This document shows positions 1 through 64,000 of a DNA stretch of 64,000 nt, one piece after another. Origin of the DNA: Eledone cirrhosa (taxonomy: Eukaryota); NCBI GenBank assembly GCA_964016885.1, contig OZ024742.1:74586001-74650000 (forward strand), written 5' to 3'. A program made the position numbers and the translations under genes. The number at the start of each line of letters is the position of its first letter. Within the stretch, counting starts at the first letter, position 1. The notes beneath the pieces are model-generated. The model did no database searches. It saw nothing but the letters and a program-made list of their open reading frames with translations, and was not told the DNA's origin.

Positions 1-2208
1 CATCGCTTTGCCCCTCCACTCGCCGAGTTGCAAAGCGACTGACTTGTCCCGGTTCAGCTTAGCCCCTGTCAACCTTTCGTACTCCTCTAGTAAGGTGCCG
101 ATTGCCTCGATTTCCGAGGCGGTCGACACCATTACTGTTACGTCATCGGCGTAGGCCGACACCGCTTTGCGCAATCCCGGTTCCAAAGGGATGCCCTGCA
201 ACAACTCCAACTTCCGCAGTAATGGCTCGAGAGTCAATACATACAGAAGGGAGGAGAGAGGGCACCCCTGTCGGATGGAGCGGGTGATTTCGAACGGCTC
301 CGAAAGGTAGCCGTTCACCTTGATTCTAGAGCAGATGCGGCTGCTGTGCATGGCAGTGATCCAGCCCCTGAAAACGGGTCCGAACCCAGCCGCCGCTAGC
401 ACCGCATCCAGGTAACCATGGTCCACCCTATCGAACGCTTTAGACTGATCTAAATTTATCAGGGCTCCACCAAAGCCGGGTTCGTTCCCAACCCTCTCTA
501 TGATGTATCGCATGAGGTGGAGGTTGTCGTGGATGGACCTGGACGGGATAGCGCATGTCTGCGCATCTCCCACCAGGCCCCCCACGACAAGCGCCAACCT
601 CTTCGCTAACACCTTCGCCAAAATCTTTAACTCTGCATTTAGCAGAGTTATGGGCCTAAAATTACTAATGTCATCCCCCTTGTTCTCGTCCTTCCTCACT
701 AGCGAGACTACGCCCTTGGTCACAGAACAGGGAATTCTCCCGTTCTGTTGCCAGTTGCAGTAGACCGCCTCGAGGAGATCGGGGAACAAGTCCGGCATAT
801 TAATATATAGTTCGTAGGGCAGACCATCGAGTCCTGGAGATTTGCGTTTGCCGCATAGGCTCAGCACGTCCCCTATTTCAGCAGCTGAGATCGGCCCGTC
901 GCAGGACCTCGCCTCCCCGTCCGAAAGACGCGGCAGGCCGTCGAGGTATGGACCGAAATCCACATCTCCAACCGGCTCCCCGCCCCTCCCGAACAATTGG
1001 GCAAAGTGCCTTTGAAAGGCCTCGCACATTTGCTTAGGTTCAAGGATCAGCCGTCCATCCTGGTCTCGCAAAGACCGGATAGTGGATTTAATCCCACTTT
1101 TCGCTTCTGTCACGCGGGCCCAGCTAACAGCTTTGGTCCCCTCGTTTCCCAGAGCACGTATTTTGCTTCGGACAACGCAGCCTTCGTGTTTCGCGTCGAA
1201 GAACTGGTTCAAGACCGTTCTCGACGCTTGCACTCTGGCCACGTTGCCGCTTCTCATTGCCTCTTCAACATTAACTACCAACTCCCTTTCCTTCCTATTT
1301 CTATCTGAGGCTAACTCCTTACTAACTCCTATTGAAACTACTCTAATCTCTCTTTTTAGAGAGCCCCACCACCTGTTGTTGACGATGGCGCCCGTCAACT
1401 GCTCCTTAACTAAGGTTCTAATCCGGTCCCTGTAAGCTCTACTTGCCGGTAAGGACAAGTTGAGCTTCCAGTAACCGGGCCCCTGCCTATGCGTTCTATC
1501 AAGGTGGACTACGCAGGTCACTAACTTGTGGTCTGAATAGCCCACCATGAGCATTTCTGGACAACTTAAAAAGTCCCTATCCTTAATTCTAACTAAGAAC
1601 CTATCTAGGTACGATCTAGATTGACCACTGTTATTTGACCAGGTCCAGGTTGGTACAGTCGGAAAATCTAGTCGGTATCTATCGGCCAGGTCGAATCGGC
1701 CGATTAACCCCTTAAGGCTGTTACACCCCCCTCTATCGGGACATGCCCCTACATAGTCCCAACGTGCATCTAGGATACCATTCCAGTCCCCCACTAAAAG
1801 CAAGGAGCGGGACGTCCCTAGAAAAGTCTCCAGACGATGGAAGAAGTCCGACCGCATTGCCCCAAAAGGGGCGTATACGGCGACAAGCCTAAAAGCTTCG
1901 CCTTCGCCATTGCCAAGGTCCAGAACCACGAGTCGACCCTCCGGGTCCAAGTGTACCGTCTGTGTAGCGAGACCCAGATGTTTTTGCAGCAGAACGACAA
2001 CCCCACCCCCACCTCCGGGCTGACAGAGAGATGCGTGCATCTCAAAGTCATCAAAGGTGGGGGTTAGCTGTCGCATGCTGCTGATCCGGGCCTCGCAAAT
2101 AACCATCACATTTACACATTGTGACCTGAGGTCACTTAGAAGTTTAGCTTGCTTCCAAGGTGAGCCCAGGCCACGCGCATTTAGACAACCCACTCTTAAG
2201 ACAGCCAT
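1..2208 (-). CDS. ORF2 (APE endonuclease + reverse transcriptase), partial at window edge
   Basis: Manual translation from ATG 2208 gives MAVLRVGCLNARGLG...LVAVYAP...LLVGDWN, later FRPITLLN and DQSKAFDRV, with AYADDV (156-139) in the same frame. The ORF track reports no terminated ORF in this frame, consistent with at least 736 open codons. Confidence 0.9.
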   Translation of the reverse strand, partial: MAVLRVGCLNARGLGSPWKQAKLLSDLRSQCVNVMVICEARISSMRQLTPTFDDFEMHASLCQPGGGGGVVVLLQKHLGLATQTVHLDPEGRLVVLDLGNGEGEAFRLVAVYAPFGAMRSDFFHRLETFLGTSRSLLLVGDWNGILDARWDYVGACPDRGGCNSLKGLIGRFDLADRYRLDFPTVPTWTWSNNSGQSRSYLDRFLVRIKDRDFLSCPEMLMVGYSDHKLVTCVVHLDRTHRQGPGYWKLNLSLPASRAYRDRIRTLVKEQLTGAIVNNRWWGSLKREIRVVSIGVSKELASDRNRKERELVVNVEEAMRSGNVARVQASRTVLNQFFDAKHEGCVVRSKIRALGNEGTKAVSWARVTEAKSGIKSTIRSLRDQDGRLILEPKQMCEAFQRHFAQLFGRGGEPVGDVDFGPYLDGLPRLSDGEARSCDGPISAAEIGDVLSLCGKRKSPGLDGLPYELYINMPDLFPDLLEAVYCNWQQNGRIPCSVTKGVVSLVRKDENKGDDISNFRPITLLNAELKILAKVLAKRLALVVGGLVGDAQTCAIPSRSIHDNLHLMRYIIERVGNEPGFGGALINLDQSKAFDRVDHGYLDAVLAAAGFGPVFRGWITAMHSSRICSRIKVNGYLSEPFEITRSIRQGCPLSSLLYVLTLEPLLRKLELLQGIPLEPGLRKAVSAYADDVTVMVSTASEIEAIGTLLEEYERLTGAKLNRDKSVALQLGEWRGKAM

Positions 2209-2231
2209 GTTGGTGGCAAAGAAAGAGGCAC

Positions 2232-3977
2232 TTACCTCTCTGCGTCCCGGGGTTCGGGTCGCTCAGTTTCCATGGGGCTGGTGGCGGGGTTGATGGGTGG
2301 GGTGGTGGTTTGTGGTGGTGTGGGGGTATTGGTGTGTGGAGGGGTTGGGATCTTTGGAGTTGTGTGGGTGTTTGAGGAGGGGAGGGGAAAACCTTTCAGG
2401 AGGACGCGGTTGAGTGGCCTGGTGCAGGGTGGGCCCACGTCCTCAGGGTACATGTCTTTTAAAGTTTTAAAAATGTCAAGTGGGATTTTCACCATTTTCA
2501 GGTTAGGGAGCCCCATTGCCGTTACGAAATTCGGCCCTTCGGTTTGTATCGAAGGGTTGGTTTCTATTTTTAAAGTTAGGTTTTCATTGTTTTTGTTTAT
2601 GTATGTGTAGAGTTTTTGTGTTGTTGTGTTTGTTTTTGCTTGTTGTTGTTGAGTGAGTTTGCGTTTTATTGTCTGTGTTGTGTTGTCAGGTGGGGTTATT
2701 TTTGTTGTTGTGGTGTGTGTACGTTTTTTTCTTTTCACTTTTTGGAAGGGAGCCCCCTCGTCTTCCGACGATATGAGCTCCTCTTCCGTATTGGAGGGGA
2801 GGGGTATATCTCCGGGTTGTGTATGAACTGTTTTTGTATTTGTGTTCTGTGGGGTGGGGCTGGGTGGGACCGTGTTTTGGGTTGTTTTCTTGAGCTGTTG
2901 TTGATGTTGTTGTTGTTGTGGTGGTGTTGTTGGTTTTTGTTGTTCTGGTGGTGATGGTAGTGTATTTTGTTGTTTTTGTGATGGTGGTGCTGGTTGTTTT
3001 TGTTGTTGTTGTGGTGTTTGTAGCAGTGGTTTTTTTGTTGTTAGTAGAGGGCAGGCCGTCCTCAGGTGACCTCTGCCAGCGCAGTGGTAACATGAGGGTC
3101 TCCTGCCTTCCACTGTGATATTTATGTAGGTTCGCCCATCCAGTAGCACTCGGTCGGGTATTCCGGAGATTCTCTCAGGTGTCATCTGTAAGAGAACCTC
3201 CAGACTTTTCCCCCCGAACAGTCCACTGGTGGACTCCCCTGCTGAAATTAGTATGTCCTTACCTAGGTCGGTAAATCCTGTTAGGACGGACCAGATGTTA
3301 ATTTCTGGCGTAGGGCTCCACATTCTTATCCTTTGTGTTCTTCTTCCTTTATATGTGGGGAAGAAGGTGTAATGTGGTGACACTATAGGTGCCACCGAAT
3401 ATTTCTGAGCCAGCATTTCGTCCTTCATTCGGACCATAATGCTGGCATACAGCTTTCCTCTTTGAATAAAGAGTATGTCATTTTTAATTTCTTTCAGAAC
3501 CAGCTCGATTTGACTTTCGGTCAATTGCGCTGGCTTTCTCGTTTCGTTGGTTATGGTTCTGTAGCTTACGGTATTCTTGTAAATCTGTTCACGCACTTCT
3601 TCTGGGGAGTTGATCGTAAAAGAACCATCCTCCCCAAAAGATACGTATTTTCTAGCCTCTAGCAAATTTTCCTTGGCGTTCGTGATGTCAATGGCTTTGT
3701 ATTCCGTGGCTCTCCTAAGTGTTTGGGCAAAAGAAATTTTGTCTTTGTTTGTTGTTGTAATGTTGTTGGTTTCCTTATTTGTGGTGCTATTTTTTTCTTC
3801 AAAATTAATTTTTTCATTTGAATTGAAATTCTTTTTTTCATTGGAGAGGAGGGGTTGTTCAACAGTTTGAACTGTTGTTCCCTCTTTCCCGCTTGTTTTT
3901 TTGGTCGGCGTGGCGTTCGCTTCCAATATGGCGATATCGTTTTCGACGATATCGTTATCAACGATATCGATAAACAT
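2232..3977 (-). CDS. ORF1 gag-like nucleic-acid chaperone (RRM-like region, CX2CX4HX4C zinc knuckle, Q/P/T-rich linker, conserved C-terminal domain)
   Basis: Intact 581 aa with CYHCAGRGHLRTAC, lying directly upstream of ORF2. Homologous ORFs at 39.4-41.0 kb, 44.9-45.9 kb and 51.7-53.2 kb. Confidence 0.88.
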   Translation of the reverse strand: MFIDIVDNDIVENDIAILEANATPTKKTSGKEGTTVQTVEQPLLSNEKKNFNSNEKINFEEKNSTTNKETNNITTTNKDKISFAQTLRRATEYKAIDITNAKENLLEARKYVSFGEDGSFTINSPEEVREQIYKNTVSYRTITNETRKPAQLTESQIELVLKEIKNDILFIQRGKLYASIMVRMKDEMLAQKYSVAPIVSPHYTFFPTYKGRRTQRIRMWSPTPEINIWSVLTGFTDLGKDILISAGESTSGLFGGKSLEVLLQMTPERISGIPDRVLLDGRTYINITVEGRRPSCYHCAGRGHLRTACPLLTTKKPLLQTPQQQQKQPAPPSQKQQNTLPSPPEQQKPTTPPQQQQHQQQLKKTTQNTVPPSPTPQNTNTKTVHTQPGDIPLPSNTEEELISSEDEGAPFQKVKRKKRTHTTTTKITPPDNTTQTIKRKLTQQQQAKTNTTTQKLYTYINKNNENLTLKIETNPSIQTEGPNFVTAMGLPNLKMVKIPLDIFKTLKDMYPEDVGPPCTRPLNRVLLKGFPLPSSNTHTTPKIPTPPHTNTPTPPQTTTPPINPATSPMETERPEPRDAER

Positions 3978-4152
3978 TTCTCAAATATTTATTTTTCACC
4001 CCAAAAGGGGTGAAAATATATTTACCCGACGTCTAGAGTCCCAGACTAGGGGTTACAGTTAATTATACAAAAGAATTCAAAAAATTCCACTCACAAAAAT
4101 AGCAGGTAAAAATCCAAATCACAGAGCGATATGACACACGTCTACTATCCTC

Positions 4153-5050
4153 AGACAGACAGACAGACAGACATACAGACAGACAGACATACAGACAGAC
4201 ATATAGACAGACATACAGGCATATAGACAGACATATAGACATATAGACAGACATACAGACATATAGACATATAGACATATAGACATACAGACAGACATAC
4301 AGACATATAGACATATAGACATATAGACATACAGACATATAGACATATAGACATACATATAGACATATAGACATATAGACAGACATACAGACATATAGAC
4401 AGACATACAGACATATAGACATATAGACATATAGACATATAGACAGACATACAGACATATAGACAGACATACAGACATATAGACATATAGACATATAGAC
4501 ATACAGACAGACATACAGACATATAGACATATAGACATATAGACATACAGACATATAGACATATAGACAGACATACAGATATATAGACATATAGACAGAC
4601 ATATAGACAGACATACAGACATATAGACATACAGACAGACATATAGACATATAGACATATAGACAGCTAGAGAGACATATAGACAGTCAGGTAGATATAC
4701 AGACACCTAGACAGACAGGTAGATATATAGACATATAGACATATAGACAGACAGGTAGATATATAGACATATAGACAGACAGGTAGATATATATATATAG
4801 ACAGACAGGTAGATATATAGACATATAGACAGACAGGTAGATATATATATATAGATAGACAGGTAGATATATATACATATAGACAGACAGGTAGATATAT
4901 ATATATATATATAGACAGACAGGTAGATATATAGATAGACAGGTAGAGATATATATATATATATAGACAGACACGTAGATATATATATATAGACAGACAG
5001 GTAGATATATAGACAGACAGGTAGATATATATATATATAGACAGACAGGT

Positions 5051-5123
<73 letters not shown>

Positions 5124-5478
5124 TAGACAGGTAGATATATATATATATAGACAGACAGGTAGATATATATACATATAGACAGACAGGTAGATATATAGAC
5201 ATATAGACAGACAGGTAGATATATAGACAGACAGGTAGATATGTAGACAGACAGGTAGATATATATATATAGACAGACAGGTAGATATATATATATAGAC
5301 CGACAGGTAGATATATATATATAGACAGACAGGTAGATATATATATATATAGACACACAGGTAGATATATAGACAGACAGGTAGATATATATATATAGAC
5401 AGACAGGTAGATATATATATATAGACAGACAGGTAGATATATATATATATACAGACAGGTAGATATATAGACATATAT
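4153..5478. repeat. Compound minisatellite: (AGAC/ATAC/ATAT) mix grading into AGACAGACAGGTAG(AT)n units
   Basis: Directly visible. It produces the spurious '[16 protein letters not shown]' ORFs. Confidence 0.97.
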
Positions 5479-7801
5479 GTTTCTTTTATTTGCCACTAGG
5501 GCATCAAAAGTGGGACAAGTACAAAGGGGGGAGTTTACACAAAAAGGCGTCCTCAATAAGGAGGAGGCAATAACAAAATATAAAAATAAAATAAGATATA
5601 ACAAAAAATAAAATTTTTAACAAAATCCTCAATAGAGAGGAGGCGCCTTGGGGGGTCGCACACACCCCCGAAAAAAGTGTGCAACCCTTCTCCTCAGGAG
5701 CACAGAGTAGGGGTGCTCCCTTGGTCTTTCATCTTCCTCACCTATAGTCTGATGTAGAGTGAAGGCCCATTCACACGGGCCATTCTCGCCACTTTCACCC
5801 ATCTTTCATAGAAACGGCTGGGGTGCAGCACCTCTCTCTCCATCCTGATCCTTCTTCCGAAATGATATCGGAAGAAACGGACCAGTTGTTGGCCAGAGAG
5901 AAAGGTGCCTGACCTCAGTCCTTTCAGACGCGTCCACCATACAACCTCTTTCGCCATGGCTATTACGCACAGAAACACCGCCTCTGCTTCATCTTTGAAG
6001 GGGGGAGGCGGCTTGATCATTACAATAGACTCGGTGGTCAACCGGATCGGTCCCACCCTTGACAGCAGTTGTTCGACATAGCCCCACAGATCGGCTACGC
6101 CCGAGCAGTGTACCAATGCGTGTGCAACGGTTTCCTCGTCGCACACGCATCTGGGACAGATCTTTTTGGCGGGGTCCCTACCCGGGCGCCCGTGTCTGTA
6201 GAGCCTTTCTCGAACGGGTAAAGCCCCTCGGTAGCACTGCCAGGCCAGGGATTTCTGGAAGTTGTCCATAGGTCCCGGGCTGAATGTCCTACCGAACAGG
6301 CTGGCCAGTTCGTCCTCCTCCATGTCTAGGGCTTCTCCGAGGGCGTCGTCGCACCTGCTGCGTACCAGCCCTCTATAGAATGTTGCGGTGGAGTCTCCAC
6401 TGATAACCGGATCCGCCTGCCAGAGGGCGGTGAGCGCCTGGGCACACTCAGTGTGCCAGGCGCCCAGTTTTCTCGGTCTTTGCTTGACCCAGGATTGCAG
6501 CTCGGTGAGTGAGACGAGTCTGGGAAAGGTTCGTCTCACAAACGAGGCCCACACCGGTTGTCCGGTGAGGAATACGTAGAGGTGCCGTAGCCTTAATGCG
6601 TGTTTACGCATCATTAGCCACGGCATCCCCAGCCCTCCTTTCGAAGGGTGTTGACAGCAGATGGATCTCCTCACCATAGGAGCCCGCCTCTTCCAAAGGA
6701 ATTGGAAGAGCGCGCGCTCCATCTTGGTGAGGGTTTCCCTTGGGCAGGGCACTACGGTCAGGCGGTAGTAGATGACGGACGCTATGTAGGTGTTCGCCAC
6801 CTCCGCCCGACCTTTCAGGGATAGTTTGCAACTGGCCCACTTCTGGGTCAGTGCAAACACCCTGTTCGTAACCTCCGCCCAGTTTTTCTCCACCTGGAGG
6901 TCCGGTCCGAACCAGACCCCGAGCAACTTCACCGGGCCCTCCGTCCAGCGTCCGACGACGCTATCGGAGGGCATCGGTCTGCCCCTCCACGTGCCGAGTT
7001 GCAAACCGATCGACTTGTCCCGGTTCAGCTTAGCCCCTGTGAACTTTTCGTACTCCTCCAGTAAGGTGCCGACCGCCTCGATTTCGGAGGCCATCGACAC
7101 CATTACTGTCACGTCATCGGCGTAGGCCGACACCGCTTTCCGCAATCCCGGTTCCAAAGGGATGCCCTGCAACAACTCCAACTTCCGCAGTAGTGGCTCG
7201 AGAGTCAACACATACAGAAGGGAGGAGAGAGGGCACCCTTGTCGGATGGACCGCGCGATTTTGAACGGCTCCGAGAGGTAGCCGTTCACCTTGACCCTAG
7301 AGCAGATGCGGCTGCTGTGCATAGCAGTGATCCAGCCCCTGAAAACGGGTCCGAAGCCTGCCGCCGCTAGCACCGCATCCAGGTAACCATGGTCGACCCT
7401 ATCGAACGCCTTAGATTGATCCAAGTTGATCAGAGCCCCACCAAAGCCGGATTCGTTCCCAACCCTCTCTATGATGTATCGCATGAGGTGGAGGTTGTCA
7501 TGGATGGACCTGGACGGGATAGCGCATGTCTGCGCATCTCCCACCAGGTTGCCCACGACAAGCGCCAACCTCTTTGCTAGCACCTTGGCCAAAATCTGTA
7601 ACTCTGTATTTGGCAGTGTTATGGGCCTGAAGTTACTTATTTCGTCCCCCTTGTTCTCGTCCTTCCTCACTAGCGTGACTACGCCCTTGGTCACAGTACA
7701 GGGAATTCTCCCGTTCTGTTGCCAGTTGCAGTAGACCGCCTCGAGGAGATCGGGGAACAAGTCCGGCATAGCTAGATATAATTCGTAAGGAAGACCATCG
7801 A
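5479..7801 (-). mobile_element. Tx1-clade copy B, 5'-truncated (RT to 3' UTR)
   Basis: Open frame 7801-5742 reads DGLPYELY...QGCPLS...AYADDV...CPRC..ETVAHALVHC...PSLYIRL*. The 3' UTR ends in ...CTAGTGGCAAATAAAAGAAAC. Closely similar to copy A over the RT. Confidence 0.92.
5742..7801 (-). CDS. ORF2 C-terminal part (RT + zf-RVT), 5'-truncated but uninterrupted
   Basis: ORF track 5742..7940. The first ~46 codons are satellite; RT homology starts near 7800. Confidence 0.85.
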
Positions 7802-10072
7802 TATATAGACAGACAGGTAGATATATAGACAGACAGGTAGATATATAGACAGACAGGTAGATATATAGACAGACAGGTAGATATATATATATATAGAGAG
7901 AAAGGTAGATATATAGACAGACAGGTAGATATATAGACATATAGACAGACAGGTAGATATATATATATATAGACAGACAGGTAGATATATATATATAGAC
8001 AGACAGGTAGATATATATATATATACAGACAGGTAGATATATATATATAGACAGACAGGTAGATATATAGACATATAGACAGACAGGTAGTTATATATAT
8101 ATATAGACAGACAGGTAGTTATATATATATATATAGACAGACAGGTAGATATATATATATATATATATAGACAGACAGGTAGATACATATATATAGACAG
8201 ACAGGTAGATATATAGACAGACAGGTAGTTATATATATATATATAGACACACAGGTAGATATATAGACAGACAGGTAGATATATATATATAGACAGACAG
8301 GTAGATATATAGACAGACAGGTAGATATATATATATAGACAGACAGGTAGATATATATATATAGACAGACAGGTAGATATATATATATATACAGACAGGT
8401 AGATATATAGACATATAGACAGACAGGTAGATATATATATATATATATATATATAGACAGACAGGTAGATATATAGACATATAGACAGACAGGTAGATAT
8501 ATATATATATAGACAGACAGGTAGATATATAGACATATAGACAGACAGGTAGTTATATATATATAGACAGACAGGTAGATATATATATATATAGACAGAC
8601 AGGTAGATATATATATATATATAGACAGACAGGTAGATATATATATATAGACAGACAGGTAGATATATATATATAGACAGACAGGTAGATATATATATAT
8701 AGACAGACAGGTAGATATATATATATAGACAGACAGGTAGATATATATATATATAGACAGACAGGTAGATATATATATATAGACAGACAGGTAGATATAT
8801 AGACAGACAGGTAGATATATATATATATAGACAGACAGGTAGATATATATATATAGACAGACAGGTAGATATATAGACAGACAGGTAGATATATATATAT
8901 AGACTGACAGGTAGATATATATATATATATATAGACAGACAGGTAGATATATAGACAGACAGGTAGATATATATAGACAGACAGGTAGATATATATATAT
9001 ATATATAGACAGACAGGTAGATATATAGACAGACAGGTAGATATATAGACAGACAGGTAGATATATAGACATATAGACAGACAGGTAGATATATAGACAT
9101 ATAGACAGACAGGTAGATATATATATATATAGACAGACAGGTAGATATATAGACAGACAGGTAGATATATATATAGACAGACAGGTAGATATATAGACAG
9201 ACAGGTAGATATATATATATATAGACAGACAGGTAGATATATATATATATAGACAGACAGGTAGATATATATATATAGACAGACAGGTAGATATGTATAT
9301 ATATATATATAGACAGACAGGTAGATATATATAGACTGACAGGTAGATATATATATATATATATAGACAGACAGGTAGATATATAGACAGACAGGTAGAT
9401 ATATAGACAGACAGGTAGATATATAGACATATAGACAGACAGGTAGATATATAGACATATAGACAGACAGGTAGATATATATATATATAGACAGACAGGT
9501 AGATATATAGACAGACAGGTAGATATATATATAGACAGACAGGTAGATATATAGACAGACAGGTAGATATATATATATATAGACAGACAGGTAGATATAT
9601 ATATATATAGACAGACAGGTAGATATATATATATAGACAGACAGGTAGATATGTATATATATATATATAGACAGACAGGTAGATATATATATATATAGAC
9701 AGACAGGTAGATATATATATATATAGACAGACAGGTAGATATATAGACATATAGACAGACAGGTAGTTATATATATATATAGACAGACAGGTAGATATAT
9801 ATATATATAGACAGACAGGTAGATATATATATATAGACAGACAGGTAGATATATAGACATATAGACAGACAGGTAGATATATATATATATAGACAGACAG
9901 GTAGATACATATATATAGACAGACAGGTAGATATATAGACATATAGACAGACAGGTAGATATATATATATAGACAGACAGGTAGATATATGTAGACAGAC
10001 AGGTAGATATACATACATATAGACAGACAGGTAGATATACAGACATATACACACACAGGTAGATATATAGAT
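7802..10072. repeat. ~2.3 kb minisatellite, unit AGACAGACAGGTAG(AT)n with optional AGACATAT
   Basis: Directly visible. Variable AT-run lengths, with recurring variant units (e.g. ATATGTATAT at ~9291 and ~9650). Confidence 0.97.
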
Positions 10073-10160
10073 AAATTTCTTTATTAGCCACAAGGGCACA
10101 AAAGAAGGGGACAAATACAAATGAGGAGTTTACATATAGGTATATAAAAAAAAAAAAAGG
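10073..10160 (-). mobile_element. Short 3'-terminal stub of a Tx1 element
   Basis: AATTTCTTTATTAGCCACAAGGGCACAAAAGAAGGGGACAAATACA...GAGTTTACA matches the 3' UTR ends at 5479, 35766 and 41377. Confidence 0.85.
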
Positions 10161-10494
10161 TAGATAAACAGACATATGGACAGACAGTCAGGTACATATA
10201 TAGAGAATTAAATTGACAGAAACACAGACAGTGGAATTTATTAACAGTGTCAGACAGATATATGTATTCTTCGCTGAAGAGTTATAAGATAGAAATAATT
10301 CTGTTGCTTTCCTTGGTTTGGCTTAAAGACCATACTGGATTTATGATATTTTTCAAAAGTTCAACCAGTTGATCTTATTGGAATTATATCATTTATCTGC
10401 TGATTAAAAAAACAAAAAATCTGATACACCGCTATAGGTATTCGGTATTCGGTAACCAAAAGAAGCGGGGTAGGTGTAAAAGTCAAACTCCCTG

Positions 10495-10915
10495 TTTTCA
10501 ACTCGGGTTACCTATTCGGGTTACCTAAGGTCGTGAATCTTGGTTAATGACCGAAAGAATACAATTGCGAATACAAGCGGCCGATTTTGGGTTCTCTGAA
10601 CCCCTTGCCTCTCTGGGTACGGATACATTAAAGCTCCGACGTCTGGCAGCTGACTTGGTAGACACCCACAACATTATAAACAATCTTTCCAGCAACAATC
10701 CTGAACACCTTTTTGAATTCCATACGTCTAACACCTGTGGACATGCTTACAAAGTCAGAAAACAGTACAGGTCCCATGACTTTCGGAAATATTTTTTCAC
10801 GCTCCTGAAGAATGGAACAAACTACCTGCATCAGTTGTTAGCTGTCGAGACACTGCAGCCTTTAAAACTTCCATACTTCCTGAAATTCGCTAACACTACA
10901 CCTCCATACACACAC

Positions 10916-11012
<97 letters not shown>

Positions 11013-11478
11013 ATGACTCATACACTGTTCACTTTCCTGACATTTGTTTATAATTCTGTGTACTATACATGCACCTTCGATGAGTTGTAGTGCACCTGAG
11101 CACTGTACACAATCATTTTCATTACATTATATTATAGAGTACGTAGCTCGGAGATCAGAGAATCGCTGCAGGTAAACCCGCTACGTCTCCGAATTGAGAG
11201 ATCACAGCTCCGATATTACGGGCATGTGGTTAGAATGCCTTAGGAAAGAATCACTGGACAGATTCATCCACGAACTCGGCTAGTCACGCTTGGGGATCCT
11301 GTCGAATGAATTGGAGACGATTGCTTCTGACAGGGCCCGCTGTAAGGAGTGTTTGAAGACTCTGCCCCACGACCCTCTCAGGAATAAGTGGGCGAAGAAG
11401 AAGAAGAAGAAGAAGAAGAAGAAGAAGAAGAAGAAGAAGAAGAAGAAGAAGAAGAAGAAGAAGAAGAAGAAGAAGAAG
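10495..11478 (+). mobile_element. Degenerate RTE-clade LINE 3' fragment with an (AAG)n tail, interrupted by a CR1/L2-like fragment
   Basis: LT(Y)GRESWLMTERIQLRIQAADFGF at 10520-10595 resumes at ~11137 (GAGTACGTAGCTCGGAGATCAGAG). It is homologous to the minus-strand element at 48.9-51.3 kb. (AAG)n at 11393-11478. Confidence 0.65.
10600..11135 (+). mobile_element. CR1/L2-group LINE 3' fragment containing a (TG)n microsatellite
   Basis: LKLRRLAADLVDTHNII...NTCGHAYKVRKQ...FRKYFFT resembles the CR1-group RT C-terminus (RRLxxDL...TRGH.YKL...FF). Confidence 0.65.
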
Positions 11479-11552
11479 CTATATCAATTTTATGTCTAAT
11501 AATTGCATGGATAATTTGTTAATCAAAACATTCAATTCACTATATCTCGACA

Positions 11553-11628
11553 CGGCTATGGGCTCGACCCGGCTAGGTGCTCGACCCGGCTATGGGCTCG
11601 ACCCGGCTATGGGCTCGACCCAGCTAGG
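11553..11628. repeat. ~17-bp tandem repeat (GGCTATGGGCTCGACCC), about 4 copies
   Basis: Directly visible. Confidence 0.85.
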
Positions 11629-11841
11629 TTATATATAGGAGAACGGACCGTATTAGACAAAGAAAAAGATAGACAGACTCAGTATTTACTTAGGGTTTTA
11701 TCCATGTTTTATCGAATGCCCCAAGTATATTTGAGGTAGATTTAGCTGCTATTTCTAGCAAGTCGAGTGACCGCGCAAAGAATCCTTCGTTGACTGGTAG
11801 AAGGTAACTCTACCAAAGGCTGCTGTTATTAAGAGAGTAAA

Positions 11842-12012
11842 TAATTGTTTCTACTTTTGGCACACGGCCAGCAATTACACAGTTCATTACTGGTACTTTA
11901 TTTTATCGACCTGGTAAGGATGAAAGGCAAAGTTAACCTCGACGGGATTTGAACTCAGACCGTAAAGGGACGTAACTATGCTGGAATGCATGGCGTCTGA
12001 CCCTCTACCGAG
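11842..12012 (-). mobile_element. tRNA-derived SINE with Meta-like core (octopus-type)
   Basis: Minus strand shows B-box GAGTTCAAATCC, then GTTAACTTTGCCTTTCATCCTTAC...GATAAAATAAAGTACCAG. At least 7 copies in the window. Confidence 0.8.
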
Positions 12013-13698
12013 ATGAGATAGCTGCCACTGAGAATTTAAGTATGCAAATGAGGTTTCCGTTAGTAGGGTGGTAGATATTTAAATGAGGTATCTAGTACAA
12101 AGATGTAGGTATGCAAATGACATTTAAACTAAGTGTGTTAATGAGAATCTTTACACTAATACGAAAGTATACATTCAAATGAGGTATATTCTAATGAGGT
12201 AAGAAATGAAGTATGCAAATGAAGCAACTATCACTTGGAATTCAAATTGGATTAAGGATTTTAAGATCGGAAGTATCTAACTAAGTATTTAAGGATACAA
12301 ACAAGACCATCGTTATTAAAAAGTCAATATACAAAAATGTCTCTCTTAACTAAGATGATTAATTGAAATAAAACCTGTTAGTGGCTTAGCATATTTGTTA
12401 TATCCTACTGACCGAAGTAGCTGGGGAACTCAATACCTTCCTAAATAACCGAGCAGCTCTCAATAGAAATGTATTTTTACCTCCTGGAAGAAACAAGAAA
12501 AGGTGTCCTAAATGTTGCCTACTTCATCACATTCGGACCAGATAACCCTGACTGGTTGAGATCCCTTACAGCGCTGAGAAATAATATAAAAATACAAGAT
12601 AGCAACACTCCCTGTCGCTATATGGAAAATAGGTATTCTCTTGGAATGACAGAGCACACAAACGCACTGTTCTGATTGTATGAGAACTCTACTGCTACAA
12701 TGAAGCCATTGCTACACTATCAGAAACACGTTTCGCCGAAGAGAGTCAACTGATTGAAAGCAGTACTGGCTACACCTTCTACCGGGGAGGGTGCAGCAAT
12801 GGATGTTTTTTGATGGGTTAATCTGAGCTTTGGCTAGGCCACCTATTCTATCCCCTCCCTTCGCGTGGAACAAGCAGCAGTATGTGCGTAGTATCCCCTC
12901 TCCACCTTTACATCGCAAAAACCATCTGTCATAGCCCAGCAAGCTGGGACAGTGACAGCGAGATCCTTAGTTAGTAGGTATTAAAGTCGGAGTTTCCTTC
13001 CCCTAGTCGGATTATCTAACGAGCCAAATTTGCTCGGGCTTGGAGTCAGTGGTTCTTCTGTAAAGCTGGTTGCCAACGAAGGTTGACGAGCGCAGTCTGC
13101 CCACACGGTTATATCACCGTATATACTGTGGCGCCATGATTTAGCTACCCCTATTGAAATCGACTAAAAGGTATTGCTACGGACACAGTAATGTAAGATA
13201 GGCGGTTTCCATTGTTCTACTAGCAAGTCAGACAGTAACCTGGTGGCGTACATTGCACCAAGAAAGGAGGGGGGGGGGGGCTTTATATTACGCCCACAAA
13301 ACAGTGGGTTTTAAAATACGGAGTTACTCGTCTCCTAGATGGTTGTTCTGATTAGAAATAGAACTGGGGATCAATCACTCCCAGTAGACTTAACGTGTGC
13401 TTGGCTACCATTTCCAGTACTTTTATGTCTTCGTGCCGTGACGCTAGATGTCAGTTGACTCACTGCTGGATGTATACGTTCTTCGGCAGGTTTTGGTTTT
13501 GTCTTGCCGGGTCCTAGCAATCCACCTCACTATACAAACTTAATGGAGTGTTGGTTTAGTGACCAGCAACCTAATCATGCAGCAGGTTGTACCGGATGTC
13601 AAGTTACCAGTAACACTAATGAAGTCAATTGAAATAATAAAATATGTAGGTTGTTCAGTGAATGGGAGTAAACTATAGAAATCAACCATAACAATACG

Positions 13699-13775
<77 letters not shown>

Positions 13776-13789
13776 AACACCACCATAGG

Positions 13790-14830
13790 AGAACAGTCAG
13801 GAATTAGAAGACCATGGAAAGCATCCAGCAAATAGCTAACTCCACCCACCAGAGTATTAAAGTTACTATAGACTACCCAAATAAACACCCCAACCATAGA
13901 TTACCCGTACTAGACACAGAACTCTGGTTGGAAACTATTAGTAATAGAACGCAAATCCTCCATTCGCATTATGCCAAACCCATGACCTCCAAATACCTGA
14001 TCCACCGAAACTCAGCTGTTTTGGATCACATAAAAATCAACATACTGATTGCAGACTTAGTAAGAGTGATGAGGAACGTGTCCCGTATTTGCAACCCCAA
14101 AGAATTAGAGAGAGACATACAACACTTCATCAATCGCATGCAGTTCTCTGGCTACAGTCAGAGAGACAAGATCAGGGTATATAAAGGAGCTAGAGCCAAA
14201 TGGGCAAAAATTGTAGAAAAGGATGCAAATAGAACTTGCCCCATGTATAGGAGAACATTTTCGAACAGAATAGAAAGGATTAGGAATAAGGCAAATAAAA
14301 TAAACTCATGGTATGATAGCAATGAATACCAGAGTGTAATGTTCGTCCATACAACCCCTAGGGGCGAACTAGCTTATAGATTTAGAAGGGCCCTAGACAA
14401 GCTCAAATTCAATATTATGATAGTTGAAAGACCAGGTATTCCCATAAAAACCCTAATTAGCAAAACATACCCATTTCAAAGATCCCCCTGTGCTGATAGG
14501 AAATGCATAGTCTGCAAGCTAAGCCCACAAATTAACTGCAAAACTAGGAACGAAGTATACAGCATAAGATGTAACGAGGGACAGTGTAGGAATAAGAATA
14601 TAACATTTACAGGTGAAACAGCCCGTAGCATAGGAGAAAGGATAAATGAACACTTACTAGAACTCCAGAATTGGAAAAACTCATCAGTACTCCACCAACA
14701 TGCCGAAATAGAACAAGAGGTACATTAGAGAACACAGAAAAGATGCAATGCTCAGAAAAATCACAGAGGCGACAAACATAAACGAACTCCAACCAAAATT
14801 AAGCAGAAAACATTGAGTGGGATAGCAACA
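13790..14830 (+). mobile_element. Penelope-like element, 5'-truncated (RT thumb + GIY-YIG endonuclease)
   Basis: ORF 13814..14728: LPVLDTEL..HYAKP..., CxxxxCxxC, CKTRNEVYSIRC...FTGETARSIGERINEH. Starts right after (TG)n. Confidence 0.85.
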
Positions 14831-15287
14831 TCACAGCTAGTAATTAAGGACAAAATGATGACATACAGACACGCACAAAAAAACAAACTAACAAAACAAA
14901 TCAGACACACACAGATAGAACAAACAACCAGCTAGTGACAAGTAAATAAACACATAAATAACACACCCGGATGTAACGCATGCACAATCTAAGCACACAA
15001 CGCACAAAAACAAGATGGTGTAGGGCAGAACAAAGTAGAGACACACAAAATAAAAACCTAGTCACCGAGAAGGTCACAGAATGTGTGATAAAAGAGCTTT
15101 GACAATATATAAACAACTTTCCGGTTATCGAACCAACCGGCCAACCGGAAATTTATAATAAATTGAAATGAAAACCAACAGGTGCATGTGTTTTTATTGG
15201 CAACATGACCCTCCCAAAGTATAACAATATCTATTTCAACACACGTTTTCGGATAAGAAATCTCGCAAAACAAATTCAAAAACGAAT

Positions 15288-15387
<100 letters not shown>

Positions 15388-16353
15388 CTTTCCTTATGCA
15401 TATTAACGGCTGAGCAGCCTAATTTGCATATCGAGTGAGTTAGTCGGCCGGGCGTACCGGAAACGATAAATGGAAAAGAATGAAACGAAATTTCATTTCT
15501 CACTCTTAGTACGGCTGATACCTAAATATAAGTATGCATACGTACATACATATATGCGTACAGACGTACAGTAGTATGTATATATATATATACATACATG
15601 CACACATATATATATATGTACGTATGGGTTTACCGAACATTTATTACGCCGTACAGTGTTCGGCAACCATCGTCGCCTTTTTGTTCAACACTGACACAGG
15701 AACGACGTACTAGTTTCAAGCTTATTAGCTATCGTCAGCATCGTATACCTTCCTGTCAGATGATTGAACGTTTGAAAGTATATACTTTCCTTATGCATAC
15801 AAATAATGAATCAAAACATATCAAATATGTTTAGAATTTTGTGTTTCTCTATAAGCAAGCTCAATAGACTTTATCTAGAATCATAATAACCAAATTAAAA
15901 GATATATGTTTATATATAGAGAGAACGAGCCATATATCGTAAAAGAAACACGGTTTATTGTATATATACCAAATACATATGCTATAGAAGAATATATACA
16001 CAGGTGGAATCCAAGTGTACTCATCAGAGGTTTATTCTCACTATTCTAAGGGAAATATAGAATGAAAATGGTAAATAAATCAATATACCTGTGAAAATCT
16101 ACATTTAAATCCATCTCGACCGTCGTGCTGAGAACCATATGGTGTAATCACGTTAAACCTATGGCGAATAGATATCCACAAGGTGGACGATAACTCCGCT
16201 AGAAATAGGAGCGGTGAATATAGCCACCGAGCTCAACAGGTTAAGAGGTTTGGACCGGTTAAATACAAATAAGGAATCAAAACATCTAATATGTTTACAA
16301 GTTGAACTTAGCTGAGAAACATAAAATTCTAAGCATATTTGATGTTTTGATTC

Positions 16354-16533
16354 GGCAGTATCGGTAGAGTGTCGGACACCATGCTTGCAGCAAAGAGTTA
16401 CGGCCCTTTATGATCTGAGTTCAAATCCAACTGAGGTTAACTTTGCCTTTCATCCTTACAGGGTCGATAAAATAAAGTACCAGTAATACACTGAGATAAT
16501 TGCTGGCCTTGTGCCAAAAGTAGAAACAATTAT
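16354..16533 (+). mobile_element. Meta-like SINE copy inserted into one arm of an inverted repeat
   Basis: GGCAGTATCGGTAGAG...GAGTTCAAATCC...GGTTAACTTTGCCTTTCATCC...AAGTAGAAACAATT. Confidence 0.8.
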
Positions 16534-16699
16534 TTGTATTTAACGGCTCCCAAACTCTTAACTTGTTGAGCTCGGTGGTTATAATCACCGCTTCTATTTC
16601 TAGCGGAGTTATGGAAGACGATGGAGTGGCCAGGGGTGTCCGGTTTGTGTATTTTGGGGAAGAAATAGATGGTGAAGGTACGGGGTGTGCAGATCATAA

Positions 16700-17700
16700 G
16701 GTGCACACTCCGTAGTGAGGTGATGAGTTCGCGTAAAGTGGAGAATACTTGTTGTTAGTAGCGAGGGGTGGCATCATAGGACAGGGGGCGGTAGAAGAGG
16801 AGATTGCGGAGCTACAGTAAAACCTCCGTTTGTCATCATGGTATCAGAGAGAGAGAAGTGCGACGATTTTGATCAAGGGGATGTTGCATTGTTGGTAGCG
16901 TTTCCGGAAATTGAACCGATTCACCATGGGTGGCAGGTGTCGATGAAAGTGTTTAGAGTGTTGAATTGTCCATGTAGTGGCGTTCAAATGTAATGGTCGC
17001 CGACCCAGGTCCTTAAGGCAGCTAGAATTGTTCTGAGTCTGTATATTGCCGTAAGAATGTGCTTGCAATTTTATGCGGCGCAGGAACCACCGTACAACGT
17101 CCGTGCAGGTCCGAAATTTGTCGCTGGAAGGTGTGAGGAGTATGAAACGCAGACCTCTACTGAGGAGGGAACCTTCAGATTTCGAGAGAGGCTGGTCGGC
17201 GGATAGAGTGACAACAAATTGTGGGTCTGAGAGGGATTCGGTGGGATGGGGGTGGGGTCAGGAGGGTTTGATGCGGAGTAGGTAGCTGGAAGAAAGTGGG
17301 ATGTGGAGGAGAGTGTGTTGGTGGGAGAGGAACACCATGGCGGTGGAATGAAGGGGAAGATTGAGTTTGCAGAGTTTAGTGGATGTGAGGAATGGAAGAG
17401 TATGTGGATAAAGAGAAGTATCGAATGTTCGTGAAAAGGGTGACAGGTGTAATAGAGAAGGAGAAAGGTTTGGAGGAGTTCAAAGTTGCTGGGGCGGATT
17501 TGGGAGAAGGTGGAACGAAAAGTGGCACGAATGAAAAGGCGGAAGGATCGGTGAAGATGAGTTGTGTGTGTATGTGTGTGGGGGAACGAGAGTAGGTTGT
17601 GGGGTGGAAGTGGAGGCGAACCCCATGCGGATAAGCTGTTGATGAAGGCAGTGTCCCAGGAAGGTGTGGCTGGAATACCAGGTTTTTGCGAAGAGAAATA
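16700..17700 (-). mobile_element. Probable Penelope-like element N-terminal fragment (degenerate)
   Basis: Minus-strand translation near 17225-17050 (VVTLSADQPLSKSEGSLLSRGLRFI...FLRRIKLQAH) resembles the PLE N-terminal 'LS..E..LLSKGLNF...F.RRLRL' motif. Confidence 0.55.
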
Positions 17701-18390
17701 AGAAAGGTGGAGTCTATAACACTTAAGAATTTACACATACAAACCTACACACAATGTATTCTCTATCTTAATTATGCTGCTACAATGGCAGGATCTGGGT
17801 TCTAATCCTACACTTGTTCATGTAAATAGTTATTTCTCCAAAGTTACAGTTACAGTTAATCCTCTACGCCACTTGTACAATTACGTTGAACATATATGTA
17901 ATTATATTCTAGAAATATATTATAAATATATCATTCTTATTTTTAATCACTTCCACCTGCTAGTAACCAACTTAAACTTATAGGGTTTCTCTTATGCAAA
18001 ACATTAATCTATGAAGGCACAAATTTCTTATTTTGTGTGATGCTTCATATATCTGGTAATCCTGGTATATATATATATATGAACTCCGAAAATGAAATAC
18101 GTTAAACGCTATTGCCGTCATAATTGACGACAAGGGTCCAATACTAATTTAAGAATTGCTATTTTAAAGCAGTTAATTTTTTAAAACCAAATTTAAAAAA
18201 TATATCTAAGTATTTACGCAACAAGGGAGAGTACTCAAACCTTAATTATCTCCCTTACATTACATTACATTTTATCATTTTTGTGTTAAAACAAAGCATT
18301 TATCCATTGACTGCTTATCAACAAAACTGGATATCCAAAACTTTAACATGAATTATGTACAATATTCTGTCGGTCAGTCTGTCTGTCTGA

Positions 18391-18515
<125 letters not shown>

Positions 18516-18544
18516 TGCGCGCGCGTCTCTGTATGTATGTATGC

Positions 18545-18735
18545 CAGGTATCTCCTCAGTGCTATTGATAACGTGTAACCCAGTACAACCTGTCACATGG
18601 TTGGGTCATCGGTGACTAAACCGGCAACCCCACTAAGCTTGCTTGGTGAGGTGGGTGTTTTGGGCACCATGCAGGATGAAAAGCGAAACCTGACAAAGAG
18701 CGGATGAACTCATGAGAGTCAACGGCCATGCAATA
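18545..18735 (+). mobile_element. Dispersed SINE-like repeat (second copy on minus strand at ~23008-23195, partial at ~13545-13620)
   Basis: CGTGTAACCCAGTACAACCTGTCACAT...ACTAAACCGGCAACCCC...GGATGAACTCATGAGAGTCAACGGCC recurs in reverse complement. Confidence 0.6.
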
Positions 18736-18854
18736 CTATGTACATATGTATATATTGAGTGGCTGTGTGAATGGCTGTATGTTTTTTTTTACATCTTTAT
18801 CTTTTATATTTTAATATTTTACATATATCTTAACCTTTTAACCAATTAAAACTA

Positions 18855-19560
18855 AATCTTGGAAAAAAAGCTGGCCTAGATGGTCTCTTTGCTGAGATCT
18901 GAATGGCTGGAGAAGTCCCAAAGGAATGGAGAGATACTATAATGATTCCTCTGTACAAGGACAAAGGTACTCGTTAACCTTGCGGAAGCTATAGTAGTAT
19001 AGCTTTTTTATGCACAAAAGGAAAAATAAAACAAAGGTAGATGTTGATAACGCTTGTCTTCTTACAAGCCTTCTTTATTCTTGTAAGATTTGTGTGATTT
19101 ACAGGAATCATTTAAAATTATTGGGTCACTTCCACCTAAGCTGTATAAGATCAATCTTGGGTACCCACTGCTTCTCGCATGTTCCAGACACAGAAGTACT
19201 GGAACAAGCTGATACACTCAGTATAGAAGATTTCATACACAAGCACCGCCTTCGCTGTGCAGGACATCTGATGCGGCTGGATGATAGCTGTATTCCCAAG
19301 CAGATGGGAATACGGTAAAAACCCAAGAAGCGTTTCAAGGACTGTGTCAAAGACTCGGTGTTGCAACTTGATATCGGCCTTCACGTACGACAAGTGGAGG
19401 CTGGTGACAGAAATAAGTGGAGAAAAAAACATATATGAAGGATATCGATAAATCCATGCAAAGAAAGTAAGCTGGGCAAAGACCAAAAGAATTTCCCGCA
19501 AGGGAGAGAATGTAGACCCAGCGGTTTCTCAGTTTGTTTGCCATACATGTAGCCGAATAT
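18855..19560 (+). mobile_element. Degenerate RTE/BovB-like LINE fragment
   Basis: LTSLLYSCK...LLGHFHLSCIRSILG...VPDTEVLEQA...HRLRCAGHLMRLDDSCIPKQ matches the RTE RT C-terminus. Confidence 0.75.
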
Positions 19561-19705
19561 GCCTGTCATACACAGGACTCCAGAGTCACCACAGGAGTCA
19601 CAGTTCGTCAACAGAATATGCCAAGTTCATTGTTGCAGACCCACTTACTTGTGTTGTATGCAGCAAAATCTGAAAAGCCGCTCTGAACTCACAAGACACT
19701 TAATG

Positions 19706-19815
19706 TTCTGATTTCAAATCCTACCTAGGTTAGCTTTACCTTTTATCCTTACGGAGACGATAAAATAAAGTACCAGTAATGCATTGGGGTTGATTTAATT
19801 GACTTTCCCCTCTCG
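19706..19815 (+). mobile_element. Partial Meta-like SINE
   Basis: TTCAAATCC...GGTTAGCTTTACCTTTTATCC...GATAAAATAAAGTACCAG. Confidence 0.6.
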
Positions 19816-19844
19816 CAAAATTGTTTTTTTTTAAAAATAACTTT

Positions 19845-20900
<1,056 letters not shown>

Positions 20901-21928
20901 CACGATGCTATCTGTCTCGTGTAGACAGATAGCATCATGAGAGTTGCTTGTTTTTGTCTCAGTCGAAACTTGGTGGATATGCAGCTTTGACAACCACTAA
21001 CAAGTGAGAAACAACGTTGTCAGTGGCTTCTTTTTTTTTTTGCTGAGACTATGGCTGTGTGATAGCGGTCATAACCTTAAAAAACATAGCGGAAGGCTGT
21101 CAAATGTTTTTCATAAATATCCTATATACAACACGTACACACACACGCAGACACATACATATATATATATGTACACCCCCCATACTGTATTGTATGCTAA
21201 ATGTAAATGTTAAATTATCATAATATACCAAGAGATCTATTTCAAGTTCTCATATTTTATCGTTAAATACTACTGATATCATTTCCCCAAAATTCCAGGG
21301 GCTGATGTGGTTTCTAAATGAAGGAAGAATTTCTATAAAAAGCAAAATATAGTCTGTTTGAAATGTTACATTTTTCTACTTACGAAAAACTAATATTTTA
21401 TTAAACGATTTCTGAGGAAGACCAGTTATTGAAATGAGTTTGTTATCGTCGATTATACATAATAGATGCTCATATTATCGATTAATGAATGAAAATAAAA
21501 TCTGTCAAAATAAACACAATTCAAGCGTGATACGTAACTGAATATTCTATTTAATTCAACATCTTAAAATTTTAGACATTCACGGCCTTGTTGATCAAGA
21601 GTGGTTCGACAAATCATTTTCTTAAACAGGCATAAAAAAAAATTAACAATTTGTGATGTAAGGGAGGTAATTAATATTTGAGTACTCTCCCTTGTTTCGT
21701 GAAGTAGATAAAAATCTCGGGTTAATATTTTTTGCCAGTTGTTGAAAATGTTGACTTCGTTTCAATAGCAAAACTTAAATTATTTCTATAGTTTTTTTAC
21801 CCTTATACTAAATATTTTATTTCAATTGACATTATATAATAATATGTAATATTTGTTTGCTACATTAGATTTGAAATATTTCAAAATTTATTGAAGTTTT
21901 CATACATAGTTTATGATAACACGAACTA

Positions 21929-22126
21929 CGTGGGTCGACTGAAAAGTTCATAGGCTGACCAAAATACTCTCGTAGAATAACCAAATGAGGTTTATTTTTT
22001 AAATAGTCCCTGGAAAAGAAACAATGCAATTATTAATAAGAAGAGATTAAATGAATGCATGCAAGATTTCACATCTCTAGCATGACTTGTTCATAGCCAG
22101 CCTATGAACTTTTCAGCCGATCCTCG
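21929..22126. mobile_element. Tc1/mariner-type MITE, ~29-bp TIRs, TA target duplication
   Basis: TA|CGTGGGTCGACTGAAAAGTTCATAGGCTG ... CAGCCTATGAACTTTTCAGCCGATCCTCG|TA. Confidence 0.85.
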
Positions 22127-23210
22127 TATTATAGAACTGGAAGGCGCGCTTAGAATTTACACATTTCCCACCTATGGAAAGGATTAGTAAGAGAAAAATA
22201 GGTTTGATATTTGGAGTAATTTTATTTAGATATTTTATTTAAAAAATCTACAAGCTTAGATTCGGTTGTCCCCAGTTTACTTAAACGTACAACTACTCAC
22301 GCACACATGCACGCACACGCCCCCCCCACCCACACTCACACACATAACTTACATGTACTTATGAACACCATACATACATATATACATGGTGGCAGCAACT
22401 TGATTTCGAGTAATGCCATCTCTTGATACTTGAGCATGAGTATCACGGATGTTGTTTTTTAGTCCAGCTTGGGACTTGCCTATGACCAGCAATACCATGC
22501 ATCGCAAAGAATGTTACATGTCAAGCGATATACATACACCCCACACACACATACGCACACATACATACATACATGATGGCTGCCCCCTCGTTATCGAGTA
22601 TGGCCATTGCACGATATACCATTATTAATAATTATTAATTAATTCTATCGTGCAATGCCTGTGCGTGAATATATTTTTTAAAGTGAGGAAAGACTGTGCA
22701 CTGAGCCAATCCCACTATCTGAGCGACAGTAGCTATAACCGAAAAGATGTAAAAATCAACATCATCGGTAACTACTGAGCTGCAGGTTTTATATCGGAGT
22801 TATCCCAGTTTCCTGAGTTGCCTTCTCCTAGAAGAATGACCTGAGAAAGGCTAGGGGTCCTTCACTCCCAGTGGTTTAACCGCGCGATGGAGTGTCCATC
22901 CCGACTATTTCTATGTCCCCGCGCATATACATACACATGCACCCATGTATATACACATATACATATACATACATATGTACATGTGTATATACATATTTAC
23001 ACACTTTTGGATGGCTGTTGACCCTTATGAGTTCTTCCGCCCTTTGTCAGGTTTTGTTTTTTGTCCTGCAGGGTGTCCAAAATCACCCTCCTCACCAAGT
23101 AAACTTGGTGGGGTGCCGGTTTAGTCGCCGACGACCCGACTATGCGACAGGTTGTACTGGGTTACATGTTACCAGTAGCACTCAAGAGTGACCCCACACA
23201 TACATACAGA

Positions 23211-24030
23211 CAGAACTAACATCGAAGATCTCACCCATGTCATCAGCAGCTGTCCAAAGATATCATCGCGGTACTATCTACCAATGAGGCATGATGTAGT
23301 GGCCAAAACACTGTACAACGCAATGCGTAGAAAAGATAGCCCCGATAATAAACACATTAAAAGCCACAGCAATGTGGAAGACATCCATGTACATAATATG
23401 AAAGAGTACTGATGGAATGTTCCAGTAAAAACCCCAATAAAATGCAGGCATAACAGACCAGATATTATGATATGTGACAGGGAAAAGAAAGCATGCACAG
23501 TAGTGGAAGTTAGCTGCCCAGCAGATGCCAATATAATATCAAAGATTAGCGAAAAGGAGAATATTTATGCAGAACTGATGAGAAATCTGTAGATACTCCA
23601 CCCTGACTATACCTTCAGATTTATGCCTGTGATTATTGGGGCACTGGGATATATTAGTAACTGCCCCTATACAAATTTTGAGAAGCTGGGCTTCACAGGA
23701 ACAGAAAGAACAGAACTAGTTAGGAAATTACAAGTACAATCCAATTACAGTAAAAATATGTAAAACATTCCAAAAATGTTGCATCTAATAACTGCTTATA
23801 TACATGTACAGATACAAAGCATATATACATGCACACATACAACTCAAAACATACACATCCACACATACAATAACATCCATATATACACATGCATGCGTGC
23901 AGACATGCATACATAATCTACCTAGTTGACGTTGTGTAAATTCCAATGAGAGAGTCTTGTGTCTATGTTAGAAACCGACTCTCTCTCTATTGGTAAAAAT
24001 TTGTGAAATTATAAAACCAGAAGAACATAC
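23211..24030 (+). mobile_element. R4/Dong-type RLE LINE, 5'-truncated copy 1
   Basis: EDLTHVISSC..RHDVVA...HNRPDIMI.DREKK..VVEVSCPAD (zinc knuckle + PD-(D/E)xK nuclease). Ends ...AAAACCAGAAGAA(CATA)n. Confidence 0.85.
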
Positions 24031-24040
24031 ATACATACAC

Positions 24041-25052
24041 ATGCAAAAAATCATGCATGGATATGTTGCCAGGAAGCTCCAGAGTGAGAGTAATATAGAT
24101 AAGGAAAGTAGTCTATCTTGGACCAACAACCGCTATATTGGCTCCCACTTTGAAGGATACCTTTTGCAATCCAGGAACAGGAGATTAGCACGAAATACCT
24201 GATTCACAAAAAAGATAGGGATGCAGGCAAAACACCTAGATGTGATAACAAGTGCAGACTCTGCAGAACTAACATCGAGGATATCACCCATGTCATCAGC
24301 AGCTGTCCAAAGATGTCATCGCGGTACTATCTACCTATGAGGCATGATGTATTGGCCAAAACACTGTACAATGCAGTTCGTAAAAAAAGATAGCCCCCAT
24401 AATAAACACATTAAAAGCTACAGCAATGTGGAAGACATCCATGTACATAATATGAAAGAGTACTGGTGGAATGTTCCAGTAAAAATCCCAATAAAATGCA
24501 GGCATAACAGACCAGATATTATGATATGGGACAGGGAGAAGAAAACATGCACAGTAGTGGAAATTAGCTGCCCAGCAGATGCCAATATAATATCAAAGAT
24601 TAGTGAAAAGGAGAATATTTATGCAGAACTGATGAGAAATCTGCAGATACTCCACCCTGATTACACCTTCAGATTTATACCTGTGATTATTGGGGCACTG
24701 GGATATGTTAGGCTTCACAGGAACAGAAGGAACACAACTAGTTAGGAAATTACAAGTACAATCCATTAATGGAACAGTAAAAATATGTAAAACATTCCAA
24801 AAATGTTGCATCTAATAACTGCATATACACATGTACAGATACAAAGCATATACACATGCACACATACAACTCAAAACATCCACATCCACACATACAATAA
24901 CATCCATATCTACACATGCATACATACATATATACCTAGTTGATGTTGTGTAAACTCCAATGAGAGAGTCTTGTGTCTATGTTAGAAACCGACTCTCGCT
25001 CTATTGGTAAAACTTTGTGAAATTATAAAACCAGAAGAACATACATACATAC
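24041..25052 (+). mobile_element. R4/Dong-type RLE LINE, 5'-truncated copy 2, tandem with copy 1
   Basis: CRLC..EDITHVISSC..RHD...HNRPDIMIWDREKK. The same 3' UTR ends in (CATA)n; this copy begins in the CATA tail of copy 1. Confidence 0.85.
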
Positions 25053-25149
25053 ATGATGGTTGCAAACTATGCTAAGAGTACTGCAATCGCTTATCCGATT
25101 ATAGTGTTCGGTGTACTTTTAGGCTACGGCCAGCCACGCGAACTTGTAA

Positions 25150-27722
25150 ATCAATAGAAAAAAAATCAATAATACAATTTTTTAATAGCTTTAATCTTAA
25201 GTTAGAAATAGAGAATAATTATAAAATAGTTAACTTTTTAGATGTAACATTAAACCTTAATACTGGGCTATACTATCCATTTCATAAAATCAATGAGAAT
25301 TTAAATTATGTTAACTTTAACTCTAATCACCCTAGATCTGTTAAGAACACCATCGTAAATTCCGTACAGCAACGTATTTCTAGAATCTCAGCGAATAACA
25401 ATATATTTGAAGATAAGGCACAATATTATAACGAAGCTTTAAGTAGAGCAGGCTATAATAATGAAATTAAATACATCGACAATAATGATACGTCAATTAA
25501 CCATAATTATTATTATAATTATAATAAGAAACCTAGCACAAACTCTAAAACTAAAAGAAGAAACAGAACTAGAAACATAATTTGGTACGCTCCCCCTTTC
25601 TCAATAAGTATTAAAACACCTTTAGCTAAACTATTTTTTAAAGCTCTTGATAATTGTTTTCCCAAGGCACATAGATATTATTCAATCTTTAACAGACATA
25701 CAATTAAACTATCATACTCTACTACTATGAATTTAGCACAGAATATAAATAGAATCAATAATAGAAATCTAAACCTTAACCAGATTAGCATTAATACATC
25801 TAGCAATATCCAATATAATAATACTGTTCCCAATAATTTAAATTCTGATAATTGTAATTGTAGAATGAAATCTAACTGTCCTTTAAAAAATAACTGTTTA
25901 GTTAAAAATGTGGTTTATAAATGCAATGTCAAAACCAATGATAATTCCTTTAACTATGTTGGCTCTACTTCTACAGACTTCAAATCTCGTTTCAATAACC
26001 ATAAATGTTCGTTTAGGAATATTGGTAAAAAAATTTCTATATCCAGCTTATTATGGAACTTAAAATCCAAGAATATAAACTATTCTTTATCTTGGAATAT
26101 TGTTTCTAAAGCACCTGCCTACACAAACACAGCTTTATCCAACTTATGTGTTGAAGAAATATTCTTTATACTTAAATGTAAGAACTCCATTAATTTGCGT
26201 AATCATTTATTTAGTTCTTGTAAACATCGTTTAAATTCAACTTTTAAATATATACATAAAATGTAATTACACATTTAATCTTCCCTACATAATGTTTACT
26301 CTATCCAAACACCTATAATCTCATTTCTTAAATTATATCCATATATGTTCAGAAATTTAATCTAATTCCAATTTTAATATCTTTTACTTCGTAAATATAT
26401 ATATATAATACACTTCTTAAATTTCTAATTTACTTCTTAAAACCTTTACTTTCTAATATTTCTACCTCATAAATATATTTTTACCTTTATCTATCTTACT
26501 TCCAAAAATATCTTATAATCCTTTCGGAATGATTACTTGAAACTTTAAAAAATCTCTTTCAAATTTTTTGAAAATTTTAAAATGCTTTAAAAAATAAAAA
26601 AAAATATTTTAGAAAATTATATATATAAAAAAATTATTCTTTTTGGTCAACTAATATTTTAATATTTTTGGGATTTTATATTTTCCAATATTTAAACACT
26701 TTTAAATATTTTAAATATTTTAAGTGTTTAAGTATTTTCAAATATTTCCGAATACTTCTTTATAGTTTGAATAATCTTAGATGTTAATTATAATTTATGA
26801 ATAGTTTATAAGTTTTTAAAAAGATTTTTGTGTATCTTTGGAGTCTTTGAGTTTTCTAAAAAATCTCCTAAAACTTCTTTATAGTTTTTTATAATCTGAA
26901 TTTTTATAATCTTAATTTTTAAATGGTTTTAGTATATACTTTTATTTAAGTATTTAATCTTGTGTAAACTCTCGTAATTTGTCGTAATCTTTGTAATTTT
27001 TCTAAGTATTTAAGATTTGACTTAGAACCGATAATAAAATCTAGCTAAATATATTTTTGTCAAACTTATCCCATAATAACTAATAAATAAACAAAACTGG
27101 ATTCTCAATATTTTCCCAATGTAAAACTATCATCTATAACATGACATACCCATCTTTACCCATATATTTTTATTAATATATTTTAATATATTTTAAACAC
27201 ATCTTTATTATAATATATTTTTTAATTTAACATTATTTTTAATTTAACATTATTTTCAATTTATCAAAATTTTTAATTCATCATTATTTTTAATATAAAT
27301 ATAGCATAAAAGAACGATATATTTACGATTTACATCTCTTGATAACCTTATTTCTTCGCTCGTTCTTAATTTTCCCTATTTCTTTCTCCCTTTTTTCTTC
27401 TTTCTTCTCTCTTTCTCTTTCTTCTTTTTTCTTCTCTCTTTCTCTTTCTCTTTTTCTCTCTCTTCTTCCAACAGTATAATCTAAATAAACCGTTGTTTTT
27501 TCAATTCTTTCTGACATTCATTTGCATACTCACACATAACTTTGAATTACCCTAAATAAAATTTTTTTTCCACTATCCAGAGAACCTTCAACCGTCAAGG
27601 TTGTTTTTCTGCGGGTATGTCAACATTTATAAAACAAATTTTGTATTTTATCTGATGAAAGCGCACCAAAATTTGCCTTGTTTGCCCTTGAAATATATAT
27701 AATAAAATAATTCTGGTTTTAT
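25150..27722 (+). mobile_element. Penelope-like element (5'-truncated RT + GIY-YIG, long AT-rich 3' region ending in a hammerhead)
   Basis: The frame is open from ~25170 (IVNFLDVTLNL...NSNHP...RNIIWYAPPFS...IFNRHTIKLSYSTTMN) into ORF 25727..26266 (CNCR..CPL..CLVKNVVYKC...YVGSTSTDFKSRFNNHK). Confidence 0.88.
27629..27722 (+). ncRNA. Type I minimal hammerhead ribozyme (PLE-associated)
   Basis: Stem I TATTTTAT/ATAAAATA; core CTGATGA (27652-58) and GAAA (27690-93); stem II AAG.GCA/TGC.CTT; palindromic stem III TATATA; NUH triplet ATA. Confidence 0.75.
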
Positions 27723-27726
27723 ATAT

Positions 27727-27814
<88 letters not shown>

Positions 27815-27893
27815 ACACTCTACTCTGTATGAATATTGAGTGCTAATTTTGGCATACCGCCTATGGAATCACCATAGCTACCATTATACACAA

Positions 27894-27924
<31 letters not shown>

Positions 27925-27930
<6 letters not shown>

Positions 27931-28384
27931 AAGACGCCTCACGCCCCCTGGCGGATAATGGACCAGGCCTAGTTGTCTCCCCCTGGTTGAGAAGACCGAG
28001 GAGAGCAGACAGCCACGGAAAAGCAGACGGCATACACGCCACAGAAAACAGCCCCTGTACCACGAAATGATAAACAGCCAAGGGAACAGCAAACAGAAAA
28101 CCCCACAATACCTTTGTAATTGTAATACGCTCCCTTCACCACAACTGACCGCGTCTATATTTGGTATGTTTCATTTGTAATATAATAAACACATATAAAC
28201 AAATTAAACATCACCATTATTTACATTTGTTGAATATAATTCTCGTTGTGGTTATTGTCTTGTTTACGCACATACCCACTCACTTTGTTATAATTCTCAC
28301 TTACAAAAATGGTAAATAGACGAGGAACCTTCCCTCACGTCTATGTCGATAAACAATCCAACTAGGATACTTCATTTTACCACA
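27925..28384 (+). repeat. 5' LTR
   Basis: TGTAGTAA...TTTTACCACA. Matches 32753-33210 with about 10 substitutions and one 2-nt indel by eye. Confidence 0.93.
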
Positions 28385-28385
28385 C

Positions 28386-28400
28386 TGGTGACCGACGTAA
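28386..28400 (+). promoter_or_regulatory. Primer-binding site (tRNA-Trp-like, degenerate)
   Basis: TGGTGACCGACGT versus the canonical Trp PBS TGGTGACCCCGACGT, 1 nt after the LTR. Confidence 0.65.
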
Positions 28401-28919
28401 GAATTTTACGCAGCCTTTTTATTCAGTTGAACTTCACTGTTATTACCACGTTGCCAACCTTTTCGCAACTTACAAAAATACAAGAAAAAAAAAAGGACAG
28501 AGAAATAATAAAGTGTTTATACCGTATTGACAAGGTATACAAATCAGCCAAAATCTTTTTCAAAGATGGCGTTGCTTTCCTTCCCCGTTTTGTAATTTTC
28601 CGCCAGGACAGGGACATTTTGAATTGCGTCTGTGTGTTCCATATTTGATCAAGGCAAAAAAACATTTTTGTGAACATTACTGCCCCGCAGGGGATACACA
28701 TGCCTTACTTTTTTCCTAAGGGATTTTTAGCCACAGGCTACCTATTGTTGATATCCAACGTGGATATATTCTAAAACAAACATTTTTTTTTCTCTTTTTC
28801 ACGGGTTATTTGATTTGGCTTGCTCGTTGAAGCAACACAAGGGGACAGACGTTGAAGAAGAAAAAAAAAAAAATATATATATATGTATTTTACGATAGTA
28901 AACAAATGGAAATTATATT

Positions 28920-29020
28920 TATAAAACCATATTTATTTCATTATACATATTTCAGGGATACCATATTAAAAATATGGCATGCCTTCGTCAGATAAAATAC
29001 AATATATAAACTGTTTTATA
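28920..29020 (-). ncRNA. Type I minimal hammerhead ribozyme, second copy (PLE terminal fragment inside the Gypsy element)
   Basis: Minus strand: ATTTTAT-CTGACGA-AGGCATGCCATATT-TTT-AATATGGTATCCCT-GAAA-TATGTATA-ATGAAAT. Flanks are homologous to 27615-27722. Confidence 0.78.
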
Positions 29021-29129
29021 AATAATGTTGACGTACCATAAATATAAGCCACCATTAAGGTAGGAAGCTGGCTTGGTAGTGAGGTGTTTATAATTATTTA
29101 GTTATAGTGTTACACTTCGAAGCAAAAGT

Positions 29130-29413
29130 ACGTTGCTTCCTCTTCTCTTCCTCAATCACGCTCATCAGCGAGTGATGAGAAGTTAGTCAAAACAATGGAA
29201 GCCATGACTCGTCAAATGGCGGAGTTGTGCCAGGAATTCAGGTCTTTTGGACGGCAGAGGAGCCGCTCACGATCTTATTCAACTCCTCGCCACCGTAGCC
29301 TTTCCAAAACATCAAATCAAACATATTGTTATTACCATGACAAATATGGTGACAAAGCCGCCCGTTGTAGGCCTCCTTGTGCTTACAAGGGAAACAACGA
29401 CCAGAGTCACTAA
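29130..29413 (+). pseudogene. gag: Gypsy gag C-terminal remnant
   Basis: RSRSRS...YCYYHDKYGDKAARCRPPC (CHCC-type motif). The N-terminal part of gag is not recognisable. Confidence 0.75.
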
Positions 29414-32400
29414 CGGCGGATAGTGTGCTCTGCGAAACATCATCCAACCGCCACTTTTTCATTGAGGACCTGCTATCAGGTAGAGCCTTTCTGGTTGACA
29501 CTGGTGCAGTTTGTTCAATATGGCCTGTGTGTTGTATGAAGGAGACTCCCTCTGAGACACCCATTGAGTTGCAGGCAGTAAATTGTTTGCCGATTCGAAC
29601 CTTCGGACAAATCTCGCTACCTTTGCAGTTCTGTAATCTGCGGCGCGAGTTTAAATGGATATTTACTGTCGCTGCCTTGCCGTATCCGATTCTATGCGCG
29701 GATTTTCTCCACCATTTTTCATTGACGGTGGACATCCGTTGTAAGCGCCTAATTGATGGCATCACTGGTTTAACTGTTGTTTTTTCTTGCTATCACCGGC
29801 GATACTTACCATGCGTTGTTGAACTCGTTCCCGCAACTGACTCAGGGAAATTTCCGAATTGATGAGCCAAATCATACCACGGAGCACTTCATAACTACAA
29901 CTGGTGCTCCCGTTTTTTCTCGTCCTCGTCGCTTGCCCCCGGAAAAACTCAAAGCAGCACGATCAGAGTTTGATCATATGCTGCAGTTGGGGATTATACG
30001 TCCGTCCACGAGCCCGTGGGCGTCCCCATTACACATGGTACCGAAAGCGACTGGCGATTGGAGACCTACTGGAGATTATCGACGCTTAAATTCGATAACG
30101 GAACCGGACCGTTATCCTATCCCTCATCTGCAAGACTTTGCGTCTTCGTTGCAGGGATGCAAGATATTCTCCAAACTGGATTTAATTCGTGCATACCATC
30201 AAATTCCTGTCCATAAAAATGACATTCCAAAAACGGCTATAGTTACGCCATTTGGGTCATTTGAGTTTTTGACCATGCTGTTCGGATTAAGGAATGCCGC
30301 TAGTACGTTTCAGCGGTTTATGGATGAGGTTACTCGTGGCCTCGATTTCGTCTATACCTATATTGACGACCTGCTCATTGGTAGTTCTTCTCAAGAGCAA
30401 CATACACACCATTTGAATCTTCTTTTCCGCCGATTGAAGGCGTATAACGTGCAGATTAATGCACCCAAATGTGTTTTTGGTGCTGAGTCACTGACTTTCT
30501 TGGGTCACGTCATCGATGCTGACGGTATTCGACCCCGGCCTGAGCGAGTTAAGGTCATAGAGGATTTGCCTCCACCGACCTCACTACGTCAGTAACGCCA
30601 GTTCTTAGGCCTGATTAACTTTTATAGGCATTTCGTGCCAAATTGTGCAAGATTGCTTTTCTCCCTGACGGAGATTTTAAAAAATTGTCGGAAGAAGAAC
30701 AAAGACATTTCTTTGACAGACACTCAACTTGCTTATTTTCAGCACGCCAAAACTGCTTTGGCTAATGCTTCGTTACTGGCTCACCCGGTACCCGGTGCAA
30801 AGCTAACGCTTTGTGTTGATGCATCGGATATCGCTGTGGGCGCAGTGCTACAGCAAAACACCAATGGTTACCAGCAACCGCTGGAGTTCTTTTCCAGAAA
30901 GATGAAACCTGCTGAGACGCGCTACAGCACCTTTGGAAGGGAGCTTTTGGCCATCGATTTAGCCGTGAAACATTTTTCACATATGCTAGAGGGTAGACTA
31001 TTTACTATCCTCACTGACCATAAACCATTGATTTTTGCGTTGAGAGCGAAGGCTGATAAATACTCGCCCAGAGAGACGAGACACCTTGATTTCATCTCGC
31101 AATATACGCAATATCCAACACATTCCGGGTTCACTAAATACAGCGGCCGATGCTTTGTCCTGCTTACTCGTGACAGCGATCTCGTCACCCTCTGACATAG
31201 ATCTGACTCGTTTGGCTGCGGATCAGCCTCCCCTTGAGTCATTGGATGTTACATCACCTGAGTTTGCGAATTGCGAGATGAAATACTTGCCTCTGTCGAC
31301 TGCAGTTGGCCAAATTCTCTGCGACGTGTCTTTGGACGTGCCTAGGCCCTTCGTTCCAGAGAATCATCGTCGGACCGTGTTTCTGGCATTACATAGTTTC
31401 TCGCATCCAGGATCTTCCGCCACAGCAAAGCTCATATCAGCTAGATTTTTCTGGCCAAATATGAGGCGTGAAATTGCTGCTTGGTGCTGTTCCTGCGTCG
31501 CTTACCAGAAATCAAAGGTCCATCGACACGTCAAGGCTCCCCTGGGTACCTTTACTAACCCAGATGCGCGTTTTTCACACATTCATATTGATATAGTGGG
31601 ACCTTGGCCTGTTAGCGATGGTTATTCTTATCTGCTGACCATAATTGACCGTTTTTCGAGATGGCCTGAAGCCATCCCCTTGAAAAACATCACCGCTGAG
31701 ACAACAGCGCGTGCTCTTTTGTCTGGATGGATCTCTCGTTATGGAGTTCCATCCACAGTAACTACCGACCGTGGACGACAGTTCGAGTCGAGCCTTTTCC
31801 TCGAACTGTCAAAATTAATTGGTGCTAAACGCATCAGAACTACGGCGTACCATCCCGCTTCGAATGGTATGGTGGAGCGTTTTCACCGACAACTGAATGC
31901 CTCCTTAATGGCCTCAATGGACTCGGCGCATCGGAGCGAGTACCTTCCTATTGTGCTACTAGGGATTCGGTCAACGGTGAAGGTCGACTTTGGATTTTCA
32001 CCGGCCGAAGTACTGTACGGTGCCCCTCTGACATTGCCCGGGCAAATGCTTGCCCCTATCGATCTTGATGCCCAAGATCACGCTTCCTACGTGTCCCGTT
32101 GCGCTCCTATTTCCAGGATTTGCCGCCAATGGACACTAGGAAACAAACTGTCAAGACTGCTGTCCCGAGGGATGTTGCCTCGTGGACGCATGTATTTGTA
32201 AGGAAAGATTCTGTGAAGCCCCCGCTCACACAGCCTTACACTGGACCTTACCGTGTCTTAGCGCGCTCGGCTAAGCATTTCACTTTAGATATTAAAGGAT
32301 CCAGGGAGACAGTTACAATAGACAGACTTAAGCAGGCACACCTTGACACGGACGCTGTGGTTCCTGATCCACGAACCCCTTCGTATTTGCCTGTTGAGCG

Positions 32401-32530
32401 AACGCCTGTTCCTGAACCACCATCATCGCCTGTCCCTACACCACCACCATCGCCACGTTACAAGACCACGATCCGTTCAGGTCGTAGGGTCCACTGGCCC
32501 AAAAAACTTTGCAGCACCGTCTATATTTAG
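29389..32530 (+). pseudogene. pol: Gypsy pol (protease, RT, RNase H, integrase), disrupted
   Basis: FLVDTGA; [20 protein letters not shown]; LCVDASD..YSTFGRELLAI..TDHKPL; [28 protein letters not shown]; GPY. Split over 5 ORFs. Confidence 0.92.
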
Positions 32531-32752
32531 ACTGTGTTAGCTGCACACTTTTTTTTTGCTTCTGTGTTTCTGCTTTTTCTTTGCCTTTTTTTATGCATGC
32601 ATGTTGTGTTTTTTAACATTTTTCAAATCCTTATTCTGGATTTAATGATTGGTAGAGCGAATAGCTCCCCCTTGTTGCATTGTTCGCCATCTTACTCCAC
32701 GTGTGAGTAATAACATCGATTTTCGATGATTTGAAAATCTGGCAAGAGGTAC

Positions 32753-33209
32753 TGTAGTAAGGCGCCTCACGCCCTGGCAGATAATGGACCAGGCCTAGTT
32801 GTCTCCCCCTGGTTGAGAACACCGAGGAGAGCAGACAGCCACGGAAAAGCAGACGGCATACACGCCACAGAAAACAGCCCCTGTACCACGAAACGATAAA
32901 CAGCCAAGGGAACAGCAAACAGCAAACCCCACAATACCTTTGTAATTGTAATACGTTCCCTTCACCACAACTGACCGCGTCTATATTTGGTATGTTTCAT
33001 TTGTAATATAATAAACACATATAAACATAATAAACATCACCATTATTTACATTTGTTGAATATAACTCTCGTTGTGGTTATTGTCTTGTTTACGCACACA
33101 CCCACTCACTTTGTTATAATTCTCACTTACAAAAATGGTAAATAGACGAGGAACCTTCCCTCACGTCTATGTCGATAAACAATCCAACTAGGATACTTCA
33201 TTTTACCAC

Positions 33210-33210
<1 letters not shown>
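32753..33210 (+). repeat. 3' LTR
   Basis: Direct repeat of 27925-28384, followed by (TA)n. Confidence 0.93.
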
Positions 33211-33245
<35 letters not shown>

Positions 33246-33701
33246 ATATATATATGAGATGAATAAATTTGGTATAATACCAGTTCCTTACCAAATGCGA
33301 AGAAGATCGCAAAGCATAATTAAAAAAAAACTATATATATATAGAGCGGTGGTGGAACTGGGTGGGGAGGATGCCCCCTTCCAATAATTATATTTTCTCC
33401 CCAAACTACCAAAACACACGTCTACTTGGATATGCGCTACAATTTATATACATGTTATGTTTATCGCATATCGAAGTTTTCTGATCATTTTAGAGTGCAA
33501 AGAGTTAAACTAAACTTCCACCGCCCCTGCAAATAGTAATAATAAATACAAAGACCAAAATCCGAAGAGGGCTTGATAAGGATTGTATATATAAATAAAA
33601 AAGTATGTATAAACCCGTAGTATGTATATTTATTATTAGTACAGATTAAAGTTTAAGCAAAGAATTTCTGCTTTCACCCTATAATGTATAATATATATAC
33701 A

Positions 33702-33816
33702 CACATGTTGTCCCCCACCCACCCCCAAAATGTATACACAATTTGATTACCTGTACAGGCAATATTTATTAGAATGCTGTTGAAGTATGTATACATTTTT
33801 GGGGACACCCTGTATA

Positions 33817-33879
<63 letters not shown>

Positions 33880-34090
33880 CTTAGAGATTAGACTCAATGG
33901 GGTCATTTACAATCATTTCAGCTCTAATATATATATACACATGTTGTGCCCCCAAAAATGTATAGATACTTTGATCACCTGTACAGGCAATATTTATTAG
34001 AATACCGTTGAGGTGTGTATATATTTTTTGGGGACACCAAAATATATATATATACAGATTGTCCCCCCAAAATGTATACACACTTCAACA
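33702..34090. mobile_element. Cluster of ~110-bp Tc1-like MITEs (two copies plus an extra TIR) in TA repeats
   Basis: TIR CAGGGTGTCCCCAAAAATGTATAC-like at both ends. The internal ACCTGTACAGGCAATATTTATTAGAAT is repeated at ~33749 and ~33977. Confidence 0.65.
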
Positions 34091-35377
34091 GAATCCTAAT
34101 ATATATAAAACGTAGGAAGTGTGGTAAGGAACCAGATGGACCATAACACACCAGAGTACTCAATACTTAGGGTAGTAGAGTGGGTAATAGGAAAATGTTC
34201 AAGACACCGACGGCAGAGCTCAAGCCGTTTCGACGGCTATTTCTGGACTAAAGTAGAATTTTTAGCGTGGTAATAAATAGCCGAACTTTTCAAGGAGTAA
34301 TTCCTTATATGGGAAGGTTGTAGTTGTCAAAAGGATTATTCAAAATTTCTTGTAAACACAATTAAATCCTTCATGGCGGTGGGTGGTAGGTGGGAGTGGC
34401 TGAACTTTCCTGTAGAACAATGGGGGAGTGGGTGGAGCCGTTCAAGCGATGAAAGTGAATTCTATACAGCAAATTCTAAGGAGTGTGTATGAAATTAGGC
34501 TAGTTAGGAAGCAGGCGAAAAAGGAATTCTGGAGGAATCTGAGAGTAGCAAGTTATAAAATTAGAAAGTTAATAAATTGAGAATAAAAAAAAAAAAAAAA
34601 TAATAATATTAAAAAATTAAATAAAACCCCCCCCCAAAATCGATTCTAAAGCAGCTGCTATATATTTAGCTGGTATTGCGTTTTCGGCCAATGCTATATA
34701 GAATTTATTGGGGTGGGGGTACTGAGGCTACAAAAGCCCGATGGGCTGCCTCAGGGTAAGCGAAAGAGGAAAAAGGAAAAGGAAGAGGGGAGGGAGTGGA
34801 AGGATTGCGTAGGACTTACTTCGCCCTCAAACCCCCTCATGACCCGGGTGGGTAGACAATGGCTGCAACATCCTTTTTTTCCCCACTTGCCGAACAAGAT
34901 AGGGAAACCCCAGCATACATATGTAGATGTACTTCTTTTCTACGACTTTATCAGGAGTTACGGGTCCATACCATACCATACCATACCATTCTACATTTAT
35001 TAATTCCTCATTTCAGGAATAGTGTCATTAGTTTACATATATCTTAGGTTACATATATCTTAGGTAGTATGACAAGGGTAAACCGCATGAGATCATCCTA
35101 CGTCATGGTTTATTTTGATTCCTCAAATGTCAGCATCCACTAACGCATCACAGAACTCTGAACACATAGTTTAAAGCACCGGCTGGGATCTACATGATCG
35201 ATGAAACTATTGACGACGAATTCCCAGTAAGACAGCCGACCAATTGAACAGAAATCATTAAAAGATCCGAATCACCTTTTATCGTTATTACTCATTTGCC
35301 TAGTTTATGAATGAAATGAGAATCAGCAATAAATTGATAATAATTACTAATACAAAAAACGTGAAATGTGTAGAGTT

Positions 35378-35444
<67 letters not shown>

Positions 35445-35691
35445 CACGTGAGTTAGAACGTTTATGCGCATTTTCGTATACGTGTCTGTATATATTTTTT
35501 ATGAACACGTTCGTTATTCATTAATGGCTTTTTCTTTATTGCATAGTAAATGACATTTTTCTTTATTGCATAATATATAAATAGGGAAAAATAGATATAA
35601 AGTAGACCAAATATATAAATAGGTAAGTATAGAGACAGACGTAGATACATAGATAAGTACACTGATGTAGAGGGAGATAGATAGATGGATA

Positions 35692-35716
35692 AATTTCTTT
35701 ATTAGCCACAAGGGCT
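35692..35716 (-). mobile_element. Ultra-short (~25 nt) Tx1 3'-end stub within a GATA repeat
   Basis: AATTTCTTTATTAGCCACAAGGGC with GATA repeats on both sides. Confidence 0.75.
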
Positions 35717-35722
35717 AGATTA

Positions 35723-35765
<43 letters not shown>

Positions 35766-35766
<1 letters not shown>

Positions 35767-38700
35767 ATTTCTATTTATTTGCCACGTGGGCACAAAAGAA
35801 AGGGACACATACATGGAGGGTGGGGAGTTTACATAGAAATAGAGTAAAAAAATGTAATAACAAATAAAATTATAACAAAAAGGTCCTCAATAGGGAGGGA
35901 TCGTTTTGGGGGTCACACACACCCCCGAAAAAAAATGTGCGACCCTTCTTTACGGGAGCACAAAGAGAGGGTGCTCCCTTCTTCCTTCATCCTTTTCCAC
36001 CTACAGGCTGAGGTAGAGAGAAGGCCCATTCACACGGGCCATTCTCGCAACTTTCACCCACCTTTCATAAAACTTGCTGGGGTAGAGCACCTCTCTCTCC
36101 ATTCTGATCCTTCTTCATGGTATTTGAAAAAAAAGACCAGTTGTTGGCCGGAGAGAAAGGTGTCCGCCCTCAGCCCTTTCAGCCTCGTCCACCATGCAAC
36201 CTCTTTAGCCATGGCTATCACACAGAGGAAAACCGCCTCTCCTTGGTTTTTGAAGGGGGGAGGCGGCTTGATCGTGACAATGGACTCGGTTGTCAACCGG
36301 ATTGGTCCCACCCGCTACAGTAGTCGTTCCACATAGCCCCACAGGTCAGCAACGCCCGGGCAGTGTACGAATGCGTGCGCGACGGTTTCCTCGTCACGCA
36401 CGCATCTCGGACAGATCTTTTTCGAGGGATCCCTACCCGGGCGCCCGTGTCTGTAGAGCTTGTCCCGTACGGATAGAGCCCCTCGGTAGCACTGCCAGGC
36501 CAAGGACTTTTGGAAGTTGCCCATCGGTCCCGGTCCAAACGTCCTACCGAACAAACTGGCTAGTTCGTCTTCCTCCATGCCCAGAGCTTCTCCGAGAGCG
36601 TCGTCGCACCTGCTGCGAACCAACCCTCTTTAGAATGTCGAGCTGGAGTCTCCACTGATTGCCGGGTCCGCTTGCCAGAAGGCCGTGAGCACCTGGGAAC
36701 ATTCAATGTACCAGTCGCTCACTTTTCTCGGTCTTTGCTTGACCCAGGATTGCAGCTCGGTGAGCGAGACGTGTCTCGGAAAGGCGCGCCTCACAAACGA
36801 AGCCCACACCGATTGACCGGTGAGGAATACCTCGAGGTGCCTTAGCCTTAATGCGTGTTTATGCATCGCCAACCACGGCATCCCCAGCCCTCCGTTTGAA
36901 GGGTGTTGACAGCAGATGGATCTCCTAACCAAAGGGGCCCGCTTCTTCCAAAGGAATTGGAAGAGCGCGCGCTCCATTTTGGAGCCTGTTTTCGCTGGGC
37001 AAGACACGACGGTCAAGCGGTAGTAGATGACGGACGCTATATAAGTGTTCGCCATCTCCGCTCGACTTCTGGGCGAGTGAAAACACCCTAGCCGTTACCT
37101 CATCCCAGTTTTTCTCCACCTGGAGATTGGTCCGAACCAGACCCCGAGCAGCTTTACCGGCCCCTCCGGCCAGCGTCCGACGACGCTGTCGGAGTGCATC
37201 GGTTTGCCTCTCCACGTTCCGAGTTGCAAACCGACGGACTTGTCCCGGTTCAGCTTGGCTCCTGTAAACCTTTCGTATTCCTCCAGTAAGGTGCCGATCT
37301 CCCCGATTTGCGAAGCGCTCGACACCATTACTGTCACGTCATCGGCATAAGCCGACACCGCTTTCCGCAATCCCGGTTCCAAAGGGATGCCCTGCAACAG
37401 CTTCAGCTTCCGCAGTAGTGGCTCGAGAGCCAGCACATACAGAAAGGAGGAGAGAGGGCACCCCTGTCGGATGGATCGAGTGATTTGGAACGGCTCCGAG
37501 AGATAGCCGTTCACCTTGAGCCTTGAGCAGCTGTTGCTGCTGTACATCACAGCAATCCAGCCCCTGAAAACGGGTCCGAAACCTGCCACCGCGAGCACCG
37601 CATCCAGGTAACGATGGTCAACCCTATCGAACGCCTTAGATTGATCCAAGTTGATCAGGGCCCCACCAAAGCCGGGTTTACACCCTACTCTCTCTACGAT
37701 ATATCGCATGAGGTGGAGGTTGTCGTGAATGGACCTGGACGGGATTGCGCATGTCTGCGCTTCTGCCACCAGGTTCCCGACGACAAGCGCCAACCTCTTC
37801 GCTAACACCTTGGCCAAAATCTTTAACTCTGCGTTTAGCAGAGTTATGGGCCTAAAATTACTTATCTCATCCCCCTTGTTCTCGTCCTTCCTCACCAGAG
37901 TGACTACGCCCTTGGTCACAGAACTGGGAATTCTCCCGTTCTGTTGCCAGTTGCAGTAGACCGCCTCGAGGAGATTGGAGAACAAGTCCGACTTGCTACA
38001 TACATTTTCGTATGGTAGACCATCGAGACCCGGAGATTTGCGTTTGCTGCATTGGCTCAGCGCTTCCACTATTTCAGCTGAAAATCGGCCTTTCGCAGGA
38101 CTTCGCCTCCTCGTCCGAGAGCCGCGGTAGACCGTCGAGGTATGGACCGAAATCCATAGTCTCACCCGCCCCCGCCCCTCCCGAACAGTCGTTCAAAGTG
38201 CCGTTGAAAGGCTCGGGTACAAGGATCACACGCCCATTCTGGTCCTTCAGAGACCGAATCGTGGATTTGTTTCCATTTTTTGCCTCTGTCATTCGGGTCC
38301 AGCTAACAGCTTTGGCTCCCTCGTTACCCAGAGCACGTATTTTACTCCTGACAACGCAGCCCTCGTGCTTCGCGTCAAAGAACTGGTCTAAGACCGTTTT
38401 TGACGCCAGCAGGTTGGCCACGTTGCCACTCCTAATCGACTCTTCTACTCTATCTACTAATTCCTTTTCAGTTTTATTCCTATCTCTTTCTAATTCCTGA
38501 CTAAAACCTATCGATTCTATTCTAATTGCTCTCTTGAGAGAGCCCCACCACCTGCTGTTGACAATTGTCCCTGTCAACCGCTGCTTAACTAAAGTGCTAA
38601 TCCGTTTACTGTAAGCTTTGTTTGTCGGTAAGGACAAGTTTAGCTTCCAGAAACCGGGTCCCTGTCTATGGGTTCTATCAAGGTTGAGTATGCAGGCCAC

Positions 38701-41287
38701 TAACTTGTAATCCGAATAGTCAACCATGAACATTTTTGGACAGCTTAATATGTCCCTATCCTTATTTCTAACTAGGACCCTATCTAGGTACGACATAGAT
38801 GTTCCGCTGCGGTTAGTCCACGTCCACAGTGGCACAGTCGGAAAATCTAGTCGATATCTATCGGCCAGGTCAAATCGGCCGATTAACCGTTTGAGGCTGT
38901 TACACCTCTCTTTATCGGGACATGCCCCTACATAGTCCCAACGTGCATCCAGGATACTATTCCAGTCCTCCACTAAAAGCAAGGAGTGGGACGTTTCTAG
39001 AAAAGTCTCTAAGCGTTGGAAGAAGTCCGGCCGCGGTGTCCACCTTTACCACTGCCGACGTCTAGAACCCTCAGTCGACCCTCCGGGTCCAGGTGTACCT
39101 TATGTGTGGCAAGACCCAGGTGTTTTCGCAGCAGAACGACAACCCCAATCCCACCCCAGCTAACAGAGTGATGCGTAGATCTCAAAGTCGTCGAAGATGG
39201 AGGCCAGTTGGCGCTCGTTGCTGATCCTGAACTCGCAAATAGCCATTACACCCACTCTGTGCGACGTGAGGTCATTTAAGTGTTTGCCCTGTTTCCAGGA
39301 CATCCCCAGGCCGCGTGTATTCACACATCCAACTCTTATATTGGCCATGTTGGTGCTGAAGAGTTAAAAGGAAGAGGAAAAGAAATTACTTACCTCTTCG
39401 TCTCCTGGGGACCAGGCTACACAATTTCCATGGGGGTGTTGGAAGGGTTGTTTGGTGGTGTGGTGGTTTGTAGTGGGGTGTGGGTGTCTGGGGTGGGGGT
39501 GGGGAAACATTTCAATAGGACGCGGTTAAATGGTTTGGTGCAGGGGGGCCCCACATCCATTGAATGGTTCTTTTTCAGTGTTATATAGGTATCCATTGGG
39601 ACCCTAATTATCTTTAGGTGCGGTTTGCCCGCTGTGTAGGTGAAAGTGATCCTTCGGGTTCCACCGAAGGGTTATTGTCTATTGCTTTCATCAAAGTTTT
39701 ATTGTTCTTGTTAATGTATGTATAGTGTTTTTGTTGTGTTTGTTTTTGTTTGTTGTTCTTGTGTGTGTTTGCGTTTTGTTGTATGTATTTTGTTTTCGGG
39801 AAGGGCGGTTCTTGTTTGGTCTGTTTGTGTTCGTGTTTGTGTGTTTGTTTCGTTTTTGTTCATGTGATGTCTCCTTTTTTTCTTTTCACGGGTTGGAAGG
39901 GTTCCCCTTCATCGCCACTGGGTGACGTTGAAACGGGGTTCTCGTCCGTGTTGTATGGAAGGGGTATATTTTGGGGTTCTGTTGTGACTATGTGTGTTTT
40001 TGTATTTGTTTTGGGTGAGGAGGGTTTGGTGGGACGGTGTTTTGTGTTGTTTTTTCTTGTTGTTTTTGTTGTTGTTGTGGTGGTGGTGGTTGTGTTGTTG
40101 TTTGTGGAGTAGGCAACAGCGCCTTTTTTTTTATTTGTCAATTGAGGACAGGCAGCCCTTAGGTGACCTCTGCTTGAGCAGTGGTAACATGCGGGCCGCC
40201 TACCCTCAACTGAGATGTTTATGAATGTCATACCATCCAGGGACACCCTCTGCGGTATTCTAGCGATTCGTTCTGGTCTCATTAGGACCAGAAGCTCCAC
40301 GCTCGTGCCGCCGAAAACGACCCCGGTGGCTTCTCCTATTGAAAGGATCTTGTCTTCATCCTCTAAGAATACCGTTAGCACCCACCAAATGCTCGCATTT
40401 GGCCGGATTCCTGAGATTCTAATTTTCTGGGTTCTTTTTCCCAGATATGTAGGGAAAAAGGTGTATAACTTTGATACAATTGGCGACACAGAATATTTCT
40501 GGGCCGTCAATTGATCTTTCATTAAGACCGATATACTCCCATACAGTTTCCCTTTCTGAATGAAAGATATATCAGTCCATGCATTCTTTAGTACCAGATC
40601 AATTTCGCTTTGGGTTAATTGAGCCGGTTTTTTCGTTATGTTCGAAATTGTTCGGAAGGATAAGGTCCTCAGGACCGTCTCTCTTCTAATTTCTTGGAGG
40701 GAGGTTATTGTAAATTCCCCTCCTTCCCCAAAAGTCACATAGTTCCTTGCTTCTTTTAACAATTCTTTTGCATTCGAAATGTCGAGTTGTCTGTAGGTCT
40801 GTGTCTCTCGTACCGCCTGTGCGAAGGAGACTTCAGTTGTGGGTACGTTTTGTTTGGTCTTGTTGTTGTTATTATTGTTGTTTTCCTTTTTTTTTTTTAT
40901 TGGTGTTTTCCTTTGCGCTGGTGTTGTTTGTGTTATCGTTGTTGGTGTTGTTGGTTGTGGGGTTCATGCTGTTATTAATTCCATTTGGGTTAGCACCCAT
41001 TTTTACAAATTTTTTTATTAATTCCAAGTTCATTGTTTCTTTTTCGGAAGTGAGGAGGGAAGACTTAGCACGTTACGCTGCTTCTTTCTCTGGCAAATTC
41101 GTCAACAAATTTTTACAATGAAAGTTTCACCCCAAAAAGGGGCGAAAATTATTGACCCCAACGTCTGCAGTCCCAGGCGAGGGGTTAAATTAAACAATAA
41201 AAACAAATTTAACAATAAACTCACAATTATTTGTGTAAATATCCACAATACTCGAGGAGCGAAGTAAACCACGTCTATCGCCACCAA
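35766..41287 (-). mobile_element. Tx1-clade copy C, full-length but frameshifted; both ends joined to (GATA)n
   Basis: 5' UTR homologous to copy A. ORF1 remnant with CYHCSSRGHLRAAC (39860-40762). ORF2 from ATG 39348 (MANIRVGCVNTRGLG), fragmented, to stop ~36001. 3' motif at 35766-35792. Confidence 0.92.
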
Positions 41288-41313
41288 GATAGATAGATAG
41301 ATAGATAGGTAGG

Positions 41314-41368
<55 letters not shown>

Positions 41369-41376
41369 ATAGATAG
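41288..41376. repeat. (GATA)n spacer between Tx1 copies C and D
   Basis: Directly visible. Confidence 0.95.
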
Positions 41377-44300
41377 ATTTCTTTATTTGCCACAAGGGCG
41401 CACAAGAAAAGGGGACAATACAAAGACACATGCCGGGGATTTTACATACGGGGATTTTACAAACAAACAAATTTAACAATCGAAATCCCCAATAGAGGGG
41501 AGGCGTTACAAATGGGTTGTTTAATACCCCGTCGATAGAACAACCCTCAACTACAGGAGCGTGTTGTGCAAGTGCTCCTTTCTTCCTTTTGCTCTCATCT
41601 TCAACCTACAGGTTTATATACAGAGAAGGCTTAATCACTCGGGCCATTTTTGCTACATTCACCAACCTTTCAGTAAATTTACTGGGGTGCAGTGCCTCTC
41701 TCTCCACTCTGATTCTCCTTCTAAAGTGGTACCTAAAGAAGGGAATGAGTTATTGTCCGGAGAGAAAGGCATCTGTTCTCAGTCCTTTCAATCTCGTCGA
41801 CCATATAATCTCTTTTAGCATAGCCACTATACAGAGGAAAACCGCCTCTCTTTCGTTTTTGAAAGAAGTTGGTGGTTTGATCCTTACTATGGACTCGGCA
41901 GTCAACTGGATTTGTCCCATACGAGACAGCAGTTGTTCTGCGTAGTTCCACAGGTCGCTTACGCCCGGGTAGTGTACAATTGCGTGCAAGACGGTTTAAA
42001 TGTCCTGCTCAAATCTTGGACACGTCCTCTTTGAAGGATCCCTGCCGAGGCGTCCGTGCCTGTAGATCTTGTCTCGAACTGGTAGAGCTCCTCGGTAGCA
42101 CTGCCAGGCCAGGGACGTCTGGAAGTTGTCCAGAGGTCCCTGGCAAAGTCCTACCGTACAGACTGGTGAGCTCGTCGTTTTCGACGCCCAGAGTTTCTCC
42201 GAGCACGTCGTCGCATTTGTAACGTACTAACCCTCTATGATTGCTGTGATCGCTTGAAAGAGGACTGTGAGCGCCTGAGCACATTCAATGTGCCAGGCGC
42301 CCATTTTCTTCGGTCTCCGCTTGACCCAGTACTGCAGCTCCGTCAGCGAAACAAGTTGTGGGAAGGTTTGTCTCACAAACAGGCCCATACCGGTTGTTCG
42401 GTGAGGAATACCTGGAGATGCCGTAGCCTCAGCGCGTGTTTGCGCCTCATCAGACATGGCATTCCAAGCCCTCTGTTGGAAGGGTTCTGACACCAGACGG
42501 ATCTCCTCACCAGCGGAGCCTGTTTCTTCCAAAGGAACTGGAACAGCATGCGTTCCATCTTGGTAAGGTATTCACGGTGACAAGGCACGACGGTCAAGCG
42601 GTAGTAGATGATGGACGCTATGAAAGTGTTCGCCACCTCCGCTCGATCTTTCAAGGATAGTTTGCACTCTGCCCACATCTGGGTGAGTGAAAATGCCTTG
42701 GCCATGACCTCGTTCCAGTTTTTTTCCACATGGAGGTCGGGACCGAACCAGACCCCGAGCAATTTCACCGATCCTTCCGTCCAGCGTCCGACGACGCTGT
42801 CGGACGGCATCGGTTTGCCTCTCCACGTTCCGTGTTGCAAACCGACAGACTTGTCCGGGTTCAGTTTTGCTCCTGTGAGCCTCTCGTATTCCTGCAGTAA
42901 TTTGCCGATCGCCCTGATTTCCGAGGGTTTAGACACCATAACTGTCACGTCGTCGGCATAAGCCGACGCCGCTTTCCGCAGTCCCGGTTCCAACGGGATG
43001 CCCTGCAGAAGCTCTAACTTCCGCAGTAGTGGCTCTAGAGTCAATACGTAAAGAATGGAGGAAAGAGGACATCCTTGTCGGATGAAACGTGTGATTGCGA
43101 ACGGCTCCGATACGTAGCCGTTCACCTTGACCGTCGAGCAGATGTTGGTGTGCATTGCTTTGATCCAGCCTCTGAAGACGAGTCTGGAACCGGCCGCCTT
43201 GAGAACCACTTCCAAGTATTGATGGTCGACCCTATCGAACGCCTTAGACTGATCTAAATTGATCAGAGCCCCACCGAAGCCGGGTTTACACCCTAACCCC
43301 TCTATGATGTATCGCATGAGATGGAGGTTGTCGTGTATGGACCTGGTTGGAATTGGACACGTTTGAGCTTTTCCCACCAGGTTCTCGACGACAAGCACCA
43401 GCCTCGTTGCTAACACATTGGCCAGTGTTTAGGAGAGTTATGAGCCTACAGTTGCTTAGTTCGTCCCCCTTGTTCTCGTCTTTCCTGATCAGCGTTACTA
43501 CGCCCCTGCATGCAGAACTGGGAATTCTCCCATTCTACTGCCATTTGCAGTAGACGGCTTCGAGTACGCCAGAGAATAAGTCCGGTATGCCTATGTAAAA
43601 TTCATAGGGTAGACCATCTAGACCGGGTGATTTGCGTTTCCCGCAGCGGCCCGCAGTGGCTGTGATCGGTCTTTCGCAGAACTCGGCGTCCATGCTCGAG
43701 AGACGCGGTAGGCCGTAATGTATGAACCGAAGTCCATTGCCCGCTCTTCTCGAACAGTTGCGCAAAGTGCCGCTGAAAAGCCATGCACATCCGCTTGGAG
43801 TCAAGTAGCACGCGTCCGTTTTGGTCTTTCAAAGACCGAATCGTGGACTTGTTGCCACTTTTCGCCTCTGCCACTCGGGCCGAGCTAACAGCTTTTGCTC
43901 CCTCGTTTCCTAGAGCACGTGATTTACTTCTGACCACGCAGCCTTCGTGTTTCGCAATGAAGAACTGGTCTAAGGCCGTTCCGTTGCTAGCACTCTAGCT
44001 GCGTTGCCACTCCTAAGCGCCTCCTCTACCTTGGCTACTAGTTATGTTTCTGTTTTGTTTTTCTCTAAGGCTAGTTCTTTTTTAAAAGTTATCGACTCTA
44101 CTCTAATTGCTTTCTTCAGAGAGTACCACCATCTATTATTGACATCAACTGTTGCTTAACTAATCTACTAATCCGTCTACTGTAGGCTTTACGTGTCGGT
44201 AACGACATGTTCAGCTTCCAGTATCCGCGTCTTTGTCTATGTGTTCTATCATGGTTGACTATGCAGGTGACTAGATGTCCCGCTGCGGTTTGTCCACGTC

Positions 44301-45920
44301 CACTGTGGTGCAGTCGGGAAATCTAGTCGATACCTCTCGGCCTGTTGGAATTGGCCGATTAAATTTGTGAGACTGTTGTACCCCCCTCTACTAGGACATG
44401 CTCCTACATTGTCCCATTGTGCGTCTCGGATACCATTCCAGTCCCCAACTAAAAGCAAGGAGCGAGACGTTCACAGAAAAGACTCTAGACGCTTAAAGAA
44501 GTCTGGCCGCGATTGCCCAGTTGGGGCATAAATGGCTACCAGTCTGAAGGCTCAATCTCCAACGCTGTTCACGTCTTGAACTACCAGTCTACCCTCCTGG
44601 TCCAAGTGTACTTGCTGTATTTCTAGGTCTATGTTTTTTTCCGAAACATGACAGCCACCCCCCCTCCACCTCCTGGCTGAGAGAGAGATGCGTAGATCTC
44701 AAAGTCATTGAAGATGGGGGATCCTGGACTCGGTGATGACTATCACATCTATACCGTGTGCCTAAGCTCGTTTAAAAGTTGGCGTTTCCAGGGCATCCCT
44801 AAGCCACGCACATTCACACTTCCAACTCGTAAATTAACCATGCTGGTGGAGAACAGTTGGCGAAAAAGGACGAAAAGATGCACTTACCTTTTCGTTTCCT
44901 GGAGATCGGGTTGTTAAATCTCTATTTGGGTGCTGGTGGGGGTGTTGGGTGGGGTGGGGAAACATTTTAATAGGATGCGGTTAATAGGTTTTTGACAGGG
45001 ATTGACAACGTCCTGCGAAAATTGTTCTTTTAATTTGTGGTAGGTTTCCATCGAAACCCTTATCAGTTTTAGGTGTGGTTAAGAGTCTGACTTGACAAAA
45101 GTTTTCCCCTCAGTTTCTACTTTGGGGTCTTCGGAGATGACCTCCATTAGGTTTTTGTTGTTTGTGTTAATGTATGTGTATTGTTGTTTGTTTTTTTGTT
45201 GTGTTGTTTTGGTTTGTTGTTCATTTTGTAGTTTTCTTTTTATGGTGGGCATTTGTGTTTGGGGTGGTGTTGGTGTTTGTTTTGCCGTTAGGTGGGGGGG
45301 GGGGATTGTGATGGTGTTTGTATTGTTGTTTGTGTTGGTGGTTGGTGTTTTTATGGCTTTGCTGTGTCTCTCTTTTTTTTTAATTTCCGAGGCTCTCCTT
45401 CATCTTCACTTGGGGATGGAGAAGTAGCCTCGTCTGACGATGAATCGTCATCAAGGGCGCGTGGGAGGGGTATGCTGTGTGGTGATAGTGTGTTTGTGTG
45501 TGTGATGTGGTAGTGTTGGATGGAGTGGGATGGTGTGGGACTGTGTTTTTCAGGGGAATTGTTGTGCGTTTTTTCTATTGTTTGTGGTTGAGCAGTTGTT
45601 TGTTTTTGTGTGTTTGCTTGTTTTGTGTGTTGTTGTTGTGGTTTTGGTGTTGGTGTTGGTAAAAGTACTTTTGGGGGTGGTCGTGGGGGTGGAGGTGTTT
45701 GTTCATAAGAGGGGACAGGAGGCCTTTAAATGCGATGTGCTTGCGCATTTAAAACAATGTGCCCCCCCTCCTTCTGCCGAAATGTGTATATAGTTTGTAT
45801 TGTCTACTGGCACTCTTTCTGGTATCTTGGAAATTCTGTCCGGTTTCATTTGGACCAAAATTTCCAAGCTTGTGCCGTTCCAGGTGTTTCTTGTTGATTT
45901 TTGAATCGACAGTATTGTCA
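41377..45920 (-). mobile_element. Tx1-clade copy D, 5'-truncated within ORF1, decayed
   Basis: ORF1 part with CFKCASTSHLKASC. ORF2 ATG at 44841 (MVNLRVGSVNVRGLG), GDWN, AYADDV; multiple frameshifts. 3' motif at 41377. Confidence 0.9.
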
Positions 45921-46177
45921 TAACCGGCTTCGGTTTATTTTGCGCATGTTTCTGGAAGTTAAGCCATAATTAACGTTTAAAGAATCTACATGATAAATAT
46001 ATGTATGGAACCGTAACTCCTGAGGGAGTCGTAGGGGCGCCATATTGACACATGGCGTTCCTTGGGCATTTTGTAAACCTGGCGGAGCCCATTTTCTCTC
46101 TAGGTCTAAATACAGCAGATTTCTTCCAGAAAGGAAATGAGAAAGAGGTATAGAAGAAGAATCGACTCCAGTACTAG

Positions 46178-46300
46178 ACTGGTACTTAAATGGATAAAAA
46201 GCAAAGTTGACCTCGGAGGGATTTGAACTCAGAAAGTAGAGAGTCGGAACAAATACTGCAAAGCATTTTATTCGACGATCTAATGACTTTGACAATTCGC
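46178..46300 (-). mobile_element. Degenerate Meta-like SINE
   Basis: CTGGTACTT..GGATAAAAAGCAAAGTTGACCTCGGAGGGATTTGAACTCAG. Confidence 0.65.
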
Positions 46301-46496
46301 TGCATATCGTAAATATATACTGACACGTATATATCATTTTTGCAGAAAACAAAACAAGAAAAATCATAGCCATGCAAAATGACGTCATAATAAAAAAAAC
46401 AAATGTGTGCTACATTTTAATATTTTAAAATTGTAATATCAACAACACATCCATCCATTTGGGTTTTGATTCAATTTTTTTTTTCAAAAGAAACTT

Positions 46497-48392
46497 ATGG
46501 ACCAATTTCTCGCGAATTTATTTTTATACATTCTTTGTTGTTCCTTTTGCGAAGTAATTATTGGAACTCAAAACTTCAAGCCTTTAGCTGCTTGGGTATA
46601 TAATATAAAAACCTCGCCCACCAACTGGACTAAAAGTAAACAAGATGTCTTGTATTTTAATCTTCAAACAAATAGAAATGACGTAGTGTTAAAATTGAAA
46701 AAAAGCTCACGAACGTATCAATCGTTTGATACGTATATTTCCAATTACAACGGTTTTCAGAAAAACAGAAACGAAAATGATACTACTTGTGATTACCTAT
46801 CTGGTATATACACGAACGAAAATGGTTATTTTGCAGTTCAATGTAAAAAGGAGCAAATACGCAATGAAACTTTCTATCAGTATCTTTTAACTGGAATGTT
46901 TTGTTTCCACGGTTTCTATTGCGCTCTCTATCCTGATATTTTTACACAAGATATCAGAGGCTTCCACGGTAAATATGGACATTGGCATACAATATATTTT
47001 CTGCAAAGCATTCCATCACAGCATATGTGCTATGATATTTTGAAGAATAAGACAACCATTATAAATCCTCCATATAACTCACACCCTCGGAAAAAGCGAA
47101 GCTCTGAGGATTTAAATATTGAGTTAGCAGTTATATTGGATTATTCAATATATATACACTTCAAAGACGTAGCTCCAGGTAGGTGTCACTTAAAAACGGA
47201 TAAATTAATTCATATATATTATGAAACATTGATTTCACAGCTGAATATTGTGTTCAATACTTTGTCTACTTCAAAATATACTTTTAATGTAATATGTAAA
47301 TACTTGGTTATTACTAAAACGAAATCTTATTTCAATTTGAAATATGATAATGAAACAGTCAACGCAACTGACCAATGGATTCGTTTTAAACGTTGGCTGA
47401 AGCTTTCAGACTATACTAGTGATGTCGATCATATATTGTTTATAACATTACAAAATGTATCATTGAATCTATCACATATAGATGGCTATGAGAAAGCTGG
47501 AATATGTTCAAAAGATTCTATCAGTATCGTTGTTGAAATGCTAACCCTAAGAACCGCTTTATTTGCAGTGCAACTAATAGGACATAGACTTGGAATACCT
47601 TACGATTTAGATGACACAGATTGCCTTTCCAAATATAGATACGTTATGTCGCCAAAACTCAATTTTGTCATGCGTTCGGTTTATAACACAAATATGTTTT
47701 CATTTTCAAAATGTTCACGAAACGTCATATTAAAGATCTTCAACTTAGGCCGCAATAATAATAGATACGGTTGTTTGTGGCGAAAAAACTCTACACATAC
47801 ACATCATCTTAATACTCAATTGAAACCAGGTCAATGGATCAGTGCGAACCAGCAATGCTATTATAGGTTTGCAAAGGAATCGAATGCATACAAATGTGAA
47901 AGGGAGAATTTTCATGACTCCAAGAGTTTCTGTATGAATATGAATTGTTATAATAAAGGTAAGTGTGATAAAATGATGCCACTCGAAGGTACAACATGTG
48001 GCAGAAGAAAGTGGTGCGTTAAAGGATTCTGTATGCCAAGCAATTCTCTCCCGGATATTCCCATGAGTTGTTGGCTAGGGGACAAATTTCTAGGAACATT
48101 TCCGAATTTAAATGCCACATGTCACGGTGCTACATTTGACAGAAATTTCTTATGTTACTATGAAGATTTCGCCACTAAATGTTGCTGGACTTGTGCAGCA
48201 TTAAGCAGGAAATCAAACGATTGCAATTATGGGGATAGAATTAGTGGGTGTCGTAGAAAACTCTGTAACTTTTATAACAGTTTAATGAAAAGGAAATGCT
48301 GTGAAACCTGTACACCACACAACAGTTCCCCAGAATACCCGAAGACAATTTTATATATGTATATTTTACAATACTTAATTTGGTTTATATGA
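46497..48392 (+). CDS. Single-exon secreted ADAMTS/reprolysin (M12B)-like protein, predicted catalytically inactive, with ADAM Cys-rich domain and two ShK-like modules
   Basis: Hydrophobic N-terminus; furin site RKKR then LNIELAVILDYSIY; GYEKAGICSK; degenerate zinc motif VQLIGHRLGIPYD; Met-turn YVMSP; FSFSKCS; PGQWISANQQC..PLEGTTCGRRKWCVKGFC; CCWTC and CCETC; hydrophobic C-terminus. Confidence 0.88.
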   Translation: MDQFLANLFLYILCCSFCEVIIGTQNFKPLAAWVYNIKTSPTNWTKSKQDVLYFNLQTNRNDVVLKLKKSSRTYQSFDTYISNYNGFQKNRNENDTTCDYLSGIYTNENGYFAVQCKKEQIRNETFYQYLLTGMFCFHGFYCALYPDIFTQDIRGFHGKYGHWHTIYFLQSIPSQHMCYDILKNKTTIINPPYNSHPRKKRSSEDLNIELAVILDYSIYIHFKDVAPGRCHLKTDKLIHIYYETLISQLNIVFNTLSTSKYTFNVICKYLVITKTKSYFNLKYDNETVNATDQWIRFKRWLKLSDYTSDVDHILFITLQNVSLNLSHIDGYEKAGICSKDSISIVVEMLTLRTALFAVQLIGHRLGIPYDLDDTDCLSKYRYVMSPKLNFVMRSVYNTNMFSFSKCSRNVILKIFNLGRNNNRYGCLWRKNSTHTHHLNTQLKPGQWISANQQCYYRFAKESNAYKCERENFHDSKSFCMNMNCYNKGKCDKMMPLEGTTCGRRKWCVKGFCMPSNSLPDIPMSCWLGDKFLGTFPNLNATCHGATFDRNFLCYYEDFATKCCWTCAALSRKSNDCNYGDRISGCRRKLCNFYNSLMKRKCCETCTPHNSSPEYPKTILYMYILQYLIWFI

Positions 48393-48889
48393 TTTATTAT
48401 CTATTATTTAAAAAAAAATTTATCTTAAATCGTTTCTTAGAAAATTATAATGGTCTGTATAAAAGAATGTTTATTGTGTTTTGATTTCAATGTATAATCG
48501 CATACTCCCTATACATTATACAACTTATTTAGCCTGATTTGTTTAATTAAAAGATGTTTATTAAAAGATGACACCAGCCTGATTTTTCCAAGTCCTAACA
48601 ATTCATCGTGTCAATTCCTTAATTCATTAATTTTGACTTCTAAAACTGGAGATAAATATTACTAGCAACTTCTTTATTTTGAAATTTGAAATACTTTTAT
48701 TCTGAATATTTAATTCTGTTATAAAACAGCTGAGATAATTTAACAATTTTATTGTAAACATTAAAAAATCGATTTATTTACAGATTTTTTGTTGTAAAAA
48801 GTTACATTAAAATTTATATAAATTTTATTAAAATTAGAGATTTACACCTCTCACATTCAACCACCTCTCACCCCCAATTATACTAAGAT

Positions 48890-51330
48890 CATTTCTGGGA
48901 GGGTTGTATCTTCTTCCACTTATTCCTTCTAGGGAATCACATCAGAAACAACCGTTTCCAATGGAACCAGTCGGACCAGCTGAGCTCATGCCATCCATTC
49001 ATCTTACTCTGGGTCTCCTGTCGGCTTGTTTTACAAGTAAAATCTGTCTAGCAATTCTTTCTTGAGACATTCTACCATATGCCCATTGAATCGGAGCAGT
49101 GATCTCTCTCGGAAACGTAGTGGCTCTACCTGGAGAAACTCTGATTTCTGTGCTACGCACTCTATCGAGTAACGTTACTCCAAAGACTCTTCAGAGTAAA
49201 CCCATTTCGGCCGCTTGTATTCGCGATCGTATTTTTTCGGTCATTTCCTAAAAAACCATGACTATAGGTAAGGGTTTGTACCAATACTGAAATGAAGATA
49301 ATCAGTTTAGCTTTTACATCTATCTCCCTTCTGATGACTGAATGCTGGAGCTGACGCATTACTTCACCAGCTCCTGAAATTCTTGCACTTCATTAAATCT
49401 CTTGATAGATACTTGAACTTCTCCACTGACATGTAGAGGCACTGCACAGGCTGCCATGCGAGGACAAACGAGTGTCTCAGTCATCACAGTACTGATTTTC
49501 ATTCTAGCTATGCAGCACTCGACAGAAAACCTATCAAGTGCATGTCGGAGATCACCTTCTGACGACTTATATGCATTCGCCAGTCTTGATACCACTTCCA
49601 ACCCGGTTGCGCATATCAATACAGTCTATGAAAATTATGAACAGGAGCAGTGGCAGTACGCATCGTTGGCGGAGTCCAGCACCCACTTTGAATGGCTTCA
49701 ACTTAACACTCTTTATCTGGACACAAATAACAGGGCAGTCGTCTAGAGACATCAGGGCAACAAGAAGCCGTCTATCGATCCCATACTCTCTCAGAACATT
49801 TCGTAACGTGTCATAGAACACGGTCATATGCCTTTCCTAGGTTTACGAAATAAGCATATACCTCTTAGTAATACTCCCACGATTTCTCGAAGACCTGCCG
49901 TAGTGTGACTATTTGGTAGGCTAAACTGCGTCCAGGGTGAAAACCACACTGTTCATCAGCTAGCTTGAACTCGACAATATCCTTACATCACTTTGCCAGA
50001 CACTTAGCATAGACTTTATCGTGAAGGCTTAACAAGGAAATACCTCTCTTGTCTCCCTTTCGAAAATTTGAATTATCTCCCCTGATTGCCATTGCTTAGG
50101 TGCCTTATCAGAGAGTGGGGTCTATTTATTACTAAATCGGCGGATGGTCTTGGATTCCAGTTTAACGCCAAAGTCCTCCCATGTCTTAACTTTGAACGCC
50201 TTTACTATCACTGTTGCGACTTTTCGCGCATGCTTGTAGTGCAAGTGCAAGAAAGAGGATTTATTTTCAAGTCAAACTTTGTAAGCCTCCTTCTTTGTTC
50301 GGATGGCATCTTTGGACTTTTGATTGAACAAAGGGGTCCTCCTGCCACCTGGCGCCACACCAAGCCACTTTCATCAATAGCATTTAACAGCTGAAGCAGA
50401 AATTGCCGAGTTGGAGTTCTCTAAGTTTGAATGAAATAGTACCCGCATACCTTGTCCTGACCTCCTTATCCACCAATGCTTCCCACCTTGGGCGAGCTGG
50501 ACATGCCAGTTTTGTGGGTTTTTTTGCCTTTAGGTAGACTCAGATTGCAAATCAGTTGACAGCTCAGCCCATCTCTTAATCCAGCACAAAATCGAAGAGA
50601 TCAGAGACAATAACATAATCAGTTATCGATCTCTGTTCTCGATTTCCCTTCTATCATGTATATTTATGGATATCTCTGTGCTGGAAGAAGGTGTTCATAA
50701 TAGAGATCCCATTACTAAACAAGGAGTCTTATAAGACCCATCCATTCTTGTTTAGATCGGGATCGCCCTTCCTTCCAATCACACTATTTTATGTCAGGTG
50801 TTCAGTGCCAACATGTGCATTCATGTCTCTCATTAGGATACGTGACTCATTCTTAACTACATCTAACGCTGCAGTGATCTCATCAAGGAAATATGGTGGA
50901 TAAACTCGCATCATCCACCTTTCAGCCTAATCTTCAAGAGTCAAATCCACCTCCCCAATGGTATCCAGTCCACAACACATTCTGGGGCTTGTGAGTATTT
51001 CCCCTCTCGCTGTGCAGTCATTTCTGTCACCACACCTGAATAGTGGAGTTTCTATCCTCCATCGAAATCTATATTACCAGAGCTACGGAACTTTTGAGGA
51101 AACCCTAACTATATCTAGCCGGTAACATCTGACCTCCTCCATTAGTTCTGGTACCCTACTTGTAAGGGTTGTAGCGTTCCAGTTGCCAATTAGTGTTTGG
51201 TCCCTTCTGAATCTATTTTGGGTTGTCGGGATATGCAACCTTTATGCGTCTATCACACACCTTCCATGACAGGTCGCAGGATCATCGCCAGTTTTTGCAC
51301 CGTTGGCTGGAGACTGCAGTATAATTTTCG
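48890..51330 (-). mobile_element. Degenerate near-full-length RTE-clade LINE (APE + RT)
   Basis: Minus-strand remnants: GNWNATTL (endonuclease start ~51190), PFKVGAGLRQRCVLPLLLFIIFID, LTYSH..., VRSTEIR. Heavily mutated. Confidence 0.75.
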
Positions 51331-51399
51331 AACATTTCTCTATCTATTGCAGTATTTAGTGGTTTTATTTGCGTCAGTCCCCAATGTAGTACTTTTCTC

Positions 51400-51645
51400 A
51401 GACTCACGTGGCCTAGTAGTTAGGGTTTTGGACTTGCAATCACAATGTCGTGTGTCGGATACCAGGGTCGAGTTGTGTGTTGTGTTCTTGAGCAAAACAC
51501 TTCATTTCACGTTGCTTCAGTATACTAAGCAGAAAATGAGTACCAACAGTAGCTGGGTATTTAACCTTGCGATGGACTGGCGTTTTGTTCAGGGGGAGGG
51601 GGGGTCTTGTACTTTTACTCGCTAAACGCCAAGGAAACCGAGATA
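51400..51645 (+). mobile_element. tRNA-derived SINE with Deu/Nin-like central domain
   Basis: A-box TGGCCTAGTAGTTAG, then TTGTGTTCTTGAGCAAAACACTT...AAATGAGTACC...GCGATGGACTGGCG...GGAAACCG. Confidence 0.6.
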
Positions 51646-51659
51646 TTGAGACAGATGGG

Positions 51660-53394
51660 GGGGGGGGGGGTCGATGTTGCTGATGGTGCTGATGTTATTG
51701 GGGAAGTGTTTGCGTTAGTGGTGTCTGTATTTTTCGTTGTGTATGTTTTTGTGACTTGTTGGGGCTTTTTTTTTTGGTGAGTTTTCTGGGTTTTTTTCAC
51801 TTTTGGGTTTTCCTTCATCTTCGCTGCTTGAAGACAAAGGGTCTGTGGCTGTGAGTGTCTCTGTGTCTGTGTGTGCGTTTATTGTTTTGTCTATGTGTAT
51901 AATTGGGGGAGTGGGAGAGCTTTCCTCGTTTTCCCCTTGAATTGGTTGTGGTGTTGGTGGTGATCCGGCTGTTTTTGATGTTGGTGTCCTGTCTTTGTTG
52001 GTGTTGTTTTTGGTGGTGGTGGTGGTGCAGCTTTCCGTGCTGACACTGGCGTTGGCAACAAAGGAGGTTTGCGACCCCCTGCATTTTTGCGCTGAGGGCA
52101 GAAGGCTTGCAGATGCGTTGCTTCCCCGCAGACGAAACAGCGTGACCTTCTTCCGTCAGTGATTAGTTGGATTGTTGTCCCGTCCTGCAGGCGGGCAAAA
52201 TCCGGGATGTTGTTCATGTCCTCCAGTTTCATTTGGAGAAGAATCTCTAAATCCATTCCGGACCAGTCCTCTCTCTCTGTCCTTTTGATATCGAGGAGGG
52301 TAGTGTCTGTCCACTTCTCGATTACGCATCTCAGCAGCCACCATATGTTCATTCCTGGTGGGATGCTGGGAATGCGGACCTTTACTGTCCCTTTACCCAT
52401 TTAGGACGGATGCATGATAATGCGTTCCGTTCTGCAGAGGGTCACCGAGTGCTTAATAGCAGGGGCCTCGGTTTTGAACAGTACCGAGATGGTACCGAAC
52501 TGTTTGCCTCTTGCTTTATACTCTATGTTACTTCCGATGTACTCGAAAGCAGCCTCTACCTCTGCTTGGCGGGCAAGTTCAACTGTTCGTGTCTGCACCG
52601 AAATGCATCGAAAGTACACCGCCCTCCTTTGCATGGCCGCTATTGCCCCGTCCGGGATGGTCGGGTTTGCCCAGGACTTCTCCCGTTTAATTAGCCTCCA
52701 CGCCTGGGCCAATTATTCGTCTTTATCGCTAATATCAAAATCCAATAAGCGCTTTGTTTTTGCTGCTGCTGCAGCAAATGTGGTGCTTCTGATGCTCTCG
52801 TTGGTGTTATCATTCTTGCTGTTGTTATTGGTGGTGTTGTTGTTGTTTTGTTTCTTGTTGCTGTTGCCATCGCCATCCGTGTTTACATTGAAGCTGTCGG
52901 TGTTATTGTCGTTATTTCTCTGAGTTGTTGTTGTTGTGGTGGTGGCAGTGGTGGCGGTGACGACGGTGGTGGTGGTGATGTCGTTTTCAGATGATACTGC
53001 TGCTAACACAGAAGGTTTTGATGGAAGCTTTTGAGTGTTGCCTTCACATCCAGTAGAGTGGACAACAGGCATGACTGTAGCCGTCGTAGTCGTGGTGAAA
53101 TCTACAGTGGCTGCCTTTAAACTTTTGACCTGAACGTTGTTTACCGTTTCAAGGTCAAAAATTTCCATATTTTTTTTTTTGGTGGAGAAGCGATTTTTTT
53201 CGAAGGTTTTAAAAATAAATCTGATTATTCGGGCTTAAATCCCGAATATTGAGAGGTATTCCTCTCTTGAAACCAAGATGTGTACCTTATGTTTCGTTAA
53301 CGACAAGAAAATACAAAAAATGACACTTTAAAACAGCTTAAAGTTACGAACCTTTTTTCCCGCAGATTTGTACTGTCTTCACACATGTGCGTCC

Positions 53395-53397
<3 letters not shown>
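51660..53397 (-). mobile_element. Tx1-clade copy E (AAT family): 5' UTR + disrupted ORF1, 3' part missing
   Basis: ORF1 pieces RGKQFGTISVLFK...VKVRIPSIPP..LEILLQM...CFVCGEATHLQAFC, homologous to the ORF1 of copies A and C. The 5' end abuts (AAT)n. Confidence 0.8.
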
Positions 53398-53437
<40 letters not shown>

Positions 53438-53441
<4 letters not shown>

Positions 53442-54966
53442 TCTTTATTAACCACTGGGGTTTACATAAAGTAGACATTAAGGATAGTACAAGACAATAT
53501 AGGACGGTACAAATGGGCATTTCTTCGTATAAAAAACAAAAACAGAGGATGTAATAAAAATAACAATGAATAATTTCCCAATGGGGGTGGGGGGGGGGGG
53601 AGACTTCGGAGGGACATTTGTGGAGAAAGCCCATTAAAAGGCCACAGTGACCCTGACCACCAGGGCAAGTGCCCTCTCCCAGTTTTCCACCTTTAATTTA
53701 CAGACACATACTCAGAGTAGGCCCATTCACTCTGGCCATTCTTGCTTCTCTCACCCATCTTTCAACAAAATGCTGGGAAGAGAGCACTTCCCTCTCTACC
53801 CTGATTTTCCTTTTCAAATGAAATTTGAAAAAGTTAATCAAGGCATCACTGAAGAGGTAAGTGCTCGTCTTCAGCCCTTTCAAACGTCTCCACCATACTA
53901 TCTCTTTCGCCATGGCCACCAGACAGATAAAAACTGCCTGCCCTTCCCGGCTAAAGGAAGAGGGTGGAGCAATCCTCACGATGGACTCAGCTGATAGCCG
54001 GATCCGTCCTACACGCAACAGCAGGTGTTCGACATAAACCCACAAGTCAGCAATTCTCGGACACCTGACGAGTGCGTGCAGGACGGTTTCGTCGCCTGCG
54101 CGCATCTCGGACATGCCCGGCTGACGGCAATTCCATGCCTGTAGAGTTTATCCCGAACTGGCAAGTCTCCTCGGTAGCACTGCCAGGCCAGCGATTTCTG
54201 GAAGCTGTCCACAGGCCCCGGCCCGAAAGTTCTTCCGAAGAGATTGGCTAGTTGATTTTCGTCGAGGCCTAGATTTTCCCCAAGTACGTCGTTGCTCTTC
54301 CCCTCCACTAATCCTCTATAGAACACCGAGGTGGAGTTTCCACCGTTCACATTGCCCGATTGGTCGAGGGCTGTGAGCGCCTGAAGACATTCCAGTCTCC
54401 AAGCGCTCCCTCTCGGTCTTCGCTTGACCCAGGACTGCAGCTCCGTCAAGGAAACGCGCTGGAGAAAGACGCGTCTAGCAAACGGCGACCACACCTGATC
54501 ACCGTCGAGGAAGAGGTGGAGATGTCGTAGCCTGAGCGCGTGTCTGCACATCATCAGCCACGGCATTCCCAGTCCTCCACGTAGCGGGTGTTGACAACAG
54601 ATGGACCATCTGACCATCGGAGCGCGTCCCTTCCACAAAAGGCGAAAGAGCAAACGCTCCAGCGCAGTCAGGCTGGGATTAGGACAAGGTACGACGGTCA
54701 GGCGGTAGTAGATGACGGACGCGATGTACGCGTTAGCCACCTCCGCTCGACCTTTCAGGGATAGCTTCCTCTCCGCCCATTTCTGGGTGAGAGAAGCCAC
54801 CCTGCTCGTCACCTCGTCCCAGTTTTTGTCCGTCTGGAGGTCCGGACCGAACCAGACCCCTAGCAATTTAACAGGTCCGTCCGTCCAGCGCCCGACGACG
54901 CTGTTGGACGGCATGGACCTCCCTCTCCAGGTGCCGAGCTGCAGGCCCACTGACTTTTCCTGGTTG
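53438..54966 (-). mobile_element. Tx1-clade copy F (AAT family), 5'-truncated ORF2 3' part + 3' UTR
   Basis: GLQLGTWRG..KLSLKGRAEVAN..GGLGMP..CPRC..NGPTLSMCL*. 3' end GTGGTTAATAAAGAAAG(TAT)n. Confidence 0.9.
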
Positions 54967-55002
54967 ATAATAATGATCCTGGTTGATAATAATAATAATA
55001 AT

Positions 55003-55180
55003 AATGGTTTCTACTTTAGGCACAAGGCCAGCAATTACCCTGTGCATTACTGGTACTTTATTTTATCGACCTCGTAAGGATGAAAGGCAAAGTCAACCTC
55101 GGCGGGATTTGAACTCAGATCGTAAAGGGACGTAACTATGCTGGAAAGCATGGCGTCCGACACTCTACCGATACTGCCAA
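55003..55180 (-). mobile_element. Meta-like SINE with (ATT)n tail
   Basis: Near-identical to 58890-59075. Confidence 0.85.
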
Positions 55181-55289
55181 ACGTAAAGGAAAAAAAAAAC
55201 AAACAAAAAAACTAAGTCAGACATTCAAACATTACAATGAAACTTATGTTTAGCTTTTTAAGTTTTTATCTATTTATTTGTTTATTTAT

Positions 55290-58200
55290 TTATGTTCGTC
55301 TACAGCGTGATAGTGCCACGCTAAAATCACCGGGGGGTGATCAAATCACTGGAGGTGATGAAGTCACCGGTGGTTATGTAACCATACATTTACCAATCCT
55401 CGATATGACTGTTTAAATGTCGAACCTAAACAGTTCGAATAACGGTGAAGAGGAGACTGGAACGTTATGTGACAGACTTTCCCCCAGCAGGTGCTCCCTG
55501 GCCCAGCAGCAGGGACCTGGCTGTCATCCGAATACTGCTGGTGTTGGAGGAAGAAGAAGAAGGAAAGGGACCAGAACCAACTGGACGAAAGAATTGAATA
55601 GAACTGTTATGCAATGTTACCTGAAGAGTAACCCCAAGGAAAAAGGCTATAGGAAACGGATGCATAACATCTGGAACGAGATTGGTATATTTAAATTAGA
55701 TGAACAAATATTGGCCGGGCAGGCTCGGGTAATAAGAACTAATGGATGGATAAGCGAGCTGGAACTGGAGGAACTGAGCAGAGAGATTAGGTTGGAAATG
55801 GAGAGTGGAGTATGCCAGGCAAACGAGCCAGTGGGAAATGAAGGTGAAGAGGTTGAGAGAACGGAGGAAGCATCCGAAGTAGACAATGATCTGAATGCTT
55901 AAATAAATAATACCTGGAACAAAGAGACGGCCATTGAGGAAATGAATGCTGACGGGCTAGGACAAGATTTGGTTGATATCCTAAACTTAGTGGTAGATGA
56001 AATGAACATTGATATAGGGAAACCTATGAACCTAAGATTTGTAGACAGGAAAAAGTTAAAAGAAACAACAGCTAAGGTAAACAAAGTCATCCCATACCTT
56101 GAGGCGAGGGACCTTCACCAGTGCAACAATATCCTCAAAGCAACAGCAAATGCGGTGAGGAAATTACTTGGCATAAAAGCGAGAGGAAACAACAAACAAG
56201 AAATATCAGAACCTTGGTGGAAGAAACGATTGAATGGTCGAATCAGGGAAATGAGAAATGACATTGGAAAGCTTGAGTCCCTACTGAATGAAACACTACA
56301 AAACATAGACACTAAAAATAGACTGGAAATAGAGTACAAAACTAGGAGGAAAAAGCTAAATATTATCATAGAGGAACTGAAGCAAAGAGTGCAAAGATTA
56401 GGCAATATGAGAGCAGAGTCAGTCAGTATAGCCAGAACCGCATGTTTGACAACAACTAGAAGATGTTGTTTGGACAGCTTGAAGGGAAAGAAAGAGGCAA
56501 CGACATGATCCCTGAGGCGGAACAGTATAAGACATTCTGGAGAGGAATATGGGAGCAGGATGTTAAACATAATGATCAGGTAGTGTGGATTGAGACAGTA
56601 CAAAAGGAGATTAGTGAACAGGCACACCAACAAACTGATTTGAGTATCACAGTTTAAACTTTTAAGGGGCAGACCAAAAAACTAACCAACTGGAAATCAT
56701 CAGGCCCAGATGGTGTGCAGGGGTATTGGATTAAAAATATAACATCCCTCCACCCGAAACTGACAACCATGTTCAATGACTGCTTGATGTCAGGTGAGGT
56801 ACCAGAGTGGTTGACAAAAGGTACCACAGTTCTGGTAATGAAAGACCAAATCAAGGGTAATGATGTTACCAACTATAGACCTATCACATGTCCGTCCGTA
56901 ATGTGGAAACTGTTAACAAGCATTGGTCTGAGGAAATATATCATCACCTCCACATAAACAACTTGTTACCGGACGAACAGAAAGGATGCCGAAAGAAGTC
57001 AAGTGGTACAAAGGACCAGTTACTTATTGATAAGATGGTAATGAGGAATTGCAAGAGGAGACACACTGGTCTTGCCATGGGATGGATAGACTATAAAAAG
57101 GCATTCGACATGGTACCTCATTCTTGGATAACCAAAAGCTTAGAGATCTTCAAGGTGGCAGATAACATCAGACAGTTGTTGAGCAAAAGTATGAAGTCCT
57201 GGAAAACAGAGTTAACATCGGGTGGAGAATCCTTGGGAGGCGTGAAGATCAAGAGAGGTATCTTCCAGGGAGATAGTTTGTTCCCTCTGTTGTTTGTCCT
57301 TGCCCTGATACCCCTGACCATTATACTGCGAAAAGTGAGAGCAGGATTCAAGTTGGGAAAAGGAGAGCTTACCATCAATCACCTGCTCTTCATGGACGAT
57401 GTTAAGATGAGAAGGAGTTGGATGTGCTTGTTGAAACTGTCCGTATTTTCAGCAATGATATATGTATGCAATTTGGTATTAGTAAGTGTTGAGTCCTAGT
57501 GATGAAGAGGGGTAAATTGAGTAGAAGCAAAGGAATCCAGGTACCAATAAGTGAGATGATAAAGGAAATTGACACTGAAGAAGGATACAAATATTTAAGT
57601 GTTCTGGAGGCAGATGTCATCAAGAACAAAAAAATGAAGGAATTGATAAGATCTGAGTACATTCGGAGAGTAGGGAGCGTATTAAAATCACAGCTGAACA
57701 GTAGGAATTCCATAAGTGCAGTAAATTCCCGAGCTGTGTCTATTATTAGGTACAGTGCGGGAATTCTGAGATGGAATGTTGCTGAACAAAAAGAAATGGA
57801 TAGGAAGACTAGGAAGCTATTGACTATCTACATGTTCCACAAGAGGAGTGTTGTCGATAGACTCTACTTAAGGAGATCTGAAGGTGGAAGAGGTCTTATC
57901 AGCATAGAGGACTGTGTTCAGATGGAGGAAAACAACCTACACAAATACGTGACTGATAGTAGGGAGCCAATGCTCAGAATTGTACTGAAGGAGAGGACAA
58001 TAGACCAGGGGATGTCCAAGGAGGAAATAACAACAAGGAGGAAGAGCAACCTTCACAGTACATTCTTTGAGAAAACTGAATTTAGAGATCCACAGACATG
58101 GAACTGGTTGAAAAGAGGAGACCTTAAAAAGGCTACAGAAGGAATGCTAATGGCTGCGCAAGAATAGGCCCTCAAAACGAAGTGGGTAAAACACCATATT

Positions 58201-58875
58201 TACAAGGAGGAGGCTAGCCCACTGTGTAGGGTCTGTGGAGAGAGAGAGGTGACTGGGGCTCACATTGTATCCGAGTGTAAACACCTGGCCCAGACTCACT
58301 ATAAAGGCCGGAGACATGATGTGATGGGCAGGGTGATCCACTGGCACCTATGCAAAGTGAACAATTTACCACATTCTGAGAAGTGTTATGAGCATTAGCC
58401 AGAGTCGGTGATAGAAAACGATTAGGTGAAGGTGCTGTGGGATTTTAGGATACAGACTGACAAGAAACTGGAACACAATAGACCTGACCTGGTGGTTTTG
58501 GACAAGAAAAAAAAGATCGTGCCTGATTGTAGATGTAGCCTACATTCGACACGAGAGTGCAAGAGAAGGAGAGGGAGAAAATTAACCGATACCAAGACTT
58601 AAAGTGGGAGGTAAAAAGGATTTGGAACTGCCATGAAGTCAAAGTGGTCCCGATTGTCATAGGCGCACTAGGTACTATCTCAAAGAGTTTCCAAGGATGG
58701 TTAAAGAAAATTAGTGCAGCCCCGCTTTTTGGAACACTTCAAAAGGCATGCTTGCTGGGAACAGCAAGAACCCTTCGATACGTCCTGAATATCTGAGGCT
58801 GCAGGTAGTGGCTTGATATTCATTTCAACAAACTTTCCAGTTAAATAACATCAATGACTGAGACTCAAAGAACAA
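55290..58875 (+). mobile_element. R4/Dong-clade RLE non-LTR retrotransposon, near full length, decayed
   Basis: WTKELNRTVMQCY..GYRKRMHNIW; NWKSSGPDG; NYRPITC; DYKKAFD; GIFQGDSL; HLLFMDD; CRVC..HIVSEC; HNRPDLVV; VPIVIGALG; QKACLLGTARTLRYVL*. Followed by (AAT)n. Confidence 0.9.
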
Positions 58876-58889
58876 TAATAATAATAATA

Positions 58890-59075
58890 ATTGTTTCTAC
58901 TTTAGGCACAAGGCCAGCAATTATCCAGTGCATTACTGGTACTTTATTTTATCGACCCCGTAAGGATGAAAGGCAAAGTCAACCTCGGCGGGATTTGAAC
59001 TCAGATCGTAAAGGGACGTAACTATGCTGGAAAGCATGGCGTCCGACCCTCTACGATACTGCCAATCCACCGCCC
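58890..59075 (-). mobile_element. Meta-like SINE, full length, with (AAT)n on both sides
   Basis: 5' GGGCGGTGGATTGGCAGTATCG.., B-box, Meta core, tail AGAAACAATTATTATT. Confidence 0.85.
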
Positions 59076-59111
<36 letters not shown>

Positions 59112-59112
59112 T

Positions 59113-63583
<4,471 letters not shown>

Positions 63584-63601
63584 ATAATAATAATAATAAT
63601 A

Positions 63602-64000
63602 AAACCTGTTGAAAAGCATGAGAGAAGTAAGAAGCTTCATTCTATCTTGAAGGAGAGCAAAAAATATGCTACTGATCTCATACTTGATACCCAGGCTGGA
63701 CAGACTAAAGAAACTGTTGCAACTGATGCTGCTAGGCTCATAAAATCACTGGCAAAAGCAAAAGGGCAAGGACAATTAGCATCAAATTGAGAGCAGAAAC
63801 CTCTGCATGGCAAATATGTGGCCCGTAGCAAACAAGCTGATGTTGACCAAAAGCACATCCATCAGTGGCTACGTAGTTCAGGACTAAAGGCGGAGAATGA
63901 AGGCTTCATCTTAGCTACCCGAGATCAAAGCTTATTGACTCGTAATTACCAGGCCAATGTGATGAGAAACGGAATAAACCCAAAGTGCCCATTCTGCAAT
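63602..64000 (+). mobile_element. R4/Dong-type RLE LINE fragment, 5'-truncated at (AAT)n, runs off the window
   Basis: KPLHGKY...DQKHIHQWLRSSGLKAENEGFILATRDQSLLTRNYQ...PKCPFC. Confidence 0.75.

Follow-up and report, generated by a model that had tools for sequence, protein, structure and literature searches.

In Ty1/Copia retrotransposons that produce a shGAG RNA (e.g. EVD of Arabidopsis), the gag/pol boundary carries a conserved U1-type donor. This donor permits a gag-only RNA, and full-length RNA requires retention of the intron; the donor also binds U1 and counteracts premature termination (PMC5580714). The U1-bound major donors of HIV-1 and foamy virus suppress a poly(A) site and so secure full-length RNA; they are located at the 5' end, beside the poly(A) signal of the LTR, and serve in splicing as well (PMC12789967). 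Human LINE-1, a member of the L1 group, likewise carries splice signals: its splicing involves the 5'UTR and ORF1, spliced RNAs that keep ORF2 (SpIREs) get copied into DNA and are called dead ends, one spliced form accounts for ~1.8% of full-length copies, and a 63-bp spacer with two stops separates the ORFs (PMC5860796). In literature searches by title and abstract, with Repbase and subscription papers outside their scope, no entry described a splice donor at the ORF1 stop of a LINE, and none was found that reports a donor between the ORFs of Tx1-clade elements. Judging from these searches, the U1/spliceosome strategy appears to be described for Copia elements and retroviruses, and was not found described for a LINE spacer.

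Here we analysed a window of 64,000 nt from Eledone cirrhosa (GCA_964016885.1, OZ024742.1:74,586,001-74,650,000; coordinates below are window-relative), in which GTRAGT lies at the ORF1 stop of L1/Tx1-type LINE copies. Our favoured but still tentative reading is that it is a conserved 5' splice-site sequence that would likely act as a docking site for U1 snRNP on the unspliced RNA. As in Ty1/Copia, a conserved U1-type donor marks the boundary of structural and polymerase parts. Copia elements, however, are LTR elements with a single gag-pol ORF and a stop created by splicing, whereas the present element is non-LTR and has two ORFs with a stop of its own. The proposed role resembles that of the HIV-1 and foamy virus donors, although the motif here lies in the middle of the element. 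In contrast to human LINE-1, the donor is at the ORF1 stop and spliced DNA copies were not found. Copy A in the window has the following reading frames:

1 to 2208, minus strand: 5' part of copy A ORF2 (AP endonuclease and RT); intact, at 1145 aa, in the neighbouring stretch L091
2232 to 3977, minus strand: copy A ORF1, 581 aa plus TAA, gag-like with a CX2CX4HX4C knuckle, read from the sequence; intact, of a young family

The ORF2 of copy A was found with 100% identity over 80 aa in 57 places. It matched the Pfam domains Exo_endo_phos and RVT_1, with zf-RVT below the cut-off and no Pfam match to RNase H, and its best PDB match and best solved relative was human L1 ORF2p (E 1e-50). With two ORFs, an AP endonuclease, an RT and a C-terminal zinc motif, the element is classified by its predicted domains as an L1-group (L1/Tx1) non-LTR retrotransposon. 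A gag-like ORF1 with a CCHC zinc knuckle is a feature of the Tx1 clade. The zf-CCHC Pfam match was weak in copy A ORF1 (E 0.066) and above the cut-off in L223, from the distant family described below, and the Atlas neighbours of ORF1 were CCHC proteins, in agreement with a predicted Tx1-type ORF1. Target-site specificity is common in the Tx1 clade, if not universal. Tandem arrays and microsatellite flanks were noticed around the copies. The element thus shares with Tx1 retrotransposons the CCHC-knuckle ORF1, the AP endonuclease, RT and C-terminal zinc motif of ORF2 and the tandem arrays beside microsatellites; by these domain features it is a putative Tx1 element, and no named Tx1 reference was among the relatives recovered by searches. 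No relatives were found among viral contigs.

The junctions between ORF1 and ORF2 within the window were as follows:

2230 to 2237, minus strand: copy A donor motif AG/GTAAGT (GT at 2235), in phase 2 of the last ORF1 codon, with the stop inside the motif
2209 to 2235, minus strand: copy A spacer, 27 nt from donor GT to ORF2 ATG, a pyrimidine tract followed by CCAAC, AG-free before the ATG
39388 to 39395, minus strand: copy C donor motif AG/GTAAGT (GT at 39393), phase 2
39349 to 39393, minus strand: copy C spacer, 45 nt, TTTTAAC plus a CAG ending at 39356; ORF2 ATG at 39348
44882 to 44889, minus strand: copy D donor motif AG/GTAAGT (GT at 44887), phase 2
44842 to 44887, minus strand: copy D spacer, 46 nt, with a CAG ending at 44843; ORF2 ATG at 44841
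62952 to 62978, minus strand: copy G spacer remnant upstream of the ORF2 ATG at 62951, without donor or ORF1

The sequence-only reading had placed AG/GTAAGT over the ORF1 stop at 2235 (A), 39393 (C) and 44887 (D), after an ORF1 end of Arg(AGG)-TAA and before a pyrimidine-tract spacer, and all of this was borne out. Copies C and D are both degenerate. In copy G, the (TTA)n tail of another element (62979-63077) stands in place of the donor and ORF1. Plus-strand GTAAGT sequences at 53857 and 63499 were set aside as unrelated to the ORF1-stop donor, being antisense to ORF2 ends.

A donor-like motif was present at the ORF1 end in all 16 sampled lineages. Positions −1G, +1G, +2T and +6T were invariant in 15 of 15 aligned representatives and +5G and −2A each occurred in 14, while none of the 22 flanking positions (−12 to −3 and +7 to +18) was invariant. 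Among 30 copies selected solely by their ORF2-start pattern, 27 had GGTRRGT 15–60 nt upstream of the ATG, compared to 0/30 in each of two control windows. The occurrence of the donor at the ORF1 stop exceeds chance, and its match to AG/GTRAGT, conserved beyond neutral expectation, is that of a predicted U2-type 5' splice site. Changes at +3 and +4 were exchanges between A and G, plus one T at +4; since these two positions swap A and G, TAA, TGA and TAG are all usable as the stop. The donor of lineage J was weak (GTAATT). Donor phase varied between 0, 1 and 2 (phase 1 in C', G, I, I3 and M; phase 0 in I2), with the phase-1 lineage C' nested within a phase-2 clade (support 99/97), and the motif persisted after phase shifts that move the stop outside it. 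The motif is conserved, limited to U1-compatible letters and indifferent to frame, and the spacer was kept in every DNA copy found.

A distant family from another host, with ~40% ORF2 identity, also carried the donor motif, in this case after the ORF1 stop (73/75 junction rows from overlapping loci; 57/57 after de-duplication). A second donor-like motif lay 17 nt past its ORF2 stop and likewise alternated between GTAAGT and GTGAGT. A strong junction donor was absent in the related family L274/L275 and in relatives with 28–32% identity (L200-L208, L277), so the donor is not required across the wider group.

Simple descent of a functionless stop-codon context is one way to explain such a motif. 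The lineages of the element's own genome have a common ancestor (ORF2 61–98% identical to A, four-fold sites only 49–78%), the TAA, TGA and TAG stops account for +2 to +4 in phase-2 lineages, and one related family lacks the motif. This explanation is nonetheless very unlikely: only 17 of 78 four-fold ORF2 sites were invariant across 13 representatives, yet the free donor positions were unchanged (~0.22^3 = 0.01 for three free positions), and the motif outlasts the stop's exit from it and is present at ~40% ORF2 identity.

The motif might also be a donor look-alike kept for another reason, such as a ribosome re-initiation signal at ORF2 or a binding site of an element or host protein. It sits at a stop-restart junction beside a pyrimidine tract and a conserved CCAAC-ATG context, and related hexamers occur in the 5'UTRs of two copies:

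4089 to 4094, minus strand: copy A 5'UTR GTGAGT, followed by a T-rich tract
41219 to 41224, minus strand: copy C 5'UTR GTGAGT

This hexamer is common to the 5'UTRs of lineages A2, E, C, C', K and M and is a putative second donor-like or promoter motif; it lacks the exon-side AG, which suggests that similar hexamers may persist without full donor context. We also weighed, and rejected, an ORF2-only mRNA spliced from the 5'UTR donor to an AG in the spacer: it fits only lineages with an AG before the ATG, which is absent as a family trait in 8/16 lineages (A, K, E, H, D, D2, G and I), and the C-clade point mutants and unspliced M copies described below do not favour it either. We regard a look-alike as improbable. 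By the general splice consensus, the permitted letters (A or G at +3/+4; fixed G+5, T+6 and G−1) match the U1 complement, the distance to the ATG (13–52 nt) and the place relative to the stop vary, and in the distant family the motif recurs past the ORF2 stop, a place with no need for restart.

The sequence-only reading had further proposed that ORF2 may be expressed by removal of a 38–45 nt intron containing the ORF1 stop, giving an in-frame ORF1–ORF2 fusion. In its broadest form, an intron of 28–61 nt would be excised at least in the C clade. The first AG does fall in frame at 41 (A), 38 (C) and 45 nt (D) in these three copies, and in 9/16 lineages. A branch-point-like TTTTAAC with an in-frame CAG is retained in lineages C, C'' and C'''. 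The CAG is present at 30/30 C-family loci, and its G is missing in just 13 C-clade copies whose ORF2 start is otherwise exact; all 13 are point mutants, although exons ending in G would escape this search. As a family trait, however, the in-frame AG did not hold in D and G. The CAG of copy D, taken to compensate for its Arg codon, reflects an A>G change in the D-family CCAAC that only a minority of D-family junctions carry (5/31), three of them copy D and its two segmental duplicates, and the first AG was out of frame in 21/31. Copy G, credited with a first AG in the same phase, lacks the donor, since the (TTA)n tail interrupts its spacer. The other G-family copies have a phase-1 donor, which puts their first AG (in CTC/CTT AGA) out of frame. 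In copy A, the first AG past the donor ends at 2195 within the conserved Arg5 codon (AGA) of ORF2, which is in phase 2 by construction, and its context reads TTAAG, with TTGAG or CTGAG in the sister subfamilies; an A or G at −3 makes a poor acceptor by the splice consensus.

Comparing spacers across the family, as had been suggested, extended donor conservation far beyond three copies and revealed no conservation of first-AG phase. The first AG was out of frame in 7/16 lineages, two of them young intact families: in C' (open ORF1 of 643 aa, ORF2 of 1145 aa), the out-of-frame CAG is the one that its in-frame sisters carry, while in M, with 328 copies, both ORFs were intact in 5/6 fetched. Five of the nine in-frame cases are simply the Arg5 codon with AAG or GAG, and the three in the C clade share a single CAG, with introns as short as 28 nt. 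In the distant family, fusion is impossible because the stop precedes the donor. Under cis-preference, a fusion mRNA would itself serve as the template, and its DNA copies would lack the intron; the expected retrocopies precisely lacking the spacer were not found, with 0 vs 251 unspliced copies in family A and 0 vs 737 in the A/C clades (overlapping sets). Of the 328 M copies, the first 100 were unspliced. Three short-spacer copies were found, none a GT-AG deletion. A search of proteins of 1020–2910 aa yielded no fused ORF1–ORF2 protein, which is weak evidence. At the copy A junction, none of three listed joints lay at 2195-2235, and one X1 contig crosses the copy A donor unspliced; as contigs drop rare forms and X1 is of unrecorded kind, neither observation is evidence for or against splicing. 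A conserved in-frame YAG acceptor was thus not apparent, and the fusion model appears largely refuted, both by first-AG phase and by the lack of spliced retrocopies among the DNA copies compared. We consider its restriction to the C clade highly improbable. The U1 site and the distant acceptor, both named earlier as alternatives, remain the leading readings.

On the second of these readings, the motif is a genuine donor which, in part of the transcripts, is joined to an acceptor within ORF2 or near its stop, forming an ORF1-only mRNA. This would raise the ORF1p:ORF2p ratio or shut ORF2 off in some tissues. The donor lies ≤5 nt before, or just past, the ORF1 stop (phase-1/2 lineages and the distant family), so ORF1 would stay nearly whole and the ORF2 ATG would be lost in any phase. 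Pyrimidine-rich YAG sites recur at ~+415, at ~+2807 and at the ORF2 stop in several lineages, and in the 3'UTR of the distant family. One such candidate is present in the window:

5742 to 5770, minus strand: copy B ORF2 end, pyrimidine-rich codons followed by TAG/G; candidate distant acceptor

These candidates, however, lie within conserved hydrophobic codons that are pyrimidine-rich regardless, and none is common to all lineages. No DNA copy joined the ORF1 end to the 3'UTR hairpin (3' motif checked for some families), an outcome expected either way: absent retrocopies do not count against an ORF1-only mRNA because RNA without ORF2 would rarely be copied to DNA. Contigs were available from four runs of unrecorded kind from one study, of which X1 and X2 were compared with the intact C' element L128; a donor-derived joint was absent among 15 listed of 265, which again weighs neither way. 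Within ORF2, an X1 contig showed a 178-nt GT..AG joint whose donor is weak. ORF1p from a separate RNA would aid the copy only in trans, as can be inferred from L1 cis-preference (PMC5860796). With Copia as precedent (PMC5580714), regulated splicing of this kind, kept across hosts at ~40% ORF2 identity and equivalent, in a non-LTR element, to the making of the Copia gag RNA, is possible but rather unlikely.

For the U1 docking site that we tentatively prefer, binding of U1 to the unspliced full-length RNA would suppress premature 3'-end formation or decay, and ORF2 would likely be translated from its own ATG in the conserved CCAAC-ATG-G context. We infer the binding, the protective effect and this initiation site. 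The effect would act in cis, on the very RNA being copied, and selection would keep the motif for that reason; the spacer is one of the few sites of the element free of codon constraint. Conservation of +5G and +6T would fit true splicing too and does not single out a non-splicing role. Poly(A)-like hexamers occurred within ~500 nt upstream of the donor in 17/24 elements checked, which is not above chance, since an ORF1 with 30–40% A is expected to hold about one hexamer per 500 nt by our estimate. None was found over this distance in intact C' copies or L217, and the hexamer positions listed for the 24 elements revealed no conserved poly(A) signal near the donor.

These results remove a gag-pol-like fusion as a general mechanism and bear on the balance between abundant ORF1p and scarce ORF2p in LINEs, and on how their intronless RNA reaches full length. 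If ORF1-only splicing were true, intron retention would be the switch permitting ORF2 and transposition. The young intact families A, C', E and M, with hundreds of near-identical copies, make the readings directly testable. A donor that survives frame shifts, exchanged stop codons and a move to another host suggests that U1 or the spliceosome has a selected role in the life cycle of this LINE.

The window, from a 3.0-Gb genome, consisted of nested L1/Tx1-type LINE copies, mostly on the minus strand. Their ORF2 contained AP endonuclease, RT and zf-RVT domains (domain search), with human L1 ORF2p as the best structurally solved relative, and a CCHC knuckle was present in ORF1. Copy A was young and intact; copies C and D were degenerate. 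The C and D block (39200–45200) occurred three times at ~140-kb spacing (74.35, 74.49 and 74.63 Mb of the same contig) with nearly 100% identity, a segmental duplication. On the plus strand, a 640-aa open frame (46470–48392) matched an ADAMTS cysteine-rich domain (E 6e-12) and is possibly an intronless ADAM-like gene, and 31044–32201 held an LTR retrotransposon integrase fragment (rve, Integrase_H2C2). Base composition shifted sharply at the junction between the LINE ORFs, from 36–40% A in ORF1 to 23–25% A in a GC-rich ORF2 (loci L091, L127, L128 and L279, of families A, E, C' and M).

The splice donor AG/GTAAGT, which the sequence-only reading had placed over the ORF1 stop at 2235 (A), 39393 (C) and 44887 (D), was confirmed, as was a first downstream AG at 41, 38 and 45 nt, respectively, in frame in all three. 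Copy G, cited in support, lacked the donor because the (TTA)n tail of another element interrupts its spacer. A pattern built only on the ORF2 start matched 3598 genomic places; among the first 30, GGTRRGT was present in the spacer of 27, versus 0/30 in each of two control windows. Across an alignment of 15 lineage representatives, donor positions −1G, +1G, +2T and +6T were fixed, +5G and −2A were each kept in 14, and +3 and +4 varied only between A and G, except for one T at +4, while none of 22 flanking positions was invariant. A sixteenth lineage, M, likewise carried AG/GTAAGT. Identity to A was 61–98% in ORF2, 28–64% in ORF1 and, outside A's own subfamily, 49–78% at four-fold sites; 17 of 78 four-fold ORF2 sites were invariant across 13 representatives. 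The stop codon does not explain the conservation, since TAA, TGA and TAG were all used and the motif persisted once the stop had left it. The donor is real and more widely distributed than first reported.

Relatives ~40% identical in ORF2 formed tandem LINE arrays (6.4–6.9 kb units) in contigs recorded as part of a metagenome-assembled bacterial genome (L217–L276). These are likely eukaryotic host DNA that was wrongly assigned to a prokaryote genome collection, and L277 and L278 had the appearance of similar contamination. At the junction of this distant family, the ORF1 TAA was followed by G/GTAAGT, 13 nt before the ORF2 ATG, and the pyrimidine tract was absent. Of 75 junction rows, drawn from loci that overlap, 73 had the donor after the stop (57/57 after de-duplication); the other two (L274/L275) were from a further family without the motif. 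Relatives at 28–32% (L200–L208, L277) had weak GTAA matches at most. The motif is therefore a trait of one sub-lineage, not of all L1/Tx1 elements, and by these sequences its conservation appears to extend to another host.

The proposal that a 38–45 nt micro-intron fuses ORF1 to ORF2 in frame was not supported by donor phases, by lineages C' and M, by the distant family or by a search for spliced retrocopies. With the ORF1 frame assigned by homology to intact C-termini (by family majority in frameshifted degenerate copies), the donor was in phase 2 in A, K, E, H, C, C'', C''', D, D2 and J, phase 1 in C', G, I, I3 and M, and phase 0 in I2; I3 was split by score, two copies in phase 1 and two in phase 2, out of frame in both cases. 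The first AG was in frame in nine of 16 lineages and out in seven (C', D, G, I, I3, J, M), and thus not conserved in phase. Five of the nine were the AGA codon of the conserved fifth ORF2 residue, Arg5, which is phase 2 by construction and has A or G before the AG; three were one common C-clade CAG (introns 28–39 nt). The in-phase CAG ascribed to copy D occurred in 5 of 31 D-family junctions, 21 of the 31 being out of frame. C', nested among phase-2 sisters (tree support 99/97), kept their CAG and had lost one base before the donor, with ORFs still intact and copies 97–99.5% identical. In M, donor and spacer were kept in all of the first 100 of 328 copies listed; in all six fetched copies the donor was in phase 1 and the CAG out of frame, and both ORFs were intact in five. 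In the distant family the ORF1 stop comes first, which means that splicing from the donor could not fuse the ORFs.

L1 proteins are described as favouring their own mRNA as template, and one spliced form as making up ~1.8% of the full-length copies of human L1 (PMC5860796). Were ORF2 made from a fusion mRNA, reverse transcription would act on that mRNA, and its DNA copies would be expected to lack the intron. The genome search found no family-A copy with a 0–12 nt gap versus 251 unspliced copies. Three short-spacer copies in the A and C clades, none a GT-AG deletion, compared with 737 unspliced ones, a set that shares members with the family-A set and leaves out E, D, G, I and M. No copies joining the ORF1 end to the 3'UTR were found in the genome, in a search with a 3'UTR motif checked in some of the families. 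Separately, one contig from sequencing run X1 (depth 20; not recorded as RNA) skipped 178 nt of a C' ORF2 (L128:4548–4725) with GT..AG ends and a weak donor; it was absent from run X2.

M (L279–L284) was very young, with 328 near-identical junctions and a ten-copy head-to-tail array of 5.84-kb spacing (G000 C1:423.36–423.42 Mb, in this genome). Families A, C' and E also formed tandem arrays, which suggests insertion into the elements' own microsatellite tails. Two I2 copies (L135, L160) shared an identical start, preceded by an (ATT)n tract and ~45 nt upstream of the donor; they may reflect repeated truncation or a subfamily without ORF1, and L135 retains a 1126-aa ORF2.

Other donor-like motifs lay in non-coding parts. 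Seven lineages had a 5'UTR GTGAGT with a T-rich tract after it, ~45–70 nt from the 5' end and without an exon-side AG, seen in L127, L128, L140, L145, L168 and L279 and in the window at:
4089–4094, minus strand, 5'UTR GTGAGT
41219–41224, minus strand, 5'UTR GTGAGT
An AGACGTG-like motif close to the extreme 5' end in several lineages resembles insect LINE internal promoters. In the 3'UTR of the distant families, another strong donor motif, GTAAGT or GTGAGT, lay 17 nt (L217–L276) or 43 nt (L274) past the ORF2 stop, with acceptor-like sites 40–250 nt beyond, possibly a retained 3'UTR intron.

Splicing of the ORF1-stop donor to a distant acceptor, giving an ORF1-only mRNA, is the main rival reading and the less probable one; candidate acceptors exist, but none is common to all lineages and all lie within pyrimidine-rich codons. 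The motif is U1-compatible and indifferent to frame, the template is unspliced, and the ORF2 start context CCAAC-ATG-G is conserved in this genome. We tentatively favour, at somewhat short of even confidence, a U1 site that helps the RNA to full length. U1 is described as suppressing poly(A) sites at retroviral donors (PMC12789967); here, poly(A) hexamers near the donor showed no excess over chance, which counts against a protective model. A U1 role in full-length RNA and splicing to a distant acceptor would be compatible: a single donor of the Arabidopsis Copia element EVD is described as serving both (PMC5580714).

Judged by titles and abstracts, literature searches turned up no LINE with a splice donor described at its ORF1 stop, and the available text of an octopus study lists active L1-Tx1 families without mentioning splicing (PMC13282606). 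The class of mechanism is known from Copia and retroviruses; for a LINE inter-ORF junction, such a use appears undescribed. In these elements, U1 would bind the donor at the ORF1 stop and aid production of full-length RNA, a gain that would act in cis.
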